Shown here one piece after another: positions 1 through 64,000 of a stretch of 64,000 nt of DNA (positions within the stretch are counted from its first letter, which is position 1; each line of letters starts with the position of its first letter). Where the stretch lies: contig JBMFNL010000002.1 in the NCBI GenBank assembly GCA_049970175.1, positions 2,722 through 66,721 of the forward strand, in the 5' to 3' direction. The notes beneath the pieces were generated by a model. The model searched no databases and was not told the origin of the DNA. It was given only the letters and a program-made list of their open reading frames with translations. The stretch comes from Chloroflexia bacterium. GTDB taxonomy: Bacteria > Chloroflexota > Chloroflexia > DTKN01. The position numbers were made by a program, and so were the translations under genes.

Positions 1-210
1 CGGTCCGGCGGCCCCCTCCTGCGCGACATCGCCCTCTTCGACGTCTACCGGGGCTCCCCCCTTCCCGAAGGGAAACATAGCCTGGCCTATCGCCTGACCT
101 TCCAGGCTATGGATCGCGTCTTGGTCGAAGAGGAGGTCAACCGCCTGCGGGAGAAAAGGATCGTCCCCGCCCTGGAGCGCGAACTGGGGGCGACGATTCG
201 GGCGAGGTAA
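1..210 (+). CDS. pheT: phenylalanine--tRNA ligase beta subunit, C-terminal fragment (5' end outside the window)
   Basis: Frame-1 translation RSGGPLLRDIALFDVYRG...RLREKRIVPALERELGATIRAR matches the PheT C-terminal FDX-ACB domain; stop TAA at 208-210. Confidence 0.55.
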   Translation, partial: RSGGPLLRDIALFDVYRGSPLPEGKHSLAYRLTFQAMDRVLVEEEVNRLREKRIVPALERELGATIRAR

Positions 211-217
211 GGTCGGG

Positions 218-1510
218 TTGCCCATGGATGTGGACTTGGTGGTTCTCCATGCCGACCAACTTCTGACCCTGGCTTCGCCTTCGGGACCCAAACGTGGGCC
301 GGCTATGGCCGACCCCGGCCTCCTCCCCGATGGTGCCGTGGCCGTGGAGGGGGAGACCATCGTCGCCGTCGGCCCCACGGCCGAAATTCAGGCCGGGTAT
401 CGCGCCCCTACGGTGCTGGAAGCCAAGGGGAAGGTCGTCCTGCCCGGCTTTGTGGATGCCCACACCCACGCCCTCTTCGCCGGCTTCCGGGCCGAGGAAT
501 TCGAAATGCGCCTGCGCGGGGCCACCTACCTGGAGATCATGCGGGCCGGCGGAGGTATCCAGAGCACGGTCAACGCCACCCGCGCCGCCTCCTGGGAGAC
601 GCTCCTTCGGGAGACCCGCTCGCGCCTGGAGAACATGCTGGCCCACGGCACGACCACGGCCGAGGTCAAAACCGGCTATGCCCTGGAGAAAGAGGGCGAA
701 CTGCGCCTGCTCCGGGCCGTCCTGAGCCTGAACCACGACCCCCACCAGGCGTTGGACCTCGTCCCCACCTTCCTGGCCGCCCATGCCGTCCCCCGCGAGT
801 TCCGGGACGATCCCGAAGGCTACGTCCAGATAATCGTGGAGGAGATGCTGCCGGCCGCGGCCGCCCTTTGGGAGGAGGAGACGGCCGGCGAGGAACGGCC
901 GGCCCCCCTCTTCTGCGACGTCTTCTGCGATGAGGGCGCCTTTGACCTCCGGCAATCCCGCCGCATCCTGGAGCGGGCCCGGTCTTGCGGGATGGGCCTG
1001 AAGATTCATGCCGACGAATTTGCCCCGCTGGGGGGGACGGCCCTGGCGGTGGAACTGGGGGCGATTTCGGCGGACCATCTGGTCTGTACCCCCGAGGAGG
1101 AATTGCGGGCCCTGGCCGCCTCCTCTACCGTCGCCGTCTCGCTGCCGGGGACGCCCTTCGGCCTGGGGCAACCCCACTATACCCCGGCGCGCACGATTCT
1201 GGAGGCCGGCGGGGCCCTGGCCCTGGCCACCGACCTCAACCCGGGCACCTGTTACTGCGAATCGATGCCTTTTATCATCGCCCTGGCCTGCCGGACGATG
1301 CGCCTGACGCCCGCCGAAGCCATCGCCGCTGCCACCATCAACGCCGCCCATGCCATCGGCTGGGGAAGGCGCGTGGGCAGCCTGGAGGTGGGCAAGCAGG
1401 CCGATCTCCTCATCCTGGACCTGCCGGACTATCGCCACCTGGCCTACCGCTTCGGGACGAACCCGGTGGAGGTGGTGATCAAAAGAGGCCAGATCGCCTG
1501 GCTTCGCTAA
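218..1510 (+). CDS. hutI: imidazolonepropionase (amidohydrolase superfamily)
   Basis: 430-aa ORF with DAHTHA and KIHADEFAPLGG motifs typical of HutI; no hutH/hutU neighbours. Confidence 0.75.
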   Translation: MPMDVDLVVLHADQLLTLASPSGPKRGPAMADPGLLPDGAVAVEGETIVAVGPTAEIQAGYRAPTVLEAKGKVVLPGFVDAHTHALFAGFRAEEFEMRLRGATYLEIMRAGGGIQSTVNATRAASWETLLRETRSRLENMLAHGTTTAEVKTGYALEKEGELRLLRAVLSLNHDPHQALDLVPTFLAAHAVPREFRDDPEGYVQIIVEEMLPAAAALWEEETAGEERPAPLFCDVFCDEGAFDLRQSRRILERARSCGMGLKIHADEFAPLGGTALAVELGAISADHLVCTPEEELRALAASSTVAVSLPGTPFGLGQPHYTPARTILEAGGALALATDLNPGTCYCESMPFIIALACRTMRLTPAEAIAAATINAAHAIGWGRRVGSLEVGKQADLLILDLPDYRHLAYRFGTNPVEVVIKRGQIAWLR

Positions 1511-1534
1511 TAGCGTCTAGAGCGATATGGCCCT

Positions 1535-1562
1535 TGTGCTTCCCCCGACCCTGTGGTATGAT
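1535..1562 (+). promoter_or_regulatory. putative sigma70-type promoter TTGTGC-N16-TGgTATGAT upstream of plsY
   Basis: Hexamers read directly; the extended -10 TGTGGTATGAT resembles three other promoters in the window. Confidence 0.4.
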
Positions 1563-1613
1563 GTGTGCAGCAGGATGGTTTCCAGGCTTTCCAACAGAGG
1601 AGGAGGTGGCACG

Positions 1614-2306
1614 ATGGTTCGGGATGTCCTGGCCGTTTTGATCGGCTATCTCCTGGGATCGATTCCCACCGCTTACCTGGTGGCCCGCTGGCGGGCCGGG
1701 GTCCACATCCGGTACGTGGGAGAGGGCAACGTCGGGGCGCGCAACGTCTGGCATGTGGTCGGGCCGTTCTGGGGCTTTCTGGTGGGCTTTCTGGACATTC
1801 TGAAGGGCCTGGCCGCCGTACTGCTGGCCTGGGCGCTGGGCGCTTCCCTCTTCGGGGCACTGCTGGCCGGGCCGGCCGCCATCGTCGGGCACGCCTTCCC
1901 TCTGTTCCTCCGCTTTCAAGGGGGCAAGGGGGTCTCGACGACGGCCGGCGTGCTCATCGCCTGGTCGCCCTGGTCTTCCCTCCTGGCCCTGGTCCTCTTC
2001 TTCCTGGCCCAGATGATCCTGCACGACTTTAACCGCAGCATCGTCATCGGCGTCGCCGCCGGAATCCTCCTGCCGCTCGCCTTCGGCAAGGAGTGGTGGC
2101 TGCCCATATACGCCGGCCTCCTCTTTGCCTCCCTGGCCCTGAAGAAGTGGCTGGACCTGGCCCACGAACGGCACGTGTGGGCCACTTCCGGCGGCTGGCA
2201 GGGCGACGCCCGCCCCGGCTGGTATCGCGAGGAAACCTCGCCCGACTTTCCGGAAACCGGGGAACCGGAAGAAATGCAGGAAAAGGAACGGCCATGTTCA
2301 TGCTGA
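1614..2306 (+). CDS. plsY: glycerol-3-phosphate acyltransferase PlsY (paralog 1)
   Basis: Motifs GEGNVGARN, FPLFLRFQGGKGVST and HDFNRS; [16 protein letters not shown] 5 nt upstream of the ATG; C-terminal acidic/Cys tail overlaps the next gene. Confidence 0.8.
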   Translation: MVRDVLAVLIGYLLGSIPTAYLVARWRAGVHIRYVGEGNVGARNVWHVVGPFWGFLVGFLDILKGLAAVLLAWALGASLFGALLAGPAAIVGHAFPLFLRFQGGKGVSTTAGVLIAWSPWSSLLALVLFFLAQMILHDFNRSIVIGVAAGILLPLAFGKEWWLPIYAGLLFASLALKKWLDLAHERHVWATSGGWQGDARPGWYREETSPDFPETGEPEEMQEKERPCSC

Positions 2307-3502
2307 TCTACCACGGCGCCGTCACGCTGATTCTGATCGTCATCTTCATCAACGTTTGGAGGAACCTGCGCTACTTCCAGGAGCCGCCGCTGGAAGGAGA
2401 TCTACCGGACCCGCCACCCCTCGTCTCGGTGCTCCTTCCCGTGCGCAACGAGGAGCGCAACATCGCCGGGTGTCTCTCGGCCCTTCTGGCGCAGGATTAT
2501 CCCCGGCTGGAAATCCTGGTCCTAGACGACGATTCCGGCGACCGGACGGCGGAGATCGCCGCCGAATTTGCCGCTCGGGATGGCCGCATCCGTCTTTTGA
2601 AGGGGGCTACCCTCCCCTCCGGCTGGCACGGCAAGGCTTTTGCCTGCCACCAACTGGCCCGAGAGGCCCGGGGGGAATGGCTGCTCTTTGTGGACGCCGA
2701 CGCCCGGCTGGCCCCCAACGCCGTCTCGGCCTCGCTGCGGGCCGCCCTGCAGGAGGAGGGCGACCTCCTGACCTACCTGCCCTACCTGCCTACCGGAACC
2801 TTCTGGGAAAAGGTGCTCATGCCGATGGTGGCCTTTTTCCCCTTTTTCCTCCTGCCGATGCGGCAGATTTCCCGTAGCCGCAGTCCCCTCTTCTCGATGG
2901 CCTTTGGGCCGTTTATGTTCTTCCGGGCCTCGATCTATCGGGAGATCGGCGGCCACGAGGCAGTGCGCCAGCAGATCACCGAGGATATGGCCCTGGGGCG
3001 ACTGGTGAAGCAGCGCGGCGGCCGGCTCCTTCTCCTGGACGGGACACGGGTGGTCGCCGTGCGCTTTTATCATAACCTGTGGGAAATCTGGCGTGGCCTG
3101 GCCAAGAGCGCCTATGGGGCCCTGGATATCCCCCTGGTGGGATGGTTGGGCATCCTGGGGGCCGGCTTCCTCATCTTTGTCGAGCCCAACGTGCGCCTGC
3201 TCCTGGCCCTGCGCAGCGGCGACCTGGGGTTGCTCTCCTTCGCCCTGCCCCTCTTCCAGAGCGGGATGATGTGGCTGGCCCGCTGGAAAGTAGCCCAACG
3301 CCTGCGCATGGAGCGCTGGCCCTCTTTCCTCCATGCCCTGATGATCTGTGGAGCCATCGTCATTGTCCTTTCCTCCATTGCCCAGAACTATCTGGGGTTG
3401 GGCACGCCCTGGAAGGGGCGCATCTATACCTTCTCCGAAGATGAGGTGCTCGTGCATCGCGAGGTGGAGGAGGAGCCGCCGGTGGAGACGCCGGTGAGGT
3501 AA
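2294..3502 (+). CDS. family 2 glycosyltransferase (membrane, CrtQ/lipid-glycosyltransferase-like)
   Basis: LLPVRNEE...LVLDDDSGD DxD-type GT2 core followed by TM helices; start overlaps the plsY tail. Confidence 0.65.
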   Translation: MFMLIYHGAVTLILIVIFINVWRNLRYFQEPPLEGDLPDPPPLVSVLLPVRNEERNIAGCLSALLAQDYPRLEILVLDDDSGDRTAEIAAEFAARDGRIRLLKGATLPSGWHGKAFACHQLAREARGEWLLFVDADARLAPNAVSASLRAALQEEGDLLTYLPYLPTGTFWEKVLMPMVAFFPFFLLPMRQISRSRSPLFSMAFGPFMFFRASIYREIGGHEAVRQQITEDMALGRLVKQRGGRLLLLDGTRVVAVRFYHNLWEIWRGLAKSAYGALDIPLVGWLGILGAGFLIFVEPNVRLLLALRSGDLGLLSFALPLFQSGMMWLARWKVAQRLRMERWPSFLHALMICGAIVIVLSSIAQNYLGLGTPWKGRIYTFSEDEVLVHREVEEEPPVETPVR

Positions 3503-3505
3503 GCG

Positions 3506-4192
3506 GTGGATGGTTCATCCGATTACACGCCTCGTCCTCCCCGAAAATCCGGCAAGCGGACCGGGCCGGGGCCGGACTACACGCCCCGGCCGGCCCGGCG
3601 GGAACGCCCCGGCCGGCCCTCTTTATCCTCCCGGCCGGCCCGGAAGGGGAAAGGGCGCTTCCTGGGCAGCAAGGCCTTCTGGCGGCTGGCCGCCGTAGTC
3701 GGACTGGTCATCCTGGTCGGCGTGCCGGTGCTGGCCGACCTGATGCAGGGTCGGGGCGGGGAGGTCGCGGATTTCGACGGCTTGGTATCCCAGGGCCATG
3801 CCTACTACGAAGAGGCTCTGCGGGCGTGGGACCAGGGCGACCGGACCCGGGCTGCCCGGATGTTCGCCGGGGCGGCCGATTCCTACGAACGCGCCCTAAC
3901 CCTCCGGCCGGCCGATGCCGACGTAAGAACCGAACTGGGGACGGTTTACTACTATCAGGGCGTCCTGGAAGACAACCCCTCCCGGGTGGAAAAGGCCGTC
4001 CAAGCCTGGCAGACCGCCCTTTCCTATGAACCGGACCTGCCTCGGGCCCTCCTCAACCTGGGCGTGGGCTACACCTACCTGGGCCGGAAGGAGGAAGCGG
4101 TGGCCCTCTGGCAAAGGGTGATCGAGGTGGCTCCGGATGCGCCCGAGGCCCAGGAAGCCCGGCGCCTGCTGGAGGAATACGGGACTCCGTAG
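3506..4192 (+). CDS. TPR-repeat membrane protein, hypothetical
   Basis: Basic Pro-rich N-terminus, one TM helix, TPR-like AYYEEALRAWDQGD...ALLNLGVGYTYLGRKEEAVALWQR; start (GTG 3506) uncertain. Confidence 0.4.
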   Translation: MDGSSDYTPRPPRKSGKRTGPGPDYTPRPARRERPGRPSLSSRPARKGKGRFLGSKAFWRLAAVVGLVILVGVPVLADLMQGRGGEVADFDGLVSQGHAYYEEALRAWDQGDRTRAARMFAGAADSYERALTLRPADADVRTELGTVYYYQGVLEDNPSRVEKAVQAWQTALSYEPDLPRALLNLGVGYTYLGRKEEAVALWQRVIEVAPDAPEAQEARRLLEEYGTP

Positions 4193-4206
4193 GTCGGGAA
4201 GCCGGG

Positions 4207-4833
4207 ATGCCTCCGACACTGGAAGAGGAAATGCGACTGCTCGGACTGGGGCTTCTGCCGGCCGCCGGGTTGGACGAGGTGGGCCGGGGCTGCTGGGCCG
4301 GCCCGCTGGTGGCGGCGGCGGTGGTGCTTCCGGTGGAGGCACTGGTCCTTTGCCCGGAGCGGTTGTCCGGGGTGGACGATTCCAAACGCCTGAGCGCCCG
4401 CCGGCGGGAAGTCCTGGCCGGCCGCATCTACGAGGTGGCCCTGGGCGTGGGCCTCGGCGTGGTTTCGCCGGCCCTGGTGGATGCCCTGGGCATCGTGCGG
4501 GCCACCGGCCTGGCCATGCGCCGGGCGCTGGCCCGCCTGCCCCTGGTGCCGCGTTTCCTCCTGGTGGACGGTCGGACGGCCCTGGACCTGCCTTTTCCCC
4601 AGCGCCTGCTCGTCCGGGGGGATGCCCGCTGCCTCTCCATCGCCGCCGCTTCCATCGTCGCCAAGGTCTATCGGGACCGCTGGATGGTCGCCTGGGCCGA
4701 ACGTTACCCCCTCTACGGCTTTGAAAAGCACAAGGGATACGGGACGGCCGGCCACCGCCGTGCCCTGGAGCGCTGGGGGCCGTGCCCGCTGCACCGGCGT
4801 TCTTTCTCCCCGGTTCGGGCGCTGGGGCGCTAG
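4207..4833 (+). CDS. rnhB: ribonuclease HII
   Basis: DEVGRGCWAGPLVAAAVVL motif and DDSKRL typical of RNase HII. Confidence 0.8.
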   Translation: MPPTLEEEMRLLGLGLLPAAGLDEVGRGCWAGPLVAAAVVLPVEALVLCPERLSGVDDSKRLSARRREVLAGRIYEVALGVGLGVVSPALVDALGIVRATGLAMRRALARLPLVPRFLLVDGRTALDLPFPQRLLVRGDARCLSIAAASIVAKVYRDRWMVAWAERYPLYGFEKHKGYGTAGHRRALERWGPCPLHRRSFSPVRALGR

Positions 4834-5702
4834 AGGTACTTCCCCAGCAGGAGGGCCAGTTTCTCCTTTTCCTCGGCCGGCATAGCTTCGGGTGCGGTGA
4901 CGATGGCGTTCTCCAGGGCCTCGGCGCAGGGGCAATCGCGGGGGCCGTCCAGGAGAGGCAGGGCGCCCCGGATGACTTGCTGGGCCATGGCCGTGTTCCG
5001 GCGCAGGTTCTCCAGGATCATCTCCACGGTGACCACGCCCTCGCTTTCGTGCCAGACGTCGTAATCGGTGACCAGGGCCAGGGTGGCATAGCAGAGTTCG
5101 GCCTCGCGGGCCAGTTTGGCCTCCGGCAGCGCCGTCATGCCGATCACGTCCACTCCCCACTGGCGGTAGATGCGCGACTCGGCCTTGGTGGAAAAGGCCG
5201 GCCCCTCGATGCAGATATAGGTGCCGCCCATATGCACACGCCCGCCGGCCTGGACGGCCGCCTGGTAGAGGGCCCGGCTGAGGTGGGGGCAGGTGGGCCG
5301 GTCGAAGGAGATGTGCACGGCGATGCCCCGCCCGAAGAAGGTCGTCGGCCGGCCGTGGGTACGGTCCACATACTGGTCGGGGATGACGATATCCAGGGGG
5401 CGAATCTCCTCCCGCATGCTGCCTACGGCGCTCACGGAGATGACGCGCTCCACTCCCAGCGACTTCAGGGCATAGATGTTGGCCCGCACCGGCACCTCGC
5501 CGGGGATGAAGCGGTGGCCGGGACCGTGGCGGGCCAGGAAAGCCACCCGCCGGCCTTCCAGCCGCCCCAGGACGATGGGGGCGCTGGGGGAACCGAAAGG
5601 CGTCTCCACCTCGACCTCACGGGCTTCCTCCAGGCCGGCCATCCGGTAGAGCCCGGTGCCGCCGATGATGCCGATCTCTGCCTCGGCCATAGCAACCTCC
5701 AC
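4830..5702 (-). CDS. mtnP: S-methyl-5'-thioadenosine phosphorylase
   Basis: IGIIGGTGLY...GMTALPEAKLAREAELCYATLALVTDYD; PNP/MTAP family. Confidence 0.8.
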   Translation of the reverse strand: MEVAMAEAEIGIIGGTGLYRMAGLEEAREVEVETPFGSPSAPIVLGRLEGRRVAFLARHGPGHRFIPGEVPVRANIYALKSLGVERVISVSAVGSMREEIRPLDIVIPDQYVDRTHGRPTTFFGRGIAVHISFDRPTCPHLSRALYQAAVQAGGRVHMGGTYICIEGPAFSTKAESRIYRQWGVDVIGMTALPEAKLAREAELCYATLALVTDYDVWHESEGVVTVEMILENLRRNTAMAQQVIRGALPLLDGPRDCPCAEALENAIVTAPEAMPAEEKEKLALLLGKYL

Positions 5703-5711
5703 CGCAAATCA

Positions 5712-7085
5712 CTACGAGGGTGGTGTTCCCACGCACAGTTCCCGGATGATCTCCCGGGCGATCTGGATTCCCAGCACCAGATTGGCCAAGGAGATGCGTT
5801 CGTCGATGCCGTGTGCCCGGCTGATGTCGTCCGGATCCAGGACCGTCGGGCCGAAGCCGTAGGTGGGATAGCCGCGCTGGCGGAAGTAGCGCCCGTCGGT
5901 CGCGCCGGTCATCAGCAGGGGAAAGACGGTGCTGCCGGGCACGTAGCGTTCGACGGCCCGCGCTACGGCCCGGTAGAAGGCGCTGTCCAGGGGGGACACG
6001 CCGGAGGGAGGATAACTTTCCATCACCTCGACCCGAACCCGCCCATCGGCGATCCGTTCCTGTAGCCAGCGATGGAACTCGGCGGCGTCGGTATCCGGGA
6101 GCAGCCGGCAGTCGATCTCGGCCTCGGCCCGCTCCGGGATGACGTTGACCTTGTACCCGGCCCGCAGCACCGTGAGGCTGATGGTGTCGCGCAACATGGC
6201 GTTGAGCCATTTATCGGCCGAGAGGCGCCGGCCGGCCAGGCGCAGGAACAGGGGATGGGCCAGGAAGCGGACGAGGGAGCGCGGGAACTTTTGCCCTCGT
6301 CCCAGGGCGCGGAACATCTCCGCGGTGACCGAATTCAGGCGCATCGGACGGGGGCTGGAGAGGATGCGCTCCAGGGCCTGGAGCAGCGTGACGCAAGCGT
6401 TGTCTGCATGGGGCATCGAGCCGTGGCCGGGCGTTCCCGTGGCGGTCAGCCGCAGGTGCTGAATCTGGCGCTCCACAACGGCGATGCCGAAAAAGGTGCC
6501 CTCGCCGAAGATGCCCCGGATGCCTCCTCCCCCCTCGTCCCACACCCAGGCCGGATCCAGTTCGGCCAGATGCTGCTCCACCAGCCAGCGCATGCCCTGC
6601 TTGCCGCCGGTCTCTTCATCGGGGACGGCCAGGAAGATGACCGGGCGGCGGAAGGTCGCGCCCTCTTTCAGGAGTTCCTGAAGCGCCAGCATAAAGATGA
6701 CGCCGAGGTACTTGGTATCCAGCGTGCCCCGTCCCCAGACGAAGCCGTCGGATACGATGCCGGCGAAAGGGGGATGGGTCCACCGGTCGGGGTCGGCGGC
6801 TACCACATCCATGTGATGGTTGAGGAGGAGCGGCTTGAGCGGCTCGCTGCCGGGGATACGGGCGATGAGCAGTCCACGGTTGGGGGCCGGCTCGTAGAGG
6901 GTCACCTCCGAGATTCCCCGGCGCACCAGTTCGTCGCGCAGCCATTCGGCGGCCGGCAGTTCGTTCCCCGGCGGGTTGGTGGTATCGAATTGGACATAGC
7001 GGCTCAGTGTGACCGCGGCATCCGTGCCAAGGGCTTCCCAATCGGGCGCATAGGGCATGAGGGCCTCACTTTCTCCCGGGTTCAA
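5712..7085 (-). CDS. M20 family metallopeptidase (dipeptidase/ArgE/DapE-like)
   Basis: HMDVV...GRGTLDTKY...AVPDEETGG motifs; start may be the downstream Met at 7058. Confidence 0.7.
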   Translation of the reverse strand: MNPGESEALMPYAPDWEALGTDAAVTLSRYVQFDTTNPPGNELPAAEWLRDELVRRGISEVTLYEPAPNRGLLIARIPGSEPLKPLLLNHHMDVVAADPDRWTHPPFAGIVSDGFVWGRGTLDTKYLGVIFMLALQELLKEGATFRRPVIFLAVPDEETGGKQGMRWLVEQHLAELDPAWVWDEGGGGIRGIFGEGTFFGIAVVERQIQHLRLTATGTPGHGSMPHADNACVTLLQALERILSSPRPMRLNSVTAEMFRALGRGQKFPRSLVRFLAHPLFLRLAGRRLSADKWLNAMLRDTISLTVLRAGYKVNVIPERAEAEIDCRLLPDTDAAEFHRWLQERIADGRVRVEVMESYPPSGVSPLDSAFYRAVARAVERYVPGSTVFPLLMTGATDGRYFRQRGYPTYGFGPTVLDPDDISRAHGIDERISLANLVLGIQIAREIIRELCVGTPPS

Positions 7086-8284
7086 TCGCTGGCCATGATG
7101 AACAGGGGCTGCAACTGAAAACTGGTGTATTGGGGACGCAACCGTTCGGTGTTGTAGTAGCGCTCCACGTCCACCACCTTTTTGGAACTGATGACCACCT
7201 CAATGGGCACGTTGTCATAGCGCCCGTTCTTCAGGACCACCAGCCGGCCGTGGATGCCCTTCAGGATGAGGTCGAGGGCCAGGTTGCCGTAGGCCATCGG
7301 GACGATGGAGTCGATGGCGTCCGGGTCGCCTCCCCGCACCATATAGCCCAGCCGCTGGGTCACGCACTCGACCGTCTGGCCGTTGTTGTACCGGGGCGAG
7401 AGTTCCTTGAGTTTCGCCGCCACCAGGTCGCCGATGCCTCCCAGTTTGGCATGCCCATAGGCATCGCGGGTCATATCCTGGAAGACCATCTCCCCGCCCT
7501 CGAACATGGCCCCCTCCGAGACCAGCACCACAGAGTAACGGCTGGGGTTGCGGCGGCGGTCTTCGGAGAGGAGTTCCGTCAGCCGTTCGATGCTAAACTT
7601 GTACTCGGGGATGACGCAGCGGTTGGCCGCGCCGGCCATCGTGGGCAGCATCGCGGTAAAGCCCGCGTAGCGGCCGAATACCTCCATCACCAGGAAACGT
7701 TCGTGGGAGCCGGCGATGGTACGCAGGATGTTGCTCATCTGGATGGTGCGGGTCACGCAGGTGCTGAAGCCGATGCAATAGTCCGTCCCGGGAACGTCGT
7801 TGTCCATCGTCTTGGGGATGGCCACGATCTTGACCCCCTCCCGGTAGAGCCGCACCGCGTAACTGAGGGTGTCGTCGCCGCCGATGGGGATGAGGTAGTC
7901 AATGCCCAGGAAGTCGAGGTTCTTGAGCACCTCCGGGGTCAGGTCGTTCTTTTCTGCGGTATAGACATCCTGCAGGTGTTCCGGAACGTCTTTTTGGAGA
8001 ACCTGGGCCGGGTTGGTGCGCGAGGTATGGAGAAAGGTGCCGCCGGTGCGTCCCACCTTGTTGACAATCTCCTCGGTGAGCACCTGATAATTGTTGCTGT
8101 TGTCGGCCTTTTCATCCCGGATGATATCAATGGCACCGGCCCAGCCCCGGCGGATGCCGATCACCCGAAAGCCCTCGCGGAGGGCCCGGATGGTAACGGC
8201 CCGGATGGCCGGGTTCAGGCCGGGAACGTCGCCGCCGCCGGTCAGGATGCCGATCGTACCCCGAATGCGATTGACATTGGCCAT
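7082..8284 (-). CDS. pfkA: 6-phosphofructokinase (ATP- or PPi-dependent)
   Basis: GILTGGGDVPGLN, IPIGGDDT and PKTMDNDV motifs; start MANVNRIRG with RBS GGAGGTG. Confidence 0.8.
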   Translation of the reverse strand: MANVNRIRGTIGILTGGGDVPGLNPAIRAVTIRALREGFRVIGIRRGWAGAIDIIRDEKADNSNNYQVLTEEIVNKVGRTGGTFLHTSRTNPAQVLQKDVPEHLQDVYTAEKNDLTPEVLKNLDFLGIDYLIPIGGDDTLSYAVRLYREGVKIVAIPKTMDNDVPGTDYCIGFSTCVTRTIQMSNILRTIAGSHERFLVMEVFGRYAGFTAMLPTMAGAANRCVIPEYKFSIERLTELLSEDRRRNPSRYSVVLVSEGAMFEGGEMVFQDMTRDAYGHAKLGGIGDLVAAKLKELSPRYNNGQTVECVTQRLGYMVRGGDPDAIDSIVPMAYGNLALDLILKGIHGRLVVLKNGRYDNVPIEVVISSKKVVDVERYYNTERLRPQYTSFQLQPLFIMASD

Positions 8285-8320
8285 ATCCCACCTCCTCGCA
8301 GGGTAAGAAGAACAAAAATT

Positions 8321-8349
8321 ATTATAGCACGCGGGAGGTTGTTTTTCAA
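8321..8349 (-). promoter_or_regulatory. putative promoter TTGAAA-N17-TATAAT for pfk
   Basis: Minus-strand reading TTGAAAAACAACCTCCCGCGTGCTATAAT located upstream of the pfk RBS. Confidence 0.45.
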
Positions 8350-8385
8350 ATGGACTACAAACATGCATCCACAGCCCTGGCACAG

Positions 8386-8414
8386 TTGCGCGGCCCGATA
8401 GAACGGTGTACAAT
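8386..8414 (+). promoter_or_regulatory. putative promoter TTGCGC-N17-TACAAT for radA
   Basis: The TACAATAGAA -10 context is shared with the dnaX and pdxS promoters. Confidence 0.4.
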
Positions 8415-8524
8415 AGAAAGCCGGGTATATCCGTTATCTATGGCGGAGTTTTGGCCAGGGAGGGCCTGGCGGAGCGGCCACCGATGCATTCGTTGGAGCC
8501 GCTGCCTGGAAATGAGGTGAGACG

Positions 8525-9892
8525 ATGCCCAGGACACGCACCGTTTACGTCTGCCAGCAGTGCGGCTATCAGTCCTCCCGCTGGATGGGCCGCTGTCCGG
8601 AGTGCCAGGCCTGGGATTCCCTGGTGGAGACGCCGCTGGGGGAGGAGGAACGCCGGGGGGCGACCCCGGTTTCCCTGGCCGGCGCTCCTCAGCCTTTGCC
8701 GATCACCGAAATTTCCACCGACGGTTACGAGCGCATCCCCATCCCCCTGGGCGAGTTCAGCCGCGTGTTGGGCGGCGGCATCGTCCCGGGGTCGCTCGTC
8801 CTGATGAGCGGCGATCCCGGCATCGGCAAGAGCACCATGCTGAGCCAGGTGGCCGCTCTGGTAGCCGAACAGGGAGACGTCGTCCTCTACGTCTCGGCGG
8901 AGGAATCGGCCCAGCAGGTCAAGTTGCGTGCCCGCCGGCTGGGCCGGATGCCTCCTACCCTCTACGTCCTTTCCGAGACCAATCTGGACCGCATCCTCCA
9001 GCACATCGAGCGGATGAATCCGGCCCTGGTCGTGGTGGATTCGATCCAGTCGGTCTACCTGGAGGCGCTGGAATCGGCCGCCGGAAGCGTCAGCCAGGTG
9101 CGCGAGGGAGCGGCCATCCTGATGCGCCTGGCCAAGGAGCGCAACATCCCCATCTTCCTGGTGGGGCACGTGACCAAGAGCGGGGCCATCGCCGGCCCGC
9201 GCGTCCTGGAACACATCGTGGACACGGTGCTCTACCTGGAGGGCGACCGCTTCCACCAGTACCGCCTGCTGCGCAGCGTGAAGAACCGCTTTGGCTCCAC
9301 CTTCGAGGTCGGCGTCTTTGAGATGAGCGCCGAGGGCTTGCGGGAGGTGGAAAATCCCTCCCAGGCCTTCCTGGCCGAGCGCTCCCCCTCCACCCCGGGC
9401 TCCACCGTCGTGGTCACGATGGAGGGCACCCGCCCCATCCTGGTGGAGGTGCAGGCCCTCACCGCCACCTCTTCCCTGGCCCTGCCCCGGCGCACGGCCA
9501 ACGGCATCGAACTGGGCCGGCTGCTCCTTCTGGTGGCCGTGCTTTCCAAGCGCGTCGGCCTGACGCTGGGCAACCAGGACATCTACGTCAACGTGGTCGG
9601 GGGGATGCGCATCCATGAGCCGGCCGCGGATCTGGCCGTGGCCACGGCCATCGCCTCCGTCTTTCGCAACGCCCCGGTGGATCCGGAGATGGTGCTGATC
9701 GGGGAGATCGGCCTCTCCGGGGAACTGCGCAGCGTCGGCCAGTTGGAGCGGCGGCTGGCCGAAGCGGCCAAACTCGGCTTCAAGCGTTCGCTCTACCCCC
9801 GCGTCTCGCGCAAACCGAACGTGCCGGAGGGCTTTGAACTGATCGGGGTGCGCTCGGTAGCCGAGGCGCTGGACGTGGCCCTGCAGCGGTGA
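8525..9892 (+). CDS. radA: DNA repair protein RadA/Sms
   Basis: N-terminal CQQCGY...CPEC zinc ribbon, Walker A GDPGIGKST, Lon-like C-terminal domain. Confidence 0.85.
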   Translation: MPRTRTVYVCQQCGYQSSRWMGRCPECQAWDSLVETPLGEEERRGATPVSLAGAPQPLPITEISTDGYERIPIPLGEFSRVLGGGIVPGSLVLMSGDPGIGKSTMLSQVAALVAEQGDVVLYVSAEESAQQVKLRARRLGRMPPTLYVLSETNLDRILQHIERMNPALVVVDSIQSVYLEALESAAGSVSQVREGAAILMRLAKERNIPIFLVGHVTKSGAIAGPRVLEHIVDTVLYLEGDRFHQYRLLRSVKNRFGSTFEVGVFEMSAEGLREVENPSQAFLAERSPSTPGSTVVVTMEGTRPILVEVQALTATSSLALPRRTANGIELGRLLLLVAVLSKRVGLTLGNQDIYVNVVGGMRIHEPAADLAVATAIASVFRNAPVDPEMVLIGEIGLSGELRSVGQLERRLAEAAKLGFKRSLYPRVSRKPNVPEGFELIGVRSVAEALDVALQR

Positions 9893-9938
9893 TGGACGGG
9901 GCGTTTCGCGAAGCGCTCCTTGCTCGCCGGAGGAAGAG

Positions 9939-10634
9939 ATGCTGTACCTGCCGGTTGTGCTTCTGGCCTATCTGATCGGCTCCTTTCCCAGCGGCGTGGT
10001 CGTCGTGCGCCTCGTCCGAAGGATGGATGTGCGGCGGATCGGCAGCCGGCGCAGCGGGGCGACCAATGTTTTCCGGGCGGCGGGGCTGCTGCCGGCCCTG
10101 GCGGTCTTTTTTCTGGACGTGCTGAAGGGGACGGCCTCGGTCTGGCTGGGGAGGTGGCTGGCCGGGTCGGCCTGGGTGCAGGAGCGCTGGCAGGCGCTCT
10201 TTTCGCGGCCGGCCGGCTGGCCCCTGCCGGCCGAGGCCTTTTCTCCCCTCTATGCGGGCCTCCTTTGCGGCCTGGCCGCCATCGCCGGCCATAACTGGCC
10301 GGTCTATATCCGCTTCCAGGGCGGACGGGGAGTGGCCACCACGCTGGGCACGCTCCTCCCTCTGGCCCCGGCCGTGGCCGGCGCGGCCTTTCTTCTGGGC
10401 CTCATCGTCGTGCTCGTGAGCCGCTACGTCTCCCTGGGCTCGATCACCGGGGCCGCCCTGGTCCCGCCCGGCCTCCTCCTGCAGTCCCTGGTCCTGCCCT
10501 TTTCCCTTCCCCTCTTCCTCTACGGCCTCCTGGTCGCGGGGCTCCTCATCTTCCAGCACCGCGACAACATCGTCCGCCTTCTTTCCGGGACGGAGCGCCG
10601 GTTGGGCCGGCCGGCCGAACCTCCCCCGGCCTGA
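9939..10634 (+). CDS. plsY: glycerol-3-phosphate acyltransferase PlsY (paralog 2, with a ~30-aa insertion)
   Basis: GSFPSG...SGATNVFRA...HNWPVYIRFQGGRGVAT...HRDNIVRLLSGTERRLG. Confidence 0.75.
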   Translation: MLYLPVVLLAYLIGSFPSGVVVVRLVRRMDVRRIGSRRSGATNVFRAAGLLPALAVFFLDVLKGTASVWLGRWLAGSAWVQERWQALFSRPAGWPLPAEAFSPLYAGLLCGLAAIAGHNWPVYIRFQGGRGVATTLGTLLPLAPAVAGAAFLLGLIVVLVSRYVSLGSITGAALVPPGLLLQSLVLPFSLPLFLYGLLVAGLLIFQHRDNIVRLLSGTERRLGRPAEPPPA

Positions 10635-10721
10635 GGGCCGAACCCGGACCCACCGTTGGGCGTGCGAACGCGGCCGCTGGGATTGAGCCTATCAAAATCC
10701 GGGGGAGTATGCCTGCGACAC

Positions 10722-11258
10722 TCAGCCGATGGCCGGGGCCTCGATCACGATCTCGCGCAGCCGGGCCAGGCGGTCGGCATATTCCGGCTCGAACAGGAGG
10801 GGACACTCCTCCAGACGGGCCTGGGCGGCCGCCAGCCTCAGGGCGAAGGTGAAGCAGGTGGGCTGGCCGCAGCGCTTGCAGTTGCTGCCGGGAAGGAGTT
10901 TATAGACTTCCATCGGCGTCGGCCGGCGATGGGTTTCATAGTCTGGGATGATTTCCGCCCGTCGCTCCCAGGTGCGGTTGACCAGTTTTATCAGCCCCTC
11001 GATCTCCCGAATCGCCGCCTCCCGGTCCTCCACGTTGCTGACGGCGATCTCGTAAGGGTGGAAAGCGACGTAGTGCCCCCCCTTGGTCCAGGTCAGCGCC
11101 AGGGCACCGGGGTGATAGACCGCCCCACGCAGGGTGGCGTTGAGGTAGGGCAGGACCTCGCGGATGTCCACCAGCAGCCGGGCGATAGCGGTGAAACGCT
11201 CCGCCCCCGGCTCGCAGGGCGGGGTGAAGACCTCCAGGTCGTACTTCTCGATCAGCAT
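10722..11258 (-). CDS. Fe-S cluster domain protein (C-x2-C-x4-C-x16-CP, PF04060-like) with an uncharacterised N-terminal domain
   Basis: NCKRCGQPTCFTFALRLAAAQARLEECP motif; start MLIEKYDLEV follows RBS AGGAGGGA. Confidence 0.5.
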   Translation of the reverse strand: MLIEKYDLEVFTPPCEPGAERFTAIARLLVDIREVLPYLNATLRGAVYHPGALALTWTKGGHYVAFHPYEIAVSNVEDREAAIREIEGLIKLVNRTWERRAEIIPDYETHRRPTPMEVYKLLPGSNCKRCGQPTCFTFALRLAAAQARLEECPLLFEPEYADRLARLREIVIEAPAIG

Positions 11259-11283
11259 GGGCAAGTCCCTCCTGGGAAAGGGA

Positions 11284-11318
11284 GGGAGTAGGTCGGTTTG
11301 ACAAACCAACCTACTCCC
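11284..11318. repeat. palindrome GGGAGTAGGTCGG-tttgacaaa-CCAACCTACTCCC (site B of the GTAGGTCGG-N9-CCGACCTAC family)
   Basis: 10-bp perfect outer stem plus inner GGTTTGACAAACC palindrome; lies between the ferredoxin gene and the Fe-S-domain gene. Confidence 0.6.
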
Positions 11319-11329
11319 CTTCCTGACCT

Positions 11330-11620
11330 TTACCCGGACGTCGGAGCGTACTTCTTCCGCAGTTCCTGGACCAGGGCGACGATCTCCTCTTTCTCCGGGA
11401 AGTGGATGGCCTCTTCGGAACAGACCTTGGCGCAGCCCATGCAATAGACGACGCAGTCATCGGGGCGGGCGACGACCGGGATGTTCCGTTCGTCATCCCA
11501 GTCATAAACATTGGAGGGACAGAATTCTATGCAGGACCGACAGCCCACACAGAGGTCCGCATCCACCGTCGGGTGCCAGGGCACCTCGTGTCGGGGAATG
11601 CCCTCCCAGAGTTTGCCCAT
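11330..11620 (-). CDS. 2x[4Fe-4S] ferredoxin-like protein
   Basis: CVGCRSCIEFCP and CVVYCMGCAKVC cysteine motifs. Confidence 0.6.
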   Translation of the reverse strand: MGKLWEGIPRHEVPWHPTVDADLCVGCRSCIEFCPSNVYDWDDERNIPVVARPDDCVVYCMGCAKVCSEEAIHFPEKEEIVALVQELRKKYAPTSG

Positions 11621-11621
11621 C

Positions 11622-11999
11622 TCACTCCTCCTGTCGTGTCGCCCGGGCCACGGCCTCGGCTACCTTCCGGAAGGCCTCCTCGGTGGAAAGGTTGCGCAGG
11701 TCCAGGGCAACTACCTGCCGGTCAAAGTCCACCCCGCGCTCGGCCAGGGTTTGCCGGAACATCTTGCGCTGCATCATGGGGTCGCAGGCCCCTACAACGT
11801 ACGTGACATCCGGTTTGGCATAGTCCAGCCAGAAGCGGTCACCATCGGCCACGCAGAGTTGGGGGTGAACGATGGCGTACTCGACGTCCAGTTCATTACG
11901 CACCCGGTTGATCAGTTGCCACAGGTTCAACTGGGCAAAACCCGGGCATTCCCCGGTGCAGATGCACATAACGAAACGGGGCTTGGACATAGCAAACAC
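11622..11999 (-). CDS. MvhD/FlpD-like hydrogenase iron-sulfur subunit homolog (degenerate)
   Basis: RFVMCICTGEC...VVGACDP...LAERGVDFDRQVVALDLRNLSTEEAFRKV aligns with the FlpD (PF02662) pattern from memory. Confidence 0.4.
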   Translation of the reverse strand: MFAMSKPRFVMCICTGECPGFAQLNLWQLINRVRNELDVEYAIVHPQLCVADGDRFWLDYAKPDVTYVVGACDPMMQRKMFRQTLAERGVDFDRQVVALDLRNLSTEEAFRKVAEAVARATRQEE

Positions 12000-12211
12000 C
12001 TCCTCATAGTCGATTTTTCAAACGATGGAAAAGGCCGGCCCTTCCCCATCGGGCGGAGGCGGACGTTTCACCCCCGGCCCGCGACCCTTCAGGCAGTGGC
12101 AACGGCAGGCCATGGGACATCCCCGTTTCCGGCTAGATCCTTGCTTTCTCATCCGAACAACTTGCCCTGCACAAGCATCGGCCCCGACCCGGGGACCTCG
12201 ATCAGAACCTT

Positions 12212-12358
12212 TCAACCGCCCTCCATCGCCTGGAGGAGCGGGGCGCGCAGGTGCTCCCGGATAAAGGCCAGGGCCGCCTCGGCATCGCTGTCGAGGAGGA
12301 TGCGGTAGAGTTCCTGCACCTCTTCTTCCGTCAGCGGCACCACCAGCGCCTTTTTCAC
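12212..12358 (-). CDS. small ORF (48 aa from GTG, 58 aa from an in-frame TTG), possible ribbon-helix-helix DNA-binding protein
   Basis: VKKALVVPLTEEEVQELYRILLDSDAEAALAFIREHLRAPLLQAMEGG*; GC3 41/48; RBS GGAG 7 nt upstream; directly downstream of a consensus promoter; shorter than the ORF-track cutoff. Confidence 0.25.
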   Translation of the reverse strand: MKKALVVPLTEEEVQELYRILLDSDAEAALAFIREHLRAPLLQAMEGG

Positions 12359-12418
12359 CGTCTTTCTCCGGCCGGGCCGCCCGTCTCTCAACGGCCGCTT
12401 CTATAGATTTCGGTTGAT

Positions 12419-12446
12419 ATTATACACCGAAACGGCCGGTTGTCAA
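12419..12446 (-). promoter_or_regulatory. near-consensus sigma70 promoter TTGACA-N16-TATAAT
   Basis: Minus-strand reading GGATTTGACAACCGGCCGTTTCGGTGTATAATATC; drives the small ORF and probably the MvhD-like/ferredoxin/Fe-S genes. Confidence 0.5.
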
Positions 12447-12458
12447 ATCCGCTGAGTC

Positions 12459-12485
12459 GTGGTCGGTTGGACAGACCGACCTACC
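12459..12485. repeat. palindrome GTGGTCGG-N9-CCGACCTAC (site A), directly upstream of the -35 box
   Basis: Inverted repeat GGTCGGT/ACCGACC read directly; same arm sequence and 9-nt spacer as sites B and C. Confidence 0.55.
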
Positions 12486-12500
12486 GGGGACAAGAGCGGT

Positions 12501-13226
12501 TCAGGAGCCCCCGGGCGTCTGGGGGCGCAGCGCGCTGCGTCCATATCGGCGCAGGCGGGCGACCACGCTGCCCACCTTGCTCCAGGGCGGGCTGGGCCGG
12601 CCGAGCAGCCGGCCCCGGGCCAGGGCGGCCAGGAATTCCTGGGGACCGGAAAAGGCCGGCAGGAGCACCGTACAGGCCCCCACCTCCCAGACGCTGTGAG
12701 CGTCCGAGCCGGCCGTTAGAGGCAGGGCCAGCCTTCGCCCCAGCGCCTCGGCCCGGTGGTTGTTCTCCTGGCGCAGGACCCGGCCGTTGCGTCCCTCGAC
12801 AAAGTCGAGCAGGCCGGCCCGGGCGAGTTCCTCCACCACCTCCAGCGGCAGCACATGTCGCCAGGAATCGCAGGGATGGGGCACCCCCACCAGCCCGCCC
12901 TGGGCCCGGATGGCCCGCGCCGTCGCCCAGACGTCCATGGCCGCCGGGACCTCCTTCCGCAGAAACAGTCCCAGCACTTCGCCCTGGAGCGAAGCGACCT
13001 CCTCTCCCACGATGATCTGCAACCCCGCCGGGGTCAGGCGCAGCACCTCCAGCGCCCCCGCTATCGTGTCATGGTCGGTTATGGCGACGCCGGCCAAGCC
13101 CTTCCGGAGGCACACTTCCAGAAGTTCGGCCGGGCTGAGCAGGCTATCGGGCGAGGCCTCGGTGTGCAGGTGCAGATCAAAACGTCTCAGCATCCAGGGC
13201 TCCAGCGAGGGTTTCGACAGGCTCAA
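12501..13226 (-). CDS. PHP-domain metallophosphoesterase
   Basis: FDLHLHTEASPDS...ITDHDT...GSDAHS histidine motifs; TTG/ATG start ambiguity (13226 or 13193). Confidence 0.6.
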   Translation of the reverse strand: MSLSKPSLEPWMLRRFDLHLHTEASPDSLLSPAELLEVCLRKGLAGVAITDHDTIAGALEVLRLTPAGLQIIVGEEVASLQGEVLGLFLRKEVPAAMDVWATARAIRAQGGLVGVPHPCDSWRHVLPLEVVEELARAGLLDFVEGRNGRVLRQENNHRAEALGRRLALPLTAGSDAHSVWEVGACTVLLPAFSGPQEFLAALARGRLLGRPSPPWSKVGSVVARLRRYGRSALRPQTPGGS

Positions 13227-13234
13227 CCTAAAGG

Positions 13235-13981
13235 CTACAGGTCGCCGTAGTGATACAGGACCAGGGCGGTGGCCACAACGCCGGCCGTTTCGGCCCGCAG
13301 GATGCGCGGTCCCAGGCTGACCGGGTGGAGGCCGTAGTGGCGGGCCCGTTGCACCTCGGCTTCCGAAAAGCCTCCCTCCGGGCCGATAAAAATGGCCACG
13401 TTGAAGGGGTTTCCCGGTCCGATTTTTCCCAGCACATCCCGCAACGGGGTGGAGGCTTCTTCCCAGGGAAGGAGGGCCAGTTCACCGGTGTGGTGCACCT
13501 GTTCGCAGGCTGCGGCAAAGAGCATGAGCGGCTTCAAGGGCGGCACCCGGCCGCGCCGCGATTGCTCCGCGGCCGCTTGGATAATCTTCTCCCAGCGTTG
13601 TAACTTGCGCCTGGAGAGTTGATGGGCATCCTGGACGATGCAGCGTTCGCTGAGCAGGGGAACAAAGGCGCTGACCCCCACTTCGGTGCCCTTCTGGAGC
13701 GCCCACTCGAAGCGCTCCCCCTTGAGCACGGCCTGGTACAGGGTAACCTGGGTGTGCGGCTCGTTCCGGCAGAGCCGCCTTTTGTGAATCTGGCCGAGAA
13801 TCCGGTCGGGTTCGACCTCCTCCAGGCGCACCTCGTACTCCCAGCCGGAGTTATCGAACACCACCACCGCATCGCCCGGCTTCAGGCGCAGGACATCGCG
13901 CATCCGGTGAACCAGGGCCGGCTCCGCGATGTCCAGCCGGTCGGGGGGAGGCTCCGGAAGCGGGATAAAGAAGCGGTTCAT
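13235..13981 (-). CDS. rsmE: 16S rRNA (uracil1498-N3)-methyltransferase RsmE
   Basis: MNRFFIP...GPEGGFSEAEV...RILRAETAG; ATG overlaps the prmA stop (ATGA). Confidence 0.75.
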   Translation of the reverse strand: MNRFFIPLPEPPPDRLDIAEPALVHRMRDVLRLKPGDAVVVFDNSGWEYEVRLEEVEPDRILGQIHKRRLCRNEPHTQVTLYQAVLKGERFEWALQKGTEVGVSAFVPLLSERCIVQDAHQLSRRKLQRWEKIIQAAAEQSRRGRVPPLKPLMLFAAACEQVHHTGELALLPWEEASTPLRDVLGKIGPGNPFNVAIFIGPEGGFSEAEVQRARHYGLHPVSLGPRILRAETAGVVATALVLYHYGDL

Positions 13982-14901
13982 CGGCCTTCTCCGGGACGGC
14001 GATGGACCAGGGCCACCCAGTCGCCCTCCTGGAGTTGCCCGACGGCCGGCAGGCCGGCCGCCTGGAGCGTCGTCCGCACCTCGCCGGCCTGCTCCACCAG
14101 GATGCCTGAGGCGATCAGGATTCCCCCGGCGGCCAGGGCTGCGGCCAGCCGGCCGGCCAGTTCCTGGATCGTCCGGGCCAGGAGGTTGGCGAGGAGCAGA
14201 TCGAAGGGGGCCATGCCGTCTTCCAGTGTTCCCTCCCGCACCCGGATGCGGCCGCTCAGCCGGTTGCGGCGGATGTTCCGGCGGGCCGCCTGTACGGCGA
14301 TGGGGTCGCGATCCAGCGCCAGCACGGGGCCGCTGCCCAACCGGGCCGCGGCGATGGCCAGGATGCCCGAGCCGGTGCCCAGGTCCAGGACACGCATTCC
14401 GGGCTGAAGAAAGCGCTCCAGGGCGCGCAGGCAGAGTTGGGTCGTCGGGTGCAGCCCGGTGCCAAAGGCCGGGCCGGGGTCCAGCCGGAGGGCGATCTGG
14501 CCGCGGGATGGGCGAAAGCGTTTCCAGGCCGGCACGACCACCAGCCGCTCGCCGACCTGGAGGATGGGGTAGTAGGCCTTCCAGGCCTGTCCCCAGTCTT
14601 CCTCGGTGAGGGTGCGCACCTGGAGCGGACCGATGGGGCGCAGGTGGCCCAGGCACTTCAGGGCCATCTCGACCTGGCGGACCGTCTGGGCCGCGTTCGT
14701 ATCGCGGGGGATATAGGTGTGGAGGACGGCCGGGCGGCTCGGGTCTGGAAGCAGAGAGAGGCCGTCCTCGGCCGGCCGGTGCGCCTCCTCGATGACGATG
14801 CCGCCCTGGTAGCCGTAGCGGGACAATACCTCGCAGACGGCCTCCACCGCCTCCGGGTCGGCCTCCACGCTCAATTCGAGCCAGGTGCCCGTTCGGTCCA
14901 T
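13978..14901 (-). CDS. prmA: ribosomal protein L11 methyltransferase
   Basis: VLDLGTGSGILAIAAARLG SAM-binding motif and PrmA-like N-terminal domain. Confidence 0.8.
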   Translation of the reverse strand: MDRTGTWLELSVEADPEAVEAVCEVLSRYGYQGGIVIEEAHRPAEDGLSLLPDPSRPAVLHTYIPRDTNAAQTVRQVEMALKCLGHLRPIGPLQVRTLTEEDWGQAWKAYYPILQVGERLVVVPAWKRFRPSRGQIALRLDPGPAFGTGLHPTTQLCLRALERFLQPGMRVLDLGTGSGILAIAAARLGSGPVLALDRDPIAVQAARRNIRRNRLSGRIRVREGTLEDGMAPFDLLLANLLARTIQELAGRLAAALAAGGILIASGILVEQAGEVRTTLQAAGLPAVGQLQEGDWVALVHRRPGEGR

Positions 14902-14922
14902 CCCCAGGCTCCGCAGCGAGGG

Positions 14923-15288
14923 TCAGCCGGCCAGGGCAGCGCGGGCTCGGCCCAGGGCCTCGTGGGCTTGATCGAGATCGCCTTCCGAGGAAAAACCCAG
15001 GACGAGGAAGTAGGCGGGCTCGTCCGTCAAAGGGGTTCCCAGGAAGTTGAACCGGGCCGTCCCCAGGAAAAACTCGGGGCTGGGATGGGCAGTGAGCGCC
15101 CCGGCGGCCTTTTGCACCGCCTCGGCCAGGGAGGCCAGTTCCACTTCCAGTATTTCTGAGTCCACCTCCTGGAACGATTCCGCCAGGGCGATCTGCACAC
15201 CCAGGCCGTCCATCCCCAGGAGGCCGGCCAGGACCGCCCCGGGTACGGAGGCGAGCATCGTGGTCAACACTTCCTCGATTTCTTCCAT
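14923..15288 (-). CDS. roadblock/LC7-like small protein, hypothetical
   Basis: 121 aa; weak resemblance to the roadblock/LC7 fold (LASVPGAVLAGLLGMDGLGV). Confidence 0.3.
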   Translation of the reverse strand: MEEIEEVLTTMLASVPGAVLAGLLGMDGLGVQIALAESFQEVDSEILEVELASLAEAVQKAAGALTAHPSPEFFLGTARFNFLGTPLTDEPAYFLVLGFSSEGDLDQAHEALGRARAALAG

Positions 15289-15308
15289 CCGGTTCTCCTT
15301 GCTTTGCC

Positions 15309-15923
15309 CTACATCTCCCGCCGGCCTTCCAGCGCCCGGCTCAGGGTCACCTCGTCGGCATATTCCAGGTCCCCGCCCATCGGCAGGCCGTGGGCCAGGC
15401 GGGTCACGCGCACCCCCAGGGGAATCAGGTGCTGGGCCAGGTACATCGCCGTGGCATCGCCTTCCAGGTTCGGGTTCGTGGCCAGAATCACTTCCTCCAC
15501 CGGCTGAAGCCGCACCCGGGTGAGGAGTTCGCGGATACGCAGGTCTTCGGGGCCGATGCCCTCCACCGGGGAGATGGCCCCGTGCAGGACGTGGTAGAGT
15601 CCCCGGTAGCGCCCGGTGCGCTCCAGGGCGATCACATCCAGCGGCTGTTCGACGACGCAGATGCGCGACCGATCGCGCTCCTCATCGGCGCAGATGGGGC
15701 AGGGGTCCGTCTCCGTGATGTTGAAGCAACGCGAGCAGAGGAGGATGCGCCGCTTCATCTCCAGGATGGCCTCGGCCAGGGCACGGGCTTCTTCCTCGGG
15801 CGCACGCAGGAGGTAGTAGGCCAGGCGCGAGGCGCTCTTGGGGCCGATGCCTGGAAGTCGGACCAATTCTTCTACCAGCCGGGCCACCGGCCGGGGCAGG
15901 TAACGTTCCACCTCGACTGGCAA
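15309..15923 (-). CDS. recR: recombination protein RecR
   Basis: [17 protein letters not shown] helix-hairpin-helix, CSRC...CPIC zinc finger, Toprim domain. Confidence 0.85.
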
Positions 15924-15949
15924 GGCAGTCCTCCAGGCTCGTCGGAGGC

Positions 15950-16255
15950 CTACCGGCGCAGGCCGGGGAGGCCCAGGCCCTCCAGCAGGGAGCGCATACT
16001 TTCCTCGGCCAGTTGGCGGGAGCGGGCTACTCCCTCGTTGAAGGCGGCGATCAGGAGGTCCTGGAGCATCTCGACCTCCTTAGGATCGATCACCTCCGGG
16101 GCGATGGCCAGTTCCTGCACCTCCTGCTGGCCGTTCATGACCAGCCGCACGGCTCCGCCTCCCACCGTAACCTCAACCGTTCGGCCGGCCAGGTCCTGCA
16201 TCACCTGTTCCTGTTTCTGCTGCACCTGGCGTAAGAGTCTGGGGTCCAGTCGCAT
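15950..16255 (-). CDS. ybaB: YbaB/EbfC nucleoid-associated protein
   Basis: [40 protein letters not shown]...; classical dnaX-ybaB-recR gene order. Confidence 0.75.
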
Positions 16256-17918
16256 CCTCGACCTCCTCGCTACCTTCGGGGAGCACCCCGACGATCCTGG
16301 CGTTGAAGATGTTGGCCGCGGCTCGGACGCGGGGGTTCTCCTGTTGCCGTCCCTCGGATGTCCGGCCGGCCGACTCGTTCAGGACACAGCGGATGCCGGA
16401 ATTGCCGTGCAGGGCTTTGCTCAAGGCCTGTTCCACAATGCGCCGGTTGTGCACCTCCTCGATCTTGCCTTTGTGGAATCCGTAGCGAAAGCCCAGGACG
16501 ACGATACGGCCCTCCACGGCGACGGGCTGGCAGCCGTGGAGCAGGGCCTGCACCGAGGGGTCTACCGGGCGGATGCTCTCGACCACCTCGGGCCAGACCC
16601 GCAGGACGTCCTCCAGGGTGAGCGGCCCGCCGGCGCTCTCCATTTCGACAGGCTCCGTGCACCGCTCGGCCGATGGAGGGGGAGCGGGAACGGTAACGGG
16701 CCGACGTTCTGCCGCGCTCTTCCGTACCGCAGGGGATGCCGGGCGGCCGGAGGTGGAAACCTGCGGCGGGGCGGCTACGGATCGGCCGGCCGGGCGGGCC
16801 GTCGGCTCTTCGCTCCGGGGAGGCGACCCTGCGACCGGAAGCGTGGCCTCCACCAGGGCCAGTTCAAAGGGCAGTTGGCCGTACCAGCCTGCCCGCAGGT
16901 CGGCGTCGAGCAGGCTGAAACGGCGCACCCAGTCGGCCAGGCGGGCCACCGTGGTCCGCTGCACGCGGAGGCGCATCTCCGATAGGGTCTCGTCGGTGAC
17001 GTCGAGCAGGTCGGCCCCATCCTGGGTCACGGCCAGGAAGAGCAGCCCCCGCAGGTAAGCCACCAGTTCGCGGTTGAACTGGCGCAGGTCCACGCCGTCA
17101 TCCACCAGGCGCTGGAGGAGGCGCAGGGCGGCCGGCAGATCCCCGGCGATGAGGGCGTCCACCAGCAGGGGCACCTGTTCGCCCCCGCGCATCCCCAGGA
17201 GGGCCTGCACTTCGCCTACGTCAAGCGTTCCCTCGCGCCCATAGACCAGCAGCTGGTCCAGCAGGCTTTCGGCATCGCGGACGCTTCCGGTAGCGCTTCG
17301 GGCGATGAGTTCCAGGGCCGGCCGGGTGGCCTGGATGCCTTCGGAGCGGGCGATGTCCTCCAGCCGTCGGACGATGTCGGATGTACGGATGCGGCGAAAG
17401 TCAAAGCGCTGGCAACGCGAGAGGACGGTGGGCGGAATCCGCTGGGGTTCGGTGGTGGCCAGGACGAAGATGACGTGCGGCGGCGGCTCCTCCAGCGTCT
17501 TCAGGAGGGCGCCCATGGCCTCGGCCGTGAGCATATGGCTTTCGTCGATGATATAGACCTTGTAGCGCGCCTCGCTGGGGGCGAAGCGCACCTTTTCCCG
17601 CAGGTCGCGAATTTCGTCGATGCCCCGGTTGGAAGCGCCGTCTATTTCGATGAGGTCCACGGCCCGGCCCTCGTTGATCGCCAGGCAGGTCGGGCAGGTG
17701 TTGCAGGGCAGGGGAGGACCGCCGGTGCAGTTGACCGCCTTGGCCAGGATGCGGGCGGTGGAGGTTTTGCCGGTGCCCCGGGGGCCGGCAAAGAGGTAGG
17801 CGTGGGCGATGCGGCCGGCGGCCAGGGCCCGCTGCAGGGTCCGGGTGATGTGTTCCTGCCCGATGATCTCCTCGAAACGCTGGGGGCGCCACTTGCGATA
17901 GAGAACCTGGCCGGCCAT
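16173..17918 (-). CDS. dnaX: DNA polymerase III subunits gamma/tau
   Basis: FEEIIGQEH...AYLFAGPRGTGKTSTARILAKAVNC...IIDESHML; start MAGQVLY at 17918. Confidence 0.85.
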   Translation of the reverse strand: MAGQVLYRKWRPQRFEEIIGQEHITRTLQRALAAGRIAHAYLFAGPRGTGKTSTARILAKAVNCTGGPPLPCNTCPTCLAINEGRAVDLIEIDGASNRGIDEIRDLREKVRFAPSEARYKVYIIDESHMLTAEAMGALLKTLEEPPPHVIFVLATTEPQRIPPTVLSRCQRFDFRRIRTSDIVRRLEDIARSEGIQATRPALELIARSATGSVRDAESLLDQLLVYGREGTLDVGEVQALLGMRGGEQVPLLVDALIAGDLPAALRLLQRLVDDGVDLRQFNRELVAYLRGLLFLAVTQDGADLLDVTDETLSEMRLRVQRTTVARLADWVRRFSLLDADLRAGWYGQLPFELALVEATLPVAGSPPRSEEPTARPAGRSVAAPPQVSTSGRPASPAVRKSAAERRPVTVPAPPPSAERCTEPVEMESAGGPLTLEDVLRVWPEVVESIRPVDPSVQALLHGCQPVAVEGRIVVLGFRYGFHKGKIEEVHNRRIVEQALSKALHGNSGIRCVLNESAGRTSEGRQQENPRVRAAANIFNARIVGVLPEGSEEVEDATGPQTLTPGAAETGTGDAGPGRPNG

Positions 17919-17973
17919 TTCCCATCTCCTTGAGCCTGGGGACACCTTTTGTCCCCGGTCTGGCGTCCCTTCT

Positions 17974-18003
17974 ATTGTACTACGGCCGGGCCGGTTGTGC
18001 AAA
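17974..18003 (-). promoter_or_regulatory. putative promoter TTGCAC-N17-TACAAT for dnaX
   Basis: Minus-strand reading TTGCACAACCGGCCCGGCCGTAGTACAATAGAAGG; a perfect hairpin GGGGACA-N5-TGTCCCC lies in the following 5'UTR (17938-17956). Confidence 0.45.
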
Positions 18004-18175
18004 CGGCTGGAAACTGTATGTAGAGGGGCGAGACCGGATTTCGATACGGCCGTCGCTACGCTCCGGCCTGCTTCACACGGCGCCTCGCCCATGCCTCCGA
18101 GGCTCGTACCCTCGACAGGCAACGGGCCGGACGGGCCCCTTCGCGTTCCGACACGCCTCCGCAACCGTCCCCCTG

Positions 18176-18246
18176 CTGCCGGGCGAGGATTCGAACCTCG
18201 GCTAAAGGATCCAAAGTCCCCCGTGCTACCGCTACACCACCCGGCA
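18176..18246 (-). tRNA. tRNA-Gln (anticodon UUG)
   Basis: Hand-folded cloverleaf: acceptor stem TGCCGGG/CCCGGCA with the U1:A72 pair typical of bacterial tRNA-Gln; anticodon loop CTTTGGA; T-arm CGAGG-TTCGAAT-CCTCG; discriminator G; CCA not encoded. Confidence 0.75.
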
Positions 18247-18256
18247 GGACACTTTC

Positions 18257-18322
18257 AGTGTACCCGAACTTCCGCCGGCTGTCAAGCGCAAGTTGACAGC
18301 GGGGCCGGCCGTCCGTTATAAT
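18257..18322. promoter_or_regulatory. divergent promoter pair sharing the palindrome GCTGTCAA-GCGCAAG-TTGACAGC
   Basis: Plus TTGACA(18293-98)-N18-TATAAT(18317-22) toward the MFS gene; minus TTGACA(18280-85)-N17-TACACT(18257-62) ending ~8 nt before the tRNA-Gln 5' end. Confidence 0.5.
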
Positions 18323-18392
18323 GCGGCCAGCCGTGAGGTCGAATCGCCGACCCTGGGGCAGGTAGGCGGAAATCGTTTCTGGACGTGCGAAC

Positions 18393-19625
18393 GTGAAAGC
18401 GCACCCACGTGGCAACGGTGCCTTCGCCTGGCTGAGCGCCATCCTTTCCCTCCTGGGGGGGCTCCTGCTGACCTTTGCCCTCCAGTCCTCGCTGGCCCTC
18501 TCCGTCCTGAACCTGCCCCGGACGCTGGTCTTTGCCCTGGCCGCCGTGCTCTTCGGCCTGCTGGCCGATGAGGTGGGCCGGGGCAAAGTGCTGGCCGGCG
18601 GGGTGGCGCTTTCCGCTCCGGTCCTGGTCCTGGCCGGCCGGTCCGGGCCGGGCCTGGGACAGGAAGTCTGCCTGCTCCTCCTGGCCGTGGGCCTGGCGAT
18701 GGTGCTGTCCCCGCTCCTGAGCATCCTGTTGGCCGGAGTGCGTACGGAACGCCTGCTGGCCACGGCCGCCGGCCTTTACCTGGCGGTGGGGGGGCTGGCT
18801 TCCCTGGTGGCCCGGTCGCTCTTCCAGGTCGGCACCCTGCAGGTGGGGAGGCTGGATCTCCAAGTAGGCACCTTTCAACTGCCTCTGGAACTGGGGATTC
18901 TGCACACCCCGTTCGGACCGTTCGGTGGGTATCTGGCCGTCGTCGCCGGCCTGGGGGGACTCCTGCTGGCCCTGGCCGGCCTTTCCGGCCGGAGGTTGCC
19001 GAGCGAGGATCCGGAGGTTGCCGGGGCCGGCCGCCGGCTCCCGCTGCTCCTGCTGGCCTCCTGGCTGGCGACCGCTTCCCTGGCGCTTGTGCTGGCCTTT
19101 CTCTCCCCCTTGGCTCAGGAGCGGGCCGGGGTTTCCTATGACACCGTTCGTTTCCTCCTGATGGCCCTGCCGGTTCCGGTGGTCCTGGTTCAGTTCCTGG
19201 GCGGCCCCGCGGCCGACCTGTTCGAGTGGGCCGTCTGGCGCATGTCCGGCCGCCGGGGCGGGCGGGCGGTCGCGGCAGCCCTGGGCGTTCTCCTCCTGGT
19301 CGCCGGGTTTGTCCTCCTCCTGCTGGCTACGGACATCTCGGCCCTGACCAACGCCGTGCCCATCGTCGGCATAGGTTACGGCCTGCTTGGCCCCTCTCTC
19401 CTCGCCCTGGTGGCCGGGGGACTCCCCCGGGGGCGCTGGGGGCTGGCCGCCGGACTTTACCTGGCCGTAACCGCGCTGGCCGGATCCCCCTGCCTGGCCC
19501 TTCTGGGGGATATGCCGGCCTCTACCGCCCTCTACCTAGCCCTGGCGCTGGCCGCCCTGATTTCCCTTCCCCTGGTCGTCCTGTTCGTGCGGCCGGGCAC
19601 GGAGGTTTCGCCCGATGTCGGCTGA
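18393..19625 (+). CDS. MFS transporter
   Basis: 12-TM hydrophobic profile; GTG start. Confidence 0.55.
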   Translation: MKAHPRGNGAFAWLSAILSLLGGLLLTFALQSSLALSVLNLPRTLVFALAAVLFGLLADEVGRGKVLAGGVALSAPVLVLAGRSGPGLGQEVCLLLLAVGLAMVLSPLLSILLAGVRTERLLATAAGLYLAVGGLASLVARSLFQVGTLQVGRLDLQVGTFQLPLELGILHTPFGPFGGYLAVVAGLGGLLLALAGLSGRRLPSEDPEVAGAGRRLPLLLLASWLATASLALVLAFLSPLAQERAGVSYDTVRFLLMALPVPVVLVQFLGGPAADLFEWAVWRMSGRRGGRAVAAALGVLLLVAGFVLLLLATDISALTNAVPIVGIGYGLLGPSLLALVAGGLPRGRWGLAAGLYLAVTALAGSPCLALLGDMPASTALYLALALAALISLPLVVLFVRPGTEVSPDVG

Positions 19626-20184
19626 AGCGCGTCCGCGCCTTCCACCCAACCAGCGTCTGGTCACCCGGATGCCCGTCCTTCACTATGGGCCGGTCCCCCG
19701 GGTAGACCTCGCGCGCTGGGATTTCCGTCTCTTCGGCCTGGTGGAGGCGGAGGTGCGCTGGACATACCCGGAGTTTCGTGCCCTGCCCGCCTGGGAGGTC
19801 ATCTGCGATGTCCACTGCGTGACCGGGTGGAGCATGTTCGATACCCGCTGGGAGGGCGTTCCGGTGCAGGAGGTGATGCGTCATGTGCGGTTGAAGCCGG
19901 GGGCCCGCTACGTCCTCGTCCATGCCGAGCACGGCTTCACGGCGAACCTTCCCCTGGAGGTCTTTCTGGCCGAGGACAACCTCTTTGCCTGGGGCTATGA
20001 AGGTCGGGAACTCGCCCCGGAGCACGGCTGGCCGCTGCGCCTGGTGGTGCCTTCCCGTTACTTCTGGAAGAGTGCCAAGTGGGTGCGGGAGGTCGAGTTT
20101 CTGGACCATGACGTGCCGGGCTTTTGGGAGCGGGCCGGCTATCATCACAACGGCGACCCGTGGAAAGAAGAGCGTTATGAATAA
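19615..20184 (+). CDS. sulfite oxidase-like molybdopterin-binding oxidoreductase (small YedY/SorA-like form)
   Basis: CVTGWS...RYFWKSAKWVREVEF motifs of the Mo-co-binding fold. Confidence 0.55.
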   Translation: MSAEARPRLPPNQRLVTRMPVLHYGPVPRVDLARWDFRLFGLVEAEVRWTYPEFRALPAWEVICDVHCVTGWSMFDTRWEGVPVQEVMRHVRLKPGARYVLVHAEHGFTANLPLEVFLAEDNLFAWGYEGRELAPEHGWPLRLVVPSRYFWKSAKWVREVEFLDHDVPGFWERAGYHHNGDPWKEERYE

Positions 20185-20199
20185 CTCCGGAGGTGCGAA

Positions 20200-20670
20200 A
20201 TGACCGAGACCGGGCCCATCCAGGTCGGCGAAGCGGCCCCCGATTTCTCCCTGAAGGGTAGCCTGGGCAGCCAGGTACGCCTGAGCGACTACCGGGGCAA
20301 AAAGGCCGTCGTCCTCTCGTTTCACCCGCTGGCCTTTACCTCGGTATGCTCGGCGCAGATGCTCCTCCTGGAACTGGAACACAAGCGCTTCGAAGGATTG
20401 AACGTCCAGGTGCTGGGCATCAGCGTGGACAGCGTGCCGGCCAAGGAAGCCTGGGCCGCGGCGCTGGGGGTCCGCTCTTTCCCGATGCTTTCCGATTTCC
20501 CCGGCGGCGAGGTGGCCCGCCGGTACGGCCTGCTGCGCCCGGAGGGCTTCTCTGAGCGGGCGGTGGTGGTTGTGGACCGCGAGGGGATCGTCCGCTTCGT
20601 CAAGGTGTATCCGTTGCGGGAGGTTCCCCAACCGGAGGAACTCTGGCCGGTGCTGGAGGCGCTGCCGTAG
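20200..20670 (+). CDS. peroxiredoxin (AhpC/TSA/Bcp-like)
   Basis: PDFSL...VVLSFHPLAFTSVCSAQ with the T-x-x-C peroxidatic cysteine motif. Confidence 0.7.
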   Translation: MTETGPIQVGEAAPDFSLKGSLGSQVRLSDYRGKKAVVLSFHPLAFTSVCSAQMLLLELEHKRFEGLNVQVLGISVDSVPAKEAWAAALGVRSFPMLSDFPGGEVARRYGLLRPEGFSERAVVVVDREGIVRFVKVYPLREVPQPEELWPVLEALP

Positions 20671-20730
20671 GAAAGCCGAATGGGGGCACCAGGGTTTTGC
20701 CCCTTTCGCCGCAGCCCCTGGAGGACCGGA

Positions 20731-22203
20731 ATGGGGGAGGATGTGCGCCGTCAGGTCGAGGAAAAGGTGCTGCGGGCCGTTGCTGAGGGCCGGATGTGGG
20801 CCCCTGGCGAGACGGTGGTGGTGGCCGTCTCGGGCGGGGCCGATTCGCTCTGCCTGCTCCAGGCGCTCTATGCCCTGCAGCCGTGTCACGGGGGGCGGCT
20901 GCATGTGGCCCACCTGGATCACCGTTTCCGGGGGGAGGAATCGGCGGCCGAGGCCCGGAAGGTGGCGGCTCTGGCAGAGGCTCTCGGCCTCCCGGCCACG
21001 GTGGAGGCAGTGGACGTTCCGGCGCTGATGGAGGGGGAGCACCTCTCGGCCGAGGAGGCCGGCCGGCGGGCGCGCTACCGCTTCCTGGCCGGCCTGGCGG
21101 CCTCCCTGGGGGCCTCGGCCATCGCCCTGGGGCATACCGCCGACGATCAGGTGGAGACGGTGCTGATGCATTTCCTGCGGGGAAGCGGGCCGGCCGGGTT
21201 GCGTGGGATGCGGCCGGTCTCGCCCCCGGCCCCCTGGATGACGGAGGGGCTACCCCTTTCGTCCCCGCTGCGCCTGGTGCGCCCGCTCCTGGGGCTGAGC
21301 CGCGGCGAGACCGAGGCCTATTGCGCTGCCTGCGGGCTGCAACCCACGCGGGACCGCTGGAACGAGGACGTGCGTTTCCTGCGGGTGCGCCTGCGCCGGC
21401 AGGTGATACCGCTTCTGGAGGAACTCAACCCACGTTTTCGGGAGGCCGTGCTGCGCCTGGCCCAACTTTTTGCCTGGGAGGAAGAGGACCTCCAGGCCCT
21501 GCTGGAGGAGCGCTGGGCGGCCCTGGTGCGGATGGAAGGCCGGACGGTGCGGTTTCCCCTGGCCGGCTGGCGGGGCCTTCCCCGTACCTTTCGGCTGCTG
21601 GCGCTCCGGCGGGCCGTGGAACAGGTGCGCGGCCACCTGGAGGACCTGGGATGGGAGGCCCTGGTGGCCGCCGGCCGGCTGGATGAGGCCCGGGTGGGGA
21701 CGACGGTAGCGCTGGTGGAGGCGGTGGTGGCCCGGCGGGGCTACGAGGAGATCGCCGTCGGCTGGACGGAGGACCTCGAGGCGGCTGCCCCCTGGCCCGA
21801 CCTGGGCGAAGGATGGATTCCGGTGGTCCTTCCTGGGCGTACGGAACTCCCCGGAGGGCATGCCCTGGTGGCGGAGGAAGGCCGGCCGGAGGAGGCTCTT
21901 CGCACGGCCGGCCCTTGGGAAGTCTGGCTGGACGCCGAAGCCTGCGGCCGTCGCCTCTGGCTGCGCCACCGTCGCCCCGGCGACCGCTTCTACCCCCTCG
22001 GGCTGGGCGGGGAAAAGAAACTTCAGGACTTTTTTGTGGACGAGAAGGTGCCCCGCGCCCTGCGGGGGCGGGTGCCGCTCCTGGTCTCACCCCGGGGCAT
22101 CGTCTGGGTGGTGGGCTACCGCCTGGACGAACGCTTCCGCCTCCGTCCACAGACCCGCCGGGCGCTGCACCTGCGCTGGGAAGGCCCGGAGGCTGCTTCC
22201 TGA
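20731..22203 (+). CDS. tilS: tRNA(Ile)-lysidine synthetase
   Basis: VAVSGGADSLCLL PP-loop (SGGxDS) and lysidine-synthase C-terminal domain. Confidence 0.75.
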   Translation: MGEDVRRQVEEKVLRAVAEGRMWAPGETVVVAVSGGADSLCLLQALYALQPCHGGRLHVAHLDHRFRGEESAAEARKVAALAEALGLPATVEAVDVPALMEGEHLSAEEAGRRARYRFLAGLAASLGASAIALGHTADDQVETVLMHFLRGSGPAGLRGMRPVSPPAPWMTEGLPLSSPLRLVRPLLGLSRGETEAYCAACGLQPTRDRWNEDVRFLRVRLRRQVIPLLEELNPRFREAVLRLAQLFAWEEEDLQALLEERWAALVRMEGRTVRFPLAGWRGLPRTFRLLALRRAVEQVRGHLEDLGWEALVAAGRLDEARVGTTVALVEAVVARRGYEEIAVGWTEDLEAAAPWPDLGEGWIPVVLPGRTELPGGHALVAEEGRPEEALRTAGPWEVWLDAEACGRRLWLRHRRPGDRFYPLGLGGEKKLQDFFVDEKVPRALRGRVPLLVSPRGIVWVVGYRLDERFRLRPQTRRALHLRWEGPEAAS

Positions 22204-22357
22204 ACCGGAGGCCGGGATGGTCCTGACCCTCTTGTACGTCAGCCGGGGCATCGGGATGGAGGGCTTCTGGTATACGCCCAGGGTGCGTTTCCTCTGCCCG
22301 CCGGAGATGGTGGCCGTTGAACTGCGGGCTCCGTAGCGGGTCCTGGAAAGAGGAACT

Positions 22358-24361
22358 ATGCCGAGCGCAGTTGCCGATGTGGGAAGCCGGGCTTTGATGC
22401 GTCGCCTGACCCTGGCCCATCTCCGTCAGGAGGGGGAGGCGGCTCTCCTTACCGGCCTGAGGGAACGGGCCCAGGCTTATTTCCGCCAGGCTCTGGCCCT
22501 GGACGATCGGGATGCCGACCTCTGGGCCCTCCTGGGGGCCACCTTTCCGGAGCGGGAAGCCCGCCGGGGTTGCGCCCGACAGTCCCTGGCCCTGGACCCC
22601 GGCAATCGTCTGGCCTCCTTCCTGCTGGAGGAAAAGTTTCCCTGCCCGCCTCCCTCCCTCCTCCGGGGCCGGGTGGCCGCGGAGGCGCGGATCCGGCCGG
22701 CCGTACATCTCCCCGGACGCATCCTGGCGACTCTGCTCCTTCTGGTGGTGCTGGCGCTGGACATCCTTTGGGGAGGGCTCTACGCCTGGAAGTACGAGGG
22801 GTGCTTCTTCCCCGGCATCCGCCTGGCCGGGCTGGACCTGGGCGGCCTCTCCTACAGTCAGGCCCGCAGCCTCCTGGAGCGGGACCTGGCCGCCTTCCTC
22901 AACCGCCCGCTCCTCCTGGAAGCCGGGGGCCTCCGGTGGAGTCTCCGGGCGGAGGAGGCGGGCCTGCGCTACCGTCTGGACGAGGCCCTGGAGGCGGCCT
23001 GGGCGCTGGGCCGGAGCGGCCCGGCCCCCCTTTCCTGGTGGGAGCGGATGCGCCTGGGCCTCCTGGGGCAGGAGGTGCCCCTGCCGGCCGCCTTGGAGGA
23101 CGCGGTGCTGACGGAGGTGATCGGGCGCCTGGCCGGCGCCCTGGACCGGCCGGCCGGCCCGCCGGAACTGGCCTGGACGGAGGGGCGATGGACGATCTCC
23201 CCCGGCCGGGACGGCCGGCACCTGGACCGGCCGGAGGCGGAGGCCCGGTTGCGGGCGGCGCTCTCCCTCTTGGCCGAGGGTCGGGGGCCGGCCGGGGAGG
23301 CCCCTTGGCTCGTCGCCCTGCCGGTGGTCACCGAGAGCCTGGCCCTGTCCGAGGCGGAGGTGGCCCGCCTGGAGGAGGAAGTCGGGCGGGCCGGCCGGCC
23401 GCTCACCCTGCGCTGTGGTGAGCACACCTGGACGGCCGAGCCCCCCGAGATCGCCCCTTGGCTGCGCATCCGGCGCGGCTCGCTTCCCGATATCCAGGTG
23501 GACCCGGAGGCGGTGCGGGCCTACCTGGACGCGCTGGCCCCGCAACTGGAACGGCCGGCCGAGCGCCCCCGACTGGAGATGCGGGATGGGCGGGCCGCCG
23601 TCTTCCGGCCCGGACGGGACGGCCTGGCCCTGGACCTGGAGCGGGCGCCGGCCGAGGTGGTCGAGGCGCTGCAACGTCGCCTGCAGGGGGAGGAGGTCGA
23701 GGCGGTCGAACTGAGCACGGTGGTCCTCCCGGCCGGCAACGAGGACTTTTTGGCCGAACTGGGGGTGCTGGCACCGGTGGGGGAGGGCACCTCGACCTTT
23801 GTCGGCTCTTCCCCGGAGCGGGCCGAAAACATCCGTATCGGCGGAGCCGAGTTACACGGCCGGCTGATCGCCCCCGATGAGGTCTTTTCCCTGAACGAGG
23901 CGCTCTACCCCATTACCTGGGAAAAGGGCTACCGCTACGCTCCGGTGATTTCGGGCGGCTACCTGGTGATGGGGTTGGGCGGCGGGCTCTGCCAGGTGGC
24001 CACCACGCTCTATCGGGCCGTGCTCTACAGCGGGTTGGAGATCGTGGAGCGGCATCCCCACCTGTGGCGGGTAGAGTACTATGAGCAGGACGCCCCGCCG
24101 GGCTTCGATGCCACCATCTCCCAGGGCGGGCCCGACCTCCGCTTTCGCAACAACACCGGTCGTTACCTCCTCATCCAGGTGGAGACCGACCTGGAGCATT
24201 CCCGCCAGACCATCCGCTTCTACGGCACGCCGCCGGGATGGACGGTGACCATTGACCGGTACGAAATCGGCAACGGGGGGCACACCGTCTCCTACCGGAG
24301 GACGGTGAGCCGGGACGGGCAGGTGCTCCTGCAGGAAACGATCTACAGTTTCTACCAGTGA
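22358..24361 (+). CDS. VanW-family protein with N-terminal TPR-like region and a TM helix
   Basis: C-terminal FSLNEALYPITWEKGYRYAPVISGGYLVMGLGGGLCQVATTLY VanW domain. Confidence 0.6.
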   Translation: MPSAVADVGSRALMRRLTLAHLRQEGEAALLTGLRERAQAYFRQALALDDRDADLWALLGATFPEREARRGCARQSLALDPGNRLASFLLEEKFPCPPPSLLRGRVAAEARIRPAVHLPGRILATLLLLVVLALDILWGGLYAWKYEGCFFPGIRLAGLDLGGLSYSQARSLLERDLAAFLNRPLLLEAGGLRWSLRAEEAGLRYRLDEALEAAWALGRSGPAPLSWWERMRLGLLGQEVPLPAALEDAVLTEVIGRLAGALDRPAGPPELAWTEGRWTISPGRDGRHLDRPEAEARLRAALSLLAEGRGPAGEAPWLVALPVVTESLALSEAEVARLEEEVGRAGRPLTLRCGEHTWTAEPPEIAPWLRIRRGSLPDIQVDPEAVRAYLDALAPQLERPAERPRLEMRDGRAAVFRPGRDGLALDLERAPAEVVEALQRRLQGEEVEAVELSTVVLPAGNEDFLAELGVLAPVGEGTSTFVGSSPERAENIRIGGAELHGRLIAPDEVFSLNEALYPITWEKGYRYAPVISGGYLVMGLGGGLCQVATTLYRAVLYSGLEIVERHPHLWRVEYYEQDAPPGFDATISQGGPDLRFRNNTGRYLLIQVETDLEHSRQTIRFYGTPPGWTVTIDRYEIGNGGHTVSYRRTVSRDGQVLLQETIYSFYQ

Positions 24362-24381
24362 GCCTCGTTTCAGCGGCCCGG

Positions 24382-24410
24382 TTGCCCCCGACGGCCTCCC
24401 GTGATAAAAT
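24382..24410 (+). promoter_or_regulatory. putative promoter TTGCCC-N17-(TGa)TAAAAT for the phosphate transporter
   Basis: Hexamers read directly; lies inside the ORF-track extension of pit, so the downstream ATG 24449 is preferred. Confidence 0.35.
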
Positions 24411-24448
24411 CTCCTACACTTTCGGAAACGGTGCCGGAGAAGGACCGG

Positions 24449-25441
24449 ATGGTGCCAGGCGAACTCGTTTTGCTTGTGCTGGTGGCGTTGCTCTTTGACT
24501 TTCTCAACGGCTTTCACGACAGCAGCAACGTGGTCTCCACGATGGTCGTTTCGGGGGCTATGGAACCGGGGCCGGCCCTCTGGCTGGCCGCCCTGGGGGA
24601 ATTCGCCGGCCCCTTTCTCTTCGGCGTAGCCGTGGCCAGGACGATCGGCTCGGAGGTGGTCGCGGCCCAGGACGTTACCGTCCCGGCCATCGTTTCCGCC
24701 CTCCTGGGCGCGGTCCTCTGGAACCTCTTCACCTGGCTATTGCGCCTGCCCTCCAGTTCGTCCCATGCCCTGGTGGGAGGGCTGGTCGGGGCCATCCTGG
24801 GCGCCTCCGGCCCGGGAAGCATCCATCTGGCCGGCCTGGGCAAGGTCTTCCTGGCCCTGCTCCTGGCCCCCCTGCTGGGGCTGGGCATCGGCTACCTGTT
24901 CCTGCGGGTCGTGCGCTTCCTGGCGGCCGGAGCCACACCGCGCATCAACCGCTTTTTCCGGCTGGCCCAGGTCCCGGCCTCGCTGGCCCTGGCCCTGAGC
25001 CACGGGACCAACGACGGTCAGAAGACGATGGGCATCATCGCCATGGGGCTGGTGGCGGCCGGCCACCTTTCGGAATTTTCGGTGCCGCTCTGGGTGATCG
25101 CCCTTTGTGCCGGGACGCTGGCCCTGGGCACCCTGAGCGGCGGGTTGCGGATCGTGCGTACCCTGGGGACGCGCATCTACCGTATCCGCCCCATCCACGG
25201 TTTCTCCGCCCAGGTGGTCTCCACGGCCGTGATTCTGGGGGCCGCCCTGCTGGGCGGCCCGGTCAGCACCACCCAGGTGGTCGGCTCGGCCATCATCGGG
25301 GTCGGGGCGGCCGAACGCCTTTCCAAGGTGCGCTGGACCGTCTTCAGAAACTTTCTCCTCACCTGGCTGTTGACGATTCCGGCCGCGGCCCTGCTGGCCG
25401 CAGCCTTTCGGCTGGCCCTCCGGGCGCTGGGATCGCCGTAA
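24449..25441 (+). CDS. pit: inorganic phosphate transporter, PiT family
   Basis: LFDFLNGFHDSSNVVST and LSHGTNDGQKTMGII duplicated PiT motifs. Confidence 0.75.
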   Translation: MVPGELVLLVLVALLFDFLNGFHDSSNVVSTMVVSGAMEPGPALWLAALGEFAGPFLFGVAVARTIGSEVVAAQDVTVPAIVSALLGAVLWNLFTWLLRLPSSSSHALVGGLVGAILGASGPGSIHLAGLGKVFLALLLAPLLGLGIGYLFLRVVRFLAAGATPRINRFFRLAQVPASLALALSHGTNDGQKTMGIIAMGLVAAGHLSEFSVPLWVIALCAGTLALGTLSGGLRIVRTLGTRIYRIRPIHGFSAQVVSTAVILGAALLGGPVSTTQVVGSAIIGVGAAERLSKVRWTVFRNFLLTWLLTIPAAALLAAAFRLALRALGSP

Positions 25442-25545
25442 GGGAACCGAAGGCGGGGGTCGAGGACGTGTCGGTGGGACAGCAGGGGTGATAGGTATGC
25501 AGGTGGTGCCGTGCCCGGAGGATGAGGCCGGCGGGGAGGTTCAAG

Positions 25546-26172
25546 GTGCGCTGGAAAGTTTTTCGCCGCCGCAGGCGGCCCGATTTCCATCAGATGCTTC
25601 TGGAGCAGGCCGGCAAGGCCCTGGAGGGACTGGAAGGCCTGGAGGAATACCTGCGTTCTCCCACCGAGGAGCAGGCCCGCCGGGTGCGCCAGTTGGAAAA
25701 GGAGGGCGACGAACTGCGCCGCATCCTCATCGATGAACTGAACCGCACCTTTGTCACGCCCTTTGACCGTGAGGACATCTTCGCCCTCTCGCGGGCCATA
25801 GACGATGTGCTGGACTATGCCCACACCACCGTGAGCGAGATGGACATCCTGCGGGTCGGACCGAACGATTACCTGCGCCGGATGGCCTCGCTCCTCCACG
25901 AGGCCGGGGAGGAAATCTACCTGGCCGTCCAGCACATGCGCCAGCGCCCGGCCCTGGCCGGCGAACACGTCTCCCGGGCCAAGGCCTTTGAAAACCGGGT
26001 GGAAAGCGTCTATCGGGAGGCGTTGGCCGAACTCTTTTCCAGTCCCAAAGACCTGGACGATGTGGTACATATGCTCAAACTGCGCGAGATCTATCGCCAC
26101 CTGAGCAATGCCGCCGACCGGGGAGACGAGGCGGCCAACATCGTCGGGGACATCATCGTCAAGACAGCCTAG
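25546..26172 (+). CDS. DUF47 (PhoU-like) protein, partner of PiT
   Basis: TIGR00153-like sequence; GTG start with RBS GGGGAGG 6 nt upstream (ATG 25522 has no usable RBS). Confidence 0.65.
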   Translation: MRWKVFRRRRRPDFHQMLLEQAGKALEGLEGLEEYLRSPTEEQARRVRQLEKEGDELRRILIDELNRTFVTPFDREDIFALSRAIDDVLDYAHTTVSEMDILRVGPNDYLRRMASLLHEAGEEIYLAVQHMRQRPALAGEHVSRAKAFENRVESVYREALAELFSSPKDLDDVVHMLKLREIYRHLSNAADRGDEAANIVGDIIVKTA

Positions 26173-26180
26173 CAATAATC

Positions 26181-26257
26181 CGGTGCGAACCCGGCGGTGT
26201 AGGTCGGATGGCCCATCCGACCTACACCCGTCCTGACGAATTCGGTGCGAGCCCGGA
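26181..26257. repeat. perfect 33-bp palindrome GGTGTAGGTCGGATGG-C-CCATCCGACCTACACC (site C) flanked by imperfect 17-nt direct repeats CGGTGCGAaCCCGGcGG / CGGTGCGAgCCCGGaGG
   Basis: Read directly; palindrome core at 26196-26227; spans the annotated ATG of the ABC ATPase ORF. Confidence 0.6.
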
Positions 26258-26264
26258 GGCTTCG

Positions 26265-27251
26265 GTGGACTATGCGATCGAGGCGGAGGAACTCACCCGC
26301 GTCTTCGGGGCCCTGGTCGCGGTGGACCGGCTGACGCTGACGGTGCGCCGGCCGGAGATATTGGGGCTGGTGGGGCCGGACGGGGCCGGCAAGACGACCA
26401 CCATCCGCATGCTGGCCGGCATCCTGCCCCCGACCTCGGGCCGGGCCCGGGTGCTGGGCTTTGTCCTGCCCGAACAGGCCGAAAAGATCAAAGCCCACAT
26501 CGGCTACATGCCCCAGCGTTTCAGCCTCTATGCCGACCTGACGGTGGAGGAAAACCTCGCCTTCTTCGCCGAAATCTACCAGGTGCCCCGACCGGAACGG
26601 GCCCGGCGGATGGAGGAACTCTTGCAATTTGCCCGGCTGAGCGCCTTTCGGAAGCGCCCGGCCGGCTACCTTTCCGGCGGGATGAAGCAGAAACTGGCCC
26701 TGGCCTGCACCCTGATTCACCGCCCCGACCTCCTCCTCCTGGACGAACCGACCACCGGCGTGGACCCGGTGGCCCGGCGGGAGTTCTGGGGCATCCTCTA
26801 CCATCTCCTGTCCCAGGGGCGAACCATCCTGGTGAGCACGCCCTACATGGACGAGGCCGAACGCTGCAACCGGGTGGCTTTTCTGGCCCGGGGACGGCTG
26901 CTTCAGATCGGCACGCCGGAGGAACTCAAGGCCGCCTACCCGCACGAACTTCTGGAAGTACGCGCCCGTCCCCTGGAGGAAGCGGCCGCCCAGGCCCGCG
27001 GCCTGCCCGGCGTGCTCGACGTGCAGACCTTTGGGGAGACGCTGCACCTGGTCGTGGAGGAGGCCCGGGCGGCCCAGGAGACGGTCCGGTCGGCGCTCCA
27101 GCAGGCCGGTCTGACCTTCCTCCAGTTGCGTCCCATCGCCCCGACGATGGAGGACGTCTTTATGGCCCTCCTGGGGCGTGCCGGCGAACCCTCTCGGGGG
27201 AAAGAAGGATGGCTACCAGGAGAAAATCATGGAACCGCGACCCTCGCCTGA
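26265..27251 (+). CDS. ABC transporter ATP-binding protein (ABC-2-like); no adjacent permease gene
   Basis: Walker A GPDGAGKTT, signature LSGGMKQK, Walker B LLLLDEPT; start taken at GTG 26265 because the ORF-track ATG 26208 lies inside the palindrome. Confidence 0.65.
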   Translation: MDYAIEAEELTRVFGALVAVDRLTLTVRRPEILGLVGPDGAGKTTTIRMLAGILPPTSGRARVLGFVLPEQAEKIKAHIGYMPQRFSLYADLTVEENLAFFAEIYQVPRPERARRMEELLQFARLSAFRKRPAGYLSGGMKQKLALACTLIHRPDLLLLDEPTTGVDPVARREFWGILYHLLSQGRTILVSTPYMDEAERCNRVAFLARGRLLQIGTPEELKAAYPHELLEVRARPLEEAAAQARGLPGVLDVQTFGETLHLVVEEARAAQETVRSALQQAGLTFLQLRPIAPTMEDVFMALLGRAGEPSRGKEGWLPGENHGTATLA

Positions 27252-28800
27252 GCAGATCGCCGATGCGCTGGAACGTTTCTGCGGCTTTTCTCCGGACCGG
27301 GCCGGGGCGCTGGCCACGGCCAACTTGGAATGCCTCCGCTCGCCCTGGTCCATTCCGGGGATGGAGGCGCTGGTCGAACGCCTGGTCCGGGCCTTACGGA
27401 GAGGGGAACCCCTGCTCCTCTTCGGCGATTTCGATACCGACGGCGTGACCGGCAGCGCCGTCCTCTTCCCCCTCCTGGCCGGACACGGCCGGCGCGTCCA
27501 CCGTTACAACCCCTCCTACCGGGAAGGCTACGGGCTGCACGTCGAGCAGGTAGAGCGCTTTGCCCGCCAGGGCATCGCCGTCATCCTGACCGTGGACTCG
27601 GGCATCTCCTCCCACGAGGCGGTGGAGCGGGCCCGGCAACTCGGCCTGGAGGTGCTCATCACCGACCATCACCTGTTGCGGCCGGACCTCGGCCCGCCGC
27701 CGACCCTCTGGGTGGATCCGCCGGACCACCTCCTTTCGGGGGCCCAACTGGCCTATCTCCTTTTCCTGGCCCTACGGGAGCGTCTGGAGGGGGTCGCGGG
27801 GCACGATTCCCGTGGGCTGGCCCTTTCCGCCCTGGGGGCCCAGATGGACTGGGTCCCGGTGGACGAACCGGAGACCCGGGCCTGGGTAGCCCGGGCCCAG
27901 GCGATCATCAACTCGGCCGATTGCCCCGGTGAGTTGCAGGTGCTTCGGGAGATGCTGGGGGAGCGGTACACGACCAGCGAGATGCGTTCCCTGTCCGGCG
28001 TGTTGAATATGGGGAAACGCTCCCACCTGGTGGAGCCGGGGAAGGTGGTGGAGGCGCTTCTTCCGGAGACTCCGGACGAGCGGCGCCGCCAGACCTTTCG
28101 TTTTCTCCTCCAGGAGCGGGCCCGCGTCCACCGGGTCAGTGAGGCGCTCCTGGCCCGGGCGATGGAGGACATCCGTGGGGAAAAGGGCCAGGGCTTGCTG
28201 ATCTACGAGGTCCAGGTCCCCGACGAGACGCTATCAGAGGTGGAGGGGCCTCTGACCGCCCGGCTGGTGGAGATGACCGGCCGGCCGGCGCTGGTATTGC
28301 GGCCGGCCGGCCCCCAGATCAACTTCTCCGGCCGGGCCCGGGGCGACTTTTCCTTCGAGTCGTTCCTGAGTGATCCGGAGATCCTCTCCCGGGTCATCTC
28401 CATGGGCGGGCATCGCCAGGCCATCGGCGGCTCCATCCGGCCCGAGGACCGACCGGGTTTCCTGGAGGCGGTGCAGCGCTGGAAGGAACGGTATCCGCCC
28501 TCGGAATCCGCCACGTCCCCGCTTCCTCCTCCGGCGCGCCTGGAAGGGCTGGACCCGGCCACCGCCTACCTCCTGGGCCGAGCCATCGGGCCTTTTGGTC
28601 ACCGTCTGCCCCCTCCGCGTTTCCTCACCACCTTGCAGGTGCGCGGCGGCTGGGCCTTTTCCGGCCATTTCCTGGTCGAAACCGACCGGCCGCTGGAGCC
28701 CGGGGAATGGGAGGTGATCTTTACCTTCGACGAGGCCGGCTGCGACGGGCAGAACATCGTCCTGCACCTTCTGGAGGCCGTACGGCGTCCCGGCCCATAG
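27229..28800 (+). CDS. DHH-family phosphoesterase, RecJ-like
   Basis: LLLFGDFDTDGVTGSAVL...ILTVDSG...ITDHH DHH motifs; DHHA1-like C-terminus. Confidence 0.6.
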   Translation: MEPRPSPEQIADALERFCGFSPDRAGALATANLECLRSPWSIPGMEALVERLVRALRRGEPLLLFGDFDTDGVTGSAVLFPLLAGHGRRVHRYNPSYREGYGLHVEQVERFARQGIAVILTVDSGISSHEAVERARQLGLEVLITDHHLLRPDLGPPPTLWVDPPDHLLSGAQLAYLLFLALRERLEGVAGHDSRGLALSALGAQMDWVPVDEPETRAWVARAQAIINSADCPGELQVLREMLGERYTTSEMRSLSGVLNMGKRSHLVEPGKVVEALLPETPDERRRQTFRFLLQERARVHRVSEALLARAMEDIRGEKGQGLLIYEVQVPDETLSEVEGPLTARLVEMTGRPALVLRPAGPQINFSGRARGDFSFESFLSDPEILSRVISMGGHRQAIGGSIRPEDRPGFLEAVQRWKERYPPSESATSPLPPPARLEGLDPATAYLLGRAIGPFGHRLPPPRFLTTLQVRGGWAFSGHFLVETDRPLEPGEWEVIFTFDEAGCDGQNIVLHLLEAVRRPGP

Positions 28801-28818
28801 GCCCGGCCGTCTTGCCCG

Positions 28819-30654
28819 TTAGAACAATCCCACCACCCGGCCCGTCTTCAGGTCGATATCCACATCCACAAAGGCCGGCCGGCTGGGAAGGCCGGGCATG
28901 GTCCGCATGGCCCCGCAGAGCGGGTAGAGGAAGCCGGCCCCCACACTGGCCCGGATATCCCGGACGGGCAGCCGCCAGCCCCGTGGGGCGCCCTTTATCT
29001 TCGGGTCATGGGTGAGGGAAAGGTGGGTCTTGGCCATGCACAGTGGCAGCCGGTCATAGCCCATGCGGGTGTAGAGTTCGATCTTGCGCTCGGCTTCCGG
29101 AAGATAGTCCACCCCATCGGCACCGTAGATCTCCCGGGCGATGATCTCGATCTTCTCCTTGATGGGGATGTCCAGCGGATAGAGGAAGTGGAAGCCGTTG
29201 GGCTGCTCGCAGGCCCGAACCACGGCCTCGGCCAGGGCGACACCGCCCGGACCGCCCTTGGCCCAGACCTCGCTGAGGACCACGTCAAAGGCTCCGGCCT
29301 GCATGGCGGCCTCGCGGACGGCCTCGATCTCCCGTTCGGTGTCGCTGGTGAAACGGTTGATGGCCACCACCACCGGCACACCGAACTTGCGCACGTTTTC
29401 CACGTGCTTGATCAGGTTGGGCAGGCCCTGGCAGAGGAGTTCGATGTTCTCCTCGGTATAGGCCGGGTGCAGAGGCCGGCCCGGGACGACCTCCGGCCCA
29501 CCGCCGTGCATCTTCAGGGCGCGGATGGAGCAGACCAGGACGACACAGTTCGGGATGAGGCCGGAATAGCGACACTTGATGTTGAAGAACTTTTCCATCC
29601 CGCAGTCGGCGCCGAAGCCGGATTCGGTGACCACATAGCCGTCCGGCCCCACCAGTTTGAGGGCGATCTGGTCGGCGATGATAGAGGAGTTGCCATGGGC
29701 AATGTTGGCAAAGGGGCCGGCGTGGACAAAGGCCGGCGTGCCCTCCAGCGTTTGCATCAGGTTGGGCATCAGGGCATCCTTCATCAGGACGGTCATGGCC
29801 CCGGCCACCCGGAGGTCCTCGGCCGTGAGCGGGCGTCCGTCTTTGGAAAAGCCCCAGACGATGCGGCCCAGCCGCTCCCGGAGGTCGGCGAGCCCCCGAT
29901 AGCCGTCCACCAGGGCCAGGATGGCCATGATCTCCGAGGCCACGGTGATGTCATAGCCGCCCAGGCGGGGGACGCCGTCGGTGCTTTCGGGCAACTGGGC
30001 CACGACCTCCCGCAGCGTACTCCCGGCGGGGAGCGGGGCATCGGCCTGGCCGGCCTTCAGCCCGATGACGATGTTGCGGAGCGCCCGGTCGCTCACGTCC
30101 ACCACCCGGTTCCAGAGGATGGAATCGGGATCGATGTTCAGGCGGGGAATCTCCGGGCAGAAGCGGGCCAGTTGCTCGTCGGTGAGTTCCCGTTCGTGGA
30201 GGATGCGGGCGTCAATGGCCGCCGCCAGGAGGTTATGGGCCACGCCCACGGCATGGATATCGCCGGTGAGGTGGAGGTTGAAATCCTCCATCGGCACGAC
30301 CTGGGAGTAGCCGCCGCCGGCCGCCCCGCCTTTGATGCCAAAGGTCGGTCCCATCGAGGGCTGGCGGATGCAGGTAAAGACCTTCTTGCCGATGTAGCCC
30401 AGGGCCTGGCTGAGGCCGATGGTGGTCACCGTCTTGCCCTCGCCCAGCGGCGTCGGGGTGATGGCGGTGACGTCCACATATTTGCCGTCGGGCCGGCCGG
30501 CCAGCCGCTGCAGGACGTCCAGGTGGACTTTGGCCTTGTAGCGGCCGTACAGGTCCAGGTCGTCCTCCGTCAGGCCGACGGAGGCGGCGATCTCGATGAT
30601 CGGCTTCAGTTTGGCGGCCTGGGCGATCTCCAGATCGCTGGGAATGGTGGCCAT
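28819..30654 (-). CDS. fhs: formate--tetrahydrofolate ligase
   Basis: [16 protein letters not shown] and full-length FTHFS similarity (611 aa). Confidence 0.9.
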
Positions 30655-30738
30655 GGCTTCTCTCCTTTTTCTCGCTCAAACGGGCTTCCGGACACAGGTG
30701 GTGTCTATTTTACCACATTGTGCCTGGAAGTGCAAACA

Positions 30739-31245
30739 TCATTGTCCGCAATAGGGGCAGACCGTCCAGGTCAGGTCCATCAGCCGGCCGCAGGCCGGAC
30801 ACTTTTTTCGGAGCGGGGTGTGACAGTAGGGGCAGAGGAGAAAATCCACCTCCACCCCTCGCTGACAGGTGGGACAGACGGGGCGCTCCTCGATGTCCTG
30901 CATGATGTATTCCCGCTCCAGGGCGCGGGCATAGCCCTCGGCCAGGGTCTCCCGGGGGCGAAAAAGGAGGTAGAGCCAGTAGCCCGGCAGGAAGAGGAGG
31001 AGCACCAGCAGGGTGGCGAGGAGTTGCGCCGGCAGACTCTCGCTGCGGGCGCGGATGTCCTGGTAGGTCCAAACCACCAGGCCCAGCCAGACGACGGCTA
31101 GGTAGACGCCCAGGACGTAGCCGACGATCTCCAGAATGGGCAACGTCCGGACCAGAAACGCCTGAACGGTTTCCAGCGGGCCGGTCGGCGTGATCGTCGC
31201 CGTGCCGGTAACGGTTTGTGCCAGATGCAGACTCCAGGGATCCAT
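30739..31245 (-). CDS. membrane protein with C-terminal double zinc ribbon, hypothetical
   Basis: Two TM helices; CPTCQ...CPYC...CPAC...CPYC. Confidence 0.4.
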   Translation of the reverse strand: MDPWSLHLAQTVTGTATITPTGPLETVQAFLVRTLPILEIVGYVLGVYLAVVWLGLVVWTYQDIRARSESLPAQLLATLLVLLLFLPGYWLYLLFRPRETLAEGYARALEREYIMQDIEERPVCPTCQRGVEVDFLLCPYCHTPLRKKCPACGRLMDLTWTVCPYCGQ

Positions 31246-31273
31246 GAAAAAGAGCCTCCTTGGTCGCGGGATT

Positions 31274-31602
31274 TCAGGCCAGACGCCGCCATTCCTCGAT
31301 CGGCAGGATGAAGACGTGCGCGCCGCCGACCTGCACCTCCACCGGGGCCGGGGGAAAGAGTCCGCCGGTTTCCAGGAGTGGGGAGACCGGGCTCAGGTAG
31401 CGGGTGCGGGTGTGGCAATGCGTTCGGATCACCTCCAGGGCCTTTTCGACGGCTCCCTCGTCCACGGCGATGAGCAGGGTATCGTTGGCCTCCATGAGGA
31501 AGCCGCCGACGCTGGCGATATGGGTGAAGTTGAAGCCGGCCTCCGCCAAGGCCCGGCTCAGGTCCTCCAGGTCTCGCCGCTGGATGATGACGATGAGGAG
31601 TT

Positions 31603-31612
<10 letters not shown>
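31274..31612 (-). CDS. darA: cyclic-di-AMP receptor DarA (YaaQ/DUF970, PII-like)
   Basis: Aligns along its length with B. subtilis YaaQ as recalled from memory (LIVAIVQ..D...L...GF..T.IASTGGFL...NTT.LIGVED...ALE.I...SPVSP...PV.VEV.VGGA.VFVLPV). Confidence 0.6.
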
Positions 31613-33275
<1,663 letters not shown>

Positions 33276-33279
<4 letters not shown>

Positions 33280-34226
33280 ATCTTCCCCAAAGACGGCGTA
33301 CTCGGCGCCGCTCCCAGGGGCGCCCCGGCCCGGCGGCCGGGGAGCGCCTGACGCTGTTCCACCCGCACGGCCAGGCTTCTGGCCAGGAGGACCTGTTCAC
33401 CATAGGGCCGAAAGCCCAGGCGGCGGGCCACTTCCAGAAGTTCGCCCTGGTAGGAGCGCAGAACCAGGTATACGGGGGACGAGGCCCTCTTCAACCCCCA
33501 GGCGAGCACGGCAAGGGAGTGCTGACGGAAGGCCGGCTCCAGGAGCACTTCCAGGCGCGTGCCCCGGCCCCCCCGTTCGCAGCGCAGGTAGGCCCGGACG
33601 CGGTCCTGTTCCGGCCAGACCCAGGCCTCCTCCCCCGGCCCAACCTGCCAGAAGGCCGGCTCGCGGGGCTCCACCTGCTGGACAATGGGCGGGGTGAGGC
33701 CGGCATACAGCCCCTGCACCGCGGCCAACGCGCCGGCCTGGAGCGGCTGCGGCTCCGGCCAGGTGGCAACCTCCGGCCGGCCGTTTCCCTCCCAGAGCAG
33801 GATCATCTCCTGGGCAAAGGGGGCGAAGCCGGCCCGCTGAAAGAGTTCCAGGTGCTCCTCTTCCGGCAGGCGGGCCAGGATCCGCATTTGCCCCCGCCGG
33901 CCGGCCTCCACCCCCAGGCTGCGCAGGAGTTCCTCCCAGGGATCGCAGGCTTCCTCCCCGGTGGCCCACGACCCCAGGTAGCCGACCTCCCAGGTCCCCC
34001 TCTGCCGGCTCTCCCGGGCCTGGGCACAGGCCAGAAGTTTTCCGCCCTGTCGGCAGAGCAGGGTGCAGGAAGGCTTCCCCAAGTGCAGGAAGGAGGTGAG
34101 CAGGCCACGCCAGGGATGGTACGGAAAGACCAGGTGCTGCACCAGGTCCAGGTGCAGGGATACCTGGGGGGGCATGCCCAGCGACACCAGGTCCAGCAAG
34201 GTGGCCGGCCGGATCTGCCGTTCCAT
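33276..34226 (-). CDS. hypothetical protein (316 aa), translationally coupled (ATGA overlap) to the R3H ATPase gene
   Basis: ORF with high GC3; no motif recognised. Confidence 0.35.
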
Positions 34227-34232
34227 CTCCTC

Positions 34233-34808
34233 CTACCCGGTCATCTCCAGGAAATAGCGATGAAAGCGCTCATCCTCGGTCAGTTCGGGGTGAAAGGCGG
34301 TCCCCAAGAGCCGGCCCTGCTGGACCGCCACCACCCGTCCGTCCTCCAGGCGGGCCAGGACCTCCACCTGCGGCCCCCATTCCTGGACGTAGGGGGCCCG
34401 GATAAAGACGCCCCGGAAGGGCGGAGGGCCCAGCCGTTCCACCTCCAGGTCGGCCTCGAAACTGTCCCGCTGCCGGCCAAAGCCGTTGCGCACCACGACG
34501 ACGTCGAGCAGGCCCAGGAGGGGCTGGTCGGGGACGCCGCCCAGGGCGGTGCGGGCCAGCAGGATCAGCCCGGCACAGGTGCCCCAGATCGGTTTCCCAT
34601 CCCGGGCCAGGGTGCGGATGGCCTCGTCCAGGCGGTAGGCCACCGCCAGTTTGCCGATGGTGGTGCTTTCCCCGCCGGGAAGGATCAACCCGTCCACCCC
34701 CTCCAGATGCCCCGGCAGGCGAACCTCCCGCGTCTCCACCCCGAGGCGGTGGAGCATGGCGATGTGCTCCTGAAAATCGCCCTGCAGGGCCAGGACTCCG
34801 ATGCGCAT
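34233..34808 (-). CDS. pdxT: pyridoxal 5'-phosphate synthase glutaminase subunit
   Basis: [15 protein letters not shown]...GTCAG...FHPE. Confidence 0.85.
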
Positions 34809-34828
34809 ACACGCCCCTCCGCTCCGTC

Positions 34829-35713
34829 CTACCAGCCCCGGCCGGCCAGCCGCTCGGCGGCCGGAATGGCGGCGATCTCCAAACCGGGCATGGCCTCGCC
34901 CAACCCCCGGGAAACCTCGGCGATGATGGCCGGGTCGCGGAAGTGGGTGGTGGCGGCGACGATGGCCTTGGCCCGGCGGAAGGGGTCGCTGCTCTTGAAG
35001 ATGCCTGACCCCACAAAGACGCCGTCCATGCCGAGTTGCATCATCAGGGCCGCGTCGGCCGGTGTGGCGATGCCGCCGGCGGCAAAGTTGACCACGGGCA
35101 GCCGGCCGGTGCGGGCCACTTCGACCACCAGTTCGTAGGGGGCCCCCATTTCCTTGGCCGCGTGCATCAGTTCCTCGGGGGCCATGCTCTGCAGCCGGCG
35201 AATCTCGCCCAGCACGGCCCGGGCGTGGCGCACCGCCTCAACGATGTTGCCGGTGCCGGCCTCGCCCTTGGTGCGAATCATGGCCGCCCCCTCGGCGATG
35301 CGGCGCAGGGCCTCCCCCAGGTTGCGGCAGCCGCAGACAAAGGGTACCCGGAAGGCGTGTTTATCAATGTGGTGCTCTTCATCGGCCGGGGTGAGGACCT
35401 CGCTTTCGTCGATGTAATCCACCCCCAGCGCCTCCAGCACCTGAGCCTCGACGAAGTGGCCGATGCGGCATTTGGCCATCACCGGGATGCTCACGGCGTC
35501 CATAATCTTCAGGATGAGTTCGGGGTCGCTCATGCGGGCCACGCCGCCGTGGGCCCGGATGTCGGCCGGCACCCGCTCCAGGGCCATCACGGCCACCGCG
35601 CCGGCCTCTTCGGCGATTCGGGCGTGCTCCGGAGTGACCACGTCCATGATCACGCCCCCCTTGAGCATCTGGGCCAGACCGACCTTGGTCCTCCAGGTCG
35701 CCTTTTCCATCAT
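34829..35713 (-). CDS. pdxS: pyridoxal 5'-phosphate synthase lyase subunit
   Basis: [10 protein letters not shown]...AKCRIGH...GEAGTGN PdxS signature. Confidence 0.9.
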
Positions 35714-35827
35714 CGTTCACCTCCTCGCGCACCGTTGCGCCCAACCTGGATGACATCCCTGTCCATCACATCGTCCGACCCGGGCGACAGGGGCGAAGGA
35801 CGGCCCTGTCCCCGTGGGCTTTTTCTT

Positions 35828-35886
35828 ATTGTACTACACCCTGCCCCGACCTGCAACTTGAAGTCAGGTCGGCCCTGTGTTACAAT
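35828..35886. promoter_or_regulatory. divergent promoters: minus TTGCAG-N17-TACAAT (pdxST) and plus TTGAAG-N17-TACAAT (tsaE), with inverted repeat CCGACCTG-N11-CAGGTCGG between the -35 boxes
   Basis: Hexamers and inverted repeat read directly; the GTAGTACAATAAGAA -10 context matches the dnaX promoter. Confidence 0.4.
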
Positions 35887-35921
35887 ACGGAAAGCGATCG
35901 GCACAGCAGGGGTGACGGGCC

Positions 35922-36437
35922 ATGGACTTGCCGGAAACGGTGGGGCCGCATGGGTTGGATTTCGTCAGCCACGGCGCGGCCCAGACCTACCGTCTGGGGG
36001 TGCGGCTGGGCCGGTTGCTGCGCTCGGGCGACCTGCTCCTGTGCATGGGCGAGTTCGGAGCGGGGAAGACGACCCTCATTCAGGGCCTGGCGGCGGGCCT
36101 GGGGGTGAACGGGCCGGTCACCAGCCCCAGTTTTACCCTGATCTGGGAATACCGGGCCGGCCCGGAGTTCGGCGGCGTGCCGTTTTACCACATTGACCTC
36201 TACCGAGTGCGCAGCGCGGAGGAAGCCCTGGCGCTGGGCCTGGAGGACTATTTCTCCGGGGGAGGCATCTGTGCCGTGGAGTGGGCCGACCGGGTGCCGG
36301 AGATCTTTCCGGAGGAGCATCTCTGGATTCGCCTGAGCCTGCTCAGCGAGACGAAGCGGGTGGTTCGGATGGAGCCGGCCGGCCGGCGCTACATCGTCCT
36401 CCTGGAGGAATTCAAACGCAGCGCCTTCGGCCGGTAG
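35922..36437 (+). CDS. tsaE: tRNA threonylcarbamoyladenosine biosynthesis protein TsaE
   Basis: GEFGAGKTT P-loop; YgjD partner family. Confidence 0.75.
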   Translation: MDLPETVGPHGLDFVSHGAAQTYRLGVRLGRLLRSGDLLLCMGEFGAGKTTLIQGLAAGLGVNGPVTSPSFTLIWEYRAGPEFGGVPFYHIDLYRVRSAEEALALGLEDYFSGGGICAVEWADRVPEIFPEEHLWIRLSLLSETKRVVRMEPAGRRYIVLLEEFKRSAFGR

Positions 36438-36459
36438 ACGGTGGAACGGCGGGACGCCG

Positions 36460-37161
36460 ATGATTCTGGCCATAGATACCTCGACCGCCAACGCCGGTGT
36501 GGCGCTCTATGGGGAGGCCGGGCTGCTGGGCGAAGTGACCTGGCAGGTCGGAGAAGCGGCCACCGCCCAGGTCCTGCCCGTCGTTCGGCAACTGTTCCAC
36601 TGGTTGGGCAAGAAGCCGACCGACCTGAGCGGCATTGCCGTGGCGCTGGGGCCGGGTTCGTTCAACGGGCTGCGGGTCGGGCTGAGCCTGGGGAAAGGGC
36701 TGGCCCGGGCCCTGGGCCGGCCCATCGTCGGCCTGCCCACGCCGGAGGTCGCGGCCTATCCCTTCTCCTCCCTGGTGTTGCCGGTCTGCGTGCTCCTCAA
36801 GGCCGGACGGGGCCGGGTCGTGAGCGCCCTCTTCCAGACCCGCTACGGCCGCTGGCAGCGGCTGGGGGACTTTGCCAATACCACCCTGGAGGAGGTCTGC
36901 CGGCAGACGGAACGCACCACCGTCTTCTGCGGCGAGATCGATGCCGACATGGCCGCCTACCTCCACGAACACCTGGGGCAGCGGGCGCTGGTGGCCACGC
37001 CGGCCCTCTCGGCCCGCCGGGCCGGATACCTGGCCGAGATGGCCTGGAAGCGGCTGCAGGAGTCCCCCGAGGGGGATGACCCGACCTCCCTGCAGCCGCT
37101 CTACCTCTCCCGTCCACGCCTGGGGGCACCGTTTTCATCTTCTATGGAGGAAACGCCGTGA
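36460..37161 (+). CDS. tsaB: tRNA t6A biosynthesis protein TsaB
   Basis: MILAIDTSTANAGVAL...GPGSFNGLRVG. Confidence 0.75.
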   Translation: MILAIDTSTANAGVALYGEAGLLGEVTWQVGEAATAQVLPVVRQLFHWLGKKPTDLSGIAVALGPGSFNGLRVGLSLGKGLARALGRPIVGLPTPEVAAYPFSSLVLPVCVLLKAGRGRVVSALFQTRYGRWQRLGDFANTTLEEVCRQTERTTVFCGEIDADMAAYLHEHLGQRALVATPALSARRAGYLAEMAWKRLQESPEGDDPTSLQPLYLSRPRLGAPFSSSMEETP

Positions 37162-37874
37162 GCGCCCTGGCCCGTTTTGAGGAGTTTGTCGAGGACCTGC
37201 TGGAGGGCTCGCTTTCGCAACTCCTGCGCAGCCCGGTGCAGCCGGTAGAGATCGCCAAGCGGCTGGAGCGGGCCATGGAACTGGGCCAGCGGGCCGGCGC
37301 GGGCAAGGTTCTGGTCCCTACCCGCTACGCCGTCTTCCTCCATCCCGACGATTTCGCGGCTCTCTCCCCGGCCCGGAGCGCCCTGGAACGCGAACTGGCC
37401 CGTTTCCTCGTGGAACAGGCCCGCGAACGCGGCTTTGCGTTGATCGCCCGTCCCCGCGTCTCGCTGGAGGCCAGGCCGGGCGTGCGCCGCCACAAGGTGC
37501 TGGTCCAGGCCGAGTTCGCCGACAGCGGCGAGGAGGAGACGGCCGAACTCGACCTGACCCCGGCCCAGGCCCGGGAGCGGTTACCCCAGGCCCGTCTCCT
37601 CTACCGCGACCCGGCCGGCCGGCCCTGCGAGGTGATTCTGGACCGGCCCGAGGTCACCCTGGGCCGGGCCCGCGATAACGACGTGATTCTGGACGATCCC
37701 CGCGTCTCTCGCCACCACGCCCGTATCATCCTGCGCTACGGCCAGTTCGTCCTCCAGGACCTGGGCAGCACCTACGGCACCCAGGTCAATGGCGAACCCA
37801 TCCAGGATTGCCTCCTCCGCCCCGGCGACTGCCTCTCCCTGGGCGGAATGGAACTGTACTACCAGGAGTACTGA
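37158..37874 (+). CDS. FhaA-like protein (DUF3662 N-terminal domain plus C-terminal FHA domain)
   Basis: GTG start overlaps the tsaB stop (GTGA); C-terminal LGRARDNDVILDDPRVSRHHARI...GSTYGTQVNGEPI FHA motif. Confidence 0.6.
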   Translation: MSALARFEEFVEDLLEGSLSQLLRSPVQPVEIAKRLERAMELGQRAGAGKVLVPTRYAVFLHPDDFAALSPARSALERELARFLVEQARERGFALIARPRVSLEARPGVRRHKVLVQAEFADSGEEETAELDLTPAQARERLPQARLLYRDPAGRPCEVILDRPEVTLGRARDNDVILDDPRVSRHHARIILRYGQFVLQDLGSTYGTQVNGEPIQDCLLRPGDCLSLGGMELYYQEY

Positions 37875-37875
37875 G

Positions 37876-38325
37876 ATGCCCTCCTCCTGGCCGCTGGAGA
37901 TGCAGTTGCTCCTGCTACGCGGCAGCGTCTTTCTGGTGCTGTACCTTTTTGTGGCCCTGGTCCTGCTGGTGATGGCCGGGGACCTGCGGCAGGCCGCCCG
38001 GGAACCTCGCCCGGCTCGCCGCTCCGCCCTGGGGCAAATCGTGCTGGTCGACCCCGGCCCCACCGGTCTGGAGGCCGGGAAGACCTTTCCCCTGGCGGCG
38101 GTCTCTTCCATCGGCCGTTCCCTGCGCAACACCATCTCCCTGGATGACGAGTTCCTCTCGGCGGAACACGCCCTCCTCTCCTGGCGGGAGGGCACGTGGT
38201 GGATCGAGGACCTGGGCAGCAAGAACGGCACCCTGGTGAACGGGGTGCGCATCTCGCGCCCGGTGCCGATCGCACCGGGGGACCTGATCGAGGTCGGCCG
38301 GGTCGCCCTGCGGCTGGAGGTCTAG
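37876..38325 (+). CDS. FhaB-like membrane FHA-domain protein
   Basis: N-terminal TM helix; IGRS..NTISLDD.FLSAEHALLSW...GSKNGTLVNG FHA domain. Confidence 0.55.
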   Translation: MPSSWPLEMQLLLLRGSVFLVLYLFVALVLLVMAGDLRQAAREPRPARRSALGQIVLVDPGPTGLEAGKTFPLAAVSSIGRSLRNTISLDDEFLSAEHALLSWREGTWWIEDLGSKNGTLVNGVRISRPVPIAPGDLIEVGRVALRLEV

Positions 38326-38415
38326 ATGCTTCCGGCCGGCGGCCGGTTCAACCGATTTGACACCGGCCCGGGTTGCGGGTATACTGCCCGCACGTGAGAA
38401 CCTTGGGGGTCGCGT

Positions 38416-38748
38416 ATGGCGGAAGAATTGGGCAGCATTCGCGTTTCCCCGCAGGTGGTGGCGGCGATCATCGCCCTGTCCGCCGCCGGCGTGCCCGGCG
38501 TGGCCTGCCTGAACGCCTGCGGTCGGCAGCAGCGGCCATTGCGCTCGGCGGAGGAACTCGGCCAGGCGGTCCGCCTGAACGTCCAGGGCGATGCCGTGCA
38601 GGCCGACATCTACCTGACGGTCGAGCGGGGCGTCAACATGACCCAGGTGGGCCTGGCCGTCCAGCAGGAGGTCGGCGAGGCCATCCGGCGTATGCTGGGG
38701 CTGGATGTGCGGGCGATCAACGTTTACATCGTGGATATGGTGAGGTAA
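38416..38748 (+). CDS. Asp23/Gls24 family alkaline-shock protein
   Basis: [12 protein letters not shown]...VNVYIVDM; asp23-nusB synteny as in Bacillus. Confidence 0.7.
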
Positions 38749-38752
38749 GCAC

Positions 38753-39232
38753 TTGGCCGGTGTACGGCATCGGGTTCGCATCGTCGTCCTGCAGACGCTT
38801 TTCGAGGCCGACCTTGCCGGACACGATCCTCGGGAGGTGCTGCAGCGCCATCTCGAGGAACGCCGTTTTCCCCCTCCGGCCGAAGCGTTCGGCCGGCAGT
38901 TGCTGGAAAAGGTGCTGCAACACGGTCCGGAGATCGACCGGCTGATCGTCCAGGCGGCCCCCAACTGGCCGCTGGAGCAGATGGCCCGAATCGATGTCAA
39001 CATCCTGCGGATGGCGATCGCCGAACTGCTGTTTTCCGGCGATGCCCATGTCCCGATCAAGGCCGCCATCAACGAAGCGGTGGAACTGGCCAAGCGCTTT
39101 GGCAGCGACAGTTCGCGGCGCTTTGTCAACGGCGTCCTGGGCACGGTGGTGAAGACGGCAGGAGCGTCATCGCCGGCCGGGAGATCCGCTCGTTCGGACG
39201 CCACGCGGAAAAAAGGAGGAGAATCATGCTGA
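38753..39232 (+). CDS. nusB: transcription antitermination factor NusB
   Basis: [12 protein letters not shown]...[23 protein letters not shown]...KFVNGVL; non-ATG (TTG) start, uncertain. Confidence 0.75.
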
Positions 39233-39468
39233 CGGAAGAGCAGTTGCTGCGTCTGCGCAAGATCGTGGCAGACCGCCTGGGCGTGGACGAGTCCCAGATC
39301 GTGCCGGAGGCCTCCTTTGTGGAGGACCTGAACGCCGACTCGCTGGACCTGGTCGAACTGATCATGGCGCTGGAGGAAGAATTCGGCCTCCAGATTCCGG
39401 ATGAGGATGCGGAAAAGATTCGCACCGTAGGGGATGCGATCGCCTACCTAGAGGATCGCCTGGAGTAG
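39226..39468 (+). CDS. acpP: acyl carrier protein
   Basis: [21 protein letters not shown] phosphopantetheine-attachment motif. Confidence 0.85.
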
Positions 39469-39647
39469 GGGCCCGGGGTGCGGGGGCGGCCCCGCCGGGA
39501 TGCCTGCGGTCCGGTAGGCGGGACAACGCCCCGGCCCTGGAATCCAGGGGGCCGGCCGGCGCTGGTGGGGCGGGGTGGGCAGGTATAGGCCCTTCCCGTG
39601 GGGCAGGGGGAACCACCGTCTTCGGGGCGGCGGAGGAGAGGCCGGGG

Positions 39648-39914
39648 ATGCCGGTCGAACTGCTGCACATCGGCTTCGGGAATATGGTGGTGGCCCGGCG
39701 CGTCGTGGCCGTCCTGGCCCCCGATTCGCTGCCGGTTCGCCGCCTGATTCGGGAGGCCCGCGAGCGCGGGGCGTTGCTGGATGCCAGCCGGGGCCGCAAG
39801 GTCCGGTCGGCCCTGGTGCTGGACAACGGCACCGTGGTCACCTCGGCCCTGCACCCCAGCACGATCGCCCGCCGGCTGGGGGCAGAAGAAGGGGAAAGGG
39901 ATGCAGGTGCCTGA
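39648..39914 (+). CDS. remA: DUF370 protein, RemA/YlzA-like biofilm regulator
   Basis: LLHIGFGNMVVARRVVAVL...LIREARERGALLDASRGRKVRSALVLDNG; remA-gmk synteny. Confidence 0.65.
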   Translation: MPVELLHIGFGNMVVARRVVAVLAPDSLPVRRLIREARERGALLDASRGRKVRSALVLDNGTVVTSALHPSTIARRLGAEEGERDAGA

Positions 39915-40551
39915 GCACCCCGAGGAACTGGACGAGGAGATGGCCCGGCTCATCGGCCGGCCGCCGCCCCTCCTCGTGGTGCTCTCCGGGCCTTCCGGGG
40001 TGGGGAAGGATGCGGTGATGGGGCGGATGAAGGAACGGGGCATCCCCATGCACTATACCGTGACGGCGACCACCCGTCCGCGTCGGCCGAACGAGGTGCA
40101 CGGCCGGGATTATTTCTTCCTCCCCACCGAGGAATTCCAGCGCCTGATCGCCCAGGGGGAACTCCTGGAGTGGGCGCTGGTCTATGGTGACTACAAGGGC
40201 ATCCCCAAGCAGCAGGTCCGCGAGGCCCTGGCCCGGGGCGAGGATGTCATCATGCGCATCGATGTCCAGGGGGCGACGACGATTCGCCGGCTGGCCCCGG
40301 AGGCGCTTCTCATTTTCCTGGCCCCGCCCAGCATGGACGAACTGGCCCGCCGGCTGCGGCAGAGGAGGACCGAGGGGGAGGGGGAACTGGAGCGCCGGCT
40401 GGAGGCCGCCCGGGAAGAGATGCGGGCCCTCCCGATATTCGATTACCTGGTGGTCAACTACGAGGGCCGGCTGGACGAGGCGGTGGACCGGATTCTGGCC
40501 ATCCTGCAGGCGGAAAAGAGCCGGGTGCGGCCCCGCCGGGTGGTGCTGTGA
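39901..40551 (+). CDS. gmk: guanylate kinase
   Basis: LLVVLSGPSGVGKDAV...YFFL...DYKG. Confidence 0.8.
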   Translation: MQVPEHPEELDEEMARLIGRPPPLLVVLSGPSGVGKDAVMGRMKERGIPMHYTVTATTRPRRPNEVHGRDYFFLPTEEFQRLIAQGELLEWALVYGDYKGIPKQQVREALARGEDVIMRIDVQGATTIRRLAPEALLIFLAPPSMDELARRLRQRRTEGEGELERRLEAAREEMRALPIFDYLVVNYEGRLDEAVDRILAILQAEKSRVRPRRVVL

Positions 40552-40586
40552 GCGTTTCCCCATCGCGCAGGGAGAAATGCGACCGG

Positions 40587-41366
40587 TTACTCCCGGGTGG
40601 TCGGGGATTCGACGTCCGGCCGGCGGAACGGGCCGGCCGCCCATACGGCCGGCCATTCGGCCCGGGCCCGGGCCAGGTTCTCGGGCGTGCCGATGTCGAT
40701 GAGGTATTCCGCCGGCGATAGCCGGTAGCCGTAGAGGGCGATGCCGAGGCGGAGGAGGTGCGGGAAAAGGTCCTGCCCAAAGTCGCACGGGCGCTTTTGG
40801 GGGAGGGCCTCCAGCACCTCCGGCTCGAGGAGGTAGATGCCGGCGTTGGCCAGGTCGCCGAAGGGTTGGGCCGGTTTTTCCACGAACGTCCGCAGCCGGC
40901 CGTCGGCCTCGAGTTCCACGATGCCGCAGCGCTGCGGGTCCGGGACGCGGTAGAGGGCCACCGTGCCCATCCCGCCGCGCCGGCGGTGGTACGTGTGCAT
41001 CGCCGTCAGGTCCAGGTTCGTCAGGACGTCGCCGTAGAGGACGAAGAAGGGGCGATCCAGGAAGTCGCGCAGCGGCTCCAGGGCGCCGGCCGAGCCCAGG
41101 AGGACCGGTTCGTAGGAGTAGCGGATGTGCAATCCCCAGGCCGCGCCATCGCCCAGGTGCTCGGGGATGGCCTGGGGGCGGTGATGCAGGTTGATGGCGA
41201 TTTCGGTGAGGCCGTGGAAGCGGCACAGTTCCAGGGTATAGTCCAGCGCCGGCCGGCCGCCCACCGGGAGGAGCGGCTTGGGAAGGCGGGCGGTGAGCGG
41301 CCGGAGCCGCCGACCCTCACCGGCGCAAAGGATCACCGCCCGAGGAAAAGCGGAACTCGCTTCCAT
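40587..41366 (-). CDS. sugar-phosphate nucleotidyltransferase (GlmU/RmlA/ManC-like N-terminal domain)
   Basis: AVILCAGEGRRLRPLTARLPKPLLPVGGRP...LYGDVL. Confidence 0.65.
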   Translation of the reverse strand: MEASSAFPRAVILCAGEGRRLRPLTARLPKPLLPVGGRPALDYTLELCRFHGLTEIAINLHHRPQAIPEHLGDGAAWGLHIRYSYEPVLLGSAGALEPLRDFLDRPFFVLYGDVLTNLDLTAMHTYHRRRGGMGTVALYRVPDPQRCGIVELEADGRLRTFVEKPAQPFGDLANAGIYLLEPEVLEALPQKRPCDFGQDLFPHLLRLGIALYGYRLSPAEYLIDIGTPENLARARAEWPAVWAAGPFRRPDVESPTTRE

Positions 41367-41386
41367 CGTGGACCCTCTCCGTTCGG

Positions 41387-42850
41387 ATGGGTGGCATGAA
41401 CATGCGCCGGAGGACGAGCGTGCCGCTGTACGGGGTTGCCCTCCTGGCCGCCCTGGCCGCCGGGGCCCTGTACGCGGCCGGCGCGGCCCCCGGCCTGACC
41501 CTGCGGTATGGCGGCAGCGACGGGGGGGAACTGGCCGTGGCCGTGTATACCCTGGGCATCCCCCATCCGACCGGCTATCCGACCTACGTCCTCCTGGCCC
41601 AGGCCGTCCGGCTGTTTCCCTGGGGGACGTTCGCCGGCCGGCTGAACCTCTTCTCGGCCCTGGCCGGCGCCCTCACCGTCGGGCTGGTGGCCCTCGTCGC
41701 CGGCGAACTTTTCCCGGAGGAAACGTTTTCCGCCCTGGTCGCCGCCCTGACGGCCGGCCTTTCCCTGGCCGTCTCCGGCCTCTTCTGGTCCCAGGCCCTC
41801 ATCGCCGAGGTCTATACCCTGCATACCTTCTTCCTGGCCCTTTCCTCCTGGCTGCTCCTACGCTGGCGGCGGCACGGGGGCCTTTACCTCCCGCTGGCCG
41901 GGCTCTCCCTCGGCCTGGGGCTGGGCAACCACCTGACGCTCCTTTTCCTCCTGCCGGGCGCGCTCCTCCTGCTCTCCGGGCGCCGTCCCTCCTGGGCGGA
42001 GGGGCTGGGGGGAGGTGGGCTTTTCCTGGCCGGCCTGGCCGTGTACCTCTACCTCCCGCTGCGTGCCGCCGCCGACCCCTGGCTCAACTGGGGCGATCCC
42101 CACGACTGGAGCGCCTTCTGGGCCCACATCAGCGCGGCGGCCTACCAGGGCCTTTTCTTCCGACGCCCCTGGTTGGAGGTGGCCGGCAACGCCAGCGCCG
42201 CCGCCGGCTTTCTCCTGCGCGATTTCGCCCCCCACGGCTTGGTGCTGGGCCTGGCCGGGCTCTTCCTCCTGGGCCGATGGGAGGGCCGGACGCTCCTCCT
42301 CCTGTTTTTCCCGGCCGTATCCGGCCTCCTCCTGGCCCTCACCTACGGCGGGGCCGGGAGCGAGGTGCACCTCCTCCCGCTTTACCTGGCCTGGGCCCTC
42401 GGCTGCGGGGTGACGGCCGGGGCGCTGGCCGCCTTCCTGCGTGGGCGCTTCGGCCTCCGGGCGGCCTCCGTCGCCCTGGCGTTGCCCCTGCTCTGCTTCC
42501 TCCTCATCGTGCCGGGCTGGGGGCGCTGGTCGCTCCGCAACGACCCCGGCCCGCTTCCCGAAATCCGCACCATCCTGGAAGGGCTGCCGCCGGACGGCCT
42601 CCTCCTGACCGCGCAGGATGAGCAGACGTTCCCGCTCTGGTATGCCCAGGTGGTGGAGGGCATCCGTCCGGATGTGGCCGTCGTAGACGTGCGCCTCCTG
42701 GAGTGGCCCTGGTACCGCCGGCAGTTGCCTGCGAGAAACCCCGGCCTCTTCCTCCCGGCCGAAGCGGAGGCGGGATGGCTGGAAGCGCTGCTCCGGGCCA
42801 ATTCCGGCCGGCCGGTCCTGGCCCTTTCCCCGCTGCCGCTGCCCCGGTAG
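41387..42850 (+). CDS. DUF2723/TMEM260-like polytopic membrane protein (GT-C fold glycosyltransferase-like)
   Basis: GIPHPTGYPTY motif; multi-TM. Confidence 0.5.
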   Translation: MGGMNMRRRTSVPLYGVALLAALAAGALYAAGAAPGLTLRYGGSDGGELAVAVYTLGIPHPTGYPTYVLLAQAVRLFPWGTFAGRLNLFSALAGALTVGLVALVAGELFPEETFSALVAALTAGLSLAVSGLFWSQALIAEVYTLHTFFLALSSWLLLRWRRHGGLYLPLAGLSLGLGLGNHLTLLFLLPGALLLLSGRRPSWAEGLGGGGLFLAGLAVYLYLPLRAAADPWLNWGDPHDWSAFWAHISAAAYQGLFFRRPWLEVAGNASAAAGFLLRDFAPHGLVLGLAGLFLLGRWEGRTLLLLFFPAVSGLLLALTYGGAGSEVHLLPLYLAWALGCGVTAGALAAFLRGRFGLRAASVALALPLLCFLLIVPGWGRWSLRNDPGPLPEIRTILEGLPPDGLLLTAQDEQTFPLWYAQVVEGIRPDVAVVDVRLLEWPWYRRQLPARNPGLFLPAEAEAGWLEALLRANSGRPVLALSPLPLPR

Positions 42851-42891
42851 GGCATAGCCCGGATGCGCCCGGACGCATCTGGGATGCGTCC

Positions 42892-43269
42892 CTACGCCTC
42901 CTCCTGGGAGGGGGCGGTCCTTCGCCTTCGCCTGCGCCCCTGAGGGGGAGGGGGGACCTGGCCGGAACGGATCGCCTCCTCGATGCCCTGCCGGATAGCC
43001 CGCTTCAGGGTCAAACTGGAGCGAAAACTGGGGGCCACGCGGGTGGGGTAGGGGATTCTCCCCAGCGTCCGGGGGTGCACCCCCAGCCGCTCCGGGTAGT
43101 AGCGCAGGTCAAAGGTGCCGAAGCGGGAGATGCGCACGATCTCCCCCTGGGCCAGGGCCCGGCCGATTTCCTCGAAGACGGCATCGAAGACGCGCCAGAC
43201 CGTGGTCTCGGGCAGGCGGGTGTGCTCGATCACCCGCTGCACCAGTTCCTCTCGAAGGACAACTTTCAC
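42892..43269 (-). CDS. HU-family DNA-binding protein with a basic C-terminal tail
   Basis: RISRFGTFDLRYYPERLGVHPRT...PSFRSS beta-arm pattern. Confidence 0.7.
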   Translation of the reverse strand: MKVVLREELVQRVIEHTRLPETTVWRVFDAVFEEIGRALAQGEIVRISRFGTFDLRYYPERLGVHPRTLGRIPYPTRVAPSFRSSLTLKRAIRQGIEEAIRSGQVPPPPQGRRRRRRTAPSQEEA

Positions 43270-43311
43270 GGAATCCTCCTTTCTTCCAAGGGCGCAACGG
43301 AATTGCGTTCC

Positions 43312-44997
43312 CTACGGACAGGTTGCCGGCCAGCAGATGCTGGCCTGGCGTATCGCCCGGTAGACCGTCTCGGCCTCGGCTGCGGGCAGCGGCCGGGGCT
43401 GATGGTAGTCCTCGATCTGGACGGCCTGCAACTGCAAGCCCACCGGGCGCGTTCCCCGAAAGGTGATGCGGGCGATCAGGCCCTGGCGGGTTTCGATGGA
43501 CCACATCTGGTCGGCGATAAAGTTGCCCAGGGAGTAGAGGATGGGGACGCCCCGATAGCGCTCCAGGCCCTGCACCCAATGGGGGTGGGAGCCGAGGACC
43601 AGGTCGGCGCCGGCCTCGACGGCCTGATGGGCCAGCGTCCGCTGCCAGGGGGAGGGGTCGTGGGTGTACTCCCAGCCCCAGTGGAAGTACACGATGACCA
43701 CATCGGCCTGCTGTCGGGCGGCGGCGATGTCCTCGGCGATCAGGGCGGGGTCGGCCGGCGCACTCCCGGCTCGCTCCTCTCCGGCCAGGTAGGCGTCGCT
43801 GATGGCATCATAGCCCAGGAAGGCCAGGGTGACCCCCTTGACCGTGAAGAGGGCCGGCCGGCGGGCCTCCGCCAGGTTCATCCCGGCCCCGAAGGGGGCG
43901 ATTCCGGCCTGCCGGAGCAGGTTCAGGGTATCGTCCATCCCCCTGGGGCCAAAGTTCATGCTGTGGTTGTTCGCCAGGGAGACCGCGTCGATTCCGGCAT
44001 AGCGCAGCCCGACGGTAAACCGGCCGCTGCCGACGAAGAGGAAGGTGTAGGGGTCGGCCGGCGGGGCGATCCGGTCCGAGAGCACCCCTTCCAGGTTGGC
44101 CACCGTCAGGTCGGCCCCCTCCAGGAGGGCGCGGGTCGGCGTGAAGGGGCGGGCATAGTCGCCGCCATGGGCCTGGATGCGCCGCCGGACGGCCCGGCCG
44201 GTGAAGATATCCCCCACGACGGCCACGGTGAAGGGGGGCGGCGGGGAGGCCGCCGGCCGCTCCAGGGCCCACAGGAGTTCCACGACCTCCTGGGGCAGGG
44301 TGGGCCGCCAGGCCAGGAAGAGGGTGCGCACCAGAGGGCTTCCGGGGACGCTCTCCTCCTCCAGCAGCAGGTCGCGCCCGTCCACCCGAAGGACGCGCAG
44401 CCCCACATCCACCTCCTCCAGCGGGAGCAGGGCGATGCCGCCGGGGTGCGTTTCCAGGGCGGAAAGGAGGGCGGCGGTGTCGCTCAGGGCCTGGGTGCCG
44501 GAGACCTCCAGGGGAAACGGAGGTTCCCCCAGGGTAAAGGGCACCACCGTGGCCGAAAGGGGCTGCCCCAGTTCGGCCCAGTTTTCGACCTCCCGACGGA
44601 AGAGGCGCTCCAGGTCGGCGTAGGCGACCTCGCTCACCGGCGACCAGAAGGACACGGCGGGGACGAAGAGGGTGGAGGTGAACGGGCGGGCCTGGAAATC
44701 GGGCGGGGGCGTGTAGCCGATGTAGAGGTCGGCCGGCCGGCCCTGGACCTCCCGGCAGGGGTGGCCCTGTTCGGCCAGAGAGCGGAGCAGGATCTTTCCC
44801 AGACCCTGCGGCGCGGCGCCGGATTCGACGGCCACGGTCAGGGGGAGCGGCGTCGGCTCCGGATCGGTGGGGCGGGCCGGGGCCGCCGGGGCCGTTTCCC
44901 CGGGACGGACGACCGCCGGCGGGACGGGCCCCGGAGCGCAGCCGGCCGAGACCAGGAGGAGGATGAGGATCGGGAAAAGGACGGACCGTTTCCACAT
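43312..44997 (-). CDS. CapA/PGA_cap-family lipoprotein (metallophosphatase-like)
   Basis: Lipobox LLLVSAGCAP; C-terminal VIVYFHWGWEY...LVLGSHPHWVQG...SLGNF. Confidence 0.7.
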   Translation of the reverse strand: MWKRSVLFPILILLLVSAGCAPGPVPPAVVRPGETAPAAPARPTDPEPTPLPLTVAVESGAAPQGLGKILLRSLAEQGHPCREVQGRPADLYIGYTPPPDFQARPFTSTLFVPAVSFWSPVSEVAYADLERLFRREVENWAELGQPLSATVVPFTLGEPPFPLEVSGTQALSDTAALLSALETHPGGIALLPLEEVDVGLRVLRVDGRDLLLEEESVPGSPLVRTLFLAWRPTLPQEVVELLWALERPAASPPPPFTVAVVGDIFTGRAVRRRIQAHGGDYARPFTPTRALLEGADLTVANLEGVLSDRIAPPADPYTFLFVGSGRFTVGLRYAGIDAVSLANNHSMNFGPRGMDDTLNLLRQAGIAPFGAGMNLAEARRPALFTVKGVTLAFLGYDAISDAYLAGEERAGSAPADPALIAEDIAAARQQADVVIVYFHWGWEYTHDPSPWQRTLAHQAVEAGADLVLGSHPHWVQGLERYRGVPILYSLGNFIADQMWSIETRQGLIARITFRGTRPVGLQLQAVQIEDYHQPRPLPAAEAETVYRAIRQASICWPATCP

Positions 44998-45021
44998 AGG
45001 CGGTCTCCTGATTTTGGGGAA

Positions 45022-45073
45022 ATTATACCACAGTTCGGCCTTTCTTGACAAAGCGGGGGGCGCATCGTACAAT
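45022..45073. promoter_or_regulatory. divergent promoters with overlapping -35: minus TTGTCA-N18-(TGg)TATAAT (capA) and plus TTGACA-N17-TACAAT (small ORF/prfA)
   Basis: Read directly; RBS AGGAG follows the minus -10. Confidence 0.5.
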
Positions 45074-45093
45074 AGAGGCGAAGACGGTATGGA

Positions 45094-45330
45094 GTGAACG
45101 AGGCGATGAGCGGGTCGCATCTTTTCTGGGAACCGCGGGATTATGAGCGCTACCTGGACCGCTACGAATGGGTCGGGGAGGGCCTTCCCCGGCTCAGTGC
45201 GGAAGAGTTCTTTCAGTTGCAGGACGAATTCCTGAGCCTCCAGGCCGACCAGGCGGCCGGCGGTTCGCTTTCGCCGGCGCAGCGGAAGCGGCTGCGGGAA
45301 CTGCGCCGGCTGCTTCTGGCCGATTTCTAG
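45094..45330 (+). CDS. hypothetical small protein
   Basis: 78-aa ORF between a promoter and prfA; no recognised motif. Confidence 0.3.
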
Positions 45331-45383
45331 GGTCGTTTTTCGGGGCCGAGGCCTTTCGGCCTGTCTTCCCCTGGGCAGGAGAA

Positions 45384-46451
45384 ATGTTCGAGAGCCTGGA
45401 TCGGGTGGTGGAACGGTACGAGGAGTTGCAGCGCCTGCTGGCCCGGCCGGAGGTGGCGACCGACCCGCGCCGTCTGCAGGAGTACGGCCGGGAACTGGCC
45501 GAACTGGAGGAACTGGTGAGCACGTACCGGGCCTACCGGGAGGTGGAGCGCCAGTATCGGGAGGCCGAGGAGATTCTGGGAAGCGGCGATGCGGAACTGG
45601 CGGCGCTGGCCCGGGAGGAACGCGAGGCCCTTCAGGCCCGGCTGGAGGAACTGGAGGGCCGGCTCAAGCAACTCCTGGTGCCGAAGGACCCGAACGACGA
45701 GCGCGATGTCATCGTGGAGATCCGCGCCGGCGCCGGCGGGGAAGAGGCCGCGCTCTTTGCCGGCGACCTCTTCCGCATGTACACCCGCTATGCCGAGTCG
45801 CAGGGCTGGAAGGTAGACCTTTTGAACACCCATCCCAACGACCTGGGCGGCTTCAAAGAGGTCATCTTCGAGGTCAAGGGGAAAGGTGCCTACAGCCGGC
45901 TCAAATACGAAAGCGGCGTCCACCGCGTCCAGCGCGTCCCGGTTACCGAGGCTGGCGGGCGGATCCACACCTCCACGGCCACGGTGGCCGTGCTTCCGGA
46001 GATGGATGAGGTGGAGGTGGAGATCGACCCCGAGGACCTGCGCATTGACGTCTTCCGTTCGGCCGGCCACGGGGGCCAGAGCGTCAACACCACCGACAGC
46101 GCCGTGCGCATCACCCACCTGCCCACCGGCATTGTGGTCACCTGTCAGGACGAGCGCTCCCAGTTGCAGAACCGGGCCCGGGCGATGGCCGTGCTGCGCG
46201 CCCGCCTCTACGCGATGGAGGAGGAGAAGCGCCGGCGCGAACTGGGCGAGAAGCGCCTGGCCCAGATCGGCAGCGGAGAGCGGGCGGAAAAGATTCGCAC
46301 CTACAACTTTCCCCAGGATCGGGTGACCGACCACCGCCTGGGGCGCAACTTCAGCAACCTGCCGGCCATCCTGGACGGCCACCTGGACGAGATCATCGAG
46401 GCCCTGACGCTAAAGGACCAGGCCGAGCGGCTGGAGACGGTCACCCGTTGA
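45384..46451 (+). CDS. prfA: peptide chain release factor 1
   Basis: [20 protein letters not shown] with the GGQ motif and RF1-specific PxT-like region. Confidence 0.9.
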
Positions 46452-47512
46452 TCGCTCGACGGCCGGCCGGCCCGCCGAAAGGAACCGTCTTGACCCATCC
46501 GGAAGTTTCGCCCCCGCCGCCGGACCTGAAGCGGCGCTTTCTCAACTGGCGCACCCTCCTTTCCTTCGTCATCGCCGTCGGCCTGATCGTCCTGACGGTC
46601 TGGCTGGGCCGGATCGACCTGGGTCAGGTGTGGGACTATGTCCGGCAGGCCGATCCTCGCTTCTACTTCCTGGGCTTTCTGGCCTTTTATCCCACCTTTC
46701 CCCTGCGGGCCTGGCGCTGGCGGCTGCTCCTTCAGAACGCCTCGGCCGAAGAAGATGCCCCCATCCCCCATCTTCCCGACCTGACGGAGATCCTCTTTCT
46801 CTCCTGGTTCGCCAACTGCCTCGTCCCGGCCAAACTCGGCGACCTCTACCGCGGCTACCTCCTGAAGCGCACCAGCGGGGCCTCTTTCTCCCGCACCATC
46901 GGGACGATCCTGGCCGAGCGGGTGCTGGACATGGTCTTTTTGTTCCTCCTTATGCTTGCCGCCAGCCTGGCCGCCTTCGGCCCGCGTATCCCGTCCGGCA
47001 CCACGGCCACCATGGTCTATGGGGTGGGCATCTTCCTTTCGGCGGTCGCCGTTGGAGTCCTGCTGGGGCTGCGCTTTTTCGGGCCGGCCCTGCGGAGGCT
47101 TGTGCCGGCCCGTTTCCACGGCATTTACGACCGTTTCATCGAGGGGACGCTCCTCTCCTTCCGCCGGCGGCGCCTCGTCCTCCTCCTGGGCCAGACCGTC
47201 CTGGTCTGGGTTCTGGAGAGCCTGCGCTTCTACTGCGTCCTCCTGGCCTTTCCGGAGTCCGTGCCCCTGGGCCTGCCGGTCGTCGTCTTCATCGCCCTGG
47301 CCGGTTCGCTCCTGACCACGCTGCCGATTTCCCCGGCTGGCCTGGGGGCGGTGGAGGCCATGTTCGCCTGGGTCGTGCCGCTCTTCCTGAGCATGGGGGC
47401 CGAACAGGCCCGGGCGGTCGGCCTGGCCCTGGGCATGCTCGACCGCACCATCAACTACTGGAGCATCCTCCTCCTGGGGTTCCTCGTCTTCCTGCTGAGC
47501 CGAAAGAAGTGA
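46448..47512 (+). CDS. flippase-like/UPF0104 (lysyl-PG synthase TM-domain-like) membrane protein
   Basis: 8-TM profile; TTG start overlaps the prfA stop. Confidence 0.5.
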
Positions 47513-47550
47513 GGCCGACCCTCTGTCCTTCTTCCCCTGCGCCCTGACCC

Positions 47551-49220
47551 CTACCGCACCCCCCACAGCCGCACCGTGCCGTCACGCGACCCTGAGGCGA
47601 GGAAGTTTCCGTCGGGGGAGAAGGCCACGCTAAAGACCCGAGAGGTGTGCTCCAGGGTGCGCAGGAGTTCGCCGTCGGCGGCCCGCCAGAGGCGCACCGT
47701 GTGGTCCTCCGACCCCGAGGCCAGGGTCTGCCCGTCGGGGGAGAAGGCCACGCTCTCCATTGGGGCGCCCGTTTCGATGAAGCGCACCTCCTCCAGGGTC
47801 TGAGCGTCGTAGAGGTACACCCCGATGGAAGAGGCCACCGCCAGGAATCGGCCGTCGGGGGAGTAGGCGATTTCGTGTACCATCCCCTTGCCCCAGCGGG
47901 CCAGTTCGCGCACCCGGTCGGCGTTCTCGGGAGAGAGGGCTGCGGCGGGTTGGGGCACGGGCGTGCCGGAAAGGACGGGAAGCGGCAACGGAGTCGGGGT
48001 AGGCGTCGGGGTGGAGGTGGATGTGGGCATCGGGGTCGGAGTGGAGGTGGCCGTCGGCGTGGAGGTGGGCCGCGCCGTGGGCCCGAGGGCGGCGACGGGG
48101 GTGGGGGAAACCGCCGGCCGGCCCAGCACTCCGCCCATGTAGAGGCCGGCCAGCACCAGGAGCACCACCGCCAGGAGGCCCGCCCCGGCCGGTACCCAGG
48201 GCCGTCGGGCGGCCCCTTTCCGCGGCGCCGCAGGTCGGGGCAGCGGTGGGGGGGCAGGCCGGGGTGGAGGTGGCGCCGGGAGCAACTCCGTCGCTACTTC
48301 GGTTTCCTGCAGCACGGTCTCGGCGCCGCCCTCACCCCACTCCCCCGGCCCCCTCTCCCCTCTCCCAATGGGAGAGGGGGTTGGGGGTGAGGGGTGAGGA
48401 CAGCGCCGCCGCCAGCGCGGCCATGTCCGGGTAGCGGTCCTCCGGGGCCTTGGCCAGCGCCTTGAAGAGCACCCGCTCCGCCGCCTCCGGCAGGTCCGGC
48501 GCGTAAGCCCTCGGCCGGGGAAGCGGCTCCGTGGCTTGCTTCAAAAGCACCGCCATCGGCGTATCGGCCGTGTAGGGCTTGCGCCCGGTCACCAGTTCGT
48601 AGAGCACCACTCCCAGGGCATAGACGTCGGCCCGGGCGTCCACCGGCCGGCCCAGCCCCTGCTCCGGAGCCATGTACTCCGGCGTGCCCACCCCCCCGTC
48701 CCGGTGAGCGTTGTCTCCTCGCTCTCCAGGAGTTTGGCGATGCCAAAGTCGGAAAGCATGGGCTCCCCGGAAAGGGTGATGAGGATGTTGGAGGGCTTGA
48801 CATCGCGGTGGATAAAGCCCCGCTGGTGGGCAAAGTGCAGGGCGCGGGCGATGGGGAGGAGCAGGCGCACCGCCTCCTCCCAGGGGAAGGGCCGGCCGGC
48901 CCGCGCCTCCAGCAACTTCTTGAGCGTCCCGCCGGGGAGATACTCCATCACCAGGTAGGGGGAGCCCTCGTGCTCGCCGTAGTCGATGAGGGCCACGATG
49001 TTGGGATGGGTCAGGCGGGCCAGGGCCTTGGCCTCCCGCTCGAAGCGCCGGAGGATGCGCTCCCGTTGTTCGGGGGGGAAGGCCCCCTTGCGGATGACCT
49101 TGAGGGCCACATCGCGCTCCAGCCGGGTATCATAGGCCCGGTAGACGGTGGCCATCCCCCTTCCCCCAGTTGCTCGACGATGTGGTAGCGCCCGATGGAC
49201 TGGCCGACGAGAGAGCCCAT
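47551..49220 (-). pseudogene. Hanks-type Ser/Thr protein kinase with TM helix and C-terminal WD40 domain, disrupted by three frame changes
   Basis: Successive pieces in different frames: MGSLVGQSIGRYHIVEQLGEGG | [10 protein letters not shown]...[10 protein letters not shown]...DFGIAKL...TGTGG | [11 protein letters not shown]...[10 protein letters not shown] | TM helix plus WD40 repeats. The breaks fall at a G5 run (~49156-49160, plus-strand C5), a G7 run (48689-48695, plus-strand C7) and inside the palindromic repeat (48331-48399). Confidence 0.55.
48331..48399. repeat. G/C-rich palindromic repeat element, copy 1
   Basis: CTCACCCCACTCCCCCGGCCCCCTCTCCCCTCTCCCAATGGGAGAGGGGGTTGGGGGTGAGGGGTGAGG; close to the reverse complement of copy 2; flanked by GCGCCGCC on both sides. 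Confidence 0.6.
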
Positions 49221-49258
49221 CTGCCCCTCCTTTCGTCGAACGGCGTCTTTCTGGAAAT

Positions 49259-49339
49259 ATTTTACCACGCCGGCCGGCGCAGGTCAAACCGGCCTGAAAT
49301 GGCAACCAGGTTGACAGCCCCACGGGCGAGTGTTAGAAT
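49259..49339. promoter_or_regulatory. divergent promoters: minus TTGACC-N17-TAAAAT (kinase) and plus TTGACA-N17-TAGAAT (ccmE operon)
   Basis: Read directly; a ~165-nt leader containing several hairpins precedes ccmE. Confidence 0.45.
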
Positions 49340-49505
49340 GCTTTCGTCGCCGGGTGGGCGGCCTCGAACCGGATGGCGACGTTTCTCCATAGGCCAGGCC
49401 CGGCCGAGCCGGTGGAACGTGCACCGGCCGTATGTGGAAGCGGTCTACCCAACTGCGGTCCGCCTGCAGGGCAATACAGGTGGGTTGGTTTCTGGAGGTA
49501 AAGCC

Positions 49506-49910
49506 ATGAAGCCGGTATACATCATCGGGGGCATCGTCATACTGGCGGCGGTTGTGTTAGGGGCTTTGGCCTTGGTCAATACCCTCACCCCCTACGTCTC
49601 CATCGCCGAGGCGCGGGCCACCGGTCGCACCGTGCAGGTGCACGGTTTCCTCAAGGAGACGCTGGGCTATGATGCGGAGGGCCGCTTCCGCTTCGTCCTG
49701 GTGGATGAAAAGGGCGATGAGATGGCCGTGGCCTACGGTCAGGCCAAGCCGGCCAACTTTGAGCAGGCCACCGGCTTTGTTGTCATCGGCCGCTACGATG
49801 CCGCCGCCCAACTTTTCCTGGCCGAGCAACTCCTGGTCAAGTGCCCCTCCAAGTACCAGGAGCAGGGGGAGGAGTACCGGCATCAGCAATCCGGGGAGAG
49901 CGCCCCATGA
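49506..49910 (+). CDS. ccmE: cytochrome c maturation heme chaperone CcmE, CxxxY variant
   Basis: N-terminal TM helix; OB-fold region; C-terminal KCPSKY in place of the canonical HxxxY. Confidence 0.65.
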   Translation: MKPVYIIGGIVILAAVVLGALALVNTLTPYVSIAEARATGRTVQVHGFLKETLGYDAEGRFRFVLVDEKGDEMAVAYGQAKPANFEQATGFVVIGRYDAAAQLFLAEQLLVKCPSKYQEQGEEYRHQQSGESAP

Positions 49911-52465
49911 CGGTCGGACCGCTGTTCCTGGTCGGGGCCTTCCTCTCGGCTCTGGGGGGGATGGGGGCTTCCTGGCAGGTCATTCGGGGAGACCGCCGGG
50001 CCCTGCGTTGGGCCCGCCTCCTGGCCGTTCTGGCCCTGGTCCTGGTGGGCGTTGCCTCGGCCCTCTTGCTGGGGCTCATCCTGGCCCAACGCTACGACGT
50101 GGCCTATGTCTACCTGAACACCTCGCGCGACCTGGCCTTTTTCTACCGCCTTTCCGCCTTCTGGGCCGGTCAGGAAGGCAGCCTGCTCCTCTGGCTCCTC
50201 CTCACGGCCGTCCTGACCGTGCTCCAGATTCGCCGTGCCCGCCTGCTGGAGCCGTACGTGCTCTTTTTCCTTCTCCTCATCCAGGCCGGCCTGACCGTCT
50301 TCCTTCTGGTGGACAGTCCGTTTACGCCGACGGCCGAGGTGGTCCCGCCGGGCCAGGCGATCCTGGACGGCCAGGGGTTGAAGCCGATCTTGCAGAATGT
50401 CTGGATGGTGGCCCACCCGCCGATGCTCTTCCTGGGCTATGCCGGGATGGCCGTGCCCCTGGCCTATGCGCTGGCCGGCCTCTGGCGCCGTGATTACGAG
50501 GGATGGGTGTGGCCGGCCCTTTCCTGGGGACTTTTGGGTTGGCTTTTTCTGGGCTTGGGCATCCTCCTGGGCGCTTTCTGGGCCTATGAGACGCTGGGTT
50601 GGGGCGGCTACTGGGGTTGGGACCCGGTGGAGAACAGTTCCCTCCTCCCCTGGCTCACCGGAACCGCCCTCCTCCACGGCCTGCTCATCCAGCGCTATCG
50701 CCGGCGGCTGGGCCACGGCAACTTGATCCTGGCTTGGCTGACCTATCTCCTGGTGCTCCTGGCCACCTTCCTGACCCGCAGCGGCGTCCTGGGGGCAGCC
50801 TCGGTACATTCGTTTGCGCCGAGCGCCCTGACGCCGTGGATGCTGGGGCTGATGGCGCTGGTGGCGGCGGCCGGCGCCATTCTACTGGCCTCGCGCTGGA
50901 ACGACCTTCCGCCCGGCCCGGTCTTTGCCGGGCCGCGGAAGGGAAGGGGCCGCCCCATCCAGGGGGAAACGGCCGGTACGGTGGGCCCCAACCTGGCCTC
51001 CTGGTTTTCCCGGGATTTCACCTTTCTCCTGACCATCCTGCTTCTGCTCCTCGTGGCCCTCCCCATCCTGGCCGGCACCTTGCTACCCGTGTTTTCCCAG
51101 TGGTTCGGGCGGCTGACGCAGGTGGACGTGTCGTTCTATCCCCAGACGACCGGACCGGTCCTGGCCGTGTTGCTCCTGGTGTTGGGGCTGTGTCCACTTC
51201 TGGGCTGGTCGGGAAGCGCGATCGGGCGGCTGGGCCGGATGCTCATCGTCCCGGTGGTTCTGGCCGTCGGTGCGCTTGGCGCGGCCGCCCTGCTGGGGGC
51301 CGGCCGTCTCGATTCTCTGTTTTTGATCTTTCTGGCGGTCCTGGCCCTGGCCTCGAACGTGGCGATGGTGGTGCGTACCGTTCGCCGGGGATTTTTACCT
51401 CTGGGCGGGTATCTGGCCCACATCGGTCTGGGCTTGCTGGTGGTCGGTGTGGTGGCTTCGTCGGTCTATAATGTGGACTATCGGGATGCGCAGGGGCGCT
51501 CTTCCCTGCTTCTGCCGGCGAATCGGGCGCAGGAGGCGCTGGGGTATCGTCTCACCTTTGTTCAGCGGCAGGAAAGCGGTGTTCCTTCCCAAGAGCAACA
51601 AACCCATCCGGCCCGCCCGGTGTATTATATCCTGGTGGAGCGCGGTTCCGAGCGCTTTCTGGCCCGGCTGGAGGAACTGGAATGGAACGCCCAGGACGGC
51701 AGCCTGGGAACGTGGCCCTATGTGGGGCGTTATCTGACCCATGACCTCTATATCGCCGCCCATGCCTATTTCCCCGGCAGTGGGGAGGAGGCCGTCCTGG
51801 AGCCGGGGCAGGAGGCCGTGCTGGCCGGCCGTACCTTCGTCCTCCGGGAAGTGCGGGCCGCGCCTCCCTATGTCCAGGTAGCGCTGACGGTGCGGGAAGC
51901 AGGCATCAGCCGGACCATCACCCCCACCTACGCCATGGCGGGCACATCGGCCCACGGCCGGCCGGCCTCCCTCCCCGACGGTACGGTGGTCTCGGTCGAG
52001 GAGGCCGGTTTCAGCCTGGACCTCTTTGAGGGACAGCCGCTGGCCATGGGCACCTATACGGTGACCCTGCGCGACCTGGTCGTGCTTCAACACAACCTCG
52101 TGACCCAGACGGTGGCCGGGGCGGTGATCGAGTGGGCCGCTCCGGCGGGCATCACCGTCATCACGCCGACCTGGGTGGTGAGTAGCGAGGGTGCCGAAGG
52201 CCCTCCGCTGACGCTTCCTTCCGGCGAGACGGTGCGCCTCGACGGGATGGACGTGACCGGCGGCTTCGTCCGGCTGTTGCTCTCCCGGCCGGGCCTGGTC
52301 TGGCTGACGGTGCAGCGTCCCGAGGACCTGCTCGGCACCCTGGTGGTGCAGGTCAGCATCAAGCCCGGCATCAACCTGCTCTGGGCGGGCGGGGTGCTCC
52401 TGCTTTTGGGGACGGCCGTGGCCCTGGTCCGGCGCTGGCGGGAGGGCCGACAGTTATTGACATAA
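49907..52465 (+). CDS. ccmF: cytochrome c-type biogenesis heme lyase CcmF
   Basis: WGGYWGWDPVENSSLLPWL WWD motif; 874-aa polytopic protein; ATGA overlap with ccmE. Confidence 0.8.
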   Translation: MTVGPLFLVGAFLSALGGMGASWQVIRGDRRALRWARLLAVLALVLVGVASALLLGLILAQRYDVAYVYLNTSRDLAFFYRLSAFWAGQEGSLLLWLLLTAVLTVLQIRRARLLEPYVLFFLLLIQAGLTVFLLVDSPFTPTAEVVPPGQAILDGQGLKPILQNVWMVAHPPMLFLGYAGMAVPLAYALAGLWRRDYEGWVWPALSWGLLGWLFLGLGILLGAFWAYETLGWGGYWGWDPVENSSLLPWLTGTALLHGLLIQRYRRRLGHGNLILAWLTYLLVLLATFLTRSGVLGAASVHSFAPSALTPWMLGLMALVAAAGAILLASRWNDLPPGPVFAGPRKGRGRPIQGETAGTVGPNLASWFSRDFTFLLTILLLLLVALPILAGTLLPVFSQWFGRLTQVDVSFYPQTTGPVLAVLLLVLGLCPLLGWSGSAIGRLGRMLIVPVVLAVGALGAAALLGAGRLDSLFLIFLAVLALASNVAMVVRTVRRGFLPLGGYLAHIGLGLLVVGVVASSVYNVDYRDAQGRSSLLLPANRAQEALGYRLTFVQRQESGVPSQEQQTHPARPVYYILVERGSERFLARLEELEWNAQDGSLGTWPYVGRYLTHDLYIAAHAYFPGSGEEAVLEPGQEAVLAGRTFVLREVRAAPPYVQVALTVREAGISRTITPTYAMAGTSAHGRPASLPDGTVVSVEEAGFSLDLFEGQPLAMGTYTVTLRDLVVLQHNLVTQTVAGAVIEWAAPAGITVITPTWVVSSEGAEGPPLTLPSGETVRLDGMDVTGGFVRLLLSRPGLVWLTVQRPEDLLGTLVVQVSIKPGINLLWAGGVLLLLGTAVALVRRWREGRQLLT

Positions 52466-52522
52466 ATAAACGTCGGCTTTGGGGATGAGCCGACCGCTTC
52501 AGGCTGAACGAAGGAGGAAAGG

Positions 52523-53068
52523 ATGCAACAGGCGCAGCACAGATGGCTCGTGGTGGTCCTGGCGGCTCTGGGCGGCCTGGTCCTAGGGATGGTGCTCGGC
52601 ACCCTGTTCGGCGGCGTCGCCGGCTACATCCTGGGGCGAGGCTCTCTGCCTCTGGTGGAGGTCGAAGCCACTCCCACCCCGCCGCCGCGCCTGACGGTGC
52701 CGGCACTTCCCTGGAGGTGGCCTTTCTGTCCCCCCTGTCCGGAGACTCCTCCGGAAGCCCGGCCGGAGGAAAGGCCCACGCCGCTTCCGGGGGTGTTGGG
52801 AGCCCGGGTGGAACGGGTATTGCCGGACACGCCGGCCGAGGAGGCCGGCCTGCGGCCGGGGGATGTGATCGTTGCCGTGAACGGTGAGCGGATCACGCCG
52901 GAACGCTCCCTGGCCGACCTGCTCGCCCGCTACCGCCCGGGCGACACGGTCACGCTCACGGTACGGCGGGACAACGAGAGGCTGGAAATCCAGGTACGCC
53001 TGGGCGAGCACCCGGAACGGCCCGGCCAGGCGTACCTGGGCATCTATTTCACCCCGTCCCGGCCCTGA
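52523..53068 (+). CDS. membrane-anchored PDZ-domain protein with a CPPC motif (possible CcmH/CcmG-like thiol-disulfide role)
   Basis: TM helix, then WPFCPPCPE, then a PDZ-like LGARVERVLPDTPAEEAGLRPGDVIVAVNGERI. Confidence 0.45.
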   Translation: MQQAQHRWLVVVLAALGGLVLGMVLGTLFGGVAGYILGRGSLPLVEVEATPTPPPRLTVPALPWRWPFCPPCPETPPEARPEERPTPLPGVLGARVERVLPDTPAEEAGLRPGDVIVAVNGERITPERSLADLLARYRPGDTVTLTVRRDNERLEIQVRLGEHPERPGQAYLGIYFTPSRP

Positions 53069-53077
53069 GCGGGTCGT

Positions 53078-54241
53078 CTACAACCGTCCCAGGGCCTCGC
53101 GCATCCGCTCCAGCGCCTTCTGGATGTTGGCGATGGAGTTGGCATAAGAGAGGCGCAGGTAACCCTCGCCGTACTCCCCGAAGGCGGTTCCCGATAGGAC
53201 GGCTACGCCGGCCTCCTGGAGGAGGTAGTCGGCGATCTCCTTCGAGGGCCGGCCCAAGGCCTGGACGTTGGGGAAGGCGTAAAAGGCCCCGGCCGGTGTC
53301 CGGCAACGCACCCCCGGTATGGCGTTCAGCCCGGCCACGATGACATCGCGTCGCCGGCGAAACTCGGCGACCATCTGTTCCACCGCCTCCTGCGGACCGG
53401 TCAGGCCGGCGATGCCGGCCCGCTGGGTGAAGGCGGCCGTGCAGGAAACGCTGTTGGTGACCAGACGGGTGACCCCCGCGGCCAGGGCCTCCGGCATGAC
53501 CCCGTAGCCCATGCGCCAGCCGGTCATGGCATAGGTCTTGGAGAAGCCGTCCAGGATGATCGTCCGTTCCGGCATCCCGGGCAGGGAGGCGATGCTCACA
53601 AACTCCCCCTCGTAGAGGATGCGGGAGTAGATTTCGTCGGAGAGGACGTAGGCATCGTTCTCCTGGACCAGTTCGGCGATGGTCTCCAGGTCGGGCCGGC
53701 TGAGGACACCGCCGGTGGGGTTTTGCGGGGAGTTGATGATCACCAGTTTGGTGCGTCGGTTGATGGCCCGGCGGAAGATATCCAGATCGAAGGCAAAGTC
53801 GTTCTCCTCCAGGAGCGGGACCGGCACCGCTTTGGCTCCGACAAAGTTGATCATCGATTCGTAGATCGGGAAGCCGGGGTTGGGGTAGATGACCTCATCG
53901 CCGGGGTCCACCAGGGCCAGGATGGTGAAGAAGATGATCGGCTTGCCTCCGGGGACGATGACCACGTTTTCCGGTCGGACCGGGATATGGCGGGTGCGGG
54001 CGACCTCTTCGGCCACGGCCTCTCGCAATTCGGGGATGCCGGCCGAGGGGGTGTAGTGGGTGTGGCCGGTTCTCAGGGCCTGGACGGCGGTTTCGATAAT
54101 GTTGGTGGGGGTGTCGAAGTCGGGTTCGCCGATCTCCAGGTGGATGACCTCGCGTCCCTGGGCCTCGAGGGCTTTGGCCTTGGCCAGCACCTCGAAGGCC
54201 GTCTCTGTTCCCAGGCGGCTCATCCGTTCGGCGAAACGCAT
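53078..54241 (-). CDS. aspartate/aromatic aminotransferase (class I PLP)
   Basis: NSPQNPTG...SKTYAMTGWRMGY lysine motif. Confidence 0.8.
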   Translation of the reverse strand: MRFAERMSRLGTETAFEVLAKAKALEAQGREVIHLEIGEPDFDTPTNIIETAVQALRTGHTHYTPSAGIPELREAVAEEVARTRHIPVRPENVVIVPGGKPIIFFTILALVDPGDEVIYPNPGFPIYESMINFVGAKAVPVPLLEENDFAFDLDIFRRAINRRTKLVIINSPQNPTGGVLSRPDLETIAELVQENDAYVLSDEIYSRILYEGEFVSIASLPGMPERTIILDGFSKTYAMTGWRMGYGVMPEALAAGVTRLVTNSVSCTAAFTQRAGIAGLTGPQEAVEQMVAEFRRRRDVIVAGLNAIPGVRCRTPAGAFYAFPNVQALGRPSKEIADYLLQEAGVAVLSGTAFGEYGEGYLRLSYANSIANIQKALERMREALGRL

Positions 54242-54312
54242 GTCTTCCTCCTCATTGAGACTGGGGGCAGGGCCACCTCGTCCTGCCAGAATGCCGTTGA
54301 CGTTCCACGCTT

Positions 54313-54540
54313 TTACCCTCCGCCCAGGAGGGGGATCAGGCGCACTTCGTCGCCCTCCTGGAGGAGGTGGTCCTTCTGCACGAGGGAACCGTTGACCAGC
54401 ACGGCGCCCACCAGAGCGGAGGGGATGCCCAGGTGGTCCAGCACCTCACGCACCGGTCGGCCGGCCCAGCCCTCGATGGAGAGGGCTTCCTGCCCTCCGG
54501 CATATTGGCGCAGGATGCCCACCGCAAGGATGCGAACCAC
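54313..54540 (-). CDS. ThiS/MoaD-like sulfur-carrier protein (ends in GGG)
   Basis: 75 aa, beta-grasp-like, C-terminal LIPLLGGG; own promoter CTTGTGGTATAAT at 54585-54597. Confidence 0.4.
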   Translation of the reverse strand: MVRILAVGILRQYAGGQEALSIEGWAGRPVREVLDHLGIPSALVGAVLVNGSLVQKDHLLQEGDEVRLIPLLGGG

Positions 54541-54666
54541 GGTCGGAAATCCTTTCGTCGCTTCGTTCGGTAGATGTGCCCCACATTATACCACAAGTTT
54601 GGAGGCGCTTCCCCGCCCACGTCCTCGGCCGCGACGTCCTGGCCGTGCGCAGCCCTTCGCTCCTGC

Positions 54667-57453
54667 TCACCGCGCCGGCCGCACCACGACGTTCACCAGC
54701 CGGTTCGGCACGACGACGACCCGCACCACCTCCTGGCCGGCCAGGTAGGGCTGCAGGCGTTCCAGGGCGAGCGCCCGCGCCCGAACCTCCTCCTCGGCCA
54801 GATCCGCCGGGATGCGCATCTGGGCCCGCACCCGGCCGTTCACCTGGACGGCCACCTCCACTTCCTCCAGGGCGGCCAGGGCCTCATCGTAGGCCGGCCA
54901 GGACTGCTCATGGATGCTGTAGGGCCGGCCCAGCCGGGCCCACAGTTCCTCGGTGATGTGCGGGGCCAGCGGGGCCAGCATCAGGAGCAGGGCCTCCACC
55001 GCCTCGTCCCAGGCGGCCGAGTTCCGCAGCGGCGTCTCCCGTACCTTCATCAGGACGTTCGTGAGTTCCATCAACCGGGCCAAGAGGGTGTTGAAGCGAA
55101 AGGCCTCGATGTCGGCGGTGACCACCCGGATGGTACGGTGCACCAGACGGCGCAGCGCCTCCTCGCCCATCTCGGCCGGCCGGTCCGTGCGCTCCGGCTC
55201 CTCCAGCACCAGCGTCCAGACGCGGTTCAGGAAGCGGTGCACGCCCTCGATGCCCTGGCTGGACCAGGGCCCGCCCTCCTCCCAGGGGCCGATGAACATG
55301 AGGAAGCAGCGCACCGTGTCGGCCCCGTACTTTTCCACCAGGTCGTCGGGGGCGACCACGTTGCCCCGCGATTTGCTCATCTTTTCGCCGTCCTCGCCCA
55401 GAATCGTCCCCTGGTTGAAGAGCCGCAGCATCGGCTCGTCGAACCAGACCAGGCCCATATCCCGGAGCACCTTGGTGAAGAAGCGGGTGTAGATCAGGTG
55501 CATGGTGGCGTGCTCGATGCCGCCGGTATACTGGTCCACCGGCAACCAGTAGCGGGCCACCTCGGGGTCAAAGGGCCCCCGGTCATAGTGCGGGCTGAGG
55601 TAGCGGTACTGATACCAGGAGGAGCAGACAAAGGTGTCCATCGTATCGGTCTCGCGTTCGGCCGGCCCCCCGCACTGTGGACAGGTAGTACGGCGAAAGC
55701 CCTCGTGAAACTTGAGCGGGGATTCTCCGGTGGGGCGGAAATCGACGTCCTCCGGGAGCAGCACCGGCAGTTCCTCTTCGGGAACGGGGACGGTGCCGCA
55801 CCGGGGGCAGTAGATGATGGGAATCGGCGCACCCCAGTAGCGCTGGCGGGAGATCAGCCAGTCGCGCAGGCGGTAGTTGACGGCGAAATCGCCGATGCCT
55901 CGCTCTTTCAGCCACTCGGTGGTGCGCTTCACGGCTACATCTCCGGGGGTTCCGGTGAGCGGCCCGGAGTTGATCATGGTGCCGTAATCGGCGTGGAAGA
56001 GCATGTCCCGGTAGAACTCCACATCCCAAAGCATCTCCGCCACCGTGCGTTTGTCCCGTACCGAGGGCGAAAGCGACCTGCACCGCTCCAGCACGTGCCT
56101 CTCCTCCTCGATGGAACCCACGTTCATCACCCCGCCGTCAAAGACCAAGTGCCATCCGGCTCCCACCACTTCCGTCCAGCAGCCCGGCCGGATGAAACGC
56201 CCTACGATGTGGAGGTAGCGTTCTCGTTCTTGTTCCCTCAAGGTGACATATAGAGAGTCGTCCTTTTCCTCAAAGGCCCAGCCCGCCTCCCGCAGCGCAT
56301 CGGCCAGGCCGTCCCGGTAGGTGCCCCGCCTCACCACGCTTCGGGCCACCTCCTGTCGCGGAGCGATGACCGGGATGACCGGCAGGCCGTACTTCAGGGC
56401 GAACTGGAAGTCGCGTTCGTCGTGGGCGGGGACGCCCATAATGGCCCCCGTCCCATAGGTCATCATCACATAGTCGGCGATCCAGATGGGGATGTGTTCG
56501 CCGTTGACCGGGTTGACCGCATAGGCCCCGATGAAGACACCGGTCTTTTCCTTTTCGGTGGAGAGGCGTTCGATCTCGCTCCGGCGGGCGGCCTGATACC
56601 GGTAGGCGGCGACCTCCTCCTGATGCTCCGCTGTGGTGAGTTTTTCCACCAGGGGATGTTCCGGAGCCAGCACCATGAAGGTGGCTCCCCAGAGGGTATC
56701 GGGACGGGTGGTAAAGACCTCGATGCCCTCGCCCGTTTCCGCGCGGAAGACGACGTTGGCTCCCTCGCTCCGCCCGATCCAGTTGGTTTGCATCGTGCGT
56801 ACCCGCTCCGGCCAGTCGATCTGGGAGAAATCGAGCAGTTCCTCGGCATAGGCGGTGATTTTGAAGAACCACTGCTCCAGTTCCTTGCGGATGACCGGCG
56901 TGCCGCAGCGTTCGCAGTGGCGGTCTTCGCCCCAGACTTGTTCGCGGGCCAGGGTGGTGTTGCATTTGGGGCAAAAGTCCACCGGCGCATACTTGCGGTA
57001 GGCCAGGCCGCGCTTGTAGAACTGGAGGAAAAACCACTGCGTCCAGCGGTAGTATTCAGGGTCGGAGGTGATGGCCTCGCGGTCCCAGGCCCACATGGCC
57101 CCCATCGAACGCAGTTGCCGGCGCATCCGGGCGATGTTTTCATAGGTCCAGGTCTTGGGGTGGATGCCGTGGTTGATGGCCGCGTTTTCGGCCGGCAGCC
57201 CGAAGGCGTCGAAGCCGATGGGGAAGAAGACGTTGTAGCCCCGCATCCGCAGATAGCGGGCCTTGGCATCCGAAGGGGCCATGGCGTACCAGTGGCCCAG
57301 ATGCAGGTCGCCCGAGGGGTAGGGGAGCATGGTCAGAAAGTAGAACTTGGGGCGGGAAGGGTCCTCGACCGTGCGGTAGAGGCCGCTTTCCTCCCAGCGC
57401 TTCTGCCATCGGGCTTCGATCTCCGTCGGGTGATAACGTTCGGCCATGGTCAA
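54667..57453 (-). CDS. leuS: leucine--tRNA ligase
   Basis: YPSGDLHLGH (HIGH) and KMSKS motifs; 928 aa. Confidence 0.9.
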   Translation of the reverse strand: MTMAERYHPTEIEARWQKRWEESGLYRTVEDPSRPKFYFLTMLPYPSGDLHLGHWYAMAPSDAKARYLRMRGYNVFFPIGFDAFGLPAENAAINHGIHPKTWTYENIARMRRQLRSMGAMWAWDREAITSDPEYYRWTQWFFLQFYKRGLAYRKYAPVDFCPKCNTTLAREQVWGEDRHCERCGTPVIRKELEQWFFKITAYAEELLDFSQIDWPERVRTMQTNWIGRSEGANVVFRAETGEGIEVFTTRPDTLWGATFMVLAPEHPLVEKLTTAEHQEEVAAYRYQAARRSEIERLSTEKEKTGVFIGAYAVNPVNGEHIPIWIADYVMMTYGTGAIMGVPAHDERDFQFALKYGLPVIPVIAPRQEVARSVVRRGTYRDGLADALREAGWAFEEKDDSLYVTLREQERERYLHIVGRFIRPGCWTEVVGAGWHLVFDGGVMNVGSIEEERHVLERCRSLSPSVRDKRTVAEMLWDVEFYRDMLFHADYGTMINSGPLTGTPGDVAVKRTTEWLKERGIGDFAVNYRLRDWLISRQRYWGAPIPIIYCPRCGTVPVPEEELPVLLPEDVDFRPTGESPLKFHEGFRRTTCPQCGGPAERETDTMDTFVCSSWYQYRYLSPHYDRGPFDPEVARYWLPVDQYTGGIEHATMHLIYTRFFTKVLRDMGLVWFDEPMLRLFNQGTILGEDGEKMSKSRGNVVAPDDLVEKYGADTVRCFLMFIGPWEEGGPWSSQGIEGVHRFLNRVWTLVLEEPERTDRPAEMGEEALRRLVHRTIRVVTADIEAFRFNTLLARLMELTNVLMKVRETPLRNSAAWDEAVEALLLMLAPLAPHITEELWARLGRPYSIHEQSWPAYDEALAALEEVEVAVQVNGRVRAQMRIPADLAEEEVRARALALERLQPYLAGQEVVRVVVVPNRLVNVVVRPAR

Positions 57454-57468
57454 CCTCCTGGCATTCCT

Positions 57469-58287
57469 CTAGCATTCTGCCTTGATTCCCACGATCTCGA
57501 TGTGCCCGGCGGATCCGGCCCAGCCGGGGTCATCTGCATAGCGCATCTCCAGGTCGAGCAGGCGGGCCAGGGCCGCTTCGTCCTCCAGGATGCGCTCTCG
57601 TACCTCGGGCGGAAGCCGGGAGAAAAAGACCGGCTTGCCCAGGATGCGCACCACCTGCAAACCGTGGCGCTCGAAAAGGGCCTGCAACTCGCCGACGGTG
57701 AAGGCATGGATGGGGAAGGCGAACGCCGGATCCTCGTCCCTCCACTGCATCGTGCCGGCCGCGAGGATGCGCTCGGCCCGGTCCCAATCCTGCTCGGCCA
57801 TGGCTCCGACGGCCTGGATGCGGCTATCCACCGAGGCGATCACATGGCCGCCGCTTCGGGTCACCCGGGACAGCTCGGATGTGGCCCGGTCGGGGTCGCC
57901 GCAGTAGGAGAGGGGGTCGCCCTGGGCCATCGAAAGGTCGAAGGAACCGTCGGGCAAATCCCGCATATCGCAGATGTCCATCCGTCGGATGTCCACCCGG
58001 TCGGAAAGCCCCTCGGCCTCCACTTTGTGGCGGGCCACCTCCAGCATCCCGACCGAGATATCCACCAGGGTCACCCGGTAGCCCATCCGAGCCAGCGGAA
58101 TCGTCCAGCGGCCGGTGCCGCCCCCGGCATCCAAGATACGTCCGCCGGGCGGGGGAAGGAAGCGCCGGATGTTGTCCCAGGTCACCGGCTCATAGACCTT
58201 GACGAAGAAGAGATTCTCGTCATAACGCCGGTCATAGGTCGGCGCATCGTGATCGTGAAAGGCTTCCACCGGTGGTTTGGGCTCCAT
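57469..58287 (-). CDS. class I SAM-dependent methyltransferase
   Basis: ILDAGGGTGRWT SAM motif I; start MEPKPP follows RBS GGAGGAG. Confidence 0.65.
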   Translation of the reverse strand: MEPKPPVEAFHDHDAPTYDRRYDENLFFVKVYEPVTWDNIRRFLPPPGGRILDAGGGTGRWTIPLARMGYRVTLVDISVGMLEVARHKVEAEGLSDRVDIRRMDICDMRDLPDGSFDLSMAQGDPLSYCGDPDRATSELSRVTRSGGHVIASVDSRIQAVGAMAEQDWDRAERILAAGTMQWRDEDPAFAFPIHAFTVGELQALFERHGLQVVRILGKPVFFSRLPPEVRERILEDEAALARLLDLEMRYADDPGWAGSAGHIEIVGIKAEC

Positions 58288-58590
58288 CGGGCGCTCCTCC
58301 AACAGAAAGACCTCCGTCCCACAGGGACGGAGGCGCTCCGCGGTACCACCCTGTTTGGCCGGCCGCGCTCCTCCCGAGAAAACCCGCAAGGGCGCAGACT
58401 CCGGCCCACTCCTTGGGCCCGGTAACGGGGGCCAACCGGCGCCGGCTAATGACGGTGGGACAACCGCGTTCACCGGCGCGGCTCCCGGGCGAGTTCGGCC
58501 CTGGACTTGCGGCCTCGCACCGGCTGGCCGCTCTCTGGCTCGGCGGGCCTACTACTCCCGTTCGCCGCCGTTCGTCGGCCAAGTTTGAAG
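58288..58590 (-). promoter_or_regulatory. T-box riboswitch leader, Leu specifier CUC
   Basis: Minus-strand AAACAGGGTGGTACCGCGG T-box motif (58338-58356), terminator CCTCCGTCCC-TGTG-GGACGGAGG followed by UCUUUCUGUU (58301-58333), GA/K-turn GGGAGUAGUAGG, AGAGA S-turn, specifier loop CCGAACUCGCC (CUC at 58491-58493). Confidence 0.7.
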
Positions 58591-58593
58591 AAA

Positions 58594-58652
58594 AGTATAG
58601 CGGATCTTCCGCTTTTTGTCAAATTGGACGTGCCGGTGATTTGTGGTATAAT
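58594..58652. promoter_or_regulatory. divergent promoters: minus TTGACA-N17-TATACT (T-box leader) and plus TTGGAC-N17-(TGg)TATAAT (GH18 gene)
   Basis: Read directly; the two -35 boxes abut each other. Confidence 0.5.
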
Positions 58653-58687
58653 GAAAACAACATATACCTTTTGGAAAGGAAAACGGC

Positions 58688-59905
58688 ATGGATCGGGCGA
58701 TTCGGGTGAGCACCTTCCTCTTGCTCGGCCTGGCGCTCCTTCTGGGCGTATGGGCTGCTGTGCCCAAGCCCGGGCGCGCCGTCGTCGCCGGTTCCCCCTC
58801 TCCGTCGGCCGAGGAAACGGCCTCGGAGACCTTCCGGCCGGCCTCTTCGCCCTCCTACGACCCTCCCTCCCCAGCGGGCTCGGAACATCCGAAAACCGGC
58901 CGGTATGTGGCCGCCTGGATGCCCACCGATTGGGATACCCCCGAAGCCCGTACCGCCTTTGAGGCCAACCTGGACATCCTCGACGAGGTCAGTCCGATCT
59001 GGTACGAGATGCGCGGCGACGGCACCCTCATGGTCCTGGGGGGCGCTCGGGATGAGACGCTCATCCGCCTGGCCCACGAGGCCGATGTCCTGGTCCTCCC
59101 CTGCCTGACCAACGGCTTCGACCCGGAACGCACCGGCTACACCCTAGGCAACCCGGAGCGGCGCAGCGCCTTTGTGCGGCGTATCCTGGCCGAGGTCGAG
59201 GAGTACGGATACGACGGGATCGACATCGATTTCGAAGCCGTGCCGGAGACGCAGCGGGACGAGTTCACCGCCTTTATCCGGGAACTGGCGGCCGGCCTGC
59301 ACGAGAAGGGCCGGCTGCTCTCGGTGGCCATCCATGCCCGTACCGGCGACCAGGGCGGGGCCCCCGGGGCCCGGGCCCAGGACTGGGCCGCTCTGGGCCA
59401 GAGCGTGGACCGCTTCCGCATCATGACCTATGACTACCATTGGCGCGGCGGAGGCCCCGGCCCGATCGCGCCGATCTACTGGGTCCAGGAGGTGGTGGAG
59501 TACGCCCGGACGCTGGTGGATCCGGCCAAGATCGAACTGGGCATCCCGTTCTACGGCTACGACTGGGTGGGCAACGAGGGCCGCGGTGTCCGATGGTCGG
59601 AGATCCAGGCACTACTGGAAACCTACCGGCCCAAGGTCAACCTGATGGAATGGGATGGGCAAGGAGAGGTGGCCGAATCGTGGTTTACCTACCGGAATCG
59701 GGACGGTCAGCATACCGTCTGGTTCGCCAGTCGGCGCAGCCTGGAGGCCAAACTGGAACTGCTGGTGCAGTATGACCTGGCCGGCATCGCAATCTGGCGG
59801 CTCGGAGGAGAGGACCCGGCCTATTGGGAGGCCATTCGGAAGATTCTGCCCCGCGACCCGTATGAGGTGCAGCGCTCCGTGCTCCGCTACCTACCGGAGC
59901 CGTAG
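58688..59905 (+). CDS. glycoside hydrolase family 18 (chitinase/spore-cortex-lytic-like) with signal peptide
   Basis: DGIDIDFE catalytic DxDxE motif; N-terminal signal/TM. Confidence 0.7.
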   Translation: MDRAIRVSTFLLLGLALLLGVWAAVPKPGRAVVAGSPSPSAEETASETFRPASSPSYDPPSPAGSEHPKTGRYVAAWMPTDWDTPEARTAFEANLDILDEVSPIWYEMRGDGTLMVLGGARDETLIRLAHEADVLVLPCLTNGFDPERTGYTLGNPERRSAFVRRILAEVEEYGYDGIDIDFEAVPETQRDEFTAFIRELAAGLHEKGRLLSVAIHARTGDQGGAPGARAQDWAALGQSVDRFRIMTYDYHWRGGGPGPIAPIYWVQEVVEYARTLVDPAKIELGIPFYGYDWVGNEGRGVRWSEIQALLETYRPKVNLMEWDGQGEVAESWFTYRNRDGQHTVWFASRRSLEAKLELLVQYDLAGIAIWRLGGEDPAYWEAIRKILPRDPYEVQRSVLRYLPEP

Positions 59906-59908
59906 CCT

Positions 59909-60982
59909 ATGGGTGAAGTTGAGGAACTCTATTGGAACGGCTTGGCCGCGCTCCAGGCGGGCAACCGTCGCCTGGCCCGGGCCTTTTTCCAGCGGGTCGT
60001 GATCCTGGAGCCGCGCCACGAGGAGGCCTGGCTGCGGCTCAGCGAGGTCCTGGACGATCCGGAGGACGTCGCCTACTGCCTGAAAGCCGTCCTGACCCTC
60101 CATCCCGATCATCCGCAGGCTCGGGTAACGTTGGACGTGCTGGAGGAGCAACAAAAGGGGCGGCCTCAGCCGGCGCGTCCTCCCGCGGATTCGCCGCTGG
60201 CCGAAGTGCGGAGGATGGACCTGCTGGCCAGATTATCCGAGATGTCGGCAGGGGCCGCATCCGGGACAGGAGGAAAGCGCTTGTTCCAGGAAATGTTTCC
60301 CCTCGCGGTTGTGCTGCGGGTGACCGGCTTTGCGCTGTCCGTCCTTCTGGTGCTTTTTCTGGCCGTTTATCTGGCGGTGCAGCCGGTCAACGACCTCCCC
60401 CCGACCGAGACACCCGTGCCCACCCTGGACCGGGCCCTGCTGGATGAGCAGAAGCGGGGGGTGGTGCGTGCCTACTTCGGCCGGCTGGACGCGCTCCTGG
60501 GGCCGCTCCGGCTGGCCCATGACCTCTACCGCAGCCGAAGCAACCTGCGGGTTTCCCTGCCCGAGCAGATGGAGCACGTTCGGGTGCTGCGGGGGCAGGT
60601 GGCCGAGGCCCTGGAGGGGCTGAAGCAACTGCCCTGCCCGCCGGATTTTCCGGCCCTGGCCGAGGCCCAGCAGGAGTATATCCAGGGGTTGGCTTTGGAA
60701 CAGGAAGGGCTGAACCACCTGCTGCGCTATTACGAAACCCTGCAGGCGGATTTCTCCCGCCGGGCGGCGGACAAGTTTCAGGAGGCCGGCGAACATCTAG
60801 GACAGGCCCGGGAAATCTGGAAGGCCTATCGCACCTGGGTCGGCCTTCCGGAGCCGACGCCGCTCCCTACCCCCACGCCGCTCATCACGCCGACCTATGG
60901 CCCCACGCCCACTTCCACGCCCACCCTTCCCCCCTTTCCTACCCGGACGCCCACCCCGTTCCCCACCAATCCGATCGGATAA
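59909..60982 (+). CDS. TPR-like membrane protein with Pro/Thr-rich C-terminus, hypothetical
   Basis: TPR-like N-terminal region, TM helix, PTPTPLITPTYGPTPTSTPT tail. Confidence 0.4.
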   Translation: MGEVEELYWNGLAALQAGNRRLARAFFQRVVILEPRHEEAWLRLSEVLDDPEDVAYCLKAVLTLHPDHPQARVTLDVLEEQQKGRPQPARPPADSPLAEVRRMDLLARLSEMSAGAASGTGGKRLFQEMFPLAVVLRVTGFALSVLLVLFLAVYLAVQPVNDLPPTETPVPTLDRALLDEQKRGVVRAYFGRLDALLGPLRLAHDLYRSRSNLRVSLPEQMEHVRVLRGQVAEALEGLKQLPCPPDFPALAEAQQEYIQGLALEQEGLNHLLRYYETLQADFSRRAADKFQEAGEHLGQAREIWKAYRTWVGLPEPTPLPTPTPLITPTYGPTPTSTPTLPPFPTRTPTPFPTNPIG

Positions 60983-60990
60983 AGCCCCGC

Positions 60991-61638
60991 TCAGGCTCCC
61001 GTATCCCGGCCGGCCAGGCGGGCAAAGTCGGCGATGGCCTGCTGGGAGAGGGGGTGCTCGGCCATAGTGCGGATCAGGGCCGGAGGGAGGGTCAGGTGGT
61101 GGGCCCCGGCAGCTAGGCAGGCCAGGGCCTCCGGAACGTCGCGCAGGCTGGCGGCCAGGATTTCCACCGGCCGGCCGCTTCCCCGCAACACGGCGGCAAT
61201 TTCCTCAACCAGGGCGACGCCCCGTCCGGAGTAGCGGGTCATCCGGTTGACATAAGGGATAACGTAGCGGGCCCCGGCTTCGGCCGCCAGATAGGCCTGG
61301 GCGGCGCTGAAGACGGCGGTGGCGGCGCAGGGAATTTCGGCCGAGAGCCGGGCCAGGACGGCCAGGTTCTCCAGGGAGGCGGGAATCTTGAGTACGATCT
61401 GCGAGGGGGAGAGGGCGGCAAAACGCCGGCCTTCTTCCTCCAGGGCGCGCGGCTCGGTGGCCGTCGGCTGGTAGAAGACGGGACCGGGACAGAGGGCACA
61501 GAGTTCCGGAATGACCTCTTCGGCCGGACGGCCGGCCTGGGCGATCAGGGCGGGGTTGGTCGTCACGCCGGCGATAAAGCCCCAGTCCAGTGCCTCCCGA
61601 ACCTCCTCGATGCGGGCCGAATCGACGTACAGGGCCAT
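60991..61638 (-). CDS. transaldolase/fructose-6-phosphate aldolase family protein
   Basis: MALYVDSA...GVTTNPAL...KIPAS motifs. Confidence 0.8.
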   Translation of the reverse strand: MALYVDSARIEEVREALDWGFIAGVTTNPALIAQAGRPAEEVIPELCALCPGPVFYQPTATEPRALEEEGRRFAALSPSQIVLKIPASLENLAVLARLSAEIPCAATAVFSAAQAYLAAEAGARYVIPYVNRMTRYSGRGVALVEEIAAVLRGSGRPVEILAASLRDVPEALACLAAGAHHLTLPPALIRTMAEHPLSQQAIADFARLAGRDTGA

Positions 61639-61666
61639 CTGAACCTCCTGAGGACGCCGGGCCCGG

Positions 61667-62197
61667 CTAGGCCTTCCGTCGCCGCCGCTTCAGCCGCTCC
61701 TCGATCCGGGCGACGACGATGCGCTCCAGCATGAGGAAGGTATCCTCCGGCAGGGGAAAATCCAACCCGAAGGCGATGCTCCAGTCGCCGTCGGCCTGCC
61801 GGTCGGCCTGGAAGGTGAACCGCCCCCGGCCCTCCACGAGGACAAACCCCTGGGCGATTCCGGCCTCGGGCAGGATGTCGCGCACGTCCACGCTGAGGCC
61901 GAGGGTCTCGTCCTGCAGGTCCTCCAGGGTGACGCTCAGGATGCCGGGCGGGGGCTGGCGGTGCAGGCCCTCGGCGACGCTGATGGAGGAGAGCGCCGCC
62001 GCGGTGAGCGGCTCGTTCAGGCCCGCAGGAATCTCCGGCTCCGGGGAAAAGGAAACGACCCAGCCCTTGCGCCGATCCCGCACGGCCTCGAAGCGAAAGG
62101 CCCCCAGCCGGCCGATGAAGACGGCCCCGTGGGCCTTTTCTCCGCTGGGGGCCAGATGGGTGCGCACGGTAATGTCTTCGGCAAACCGTTCGGTCAT
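61667..62197 (-). CDS. hypothetical protein
   Basis: Start taken at MTERFAEDIT; no motif recognised. Confidence 0.3.
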   Translation of the reverse strand: MTERFAEDITVRTHLAPSGEKAHGAVFIGRLGAFRFEAVRDRRKGWVVSFSPEPEIPAGLNEPLTAAALSSISVAEGLHRQPPPGILSVTLEDLQDETLGLSVDVRDILPEAGIAQGFVLVEGRGRFTFQADRQADGDWSIAFGLDFPLPEDTFLMLERIVVARIEERLKRRRRKA

Positions 62198-62303
62198 CGT
62201 CTCTGCCTCGCGTCGCCCTGCTGGGGACTGCGGCTCCCGCCTACATTGCGGCGCTTCATAGCGCAGTCCAATCGTCGATTGTCTGACCGAGCGTCCGGTG
62301 CCC

Positions 62304-62585
62304 CTACCAGGCGATGCCAAAGTGGGAGAACTCTCCCTGGTAGGGTTCCCAGCGCACCTCAACGCGTTCGACCTCGGCCAGGCTGGGTCCACGGTGGCAC
62401 CACTCGATCAGGTCCTGAAGGGCCTCTTCCTCTCCCTCGGCCACGACCTCGACCTGGCCGTTGGGGAGGTTCTTCACCCAACCGGTCAAACCCAGGAGGG
62501 TGGCGCGCTGGCGAGTATAATAGCGGAAGTTGACCCCCTGGACGTAGCCGCTGATCCAGAGATGGACGCGTTTTCGGGCCATCAA
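62304..62585 (-). CDS. acyP: acylphosphatase
   Basis: VHLWISGYVQGVNFRYYT...GWVKNLPNGQVEV signature. Confidence 0.75.
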   Translation of the reverse strand: MMARKRVHLWISGYVQGVNFRYYTRQRATLLGLTGWVKNLPNGQVEVVAEGEEEALQDLIEWCHRGPSLAEVERVEVRWEPYQGEFSHFGIAW

Positions 62586-62683
62586 CCAACCTCCTACGGT
62601 GGGCGTTCAGGACGACCCCATTATAGTTCCCTCGCCCGATTTGCGCAACCCGCACGGCGACCCGGCGCCGCCTGCCCTCATCT

Positions 62684-62749
62684 CTCACCCCCAACCCCCT
62701 CTCCCCTCGCCCATTGGGAAAGGGGAGGCTAGGGGGAGTGGGGTGAGGG
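62684..62749. repeat. G/C-rich palindromic repeat element, copy 2 (intergenic between acyP and rplI)
   Basis: CTCACCCCCAACCCCCTCTCCCCTCGCCCATTGGGAAAGGGGAGGCTAGGGGGAGTGGGGTGAGGG; its reverse complement aligns with copy 1 (shared CCTCACCCCACTCCCCC and GTTGGGGGTGAG ends). Confidence 0.6.
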
Positions 62750-62894
62750 AAAGGCCACATCCCGACAAACCTGGGACACATCCCACGGTGACGTGGGTTT
62801 GACGGAGGGGGGAGAATGTGTTAGACTGGTAACGCCGGTGGGACGGCGAGCGGACGTTCTTGCGGTTAGGAATTCGGAAAAACGAGGTGGCCCG

Positions 62895-63344
62895 ATGAAG
62901 GTCGTTTTTCTGCAAGATGTCCCGGGGATCGGGCAGGCCGGCCAGATCAAGGAAGTGGCCGACGGCTATGCCCGCAACTACCTTTTCCCTCGTGGGCTGG
63001 CCCGGCCGGCCACGGCCGGCGCACTGCGGCAGGCCCGGGAGGAGCAGGAGATCGAAAAACGTCGCCAGCAGCGTGCTCTGGCCCAAGCCCAGGCCCTGGC
63101 CGAAAAACTTCACGACCTGACCCTGTGCTTTCAGGCCAAGGTGGGCGAACAGGACCTGCTCTTTGGCACCATTACCAGCGCCGACATCGCCGAGGCCATC
63201 CGGGAGAAACTCGGCGTGGAAATCGACCGGCGCAAGATCGAGATCGGCGAGCCCATCCGCCGGCCCGGTATCTATTCCATCCCCATCCGCCTCTTCGGCG
63301 GCCTGGAACCGCGGGTGAACGTCGTCGTCGAACGCGAGCCGTAG
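62895..63344 (+). CDS. rplI: 50S ribosomal protein L9
   Basis: [36 protein letters not shown]. Confidence 0.85.
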
Positions 63345-63373
63345 GGGCACCCAGAATCGCTGTGGGGAGCGCC

Positions 63374-64000
63374 ATGGAAGGTCAGGTCGAACGTCCGGTT
63401 CCTTACAACCTGGAGGCCGAACGCAGCGTCCTGGGGGCCATCCTGACCCACCGCGATGCCATCATCTCGGTGGCCTCCTGGCTTTCGCCGGAGGATTTCT
63501 ACCGCGAGGCCCATGCCTGGATCTATGAGGCCCAGTTGGCCTGCTATATGCGCCGGGAGCCGCCCGACCTGGTGACGGTGGCGGCCGAACTGGAGCGGCG
63601 CGGCCGGCTGGAGGCGGTCGGCGGGGTGCTCTACCTGAACGCCCTGGTGGACGCCGTTCCCACTCCGGTACATGTGGAGTATTACGGCCGCATCGTCGAG
63701 CGCTGTGCCGTGCTGCGCCGGCTGATCACGGCCGGCGGCCAGATCGCCGCCATCGGCTACGAGGCCCCCGAGGATGTGGACGAGGCCCTCAGCCGGGCAG
63801 AGGAACTGGTCTTTGCCATCTCCCAGCGGCGGGTGACCCGCGACTTTGTTCCCATCCGCGAGGTCACCTCGGAGTACTTCGACCACCTCAGCCGACTGCG
63901 GGCCACCCACAGCGGCGTCATCGGGGTGCCCACCGGCTTTCGCGATCTGGACCGCATCCTGGGCGGCCTCCAGCGTTCCGACCTGATCGTCCTGGCCGCC
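63374..64000 (+). CDS. dnaB: replicative DNA helicase DnaB, N-terminal part (3' end outside the window)
   Basis: PYNLEAERSVLGAIL...VTVAAELERRG DnaB N-terminal domain; rplI-dnaB synteny. Confidence 0.8.
   Translation, partial: MEGQVERPVPYNLEAERSVLGAILTHRDAIISVASWLSPEDFYREAHAWIYEAQLACYMRREPPDLVTVAAELERRGRLEAVGGVLYLNALVDAVPTPVHVEYYGRIVERCAVLRRLITAGGQIAAIGYEAPEDVDEALSRAEELVFAISQRRVTRDFVPIREVTSEYFDHLSRLRATHSGVIGVPTGFRDLDRILGGLQRSDLIVLAA

Follow-up and report, generated by a model that had tools for sequence, protein, structure and literature searches.

Classical REPs are present in more than 100 copies per genome. A Y1 transposase of the HUH type recognizes the subterminal hairpins that IS200/IS605 elements form in single-stranded DNA, and the cleavage site is selected by a tetranucleotide guide on the 5′ side. 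MITEs have terminal inverted repeats that enclose roughly 50–400 bp, together with target-site duplications of fixed length. The GTAG-tagged superfamily of REPs comprises 24 families (Di Nocera, De Gregorio and Rocco 2013, PMC3733652), including GTAG-23 of Thermomicrobium roseum, a member of the Chloroflexi. These repeats are found in Proteobacteria, Cyanobacteria, Chloroflexi and the PVC group. Most of them are located between ORFs that are unidirectional or convergent, and a TAG stop codon is often provided by their termini (PMC3733652). The REP of Stenotrophomonas maltophilia (SMAG), a group 3 REPtron, is a perfect palindrome with an 8-bp stem and a 3-nt loop (PMC8266576). A REP-associated tyrosine transposase (RAYT) is known to bind and cleave its single-stranded REP in three systems only, those of E. 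coli, S. maltophilia and Marinomonas (PMC8266576).

The stretch of DNA analyzed here (64 kb from a Chloroflexia bacterium, to be referred to as the window) contains three related palindromes, at sites B, A and C. We assign them, with a probability of about 0.85, to the GTAG class of REPs, as ordinary selfish or domesticated repeats located behind genes rather than operators of a small regulon. The family is of a known kind, a GTAG-class REP with a cognate RAYT, already described from several groups including the Chloroflexi, and it has one peculiarity, the symmetry of its GTAG and CTAC ends. The family unit is 27 nt long and consists of 5′-GTAGGYCGG, three variable stem bases, a 3-nt loop, and the complement ending in CCTAC.

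Copy B (11284–11318, minus strand) is a 35-nt hairpin with 17-nt arms, GGGAGTAGGTCGGTTTG-A-CAAACCAACCTACTCCC, and the core GTAGGTCGG/CCAACCTAC. The one mismatch between its arms is a G·U pair on the transcribed minus strand, and the extra inner palindrome described earlier for this site is nothing but the inner portion of the hairpin stem. Copy C (26196–26228, plus strand; GGTGTAGGTCGGATGG-C-CCATCCGACCTACACC) is a perfect 33-bp palindrome, as originally noted, with the 27-nt core GTAGGTCGGATGGCCCATCCGACCTAC at 26199–26225. Copy A (12458–12484, minus strand; CGTGGTCGGTTGGACAGACCGACCTAC) is decayed. One of its arms is an intact GTAGGTCGG on the minus strand, while the other has a 1-nt deletion, which accounts for its three mismatches to the family pattern, and the inner stem is broken. 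The 9-bp arms thought to be common to all three sites are therefore shared by B and C, with A being degenerate. GTAG is present on both strands in B and C, and on one strand in A.

The 9-nt spacers between the arms had been taken as identical. Instead, the three sites have different spacers (TTTGACAAA, TTGGACAGA, and ATGGCCCAT), each of which is self-complementary. As a result, every site forms one continuous hairpin of 12–17 bp with a 3-nt loop. RNA folding gives −34 kcal/mol (z = −5.05) for the fragment holding B and −20.8 kcal/mol (z = −2.44) for that holding A. The 92-nt fragment around C has a value of −43.1 kcal/mol, which includes other structure. The copies in the window are all singletons, with more than 1 kb between neighbors and a density of 3 per 64 kb (about 1 per 21 kb).

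All three copies are located directly downstream of a stop codon, at distances of 12 (B), 16 (A) and 24 nt (C). Copy B follows the gene for a 96-aa ferredoxin (11330–11620, minus strand) and lies upstream of a PF04060 Fe–S gene in the same orientation. Copy A follows a PHP-domain gene (12501–13226, minus strand) and is separated by 11 nt from a perfect TTGACA-16-TATAAT promoter downstream of it (12446–12419, minus strand). The gene calls and Pfam matches around B and A were taken from a 99.96% identical contig (L115), and another metagenome contig (L116) terminates exactly at hairpin A. Copy C follows a DUF47/PhoU-like gene (25522–26172, plus strand) and is itself followed, after 36 nt, by the probable GTG start (26265) of an ABC ATPase gene. 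For the ATPase, the longest ORF begins at an ATG at 26208, while the GTG at 26265 is preceded by GGAGG at a distance of 5 nt and is at least as plausible. Neither version was found among the protein records. The earlier statement that C spans the start of this gene holds for the longest ORF, but not for the GTG start.

A further inverted repeat in a promoter region (35846–35872), previously considered to be related, does exist but is not a member of the palindrome family. It has the reverse arm order (CCGACCTG…CAGGTCGG), and no conservation is seen in the single orthologous pdxS region available (L053).

A pattern scan through 185,579 genomes finds the 27-nt unit at at least 114 loci. Among the matches listed, most are from Chloroflexota metagenome-assembled genomes (MAGs), with some from Planctomycetota, Ignavibacteriota, Verrucomicrobiota and Proteobacteria; a single MAG, DAOUBO01, supplies up to 8 of them. 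A relaxed rescan of the listed loci (785 kb) gives 34 matches with 1–3 mismatches, about 20 of them extra copies, while shuffled sequences give none. Singletons are found at these loci, as are head-to-tail tandem arrays with periods of 26–44 nt, and a 45-nt array is present in one RAYT locus. The unit is sharply bounded, with pairing beyond the 27-mer being at the random level. Three inner pairs are maintained in 93 of 117 free spacers at the listed loci, compared to about 2 expected. Among 36 variants, 97.9% of the cells pair, a percentage that is partly circular since the sequences were filtered for palindromes, and 8 of the 12 pairs are changed on both sides. In these variants G1 and T2 never vary, and the conservation of A3 is 92%. 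At the listed loci, a conserved TGNCA marks the region of the inner stem and loop. GTAG is paired with a 3′ CTAC in B and C, as in almost all of the related copies, making the element symmetric, a structural variant that is compatible with the function.

The position behind genes is maintained in the other genomes. The upstream stop codon is within 80 nt in 83 of 107 cases at the listed loci; it is inside the hairpin, as the repeat's own TAG, in 20 of them, at 0–30 nt in 30, and at 31–80 nt in 33. Of 70 intergenic sites that were classified, 28 are between convergent genes, 39 between tandem genes and 3 between divergent genes, counts that rest on the crude ORF calls made in this analysis. No recurrent neighboring gene was found at the listed loci, where the neighbors are unrelated housekeeping genes. 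The original prediction had mentioned a REP-like element as its alternative, to be recognized by many copies unrelated to promoters. Such copies are indeed numerous across genomes, and related hairpins flank RAYT genes, in agreement with this alternative.

The association with RAYT genes is physical in the related genomes. E. coli RayT has a tblastn match (E = 6e-8) in one of the loci (L099), where the transposase gene is flanked by hairpins. The gene product belongs to Pfam Y1_Tnp and scores 93 bits against NCBIfam NF047646 (REP-associated tyrosine transposase, cutoff 80), compared to 19 bits against the IS200 TnpA profile (cutoff 55). The closest relatives of this gene are nearly all flanked by palindromes. 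In its 80 metagenomic relatives, palindromes with a GT[AG]G head have a density of 1.22 per kb beside the gene (up to 200 nt away), compared to 0.05 elsewhere. RAYT genes with flanking REPs are found at L099, L118, L121–L125, L127, L129, L156 and L198–L202, all in related genomes. The arms vary with the lineage of the transposase (GTAGGTCGG, GTAGGGCGG, GTAGGACGG, GTAGGACAGG, GTAGCACAGG, and GTGGGGCGG). Moreover, the REP of the lineage itself is repeatedly found in frame within the RAYT gene, immediately after the HUH motif.

His117, His119 and Tyr184 are invariant in 34 homologs. The two histidines align with the HMH motif of E. coli RayT, and Tyr184 with the tyrosine of its DYIY motif, which we take to be the catalytic Tyr115. 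The overall identity to the E. coli protein is 23% (E = 4e-9). The Chloroflexota RAYT has about 45–60 extra residues in the N-terminal half. The gene is syntenic across three lineages. No RAYT gene is found within the 64-kb window, and a cognate RAYT is probably encoded elsewhere in this genome. In three RAYT-bearing relatives, no copies beyond those touching the gene were found in the surrounding 10–20 kb, indicating that the 27-mer family can be sparse.

The window family has several features in common with the GTAG superfamily (PMC3733652). These include the short (20–40 bp), GC-rich stem-loop with a GTAG head, the loop of 2–3 nt, and the compensatory and G·T variation in the stem. The location just past coding regions between unidirectional or convergent ORFs, the termini serving as TAG stop codons, the occurrence as singletons, dimers and tandem clusters, and the repeats flanking RAYT genes are shared as well. 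In the published families GTAG is described as a tag that is left unpaired and is found at one end only, whereas here it is paired with CTAC, giving a head on both strands and making the element a full palindrome. The long stem is shared with family GTAG-24 (12–13 bp here). GTAG-23 of T. roseum is described as blocks at a few loci, in contrast to the dispersed singletons here. One of the 24 published consensus sequences may still match the present family.

The E. coli REP/BIME system with RayT (YafM), a group 2 REPtron (PMC8266576, PMC3479197), has a nearly identical head (GTAGGCCGGAT compared to GTAGGTCGGAT here), a transposase gene flanked by its own REPs, and a homologous protein with the HUH motif and putative catalytic tyrosine aligned. 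In comparison, the stem of the E. coli REPs is bulged and imperfect, a form required for activity, and their loop is larger. RayT acts on the REP alone and not on its complement, the iREP, while the two strands of the present family are nearly identical. SMAG shares the perfect stem and 3-nt loop. Its GTAG head is needed for cleavage and specific loop bases matter, and TGNCA is conserved here; the stem of the present unit is longer, with 12–13 bp including the GTAG. As with REPINs (Bertels and Rainey 2011, PMC3116915), the RAYT is syntenic across lineages. A REPIN, two inverted REPs with a short spacer moving as one unit, was considered and rejected for the window copies, which are singletons, with singletons or head-to-tail arrays at the related loci; it is the single unit itself that is symmetric here. 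IS200/IS605 elements have the same type of substrate, a hairpin in single-stranded DNA for an HUH Y1 transposase. However, the present repeats are stand-alone 27-mers with no transposase or TnpB between paired ends, and the associated protein scores as a RAYT rather than as IS200 TnpA.

By analogy with the E. coli, Stenotrophomonas and Marinomonas systems (PMC8266576), the 27-nt unit would fold into a hairpin in single-stranded DNA, and the RAYT (TnpA-REP), an HUH/Y1 transposase, would recognize this hairpin together with the GTAG foot. The enzyme may then cut at a nearby CT dinucleotide, with strand transfer spreading copies through the genome. As GTAG is paired with CTAC, every copy has a CT in its 3′ foot and both strands would offer the same substrate. 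Copies would persist where harm is small, just downstream of stop codons. Once transcribed, the hairpin (about −20 to −34 kcal/mol) probably becomes a structure at the 3′ end of the mRNA or between cistrons, like those of known REPs. It is conceivable, though we consider it doubtful, that the symmetry represents an undescribed, double-tagged REP architecture, and that the in-frame REP in RAYT genes is a cis-acting device. The two DNA strands would then be equivalent RAYT substrates with the CT cleavage dinucleotide built into the hairpin foot, and the 27-mer would be a self-contained minimal mobile unit common to several phyla. The REP after the HUH motif might be an autoregulatory or self-targeting device acting in cis instead of an accidental insertion.

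Of the other explanations, chance palindromes in a GC-rich genome have a negligible probability. There are 150 inverted repeats with 8-nt seeds in the window, and the looser pattern GGTCGG-N9-CCGACC (up to 2 mismatches) is found there at the chance rate (16 compared to 15). The full pattern GTAGGTCGG-N9-CCGACCTAC with up to 3 mismatches, on the other hand, has 3 matches in the window compared to 0.04 expected, and none of 100 shuffled sequences reaches 3. This count confirms the three related palindromes of the original prediction and, together with the recurrence of the identical unit in other genomes, already refutes the chance reading. Operators for a dimeric transcription factor, the small regulon originally favored, would be consistent with the 9-bp arms at fixed spacing, the perfect sigma-70-type promoter next to A, and the position of C upstream of the ATPase start. 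However, the spacers differ and are self-complementary, which is not required of a dimer site and indicates a hairpin rather than two half-sites. The three copies are directly behind stop codons, and the excess of convergent over divergent settings (28 to 3) at the listed loci is the reverse of the operator pattern. The hairpin provides the stop codon of the upstream gene in 20 cases there, the neighboring genes are unrelated, and copies form tandem arrays and both flank RAYT genes and sit inside them. The regulon is thus largely refuted and very improbable.

The hairpins could also be host-encoded RNA structures, terminators or stabilizers of mRNA 3′ ends, with no involvement of mobile elements. 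Their high stability, their location 12–24 nt past stop codons, and the G·U pair on the transcribed strand of B are in keeping with such a role. None of the three was called in a terminator scan, however, and no T-run (U-tract) follows any copy. Moreover, conservation of sequence is not needed for such structures, whereas the same 9-nt arms and the GTAG head are found again in different phyla; the loop base shows no bias with the orientation of the upstream gene (C 21, G 15 at the listed loci), and there is the specific link to RAYT genes. An RNA role fits as a secondary consequence of a REP and leaves the origin of the hairpins unexplained, making this an unlikely account. MITEs or remnants of insertion-sequence ends might be suggested by the direct repeats around C, CGGTGCGAACCCGGCGG (26181–26197, plus strand) and CGGTGCGAGCCCGGAGG (26243–26259, plus strand). 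These 17-nt repeats are real (15 of 17 identical), with the second located 2 nt away from where it had been placed. The ribosome-binding site (GGAGG) of the GTG start lies within this second repeat. An equal repeat is found at 12 of 3000 random positions in the window (p about 0.004). Of 117 hairpins at the listed loci, 10 are flanked by exact repeats of 9 nt or more, compared to 2 of 579 controls, and L031, L047, L066 and L069 have repeats similar to those at C. Nevertheless, most copies have no flanking repeat, the repeats vary in length, about half of them are simply tandem arrays, and those at C have offsets of 0 and 14 nt and do not adjoin both ends of the hairpin. The direct repeats at C are an occasional feature and not a regular target-site duplication. 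The 27-nt unit with random flanks is also far below the size of a MITE and has no terminal inverted repeats besides the hairpin, and we regard this explanation as highly improbable.

The assignment to GTAG-class REPs removes a false lead for annotation. The sites are unfit for inferring a regulon, and ORF starts called inside such hairpins, for example the ATG at 26208, are suspect. In practical terms, the hairpins mark the 3′ ends of genes and break metagenome assemblies, as in L116. They may also shape mRNA stability inside operons, such as that of the ferredoxin and Fe–S gene pair at B. For the biology of REPs, the finding contributes a REP/RAYT family that is widespread in Chloroflexota and whose 27-nt substrate is symmetric and unusually clean. 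This substrate would be a convenient model for the two open questions of how RAYTs recognize perfect palindromes and choose their cleavage sites (PMC8266576).

The palindromes at sites A, B and C belong to a GTAG-class repetitive extragenic palindrome (REP) with a cognate REP-associated tyrosine transposase (RAYT), that is, to a REPtron, with the linkage to RAYT coming from related genomes. The pattern GTAGGTCGG-N9-CCGACCTAC, with up to 3 mismatches, matches exactly these three sites in the window, against 0.04 expected, and no shuffled sequence gives three matches, which bears out the original observation of three related palindromes. Site B is located at 11284-11318 (GGGAGTAGGTCGGTTTG-A-CAAACCAACCTACTCCC), site A at 12458-12484 (CGTGGTCGGTTGGACAGACCGACCTAC), and site C at 26196-26228 (GGTGTAGGTCGGATGG-C-CCATCCGACCTACACC). 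The 9-nt spacers had been described as identical, but they differ (TTTGACAAA, TTGGACAGA and ATGGCCCAT). All three spacers are self-complementary though unlike one another, and as a result each site forms a single uninterrupted hairpin, with 12-17 bp of stem and a 3-nt loop. The extra inner palindrome that had been noted in site B is merely the inner portion of its own stem. Further TAGGTCGG octamers are found in the window at 4190, 41579, 58235 and 60890, all without a palindromic partner, and they appear to be situated in coding sequence.

For RNA of the transcribed strand, the fold of the fragment with site B is at -34 kcal/mol (z = -5.05), and that of the fragment with site A at -20.8 kcal/mol (z = -2.44). 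The 92-nt fragment around site C folds at -43.1 kcal/mol (z = -3.10), a value that includes structure outside the hairpin. Site A has decayed: one of its arms has lost 1 nt, and its inner stem is broken. The sole mismatch in site B is a G.U pair on the transcribed strand, compatible with a constraint at the RNA level though no proof of one. A scan of the window at the Rfam gathering thresholds finds one tRNA only, placing the sites under no described RNA family, and a literature search for the literal sequence returned only unrelated primer matches.

The gene context of sites A and B was taken from the gene calls of a contig of assembly GCA_049971335.1 (L115), which was found through the ferredoxin gene. 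This contig is 99.96% identical to positions 1330-21620 of the window and provides no comparative information. On the minus strand, the stop codon of a PHP-domain gene is at 12501 and site A lies 16 nt beyond it, followed by a perfect TTGACA-16-TATAAT promoter (12446..12419, minus strand) and two small ORFs. This promoter has 12/12 matches to the sigma-70 consensus, is positioned 11 nt downstream of REP copy A, and heads a cluster of small-ORF, ferredoxin and Fe-S genes. The stop codon of the 96-aa ferredoxin gene is at 11330 (minus strand), with site B 12 nt beyond and then a PF04060 Fe-S gene. Site C begins 24 nt past the stop of a DUF47/PhoU-like gene, itself located after a PiT phosphate transporter. 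All three copies are thus directly behind a stop codon, among co-directional genes. Site C ends 36 nt ahead of a GTG codon at 26265, which has GGAGG 5 nt before it and is likely the true start of the ABC ATPase. The hairpin had been said to span this start, which is correct for the ATG of the longest ORF (26208, inside the hairpin) and incorrect for the GTG. A look-up of the ATPase protein with either start, aimed at orthologous context for site C, found no record, and in one locus with PiT-DUF47 orthologues (L102) the downstream synteny differs from that of the site C region. An independent metagenome contig (L116, ENA ERZ3623746 NODE_13136), matching the window at 100% identity, stops precisely where REP copy A has its outer edge (window position 12485), which looks like an assembly break at the repeat.

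A single scan of 185,579 species genomes with the pattern GTAGGTCGG-N9-CCRACCTAC gave at least 114 matching loci, against a rough chance expectation of one to two dozen. Among the matches listed, the majority are Chloroflexota MAGs (Anaerolineae, Caldilineae, Litorilinea, Ardenticatenaceae, Thermoflexales and Chloroflexus), and the others include Planctomycetota, Ignavibacteriota, Verrucomicrobiota and a few Proteobacteria, the isolates Shimia sediminis and Neisseria sp. included. The spacer was left free in this search, and among the matches listed three inner pairs are formed in 93 of 117 spacers (about 2 expected) and four in 75, common forms being ATTGSCAAT, ACTGNCAGT and AATGNCATT. Pairing among these matches falls to the random rate outside the 27-mer, so that the unit is sharply ended, with a weak preference for T/A at positions -1 and +1. 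Relaxing the scan over the 785 kb of listed loci gave 34 matches at 1-3 mismatches, about 20 of them extra copies, and shuffled sequence gave none. The copies include head-to-tail arrays with periods of 26, 38, 43 and 44 nt, and an array with a 45-nt period was found in a RAYT locus. These fixed-period arrays (L062, 764-868; L109, 6166-6306; L075, 3129-3241; L098, 4730-4887; and L120, downstream of 2564) resemble BIME clusters. In L075, another small hairpin, CCCCGTTTCGGGGG, is interleaved with the copies of the array.

The direct repeats reported around site C are real. The two copies, CGGTGCGAACCCGGCGG (26181-26197) and CGGTGCGAGCCCGGAGG (26243-26259), are identical at 15 of 17 positions, and an equally good repeat is found at 0.4% of random window positions. 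The ribosome-binding site of the gene downstream lies within the second copy. Of 117 hairpins among the matches listed, 10 are flanked by exact repeats of at least 9 nt, compared to 2 of 579 controls; about half of these cases are tandem arrays, but the hairpins of L031 (18 nt), L047, L066 and L069 are single copies. These single copies, like site C, have imperfect direct repeats of 11-18 nt on either side. Target duplications are not an expected product of HUH transposition. The repeats at site C are possibly a remnant of tandem reiteration of the REP with its flank, or a product of replication slippage at the hairpin. Tandem reiteration of this kind is described for REP clusters (PMC3733652).

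The fixed spacing had originally suggested the site of a dimeric DNA-binding protein and a small regulon, with a REP/MITE-like element as the alternative. We classified 120 hairpins by position, the 117 among the matches listed from the species-genome scan and the three window sites, using our own crude gene calls. About 93 are intergenic, 12 are at the very start of a longest ORF, and 15 are within ORFs. Among those classifiable on both flanks, 28 are between convergent genes, 39 between tandem genes, and only 3 between divergent genes. Among 107 distances to an upstream stop codon, the stop is inside the hairpin in 20 (its own TAG), at 0-30 nt in 30, and at 31-80 nt in 33. This distribution is opposite to that of operators, and the regulon reading is rejected. 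All-against-all clustering of the neighboring ORFs of the 114 listed loci found no recurrent partner protein, and the neighbors belong to generic families (ABC ATPases, histidine kinases, GlmS, RecQ and thiolase). Published GTAG REPs occur chiefly between ORFs that run in one direction or converge, and their ends provide TAG stop codons (PMC3733652). The convergent and tandem placement and the stops within the hairpins follow the same pattern, and the REP alternative is correct. The loop shows no significant orientation bias relative to the direction of the upstream gene. The sites were also considered as intrinsic terminators, but there is no T-run after A, B or C, and a terminator scan calls none.

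A fourth inverted repeat, CCGACCTG-N11-CAGGTCGG at 35846-35872 in the divergent pdxS/tsaE region, had been proposed as a relative of the three palindromes. It has a 7-mer in common with the REP arms, but the arms are in reverse order, the fold is weak (-16 kcal/mol), and the repeat is missing at the orthologous place in an Anaerolineales MAG (L053), where the pdxS coding sequence is 81% identical. It is rejected as a family member and is probably a chance or unrelated local feature. The same intergenic region contains a plus-strand hairpin, GACAGGGGCGAAGGACGGCCCTGTC, with a T-run, CTTTTTCTT, starting 8 nt after it (35785-35830), and no plus-strand gene ends there. A long inverted repeat at 48321-48408 has 39-nt arms that are 85% complementary, separated by 10 nt and strongly polypyrimidine/polypurine (CCCTCACCCCACTCCCCC... 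/ ...GGGGGTGAGGGGTGAGG).

A RAYT gene was not found in the 64-kb window. A tblastn search with E. coli RayT (from NC_000913) against the window and all the loci gathered matched one locus, L099 from an uncultured Chloroflexia MAG (E = 6e-8). The RAYT-like gene in this locus is located directly after der/engA, with a hairpin upstream (TAAGTCGGAGCGGCGCTCCGACCTAT, 5246-5272), a hairpin downstream (GTAGGTTGGACTGGCAGTCCGACCTAC, 4556-4582), and a third 27-mer inserted in frame within its coding sequence (4825-4851). A frameshift near 4935 could be a sequencing error, as the name of the MAG suggests that it is perhaps a long-read assembly. The reconstructed protein starts MKEYYRRHLPHWQP...FFVTFRL, contains NHVHVVF, and matches Pfam Y1_Tnp. 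It scores 93.2 bits against the NCBIfam equivalog NF047646, "REP-associated tyrosine transposase" (cutoff 80), and only 19 bits against IS200 TnpA. Homologs at E ≤ 1e-10 number 3659, with Chloroflexi and Anaerolineales supplying the best, and many of them carry the JGI name RayT. In an alignment of 34 homologs, the HUH histidines and the tyrosine aligned with that of the E. coli RayT DYIY motif are invariant.

A metagenome scan with this alignment gave 80 loci. In nearly all of the closest relatives (L118-L129), hairpins directly adjoin the RAYT gene; they are on both sides in L125, in six copies in L124, and also beside the gene in L118, L121-L123, L127 and L129. More distant relatives have the same architecture with other arms (GTAGGGCGG, GTAGGACGG, GTAGGACAGG, GTAGCACAGG, GTAGATCGG and GTGGGGCGG). 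The density of palindromes headed by GT[AG]G is 1.22 per kb up to 200 nt from the gene, compared to 0.05 per kb in the remainder of the same loci. Pairing holds in 97.9% of cells among 36 hairpin variants, and both sides change in 8 of 12 pairs; as the variants were gathered through a palindrome filter, the informative point is the coordinated change of the arms between lineages, not the pairing percentage.

Three lineages with 70-78% identity share the position of the RAYT gene, which comes after a 2-oxoacid dehydrogenase E1a-E1b-E2 operon (L198, 6606-10630; L199, 5857-10648; L200, 6583-10666) and has two hairpins 10-80 nt ahead of its start. Such constancy suggests that the gene is domesticated, single-copy and passed on vertically, unlike a jumping insertion sequence. 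Some RAYT genes have a lineage-specific REP in frame immediately after the catalytic HUH motif, in the layout NHVHVVF-[REP-encoded 9-20 aa]-IMQSLKRHT. Besides the copy in L099, it is located at 10377-10403 in L198 and 10404-10430 in L200, and is also present in L118, L119, L131, L133, L152, L153, L156 and L157; the relatives L126, L129, L130, L136 and L139 are without it. The in-gene REP could be a cis-regulatory device, mark a hot spot for insertion, or have co-evolved with the REPs of the genome.

The family is a new member, of mildly unusual symmetric form, of a well-described class. GTAG REPs are already reported in Chloroflexi (T. roseum, family GTAG-23) and the PVC group (PMC3733652). 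The E. coli REP head, GTAGGCCGGAT, is one base off GTAGGTCGGAT of the present family. There are several differences, however, from the published GTAG families. Their GTAG is an unpaired tag at one end, whereas here GTAG occurs at both ends and is paired; the stem is perfect and, at 12-13 bp, long; and TGNCA is the conserved form of the inner stem and loop region. REPINs are inverted doublets, while the window copies, the three counted in this genome within 64 kb, are singletons.

In other systems, RAYTs bind the folded single-stranded REP, for which the GTAG foot is required, and cleave at CT (or CA) on either the 5′ or the 3′ side of the hairpin, with strand transfer possible (PMC8266576). 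GTAG is thought to guide the choice of cleavage site through cross-complementarity, and the E. coli enzyme is inactive on the complementary strand, iREP (PMC8266576). By analogy, we infer that the 27-mer would be the substrate of a Chloroflexota-type RAYT. As its GTAG is paired with CTAC, both strands would be the same substrate, and each copy would carry a CT in its 3′ foot. Copies would pile up behind stop codons because insertions are presumably tolerated there. Once transcribed, they may serve as stable 3′-end or intercistronic hairpins, a role argued for other REPs (PMC3733652; bioRxiv 10.64898/2026.03.23.713779).

Follow-up and report, generated by a model that had tools for sequence, protein, structure and literature searches.

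The window analysed here, 64,000 nucleotides of Chloroflexia DNA, carries two G/C-rich palindromes, one of them inside a Ser/Thr kinase gene, and an earlier note raised the question of whether these are copies of a MITE-like element that duplicated its target on insertion. Judged on sequence, copies 1 and 2 are probably real copies of the long-known BoxC or "intrastrand triplex motif" repeat, non-coding and dispersed; dispersal within this Chloroflexia genome is presumed from the repeat family, the two copies seen both lying in the window. They are neither a private two-copy repeat nor an element of a new kind. BoxC/PIT/TM repeats have been on record since the 1990s, and we know of no function or means of spread that has been established for them.

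Both palindromes are present as reverse-complement homologs, and repeat search and alignment agree on this. Copy 1 and the reverse complement of copy 2 are ~80% identical in pairwise alignment, and a repeat search of the window links them by inverted repeats of 54 nt (78%) and 44 nt (84%); copy 1 is itself an internal palindrome with 39-nt arms (85%). The shared ends and the CCCAATGGG / CCCATTGGG cores are as the earlier note described, with small corrections to the coordinates (Table 1): copy 1 starts at 48329/48330 rather than 48331, and copy 2 at 62675 rather than 62684, CCCTCATCT of its outer arm having been missed. The string CCTCACCCCACTCCCCC is common to both copies (48330-48346 on the plus strand, 62732-62748 on the minus strand), as is the TCA-type arm (48383-48399 on the minus strand, 62676-62692 on the plus strand). 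Copy 2 is the more decayed of the two, and is identical in an independent metagenome contig (L001). No third copy was found in the window by several pattern and repeat scans, and a scan for a palindrome with a 4-nt loop gave no match because the true loop is 3 nt. A BoxC-type pattern matches copy 1 and none of 100 shuffles, so that the match is not due to chance. Both copies are predicted to fold as long hairpins, with folding z-scores of -7.5/-7.7 (RNA) and -6.8/-7.8 (DNA) for copy 1, and of -4.4/-3.2 (RNA) and -4.4/-2.9 (DNA) for copy 2.

Table 1. Positions of the two palindromes, their blocks and the neighbouring features in the window.
Feature	Position	Strand	Remarks
Ser/Thr kinase-TM-WD40 pseudogene	47551-49220	-	Frame analysis, homologue comparison
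Frameshift 1	49156-49160	-	G-run one base short, glycine loop (GEGG|MATVY)
Frameshift 2	48691-48697	-	G-run of 7, one base short, activation segment (TGTGG|...)
Left GCGCCGCC	48323-48330		Overlaps first two bases (C's) of copy 1
Copy 1	48329/48330-48399		70-71 nt palindrome; sequence, internal-repeat search, folding, alignment
Copy 1 outer C-arm	48330-48346	+	ACT type
Copy 1 inner C-block CCCCCTCTCCCCTCTCCC	48349-48366	+	Preceded by spacer GG
Copy 1 loop	48367-48369	+	AAT
Copy 1 inner G-block GGGAGAGGGGG	48370-48380	+	Followed by spacer TT
Copy 1 outer G-arm GGGGGTGAGGGGTGAGG	48383-48399	+	Complement of TCA-type arm
Right GCGCCGCC	48403-48410		3 nt past copy 1 end
Copy 2	62675-62749		75 nt; orientation opposite to copy 1
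Copy 2 outer arm CCTCATCTCTCACCCCC	62676-62692	+	TCA type; followed by spacer AA
Copy 2 inner C-block	62695-62712	+	Followed by loop ATT
Copy 2 inner G-block	62716-62728	+	Degenerate; followed by CTA
Copy 2 outer G-arm GGGGGAGTGGGGTGAGG(G)	62732-62749	+	Complement of ACT-type arm
rplI promoter-like site	62799-62827	+	TTGACG, 17 nt, TG-TAGACT; kept in related species

The building block of the two copies, CCCTCACCCCC-NN-CCCCCTCTCCC-loop-GGGAGAGGGGG(-NN-GGGGGTGAGGG), is the BoxC / PIT / TM_ECO repeat of E. coli, an identity that had escaped the earlier note. In the unit, a polypyrimidine mirror repeat (CCCTCACCCCC NN CCCCCTCTCCC) is followed by a short variable loop and the complement of the inner half, to which full copies add the complement of the outer half. 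The E. coli units read CCCTCTCCC-loop-GGGAGAGGG-NNN-GGGTGAGGG and have two loop types that are always paired inverted, type A with type B (Holder et al. 2015, NAR 43:10126, PMC4666352; the earlier description by Hoyne/Maher 2000 is cited there). The outer-arm string GGGGTGAGGG occurs in the text of the same paper; the inner-stem strings returned eukaryotic papers only in a full-text literature search, and a literature search on REP in Chloroflexi/Armatimonadetes returned nothing relevant. Both window copies belong to a long form of this repeat, a fused inverted pair with blocks of 11-18 nt and with one ACT-type and one TCA-type outer arm: a single loop joins the two inverted units, and the blocks reach 17-18 nt by doubling. 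An ACT arm is paired with a TCA arm in both window copies, the spacers of which differ too (GG/AA, AA/TA), and in 14 of the 16 long-form copies from other sources.

The strict TM_ECO pattern, 5'-CCCTCNCCC N3-6 GGGNGAGGG N3 GGGNGAGGG-3' with 9-nt stems and a 3-nt second loop, has no match in the window. This failure is due solely to the longer G-runs (GGGAGAGGG-GG TT GG-GGGTGAGGG), and the window copies fit only if the stems or the second loop are lengthened: once 2-6 nt are allowed in the second loop, the pattern matches copy 1 (48358-48393, plus strand) as well as both E. coli units of the hrpB-mrcB pair (L147). The ITxF definition of a G/C-rich class II intrastrand triplex motif requires a C-stem, a complementary G-stem and a mirroring second G-stem, with stems of 6-15 nt, at most one mismatch, loops of 1-6 nt, and only G*G, A*A and T*A contacts. 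The plus strand of copy 1 has this form (CCCCTCTCCC / AAT / GGGAGAGGGGG / TT / GGGGGTGAGGG; 11/11 allowed triads), and the mirror blocks on its minus strand give 18/18 allowed triads. In copy 2 the mirror rule is degraded (15/18 on the minus strand, 8/13 on the plus strand).

Copies of the repeat extend well beyond the two in this window. A 20-mer from the element matches at least 120 genome stretches, and the matches listed include Chloroflexota, Armatimonadota, Acidobacteriota, Gemmatimonadota, Planctomycetota, Bacteroidota, Myxococcota, Cyanobacteria, Alphaproteobacteria and others; near-identical copies are present in more than 10 bacterial phyla and in viral contigs and plasmids. Among the 127 matches listed, the hairpin partner is present in 112 and the upstream CCT in 109, neither of which was part of the search pattern. 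The core of 22-24 nt is almost letter-identical in the first six of these phyla and in viral contigs, and the stems are conserved in sequence, beyond pairing alone. In a published survey, the E. coli-type pattern was reported only in Proteobacteria (PMC4666352). Single units, a hairpin with a conserved 5' tail, make up 80 of the 127 matches listed; other architectures are inverted doublets with a spacer (L004, L043, L099, L111) and fused palindromes. Long-form copies like those of the window are found in many metagenomes, where a scan with a degenerate outer-arm pattern gave ~30 true long-form copies, more than half of its matches being poly-C or telomere-like low complexity. In plasmids, phages and E. 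coli genomes, a BLAST search with the element gave short, unannotated matches.

Copy 1 lies at the junction of kinase domain and linker and carries one of the frame changes of the gene, as the earlier note had proposed: the frame changes across the element, and the frame-1 segment ends at a TGA inside it (48332-48334). Its host, previously taken for a Ser/Thr kinase gene, is instead a decayed pseudogene, in which single nucleotides are missing from two G-runs as well and the WD40 region is truncated. Its reading frame changes 0->2->1->2 between the ATG at 49220 and the final stop at 47551, and only ~3 WD40 repeats are left; the homologues have 630-840 aa. Frameshift 1 is also present in a SPAdes metagenome contig assembled independently in another project (L125) and in a MAG contig (L124), and frameshift 2 is identical in the latter. 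Sequencing error is rejected for frameshift 1, since the same sequence occurs in the SPAdes contig, and is unlikely for frameshift 2, which L124 shares. Because the same frameshifts recur in independent assemblies, the pseudogene status is real, and the kinase gene is a true pseudogene with lesions besides copy 1; a further strain-specific indel is present as well.

Copy 1 is DNA inserted into this gene. It interrupts the kinase domain at its conserved end (AALAAAL | ETVLQE), adding 23 codons and the TGA, whereas homologous kinases read ...AAALExL... without an insert. The recurring peptides of the six-frame translation, ...PLAHWERGG included, are translations of the elements and not protein motifs, as had been cautioned earlier, and WERG, GVRG, SPLTP or similar peptides occur in none of 120 homologous kinases. 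The earlier note had allowed for the case that the same sequence is carried in frame by homologous kinases and exists in only two copies; neither holds. That the insert is a translated low-complexity linker and a real part of the kinase protein is thus extremely improbable; it is situated at a domain boundary, where linkers vary, but this reading is ruled out by the in-frame stop codon and the homologue alignment, and the frame change across the element and the presence of the same sequence in a non-coding spacer and in non-coding DNA across phyla also stand against it. No orthologue with an empty copy 1 site was found: the best homologues of the reconstructed kinase are ~50% identical to it, an exact look-up of the WD40 ORF gave no match, and in relatives whose CcmE is at least 90% identical the syntenic position holds no kinase and the neighbours upstream of ccmE differ.

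The GCGCCGCC that the earlier note reported on both sides of copy 1, and read as a possible target-site duplication, is present, although it is offset by 3 nt on the right and overlaps the element on the left. The left repeat also pairs with the right flank, extending the hairpin, and the right repeat is part of an Ala-codon run (GCG GCG GCG) in the kinase frame. Direct repeats of at least 8 nt are found at about 0.1% of random sites in the window; the 8-nt repeat at copy 1 is unlikely to have arisen by chance (about 0.1-0.4%), and a model without duplication takes it as coincidence. A classical, non-autonomous MITE with terminal inverted repeats, moved by cut-and-paste, mobilised in trans by a DDE transposase and having duplicated an 8-bp target GCGCCGCC in the kinase gene, would account for a repeat this long within 3 nt of a 70-nt interval. 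The size and palindromic ends of the element fit such a MITE, as does the clear insertion of copy 1 relative to the homologous kinases, and family-wide the direct repeats show a slight excess over permuted flanks (mean 2.2 nt versus 1.9 nt; 3% of permutations reach the observed value). Against this, excision of the element with one GCGCCGCC (80 nt) leaves the kinase out of frame, whereas excision of the bare palindrome CCTCA...TGAGG (70 nt) restores the frame, and the repeat, being partly self-complementary and set in the alanine run, can also be read as a stem extension. Copy 2 has no flanking duplication, and no consistent direct repeat is present at 27 other full-length copies, the flanks of which tend to extend the palindrome; recent, near-identical long-form copies from one metagenome (L161, L175, L208, L218, L243) have direct repeats of at most 3 nt. 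An all-against-all comparison of ORFs at 141 loci (up to ~8-15 kb per copy) found no protein that recurs beside the copies, transposases included, clustering having given nothing beyond generic families (ABC ATPases, sigma factors) and structural genes that one phage group has in common, and no link of the E. coli repeats to transposons was seen by Holder et al. (PMC4666352). The MITE reading is therefore borne out in part only, and a classical MITE is unlikely.

Movement on single-stranded DNA in the manner of REP/REPIN elements, driven by a RAYT (a domesticated HUH/Y1 transposase) whose gene lies elsewhere in the genome, would agree with the lack of target duplication and with the exact 70-nt excision. 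The architecture is also suitable (a single hairpin with a 5' tail, inverted doublets, fused palindromes), and the copies lie mostly between genes, near gene ends. We nonetheless regard this mode of movement as improbable, given that neither a GTAG nor a CGTC tag is present beside the hairpin in the window copies or the family consensus, that the 141 loci contain no Y1-type or other recurrent protein near the copies, and that REP sequences are normally species-specific whereas this repeat is nearly identical across phyla. A role at the RNA level, as a terminator, attenuator, mRNA-stabilising hairpin or small RNA, is very unlikely. RNA folding, which the earlier note had suggested, does predict very stable hairpins; a T-run follows 20 of 112 single units across phyla, and units outside long ORFs most often come after a gene end (median 55 nt) or between convergent genes, this gene-end trend being all that is usable of the context of 112 copies, for which the gene calls are crude and include spurious long ORFs in G/C-rich DNA. 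Neither window copy contains a T-run terminator or a promoter, however; copy 1 is in a pseudogene and copy 2 between two gene starts, and the sequence conservation of the stems exceeds what pairing would require. Orientation is unbiased, either strand being read, and the E. coli copies showed neither promoter nor terminator activity (PMC4666352). No Rfam family corresponds to the element: tRNA is the sole match at gathering threshold in the whole window, and at E<=10 the element matches only generic miRNA hairpin models, with scores of no more than 47 bits where the thresholds are 55-168.

Copy 2 is intergenic, as the earlier note stated, within the divergent acyP-rplI spacer. It ends 50 nt upstream of the rplI promoter-like site, a feature separate from the element. 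The rplI promoter is also present in relatives whose L9 is at least 90% identical, and these lack copy 2 upstream of rplI, but this is not a clean empty site because their gene upstream of rplI differs.

For the BoxC-type repeat itself we propose the following. Either strand, when single-stranded, would fold into a hairpin of ~30 bp, the G-rich 3' half of which is a mirror image of the stem strand; by published rules this half could fold back as a purine-motif third strand, or may form a G-quadruplex. In E. coli, no triplex or quadruplex folding of the repeat was detected in vivo (PMC4666352). The element would spread rarely, as a whole double-stranded or hairpin unit, and the conserved ACT/TCA asymmetry of the arms argues against their having been copied from each other. 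Spread would take place without target duplication, presumably through an enzyme that is not encoded nearby. Within the window the element appears to have no dedicated function, as judged from the absence of evidence for one, and its effects there would be disruption of a gene by insertion and perhaps instability of the surrounding DNA (indels, assembly breaks). It is conceivable, although we consider it doubtful, that BoxC/TM is a single, truly mobile DNA element of more than 10 phyla and some phages, inserting precisely and without target duplication as a hairpin or triplex unit by way of a possibly host-encoded enzyme. If so, the kinase insertion would be one of few directly readable insertion events of a 30-year-old orphan repeat.

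For annotation, the element should be masked as a repeat because it yields spurious ORFs and peptide 'motifs' (of the GVRG type and others), and the kinase around copy 1 should be annotated as a pseudogene. A short-read assembly break is seen at the edge of the element, where two contigs of one MAG of the species end and start 58 nt apart. Three modest data points are new: a core shared by phyla outside Proteobacteria and by viral contigs, a long, doubled form in which the asymmetry of the arms is conserved, and one copy inside a coding sequence with clean boundaries. They leave the picture of what the element is unchanged, and could guide a genome-wide study of BoxC/PIT/TM repeats.

Several known systems resemble these copies. 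Bacterial MITEs such as Nezha of Anabaena/Nostoc (PMC3184786) are likewise small elements with inverted ends for which a stable fold is predicted; they too may insert into genes and are frequently translated as spurious ORFs. What sets them apart is a cognate IS that shares their ends, together with direct repeats that constantly flank them; neither was found here, and the likeness to Nezha is by description, not by sequence of the ends. REP/BIME/REPIN elements with their RAYTs are extragenic palindromes too, short and G/C-rich, found singly and as inverted doublets, with neither target duplications nor coding capacity; they differ in their GTAG/CGTC tags, absent here, and in their species specificity, and no RAYT was seen near the copies. 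The HPG1/HPG2 'G-quadruplex-hairpin-duplex switch' motifs of E. coli (Kaplan et al. 2016, PMC5100583) are the same DNA as BoxC: GGGAGAGGG-TTA/CCG-GGGTGAGGG, together with its C-rich partner upstream, is there taken as four G-tracts that can form a quadruplex in competition with the hairpin. They are an interpretation of the same repeat rather than a separate family; the window copies hold at least four G3+ tracts on the G-rich half of each strand.

The closest likeness is with BoxC/PIT/TM_ECO itself. The blocks CCCTC(T/G)CCC, GGGAGAGGG and GGGTGAGGG are shared, as are their order (C-block, loop, G-block, short loop, mirror G-block), the mirror-repeat rule of the G-blocks, the variable first loop and the inverted pairing of two unit types, together with the lack of orientation bias, of a linked mobile-element gene and of a known function. 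The window blocks are 11-18 nt rather than 9 nt long and the second loop is 2 nt rather than 3 nt. In the E. coli pairs the G/C tails face each other over a 17-nt spacer, whereas in the window copies the tails lie on the outside and a central hairpin is common to the two units. The copies are hosted by a Chloroflexia MAG and not by a proteobacterium, and one of the two window copies lies inside a former coding sequence, whereas all 23 copies of MG1655 are intergenic (PMC4666352).

The two G/C-rich palindromic elements, copy 1 and copy 2, are reverse-complement homologues, as the earlier note had proposed: the repeat finder pairs them over 54 nt at 78% and 44 nt at 84%, and recognizes copy 1 as an internal palindrome as well, with 39-nt arms. 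One 17-nt arm, CCTCACCCCACTCCCCC, is common to both copies, exact and on opposite strands. The coordinates first assigned to copy 1 are right to within two bases, but those of copy 2 were 9 nt short on the left. Long hairpins are predicted from both strands of both copies, far stabler than shuffled controls (z-scores of −7.5/−7.7 for copy 1 and −4.4/−3.2 for copy 2 folded as RNA, and of −6.8/−7.8 and −4.4/−2.9 folded as DNA). There is no third copy within the 64-kb window, which has a G+C content of 67.7%; an isolated exact 11-mer at 61044 was considered and rejected as a further copy, being ordinary coding sequence. The source is a MAG that NCBI lists as 'Chloroflexia bacterium', and three of the window's proteins have exact copies on record, in three assemblies at NCBI and in one ENA metagenome.

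Coordinates of the two elements and of other features in the window
Feature	Position	Strand	Description
tRNA gene	18176-18246	-	sole Rfam match in the window at the gathering threshold
Copy 1	48329-48399	+ (reading)	CCCTCACCCCACTCCCCC GG CCCCCTCTCCCCTCTCCC AAT GGGAGAGGGGG TT GGGGGTGAGGGGTGAGG
Kinase frameshift 2	48691-48697		activation segment; one G missing from G-run
Kinase frameshift 1	49156-49160		glycine loop; one G missing from G-run
Copy 2	62675-62749	+ (reading)	CCCTCATCTCTCACCCCC AA CCCCCTCTCCCCTCGCCC ATT GGGAAAGGGGAGG CTA GGGGGAGTGGGGTGAGGG
rplI promoter-like site	62799-62827		TTGACG, 17 nt, extended −10 TG-TAGACT, then GGTAA

Copy 1 is hosted by a minus-strand Ser/Thr kinase–transmembrane–WD40 gene, which is read in frames 0, 2, 1, and 2 in succession. 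A SPAdes contig of another project matches the first frameshift site with 100% identity, and a contig of another MAG spans both sites without a gap; errors of one assembly are thus ruled out as the source of the first frameshift and unlikely as that of the second. A 1-nt deletion at 48108 (48108-48110, AAA versus AA) is strain-variable and present in contigs of two MAG assemblies. Because two 1-nt deletions are common to independent assemblies, a further indel varies among strains, and no more than about three WD40 repeats remain (the reading frame stops at 47551; homologues are 630–840 aa), the gene is a decaying pseudogene, quite apart from the element. The Thr/Pro-rich stretch of its extracellular linker (TSTPTATSTPTPMPTSTSTPTPTPTP) is encoded by a tandem 18/12-nt repeat family at 47982-48068.

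Copy 1 is an insertion into this gene. In an alignment with 14 homologues the end of the kinase domain is conserved as ...(M/F)AAALE.L..., and the window kinase reads ...MAALAAAL, then the element, then ETVLQE.... The frame-1 segment enters the element and ends there at a TGA. One frame change lies within copy 1, as first noticed, and the warning that its translations are repeat and not protein motif is borne out: WERG, GVRG, SPLTP, or related strings occur in none of the 120 best kinase homologues. Excision of the exact palindrome CCTCA-TGAGG (48330-48399, 70 nt) restores the frame as AALAAAL-CGA-ETVLQE, and excision of 48322-48400 (79 nt) gives AALAAAL-ETVLQE.

The earlier note had suggested that copy 1 might be a MITE-like insertion, with the flanking GCGCCGCC pair as a possible target-site duplication. 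Such a pair is improbable by chance, being expected at about 0.1–0.4% of random sites, but it belongs to a stretch of alanine codons, GCG-GCG-GCG, stands 3 nt off the element on one side, and forms an extension of the stem in the predicted folds. Excision of the element with one GCGCCGCC (80 nt), as the target-duplication model specifies, fails the frame test, yielding AALAAAPRPCCRKPK followed by a stop. Among 29 full palindromic copies there is no consistent flanking direct repeat, and copy 1 alone has one of at least 7 nt; the flanks of the 29 are significantly complementary to each other, such that the palindrome tends to run on. With the frame failure and the lack of consistent direct repeats in the family, the MITE reading of the insertion is weak.

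Copy 2 lies in the spacer from which acyP (minus strand) and rplI (plus strand) diverge, and its end is 50 nt upstream of the rplI promoter-like site. This site and the GGTAA are almost unchanged in related species; in relatives with L9 proteins at least 90% identical the promoter is retained, the upstream gene is different, and the element is absent upstream of rplI. Directly 3′ of rplI, the DnaB gene of this species (locus L001, 1323-3296) is called with a length of 657 aa, an intein-splicing domain included; in the same relatives (L148-L154, 3495-4862) DnaB is 448–454 aa, without an intein.

One genome per species was scanned with the element 20-mer with a free 2-nt spacer (CACCCCCNNCCCCCTCTCCC), and at least 120 genome stretches match. 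Those listed span Chloroflexota, Armatimonadota, Acidobacteriota, Gemmatimonadota, Planctomycetota, Bacteroidota (Rufibacter), Ignavibacteria, and Myxococcota, together with a cyanobacterium, a Latescibacterota MAG, and Alphaproteobacteria (Hyphomonas, Brevundimonas, Henriciella). The hairpin complement GGGAGAGGGGG follows after a 1–42-nt loop in 112 of the 127 matches listed, and CCT precedes the 20-mer in 109 of the 127. Because both recur though outside the query, the repeat unit is (C)CCTCACCCCC NN CCCCCTCTCCC – loop – GGGAGAGGGGG, with or without NN GGGGGTGAGGG. Matches without a hairpin partner are few and mostly bare; both Streptomyces matches, the Acidimicrobiales match, and the archaeal match are among the bare ones. 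Some family members adjoin short tandem arrays, such as one with a 24-nt period (GAGAGGGGGAAAACGCGACAAAGC) in locus L013 (4700-4840) and a Brevundimonas 9-mer array (CCGTCTGAA; L102, 160-260).

Twenty-one viral contigs also contain the 20-mer, in nine cases together with the hairpin, as do plasmids from cyanobacteria, Cupriavidus, and Xanthomonas; the element could thus be carried on mobile DNA. In 12 of the 21 viral matches the 24-nt pyrimidine mirror repeat CCCTCACCCCCTACCCCCTCTCCC lacks a G-rich partner with which to form the hairpin, so that this core is conserved on its own; contigs with a partnerless core include L127, L131-L136, L140, L142, L144, and L145, several (e.g. L132, L136, L140) with AT-rich surroundings.

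A metagenome scan with a doubled outer arm gave much poly-C noise and about 30 true long-form copies, as in the locus L255: CCTCACCCCACTCCCCC AA CCCCCTCTCCCCTCTCCC aaattt GGGAGAGGGGAGAGGGGG TT GGGGGTGAGGGGTGAGG. Copy 1 is this same element, but its loop is shorter and its inner G-block has lost 7 nt. ACT on one outer arm faces TCA at the same place on the other in 14 of 16 long-form copies, including both in the window, so that two mismatches in the hairpin are conserved. The asymmetry suggests that the element has polarity and is copied whole, not arm from arm. No recurrent protein family is found near copies in 141 loci, and both window copies lack a T-run or promoter-like site. With moderate confidence, we take both to be local copies without a function, belonging to a structured repeat that is selfish or neutral and would insert rarely and precisely.

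By its sequence the element is a long fused variant within a family that is already known and widespread: the BoxC repeat of E. coli, later found again as the PIT element and named TM_ECO by Holder et al. (2015, PMC4666352). A full-text literature search found no published description for Chloroflexota. TM_ECO has the pattern 5′-CCCTCNCCC N3-6 GGGNGAGGG N3 GGGNGAGGG-3′, with 23 copies in MG1655—all intergenic, without strand bias—and 3610 in 262 proteobacterial genomes; its two loop types always occur together as inverted pairs, it showed neither promoter nor terminator activity, and it was not associated with transposons, phages, or plasmids (Holder et al. 2015, PMC4666352). An isolated strand forms a stable triplex in vitro, with none detected in vivo, and flanking DNA is more variable among strains than usual (Holder et al. 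2015, PMC4666352); others read the same DNA as a quadruplex-hairpin switch (Kaplan et al. 2016, PMC5100583). Copy 1 has several 1-nt indels within 800 bp and a strain-level indel 220 bp away, and contigs of the same-species MAG GCA_049971335.1 break beside it, one (JBMFLF010000232.1) ending at 48276, 53 nt before its edge, and another (JBMFLF010000074.1) starting inside it at 48335. A break at the left edge is as expected for a repeat or strong hairpin, and these observations agree with the published local-instability link without proving it.

The strict TM_ECO pattern, with a 3-nt second loop, has no match in the window because the loop there is 2 nt and the G-run on either side of it is longer by two bases; one relaxed pattern matches copy 1, the E. 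coli hrpB-mrcB pair, and 36 other loci. Copy 1 obeys the mirror-repeat rule on which the triplex interpretation rests at every position (11/11 on the plus strand, 18/18 on the minus strand); copy 2, which is more decayed, obeys it less well. In E. coli pairs the tails face each other across a spacer, whereas in the window copies the tails are outside and the units share one hairpin; the ACT/TCA asymmetry of the long-form arms parallels the E. coli rule of one type A with one type B.

Follow-up and report, generated by a model that had tools for sequence, protein, structure and literature searches.

The minus-strand gene at positions 47551-49220 of the 64-kb stretch of DNA analysed here (the window) raises the question of whether a protein kinase is still encoded at this locus or whether its gene has been lost. 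A single gene lies in the region, from the ATG at 49220-49218 to a terminal stop that ends at 47551, and its product is a Hanks-type Ser/Thr kinase joined to a transmembrane (TM) helix and three WD40 repeats. When we translated the region in three frames, the coding sequence was found to be split across three reading frames in four pieces (segments A-D), which confirmed the three frame changes recognised in the preliminary description. The features of the region are as follows.

49259-49287, minus strand: promoter-like site, sigma-70-like and TG-extended, TTGACC-N17-TAAAAT (10/12 matches), upstream of the putative pseudogene
49226-49230, minus strand: GGAGG ribosome-binding site (RBS), 5 nt 5' of the ATG, read from the sequence
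49156-49220, minus strand: segment A, the ATG and codons 1-22 (MGSLVGQSIGRYHIVEQLGEGG), frame 2 (start mod 3), ending in the G5 run
49156-49160, minus strand: G5 run, break 1, one base missing, directly after the Gly-loop codons
48698-49155, minus strand: segment B, kinase subdomains I-VII, frame 0 (start 49155), MATVYRAYD...VALK...HRDVKPSN...DFG...TGTGG
48691-48697, minus strand: G7 run of the coding strand, seen as C7 on the plus strand; break 2, needing +1 nt (G8 or an ancestral 4 nt)
48400-48690, minus strand: segment C, kinase subdomains VIII-XI, GTPEYMAPE...AAAL, frame 1 (start 48691)
48321-48408, no strand: imperfect palindrome of 88 nt (core 48330-48399, 70 nt, CCTCA...TGAGG), break 3, predicted BoxC/TM-type triplex-motif element
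48315 onwards, minus strand: segment D, a linker, the TM helix, a Pro/Thr-rich linker and three WD40 repeats, frame 0
48121-48198, minus strand: predicted TM helix WVPAGAGLLAVVLLVLAGLYMGGVLG, frame D, read from the translation
47551-47882, minus strand: three WD40 repeats followed by the stop codon, with a C-terminus (VRLWGVR) that matches those of homologues

In the unrepaired sequence, translation initiated at the ATG halts after 69 codons, so no kinase is made. For the in silico repair, we added one G at each of the two runs and deleted the palindrome (70 or 88 nt), and the three repairs together gave an uninterrupted ORF of 533 aa. Repair of the first site only gave 210 aa and repair of the first two gave 296 aa; full restoration needs all three. 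The repaired protein showed one continuous match to Pkinase (PF00069), covering positions 1-253 of 263 (E = 7.7e-53), together with the WD40 repeats. The catalytic motifs, described earlier as recognisable, were all present (Gly loop, VAxK, HRDxKxxN, DFG and (S/T)xxYxAPE) and aligned with invariant columns of the homologues, and the repair junction, at which LGEGG is followed by MATVY, also falls on columns that are invariant among them. In the window itself, the domain is spread over the frames of segments A, B and C, rather than lying in the one uninterrupted reading frame of a Hanks kinase.

Since the sequence at break 2 is TGTG-x-G[VI]GTPEY in all 13 homologues examined, with one residue more than in the repaired protein, the loss of a single base at this break is a minimal reading and not a demonstrated one. 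For example, an ancestral ACGGGGGTGGGGGTGGGC becomes exactly the present sequence when GTGG is removed, and a 4-nt deletion may explain break 2 as well as the one-base loss that serves as the minimal repair.

These results refine the preliminary description at several points. Its proposal of single-base losses in the two G runs fits as the minimal repair, but the G7 site is equally well described by the 4-nt deletion. The G5 run lies where it had been placed, whereas the G7 run, given there as 48689-48695, is actually at 48691-48697. The statement that the C-terminal part returns to the first frame was wrong, as segment D shares the frame of segment B (both 0) and differs from segment A (frame 2). 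The promoter and RBS said to be retained were both found, and the third break, which had been left without an explanation, coincides with the 3n+1 palindromic repeat. The window as a whole (67.7% GC) contains no homopolymer longer than 7 nt, although runs of 7 and of 6 occur 11 and 36 times, respectively.

The region contains two promoter-like sites, where 0.1 would be expected. The second is a strong plus-strand site, TTGACA-N17-TAGAAT at 49311-49339 (11/12 matches), which faces ccmE/ccmF and stands back to back with that of the kinase gene. This back-to-back arrangement may be a partial explanation of the conserved intergenic region.

The ancestral protein and its relatives

A comparison with solved structures placed the kinase domain nearest to PknB (E = 6e-58); for the WD40 part, it gave matches to PkwA (5yzv) and to a WD40 protein of Nostoc (2ymu). 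The closest intact relative of this architecture, a 496-aa protein that we call P0042, was found on three contigs; its kinase is fused to the same three-blade form, and its C-terminus reads VRLWGVR(P). We considered that the three-blade WD40 end of the present gene had arisen by C-terminal truncation or decay, and rejected this, as the intact P0042 has the same three blades and C-terminus. Since P0042 shares this architecture, the short three-blade form is predicted to be ancestral to the subfamily. As a positional orthologue P0042 was rejected, its neighbours being unrelated. Downstream of P0042, about 1.1 kb of contig L207 (6318-7470) carries no called gene.

In a collection of 5.8 billion proteins, no intact near-identical allele was found; identity is about 50% for the best full-length relatives and reaches 75% for matches to the kinase domain only. 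An intact positional orthologue in a sister species was sought through CcmF in genome contigs and was not found, and since the best CcmF relative is only 51% identical, no ancestral state can be read by synteny.

The ancestor was a receptor-type Hanks kinase, and the basic stretch PRKGAARRP, which precedes the TM helix, suggests that its kinase domain lay in the cytoplasm and its WD40 repeats outside. Three-blade WD40 fragments assemble into closed propellers (PDB 6r5z), and by analogy the three-blade ectodomain could have worked as an oligomer. Elsewhere in the window, two adjacent FHA-domain genes (FhaA_N+FHA and FHA; 37080-38322, plus strand) lie downstream of tsaE and a TsaD-family gene, the latter recognised by a TsaD match that is partial (model positions 31-126 of 264). 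Signalling by Ser/Thr kinases usually has FHA domains as its partners.

Occurrence of the breaks in other assemblies

Contigs of the same species were found by a look-up of the neighbouring CcmE and LPG-synthase-like proteins, which led to two other NCBI MAGs and one ENA metagenome.

L001 (GCA_049971335.1): window 48335-59910; 9 SNPs, 0 gaps; covers both G runs
L002 (GCA_049700575.1): window 48890-59353; 11 SNPs, 0 gaps; covers the G5 run
L003 (ENA ERZ3623746, SPAdes-style short-read contig): window 49009-50884; identical, 0 gaps; covers the G5 run

Two contigs reach the downstream part of the gene, L084 (aligned to window 39863-48156) and L085 (46078-48276). They come from the same two other MAGs and show one shared gap each, at the following site.

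48108-48110, minus strand: polymorphic site, coding-strand TTT in the window against TT in the two other MAGs, where it shifts the frame a fourth time, after the TM helix and before the WD40 repeats

This deletion is the sole indel in about 20 kb compared between the strains, and it lies inside the kinase gene. The kinase part differs by two SNPs, of which that at 48979 is synonymous and that at 49005, in L001 and L002, replaces the Pro of the HPN motif, an invariant residue, by Ser (Pro73Ser). An extra 1-nt deletion in two strains and the Pro73Ser change are what relaxed constraint would leave; the numbers are small, and both changes run in the same direction, which points to a decay that is still under way. 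One more contig (L206) ends 8 nt before reaching the polymorphic site and is uninformative here.

The same deletion bears on a reading in which each fragment works as a gene of its own, with, for example, the 254-aa TM-WD40 ORF acting alone as a membrane WD40 protein. NCBI annotates this ORF as a 'WD40 repeat domain-containing protein' (MGC8958296.1), and three-blade fragments can form propellers, as in 6r5z. However, the ORF is cut by the 1-nt deletion in two sister strains, and only a 159-aa ORF is called in the TM-WD40 part of L085. Its GTG start also lacks a convincing RBS, and P0042 has its kinase fused. When we looked up eight candidate start variants of the fragments by exact match, all were absent from the protein collection. 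Separate working genes are a very unlikely account of the locus.

We then consider whether the breaks are assembly or sequencing artefacts, with the homopolymers under-called and the real gene intact. The comparison of homopolymer lengths among sister strains, which the preliminary description had proposed, showed the same G5 run in four assemblies (the window, L001, L002 and L003) and the same G7 run in two (the window and L001), representing at least three haplotypes. Since these assemblies differ by SNPs but carry identical runs with no gaps, it is very unlikely that reads would show G6 and G8. One of the supporting contigs, L003, is a SPAdes-style short-read contig, and the kinase fragment called as a gene in L002 begins directly after break 1, with the ATG at 49155. 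The extra indel of the other strains, moreover, is at an A3/A2 site and not at a long run.

The window contains about 234 G/C runs of length 5, 32 of length 6 and 11 of length 7, and five adjacent same-strand ORF pairs elsewhere in it were tested as candidates for split genes. None was shown to be split, in agreement with the earlier view that the other long genes of the window are intact: eight of the ten ORFs have their own different domain above the Pfam cut-off, a ninth (MFS_1) falls below the cut-off, and the tenth (33279-34232, minus strand) matched no family, which makes its pair uninformative. A GC3 frame census for further split genes in the window yielded only adjacent distinct genes. 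With hundreds of G/C runs of 5-7 nt and no split gene among the tested pairs, systematic homopolymer error is very unlikely.

In favour of an artefact, a G8 would be the longest run in the 64-kb window, where no homopolymer exceeds 7, and all MAG contigs break in this region, as in a region that is hard to assemble. Every other assembly of the species breaks inside the gene, the contig ends being at 48100, 48156, 48276, 48335, 48890 and 49009, and the palindrome and the kinase/WD40 paralogues are the likely causes. For break 3, the reproduction in independent sequence data is partial and concerns 48335-48408, which L001 also carries. Positions 48277-48334, which hold the junction of the palindrome with frame D, are seen in the window's own assembly only, as the other MAG contigs end at 48276 and begin at 48335. 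Confirmation of break 3, which depends on the exact length of the element, is therefore incomplete. Taken together, an assembly artefact is very unlikely as the cause of the breaks.

The preliminary description had left the choice between a pseudogene and a phase-variable gene, in which slipped-strand mispairing at the G tracts would toggle the kinase. Both early breaks are indeed at G runs, and the promoter-like site and RBS are retained. The tract lengths, however, were invariant wherever they were covered, in four assemblies for G5 and in two for G7. Tracts of 5 and 7 are also short, since G/C tracts of these sizes are at or below the length that is appreciably hypermutable in Neisseria, Campylobacter and Helicobacter. 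Furthermore, no single tract change switches the ORF on: restoration requires that both tracts and the 3n+1 palindrome be changed, and in two strains the fourth site as well. The shared runs without gaps and the presence of at least three lesions support the pseudogene and render phase variation highly improbable.

Programmed recoding, by ribosomal -1 frameshifting or transcriptional slippage at the G runs, has hardly any prospect: in frame B the G7 site does read acG GGG GGG, which has the form of an X XXY YYZ heptamer, and a -1 slip there would give TGGVGTPEY (read from the sequence), but the context of site 1 (A GGG GGA) is not a slippery heptamer, break 3 requires the opposite shift and has an in-frame TGA, the three events combined would have negligible efficiency, and the homologues have no frameshift at these sites.

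The palindromic repeat at the third break

The 88-nt palindrome has arms of 39 nt that are 85% complementary, and it folds into a hairpin of -94 kcal/mol (z = -6.9). Comparison of the two copies in the window suggested either 70 or 88 nt as its boundaries. Both lengths are 3n+1, as required for the change from frame C to frame D, and the frame is restored when either is deleted. Read in frame C, the palindrome also provides a TGA stop at 48332-48334. The second copy is located as follows.

62664-62755, no strand: second, diverged palindrome copy, in an intergenic region flanked by two divergent genes, that of an acylphosphatase (62304-62585, minus strand) and rplI (about 62895-63344, plus strand)

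On the plus strand, positions 48358-48393 carry the tri-block CCCTCTCCC-AAT-GGGAGAGGG-GGTTGG-GGGTGAGGG, for which none is expected in shuffled sequences. It has the pyrimidine block, the complementary purine block, the mirror purine block and the short loops by which BoxC/TM elements are recognised, and on this basis the palindrome is predicted to be the known BoxC/'TM' G/C-rich intrastrand triplex motif. Its location is not intergenic, as 48321-48408 sits between the kinase and TM coding segments. A scan of the region against Rfam gave only sub-threshold matches to microRNA precursors on both strands of the palindrome, which are generic matches to a long hairpin.

The 22-nt arm CTCACCCCCAACCCCCTCTCCC occurs exactly in at least 120 metagenome contigs (L086-L205) from many habitats and in many sequence contexts. 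Its copies are often at contig ends, sometimes followed by a T-run in a terminator-like arrangement and sometimes present as inverted pairs.

The inverted arms of the palindrome are clear, and GCGGCGC stands on both of its flanks. As GCGGCGC is also found at the left end of copy 2, a target-site duplication is indistinguishable from the element's own sequence, and no clear duplication can be defined from the two copies. It is conceivable, although we consider it rather doubtful, that the palindrome arrived, as one discrete unit of 70 or 88 nt, in a coding sequence that was still intact. If so, the locus would be a natural example of a BoxC/TM motif that was inserted, whether mobile or copied by repair, and was mutagenic, as opposed to one that arose in place in intergenic DNA.

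Probable loss of the kinase gene and comparison with known systems

Based on these observations, we suggest that the locus is very probably a genuine pseudogene of a kinase-TM-WD40 gene in an uncultured Chloroflexia species, common to all sampled strains in which a given break is covered. Its intact ancestor would have encoded a cytoplasmic kinase domain, one TM helix, a Pro/Thr-rich linker and a three-blade WD40 ectodomain. First, one base would have been lost at a G run, directly after the Gly-loop codons. Second, one base, or four, would have been lost in the G-rich stretch before GTPEYMAPE. Third, a 3n+1 palindromic repeat of the BoxC/TM type would have come to lie in the post-kinase linker, where it shifted the frame and supplied the TGA. 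Finally, later decay would account for the further 1-nt deletion and the change of the invariant Pro to Ser in two sister strains. Since no catalytic motif has been lost and both the promoter-like site and the RBS are intact, the inactivation appears to be recent, and there may be residual expression of the gene fragments.

For annotation, the N-terminal fragments are best described as one pseudogene, and the 254-aa 'WD40 protein' would not be a separate gene. Frameshifted kinase paralogues are common in genomes that are rich in Ser/Thr kinases, and the pseudogene itself is ordinary and matters little. The only mildly unusual point is the triplex-motif palindrome within coding sequence; it offers a clean case of a predicted BoxC/TM-type palindrome of frame-breaking length inside a former ORF, which bears on the spread of the motif and on genome instability.

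The predicted ancestral protein belongs with the bacterial Hanks-type receptor kinases that carry beta-propeller sensors, such as PkwA of Thermomonospora curvata (kinase and WD40), PknB and PknD of M. tuberculosis and the kinase-TM-WD40 proteins of Chloroflexota MAGs. It shares with its homologues the order of an N-terminal kinase, a single TM helix, a Pro/Thr linker and WD40 repeats. It differs from them in the three interruptions of its ORF (four in two strains), in having three WD40 blades where most homologues have five or more, and in the absence of one activation-segment residue and of the Gly of one WD40 'GH' dipeptide.

The BoxC/TM motif of E. coli is reported to be always intergenic and has been linked to local genome instability, its origin and means of spread having been left open (Holder et al. 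2015, Nucleic Acids Res 43:10126, PMC4666352). The three blocks of the palindrome described here, CCCTCTCCC-loop-GGGAGAGGG-loop-GGGTGAGGG, are those of the TMECO-type copies of E. coli tabulated in that work (PMC4666352). Its two strands bear the TT-loop and CC-loop versions in inverted orientation, like the paired type A and type B of E. coli (PMC4666352), and it too is multi-copy and extremely widespread. In contrast to the intergenic motif of E. coli (PMC4666352), the copy at break 3 is located within what was once coding sequence, whose frame it disrupts. Its second loop is also longer or, equivalently, its blocks extend to 11 nt.

A further likeness is to the Rickettsia palindromic elements (RPEs) and bacterial MITEs, with which the present element shares the occurrence of a short palindromic repeat within protein-coding sequence. 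RPEs are typically in frame and tolerated, whereas the element found here is 3n+1 in length and carries a stop codon.

What the first reader, a model, noticed from the sequence alone, without database searches (positions are those of the whole stretch)
49311..53068. Minimal ccmE(CxxxY)-ccmF cluster followed by a PDZ protein with a CPPC motif
CcmE here carries the C-x3-Y heme-binding variant (KCPSKY), which is typical of archaeal and some anaerobic lineages, instead of HxxxY. It is translationally coupled to a full-length CcmF with the WWD motif. No ccmABCD or ccmGH genes are adjacent. The next gene instead encodes a membrane-anchored protein with a periplasmic CPPC motif fused to a PDZ domain, which could substitute for the CcmH apocytochrome thioreductase. 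The operon has a strong promoter and an unusually long structured leader of about 165 nt.
Basis: partly seen in the sequence, partly recalled or inferred. Interest (0 to 1): 0.55.

Follow-up and report, generated by a model that had tools for sequence, protein, structure and literature searches.

The report
Cysteine-type ccmE-ccmF haem-attachment gene pair
This is an ordinary two-gene piece of the known cysteine-type ("System I*") machinery that attaches haem to c-type cytochromes, in a Chloroflexia bacterium. The small PDZ protein next to it is most likely just a neighbour, not a replacement for the missing CcmH.

Summary
The genes are real. ccmE (49506-49910) has the haem-binding motif KCPSKY. 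It overlaps ccmF (49907-52465, 852 aa) by ATGA. CcmF has the WWD motif and four invariant histidines. A 181-aa membrane-anchored PDZ protein with a CPPC motif follows (52523-53068). A near-consensus promoter sits at 49311-49339.

None of this is unusual for the lineage. All 120 best CcmE homologues carry C-x3-Y. The published System I* description names CPSKY as the commonest motif, lists Chloroflexi among its hosts and shows that CcmH and CcmG are dispensable.

The idea that the PDZ protein replaces CcmH is not supported:
- CPPC occurs only in the seven closest homologues.
- It lies in a low-confidence proline-rich linker, not in a thioredoxin or CcmH fold.
- One CPPC-bearing orthologue follows an ABC ATPase gene with no ccm gene nearby.
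- CcmEF pairs 80% and 59-66% identical lack the PDZ gene.
- The gene's constant neighbours are the downstream aminotransferase and ThiS genes.

The leader is long (about 160 nt) but folds no better than shuffled sequence (z = -0.02). It is not conserved and matches no Rfam family.

I could not test whether ccmABCD lie elsewhere in this genome. Relatives carry ccmABCD-EF or ccmCD-EF clusters.

The parts
49311..49339 (+). Predicted sigma-70-type promoter of ccmE (TTGACA, 17-nt spacer, TG, TAGAAT)
   Evidence: Matches 11 of 12 positions and has an extended -10. Near-consensus promoters also precede ccmE in L001, L062 and L007, but only about 53-65 nt from the start codon.
49346..49505 (+). 5' leader of about 160 nt, with no evidence of a regulatory RNA
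   Evidence: Folding energy is -69.7 kcal/mol against a shuffle mean of -69.6 (z = -0.02). No Rfam family matches. The sequence is not alignable with L001 or L007.
49506..49910 (+). ccmE: membrane-anchored haem chaperone of the cysteine type (Cys113 in KCPSKY, codons 49842-49856)
   Evidence: Pfam CcmE 5e-14. A profile of homologues best matches the Desulfovibrio vulgaris Cys-type CcmE 2KCT, with the Cys aligned. In the Shewanella CcmE (1J6Q) the haem-binding His occupies that column. A hydrophobic helix spans residues 4-28. A GGAGG ribosome-binding site lies 7 nt upstream.
49907..52465 (+). ccmF: haem lyase (852 aa) with WWD motif WGGYWGWD (50600-50623), His170, His257, His301 and His505, and an enlarged C-terminal periplasmic domain
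   Evidence: ATGA overlap with ccmE. Pfam Cytochrom_C_asm and CcmF_C. Matches 6ZMQ at 2e-54. The histidines and the WWD motif are invariant in alignment A4.
52472..52494 (+). Small hairpin in the ccmF-PDZ spacer, with no U-tract
   Evidence: Eight base pairs; the centroid fold containing only this hairpin is -13.1 kcal/mol and the 57-nt spacer as a whole gives z = -1.1. A hairpin of different sequence lies at the same place in L001. Its function is unknown.
52523..53068 (+). Membrane-anchored single-PDZ protein (181 aa). CPPC at residues 69-72 (52727-52738) sits in a proline-rich linker. This is a neighbour gene, probably co-transcribed here, and is not shown to belong to the ccm system.
   Evidence: PDZ_2 7.7e-17. 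The AlphaFold2 model shows a helix at 2-38, a linker at 39-90 with pLDDT 48-61 and no secondary structure, and a PDZ domain at 91-179 with pLDDT 92-98. Best fold matches are the RseP and MucP PDZ domains. No promoter or terminator is predicted in the 57-nt spacer.

Best explanation
The locus is a stand-alone ccmE-ccmF module of the known cysteine-type variant of cytochrome c maturation System I (System I*), in a Chloroflexia bacterium known only from metagenome assemblies.

How it most likely works (all steps inferred from the family; none tested here):
1. CcmE is anchored in the membrane by its N-terminal helix. On the outer face it receives haem from a CcmC or CcmABCD complex encoded elsewhere in the genome.
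2. CcmE holds the haem covalently through Cys113 of KCPSKY.
3. CcmE passes the haem to CcmF.
4. CcmF uses its WWD domain and four histidines to attach the haem to CxxCH sites of apocytochromes, without CcmH.

The two genes are translationally coupled and driven by a sigma-70-type promoter. The long leader is species-specific and has no demonstrable structure.

The downstream PDZ gene encodes a small extracytoplasmic, membrane-tethered, circularly permuted PDZ protein. It belongs to a Chloroflexota family whose members are generally unrelated to ccm genes. It is probably co-transcribed here simply because ccmEF lies upstream of it in this sub-lineage.
For: Identity of the module:
- Domain and structure matches for CcmE and CcmF.
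- The CcmF histidines and WWD motif are invariant across six Chloroflexota CcmFs.
- All 120 best CcmE homologues carry C-x3-Y. VKCPSKY or VQCPSKY follows ccmC in 34 of 45 Chloroflexota loci.
- The literature names CPSKY as the commonest variant motif, lists Chloroflexi as hosts, and reports that the Desulfovibrio system makes holocytochrome c without CcmH or CcmG (PMC3601427). In Methanosarcina, CcmABCEF suffices and the motif Cys is required (PMC9084895).

Arrangement in relatives:
- Herpetosiphonaceae have ccmABCD-E-F followed by thioredoxin-like genes (L006). Another relative has ccmCD-E-F (L008).
- Closer relatives have bare ccmEF pairs in varied surroundings (L007; L062 and L063 beside multihaem cytochromes).

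The PDZ gene:
- ccmE-ccmF-PDZ-aminotransferase(-ThiS) order is seen in L001, L009, L010 and L064.
- In L067 and L065 the CPPC-bearing orthologue follows an ABC ATPase gene. No ccm gene lies within 10 kb upstream in L067, and the aminotransferase is still downstream in both, with ThiS beyond it in L067.
- More distant PDZ homologues (35-48% identity) lack CPPC and are not near ccm genes.
- CPPC lies in a low-confidence linker.
Against: - I could not show that ccmABC(D) exist elsewhere in this genome. The genome-collection scan with CcmC recovered only Chloroflexales and Herpetosiphonaceae.
- The PDZ gene is on the same strand, 57 nt downstream, with no predicted promoter or terminator between.
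- The string PW-x-WPFCPPCPE is invariant in seven sequences that are otherwise only 72-74% identical and whose flanking linker varies. The motif is therefore under selection for some function. That function is unexplained.
Confidence: 0.8

Rival explanations
1. The CPPC-PDZ protein is a clade-specific accessory factor of cytochrome c maturation. It would be tethered beside CcmF. Its PDZ domain would hold apocytochrome or CcmF tails, and its CPPC pair would keep the CxxCH cysteines reduced, replacing CcmH or CcmG.
For: - Same strand and a 57-nt gap, with no promoter or terminator predicted.
- The adjacency is kept in at least three species-level lineages: the window with L009 and L010, L001, and L064.
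- The WPFCPPCPE island is invariant within a variable linker.
- The predicted N-in, C-out topology places CPPC on the same side of the membrane as CcmE and CcmF (plus the positively charged N-termini of homologues).
Against: - The CPPC-bearing orthologues in L067 and L065 are not next to ccm genes.
- CcmEF pairs at 80% identity (L062, L063) and at 59-66% identity (L007) have no PDZ gene downstream.
- Chloroflexales clusters use DnaJ-thioredoxin-like neighbours instead.
- CPPC is absent from every PDZ homologue listed at 57% identity or less.
- There is no thioredoxin fold or CcmH-like helical bundle: the region has pLDDT 48-61 and no secondary structure, and no matching Pfam or NCBIfam hit.
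- System I* is reported to work without CcmH or CcmG.
Confidence: 0.07
2. The ccmEF pair is a second, dedicated haem-lyase module, analogous to NrfE for special haem sites. It would serve a particular set of cytochromes and exist in addition to a full ccmABCDEF cluster elsewhere in the genome.
For: - In L062 and L063 an 80%-identical ccmEF pair lies directly after a multihaem cytochrome, NrfD and 4Fe-4S gene cluster.
- One metagenome (3300009503) holds two different ccmEF modules, L007 and L062.
- NCBIfam's best hits for CcmF are the CcmF/NrfE subfamily models, all below cut-off.
Against: - In the window the pair sits among housekeeping genes with no cytochrome nearby.
- No known dedicated lyase system duplicates CcmE as well (my own knowledge).
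- The two modules in one metagenome may come from two different organisms.
- I did not detect any second ccmEF copy for this genome.
Confidence: 0.08
3. A truly minimal system: this clade lacks ccmABCD, and CcmE and CcmF alone load and transfer haem.
For: - No ccmABCD lie within the 64-kb window.
- None lie within 8-10 kb of ccmEF in L001, L007 or L062.
- The CcmC scan of the genome collection did not return this clade.
Against: - That scan used two very specific peptide patterns taken from Chloroflexales sequences. It may miss a diverged CcmC or genomes that are not species representatives.
- Every characterised System I, including the archaeal one, needs CcmABC to make holo-CcmE (PMC9084895).
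- Scattered ccm genes are normal in archaea and are already seen in L008, where ccmAB are absent from the cluster.
Confidence: 0.04

Closest known systems
System I* (variant cytochrome c maturation System I with Cys-type CcmE). Described by Allen et al. 2006, tested for Desulfovibrio by Goddard et al. 2010, reviewed in Stevens et al. 2011 (PMC3601427).
   Same: The CcmE has Cys in place of the haem-binding His, in the commonest CPSKY form. There is a full CcmF with the WWD motif and four histidines. No CcmH lies in the cluster. Chloroflexi are already listed among the hosts.
   Different: Here ccmE and ccmF form a two-gene unit detached from ccmABCD. CcmF is about 200 aa longer than the Thermus (660 aa) and E. 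coli proteins because of a larger C-terminal periplasmic domain. Function has not been tested in this lineage.
Streamlined archaeal Ccm machinery of Methanosarcina acetivorans, CcmABCEF (PMC9084895)
   Same: The CcmE has a C-x3-Y motif. The ccm genes are scattered over several loci. CcmH and CcmI are absent, and CcmG and CcdA are dispensable.
   Different: This locus is bacterial. CcmF is a single polypeptide rather than split into CcmF1 and CcmF2. Relatives do have a small CcmD-like ORF (L006, L008).
Chloroflexales and Herpetosiphonaceae ccm(AB)CD-E-F clusters (L006, L008, L011-L053)
   Same: These share the same CcmE family (50-57% identity, VKCPSKY) and the same CcmF family (41% identity, all key residues).
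   Different: Those clusters keep ccmC and ccmD, and sometimes ccmAB, upstream. They have DnaJ-TPR and DnaJ-thioredoxin-like genes downstream and no PDZ gene.
CcmH (and CcmG, ResA): apocytochrome thiol-disulfide oxidoreductases
   Same: The resemblance is superficial only: a membrane-anchored extracytoplasmic protein with one CxxC pair encoded after ccmF.
   Different: The PDZ protein has no LRCxxC helical-bundle domain and no thioredoxin fold. Its CPPC is in a disordered proline-rich linker, is not conserved outside seven close homologues, and is not consistently linked to ccm genes.
Circularly permuted PDZ domains of site-2 proteases (RseP, MucP) and PDZ domains of HtrA proteases
   Same: The fold of residues 91-179 matches these domains (Foldseek probability 1.0, target-normalised TM up to 0.84). 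The C-terminal YLGIYF strand completes the domain.
   Different: There is no protease domain, despite the NCBI label 'S1C family serine protease'. The protein is only a transmembrane anchor, a linker and one PDZ domain.

Membership tests
CcmE, cysteine type (System I*) | CcmE OB-fold domain | tested here: met
   Pfam PF03100 at 5e-14 and 52.9 bits, against a cut-off of 24.6. A profile of homologues hits the PDB CcmE entries 2KCT, 1J6Q, 1SR3 and 8CE8.
CcmE, cysteine type (System I*) | Cys in a C-x3-Y motif at the position of the haem-binding His of H-x3-Y CcmEs | tested here: met
   KCPSKY with Cys113. The Cys aligns to KCP of the D. vulgaris CcmE 2KCT and to the His of KHDENY in Shewanella 1J6Q. 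The Cys is invariant in 25 of 25 aligned homologues and in all 120 best homologues.
CcmE, cysteine type (System I*) | N-terminal membrane anchor with the domain outside the cell membrane | tested here: met
   A hydrophobic stretch spans residues 4-28 with Kyte-Doolittle values up to 2.95. The orientation is inferred.
CcmE, cysteine type (System I*) | Covalent haem binding and transfer to apocytochrome | not testable with these tools
   This needs haem staining or mass spectrometry of the expressed protein.
System I / I* as a whole pathway | CcmC (with CcmAB, and CcmD in bacteria) present to load haem on CcmE | tested here: inconclusive
   None were found in the 64-kb window. The genome-collection scan with a CcmC profile returned 50 loci, none from this clade. 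Relatives L006 and L008 have them adjacent to ccmE.
CcmF haem lyase | WWD domain (tryptophan-rich motif) | tested here: met
   WGGYWGWDPVEN at residues 232-243. The motif is invariant in alignment A4 and aligned to 6ZMQ.
CcmF haem lyase | Two periplasmic and two transmembrane conserved histidines | tested here: met
   His170, His257, His301 and His505 are invariant in six Chloroflexota CcmFs. The first three align to His residues of 6ZMQ. The alignment around His505 is less certain. Correspondence to E. coli H173, H261, H303 and H491 is from my own knowledge.
CcmF haem lyase | CcmF C-terminal region | tested here: met
   PF16327 at 9.3e-17. The region is enlarged, giving 852 aa against 660 aa in 6ZMQ.
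CcmH (apocytochrome thiol reductase) | CcmH domain with an LRCxxC motif in a helical bundle | tested here: not met
   The PDZ protein has no CcmH hit in Pfam or NCBIfam. The motif is FCPPCP. The AlphaFold2 model shows no secondary structure and pLDDT 48-61 across residues 39-90.
CcmH (apocytochrome thiol reductase) | Conserved association with CcmF | tested here: not met
   The PDZ gene is absent after ccmF in L062, L063, L007, L006 and L008. The CPPC-bearing orthologues in L067 and L065 are not beside ccmF.
CcmG / ResA / TlpA thioredoxin-like reductases | Thioredoxin fold carrying the CxxC | tested here: not met
   No thioredoxin-family hit was found. Only about 50 unstructured residues separate the transmembrane helix from the PDZ domain.
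HtrA / S1C serine protease (the name given by NCBI) | Trypsin-like protease domain | tested here: not met
   Only the PDZ part of the HtrA models matches, for example TIGR02037 positions 260-333 of 434 at 59.9 bits against a cut-off of 416. The protein is 181 aa.
PDZ domain (circularly permuted, RseP-like) | PDZ fold | tested here: met
   PDZ_2 7.7e-17 and PDZ_6 4.5e-15. The model has pLDDT 92-98 over residues 91-179, including the C-terminal strand 174-179. Foldseek hits the RseP and MucP PDZ domains at E = 2e-7 to 1e-6.
Riboswitch or structured cis-regulatory leader | Stable, conserved structure or a match to a known RNA family | tested here: not met
   z = -0.02 against shuffles. The only Rfam hit has E = 7.1 and 15 bits, against a gathering score of 70. 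The leader is not conserved in L001 or L007.

The most novel reading that the evidence does not exclude
In one narrow Chloroflexia clade, a membrane-tethered PDZ protein has acquired an invariant extracytoplasmic WPFCPPCPE motif and has been recruited into the ccmEF operon. It would act as a new kind of accessory factor for CcmH-less cytochrome c maturation, for example by holding apocytochrome or keeping its cysteines reduced. The linkage would have been lost secondarily in the L067 lineage.
Probability: 0.07. Interest if true: 0.5.

Novelty: new member of a known kind. Interest (0 to 1): 0.15.

Why it matters
Little rests on this locus. It adds another Chloroflexia example to the already described cysteine-type System I*. 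It also shows that in this clade ccmE and ccmF travel as a translationally coupled two-gene unit that turns up in different genomic surroundings.

The practical value is corrective:
- The C-x3-Y motif is the norm here.
- CcmH is not expected in this type of system.
- The neighbouring CPPC-PDZ protein should not be annotated as a Ccm component, nor as a serine protease as NCBI does.

Two small open points remain: the role of the invariant CPPC island, and the role of the enlarged periplasmic domains of Chloroflexota CcmF and CcmC.

Tried and rejected
- **Regulatory RNA in the leader.** Rfam at gathering threshold on the whole window found only a tRNA. A permissive search of 49250-49560 found only a chance hit at E = 7.1. 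Folding gave z = -0.02 and there is no conservation. Rejected.
- **Finding ccmC of the same genome.**
  - I built a CcmC alignment from L006 and L008.
  - The protein search gave 6,681 hits, but the 120 listed are mostly unnamed; the named ones are Roseiflexaceae, Herpetosiphonaceae or unclassified Chloroflexota, and none could be tied to this clade.
  - The genome-collection scan returned Chloroflexales and Herpetosiphonaceae loci and none from the relevant assemblies. Inconclusive.
  - The look-up of the PDZ protein reached two 10-15 kb contigs of other assemblies, not the 82-kb source contig.
- **Direct sequence search of CcmE against PDB.** No hit at E <= 0.1. A profile search then worked.
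- **c-type cytochromes in the window.** The only CxxCH string in a plausible ORF is in a four-CxxC zinc-ribbon membrane protein. Rejected.
- **Six-frame 'LRCxxC' matches in the fetched loci as a CcmH proxy.** They scatter over frames and strands in this GC-rich DNA and are uninformative. Discarded.
- **Literature link between PDZ proteins and CcmF.** No paper in the library holds all three terms 'CcmF', 'PDZ domain' and 'cytochrome c biogenesis'. Goddard et al. 2010 could not be read, so I cite it through the two papers that summarise it.
- **Structure prediction of CcmF.** Not attempted, because locus-derived homologues cannot be submitted and a single-sequence model of 852 aa would be unreliable.

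Full report
**1. What is in the sequence**

The window has about 68% G+C. It comes from a bacterium known only from metagenome assemblies and labelled 'Chloroflexia bacterium' by NCBI. The PDZ protein is 100% identical to a protein of that record. The same locus is found in assemblies GCA_049971335.1 and GCA_049700575.1.

Three co-directional genes occupy the flagged interval.

- **ccmE, 49506-49910 (134 aa).** A GGAGG ribosome-binding site lies 7 nt upstream. The protein matches Pfam CcmE at 5e-14. It has one N-terminal hydrophobic helix and the motif KCPSKY with Cys113.
- **ccmF, 49907-52465 (852 aa).** Its ATG overlaps the ccmE stop codon as ATGA. It matches Cytochrom_C_asm at 4.8e-32 and CcmF_C at 9.3e-17. 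It matches the crystal-structure sequence of Thermus thermophilus CcmF (6ZMQ) at 2e-54 over residues 13-551. It contains WGGYWGWDPVEN.
- **PDZ gene, 52523-53068 (181 aa).** It follows a 57-nt spacer. The protein has an N-terminal helix, a proline-rich linker holding FCPPCP (residues 68-73), and a PDZ domain (PDZ_2 at 7.7e-17).

A promoter-like site lies at 49311-49339: TTGACA, a 17-nt spacer, then TAGAAT preceded by TG. It matches 11 of 12 positions. The scanned region gave 2 such sites against 0.3 expected from shuffles.

The surrounding genes are housekeeping genes:
- Upstream and divergent: a Ser/Thr kinase.
- Downstream on the other strand: an aminotransferase, ThiS and LeuS.
- Further out: RF-1, guanylate kinase and others.

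I found no ccmA, B, C, D, G or H gene and no c-type cytochrome in the window. This rests on Pfam scans of 22 neighbouring proteins, mainly 37-62.6 kb, and on translations and a motif scan of the whole window. The only CxxCH string in a plausible ORF belongs to a zinc-ribbon membrane protein.

So the descriptive part of the finding is correct.

**2. The leader**

The predicted 5' leader is indeed long, about 160 nt. However:
- Its minimum free energy of -69.7 kcal/mol equals that of dinucleotide-preserving shuffles (mean -69.6, z = -0.02).
- No Rfam family matches it.
- Relatives also have near-consensus promoters before ccmE, but only about 53-65 nt upstream of the ATG (L001, L062 and L007).
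- The leader sequences do not align.

The 'unusually structured leader' is therefore a composition effect in GC-rich DNA and a species-specific spacing. It is not a regulatory RNA.

**3. CcmE and CcmF are standard for the lineage**

*CcmE.*
- All 120 best CcmE homologues carry C-x3-Y, almost always LVKCPSKY. They include Roseiflexaceae, Herpetosiphonaceae and a Zixibacteria genome.
- A profile of 25 of them best matches the Cys-type CcmE of Desulfovibrio vulgaris (2KCT), with the Cys aligned. It next matches the His-type CcmEs of Shewanella and E. coli. In the printed Shewanella alignment (1J6Q) the haem-binding His occupies the same column.
- A genome-collection scan seeded with CcmC found 45 Chloroflexota loci (Chloroflexus, Roseiflexaceae, Kouleothrix, Herpetosiphonaceae). 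In 34 of them VKCPSKY or VQCPSKY is encoded just downstream of ccmC.

*The literature already covers this.*
- The System I review describes 'System I*' with Cys-type CcmE.
- It names CPSKY as the commonest motif (25 of 36 bacterial genomes) and lists Chloroflexi among the hosts.
- It reports that the Desulfovibrio operon makes holocytochrome c in E. coli without CcmH or CcmG (PMC3601427).
- In Methanosarcina acetivorans, CcmABCEF suffices. The motif Cys is needed for haem binding, CcmG and CcdA are dispensable, and the ccm genes are scattered over several loci (PMC9084895).

*CcmF.* CcmF here keeps His170, His257, His301 and His505 and the WWD motif. All are invariant in six Chloroflexota CcmFs. 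The first three histidines align with histidines of 6ZMQ. It is a complete haem lyase. It is longer than usual because its C-terminal periplasmic domain is enlarged.

**4. Arrangement in relatives**

| Locus | Relation to the window | Gene order |
|---|---|---|
| L006 (Herpetosiphonaceae) | CcmE 57% identical | ccmA-ccmB-ccmC-(ccmD)-ccmE-ccmF, then a DnaJ protein and a DnaJ-thioredoxin-like protein |
| L008 | CcmE 55% identical | ccmC-ccmD-ccmE-ccmF, then a DnaJ-TPR protein and a DnaJ-thioredoxin-like protein |
| L007 | CcmE 66%, CcmF 59% | ccmE-ccmF with ATGA-type overlap, followed by a PMT_2/DUF2298 gene |
| L062, L063 | CcmE 80%, CcmF 80% | ccmE-ccmF directly after a multihaem cytochrome / 4Fe-4S / NrfD cluster, followed by unrelated small genes |
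| L001 | CcmF 83% | ccmE-ccmF-PDZ-aminotransferase-ThiS, with a different upstream neighbour |
| L064 | PDZ protein 70% identical | ccmE-ccmF-PDZ-aminotransferase (ORF sizes and positions only) |

So the ccmEF pair is a recurrent detached unit in this clade. 'Minimal cluster' describes local gene order, not necessarily a minimal pathway.

I could not retrieve the rest of this genome to look for ccmABCD. This remains the main untested point.

**5. The PDZ protein**

*Family.* The protein belongs to a family of small Chloroflexota proteins of 150-200 aa. They share:
- a transmembrane helix with a conserved GGxAGYxxGR;
- a variable linker;
- a PDZ domain;
- a C-terminal LGEHPE...YLGIYF.

*Structure.* The AlphaFold2 model gives:
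- a confident helix at residues 2-38;
- a low-confidence segment at 39-90 with no structure (pLDDT 48-61), which contains CPPC;
- a confident PDZ domain at 91-179 (pLDDT 92-98), whose last strand is the C-terminal YLGIYF.

The best fold matches are the circularly permuted PDZ domains of RseP and MucP. There is no protease domain, no thioredoxin fold and no CcmH domain.

*The CPPC motif.* CPPC is present only in the seven closest homologues (at least 70% identity). It is absent from every homologue listed at 57% identity or less. Within those seven, PW-x-WPFCPPCPE is invariant while the flanking linker varies. The motif is therefore probably functional in that clade. Its chemistry (a disulfide or metal binding) is unknown.

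*Linkage to ccm genes.*
- More distant homologues are not near ccm genes (L002, L004 and L061).
- The decisive case is the CPPC-bearing orthologue P0007, which is 74% identical. In L067 the gene order is solute-binding protein, WD40 protein, ABC ATPase, PDZ, then aminotransferase and ThiS on the opposite strand. No ccm gene lies within 10 kb upstream.
- The short contig L065 shows the same ABC-ATPase-to-PDZ junction. It comes from the same metagenome as the PDZ-less ccmEF locus L063.
- The PDZ gene's constant partners are therefore the downstream aminotransferase and ThiS genes. The ccmEF pair is a variable upstream neighbour.

**6. Conclusion on mechanism**

The best-supported reading, at about 0.8, is a System I* haem-delivery and ligation module.
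- Shown here: domain identity, the motifs, translational coupling, the promoter-like site, and the comparative gene orders.
- Inferred from the family: haem loading by a CcmC or CcmABCD complex encoded elsewhere, a covalent haem-Cys113 intermediate, and CcmH-independent ligation by CcmF.
- Probable in this species: co-transcription of the PDZ gene, since no promoter or terminator is predicted and only a small hairpin lies in the spacer. It is not shown to take part in cytochrome maturation.

Three rival readings are kept at low probability:
- The CPPC-PDZ protein is a clade-specific accessory factor (about 0.07).
- The ccmEF pair is a dedicated second lyase module (about 0.08).
- The pathway is truly ccmABCD-less (about 0.04).

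**7. Novelty and score**

This is a new member of a known kind. The unusual-looking features (C-x3-Y, no CcmH, scattered ccm genes) are the published hallmarks of System I* and of streamlined Ccm systems, and they are the norm in Chloroflexota. The one original hypothesis, that the CPPC-PDZ protein replaces CcmH, is contradicted by comparative gene order and by the predicted structure. Interest is low, at 0.15.

Noticed in passing
window 48335-49332 (- strand): The Ser/Thr kinase gene divergent from ccmE is split over two reading frames. Pfam Pkinase positions 12-163 fall in ORF 48592-49332 and positions 159-253 in ORF 48335-48691. This indicates a frameshift near 48690, from either a pseudogene or a metagenome assembly error. 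A membrane-anchored WD40 ORF (47554-48315) follows.
   Followed up: partly
window 52472-52494; L001 about 9933-9954: A small hairpin sits in the ccmF-PDZ spacer at the same place in two species but with different sequence, which suggests compensatory changes. It has no U-tract. It could be a weak terminator or an mRNA processing or stability element.
   Followed up: partly
window 51450-52400 (CcmF residues about 515-830); L006 8677-9654; L008 8676-9671: Chloroflexota Ccm proteins carry large periplasmic additions. CcmF is 780-852 aa against 660 aa in Thermus, and the window's clade has a further insert of about 75 aa. CcmC is 326-333 aa with an insert of about 100 aa. Their function is unknown. 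They could conceivably relate to working without CcmH.
   Followed up: no
L062 255-7637 and L063 255-7637: In hot-spring-type JGI metagenomes, a ccmEF pair 80% identical to the window's lies directly after a cluster of multihaem cytochromes c, a 4Fe-4S protein and an NrfD-like membrane protein. This shows that the clade makes c-type cytochromes.
   Followed up: partly
L066 1-1400: The PDZ gene is truncated to its last 39 codons. It abuts a stretch of 51.7% G+C (the rest of the contig is 67%) that carries a 394-aa ORF of unknown function. This is either an insertion of foreign DNA or a chimeric contig.
   Followed up: no
window 30742-31392 (- strand): A membrane protein ends in four CxxC pairs (CPTC, CPYC, CPAC, CPYC), a zinc-ribbon-like tail. 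It is the only place in the window with a CxxCH string and is not a cytochrome.
   Followed up: partly
window 52523-53068: NCBI names this protein 'S1C family serine protease', but it has no protease domain. Only the PDZ part of the HtrA models matches. This is an annotation error that propagates across the family.
   Followed up: yes
window 49259-49287 (- strand): A second near-consensus promoter (TTGACC, 17-nt spacer, TAAAAT with TG) faces the kinase gene, back-to-back with the ccmE promoter. L001 and L007 also show divergent promoter pairs upstream of ccmE.
   Followed up: partly
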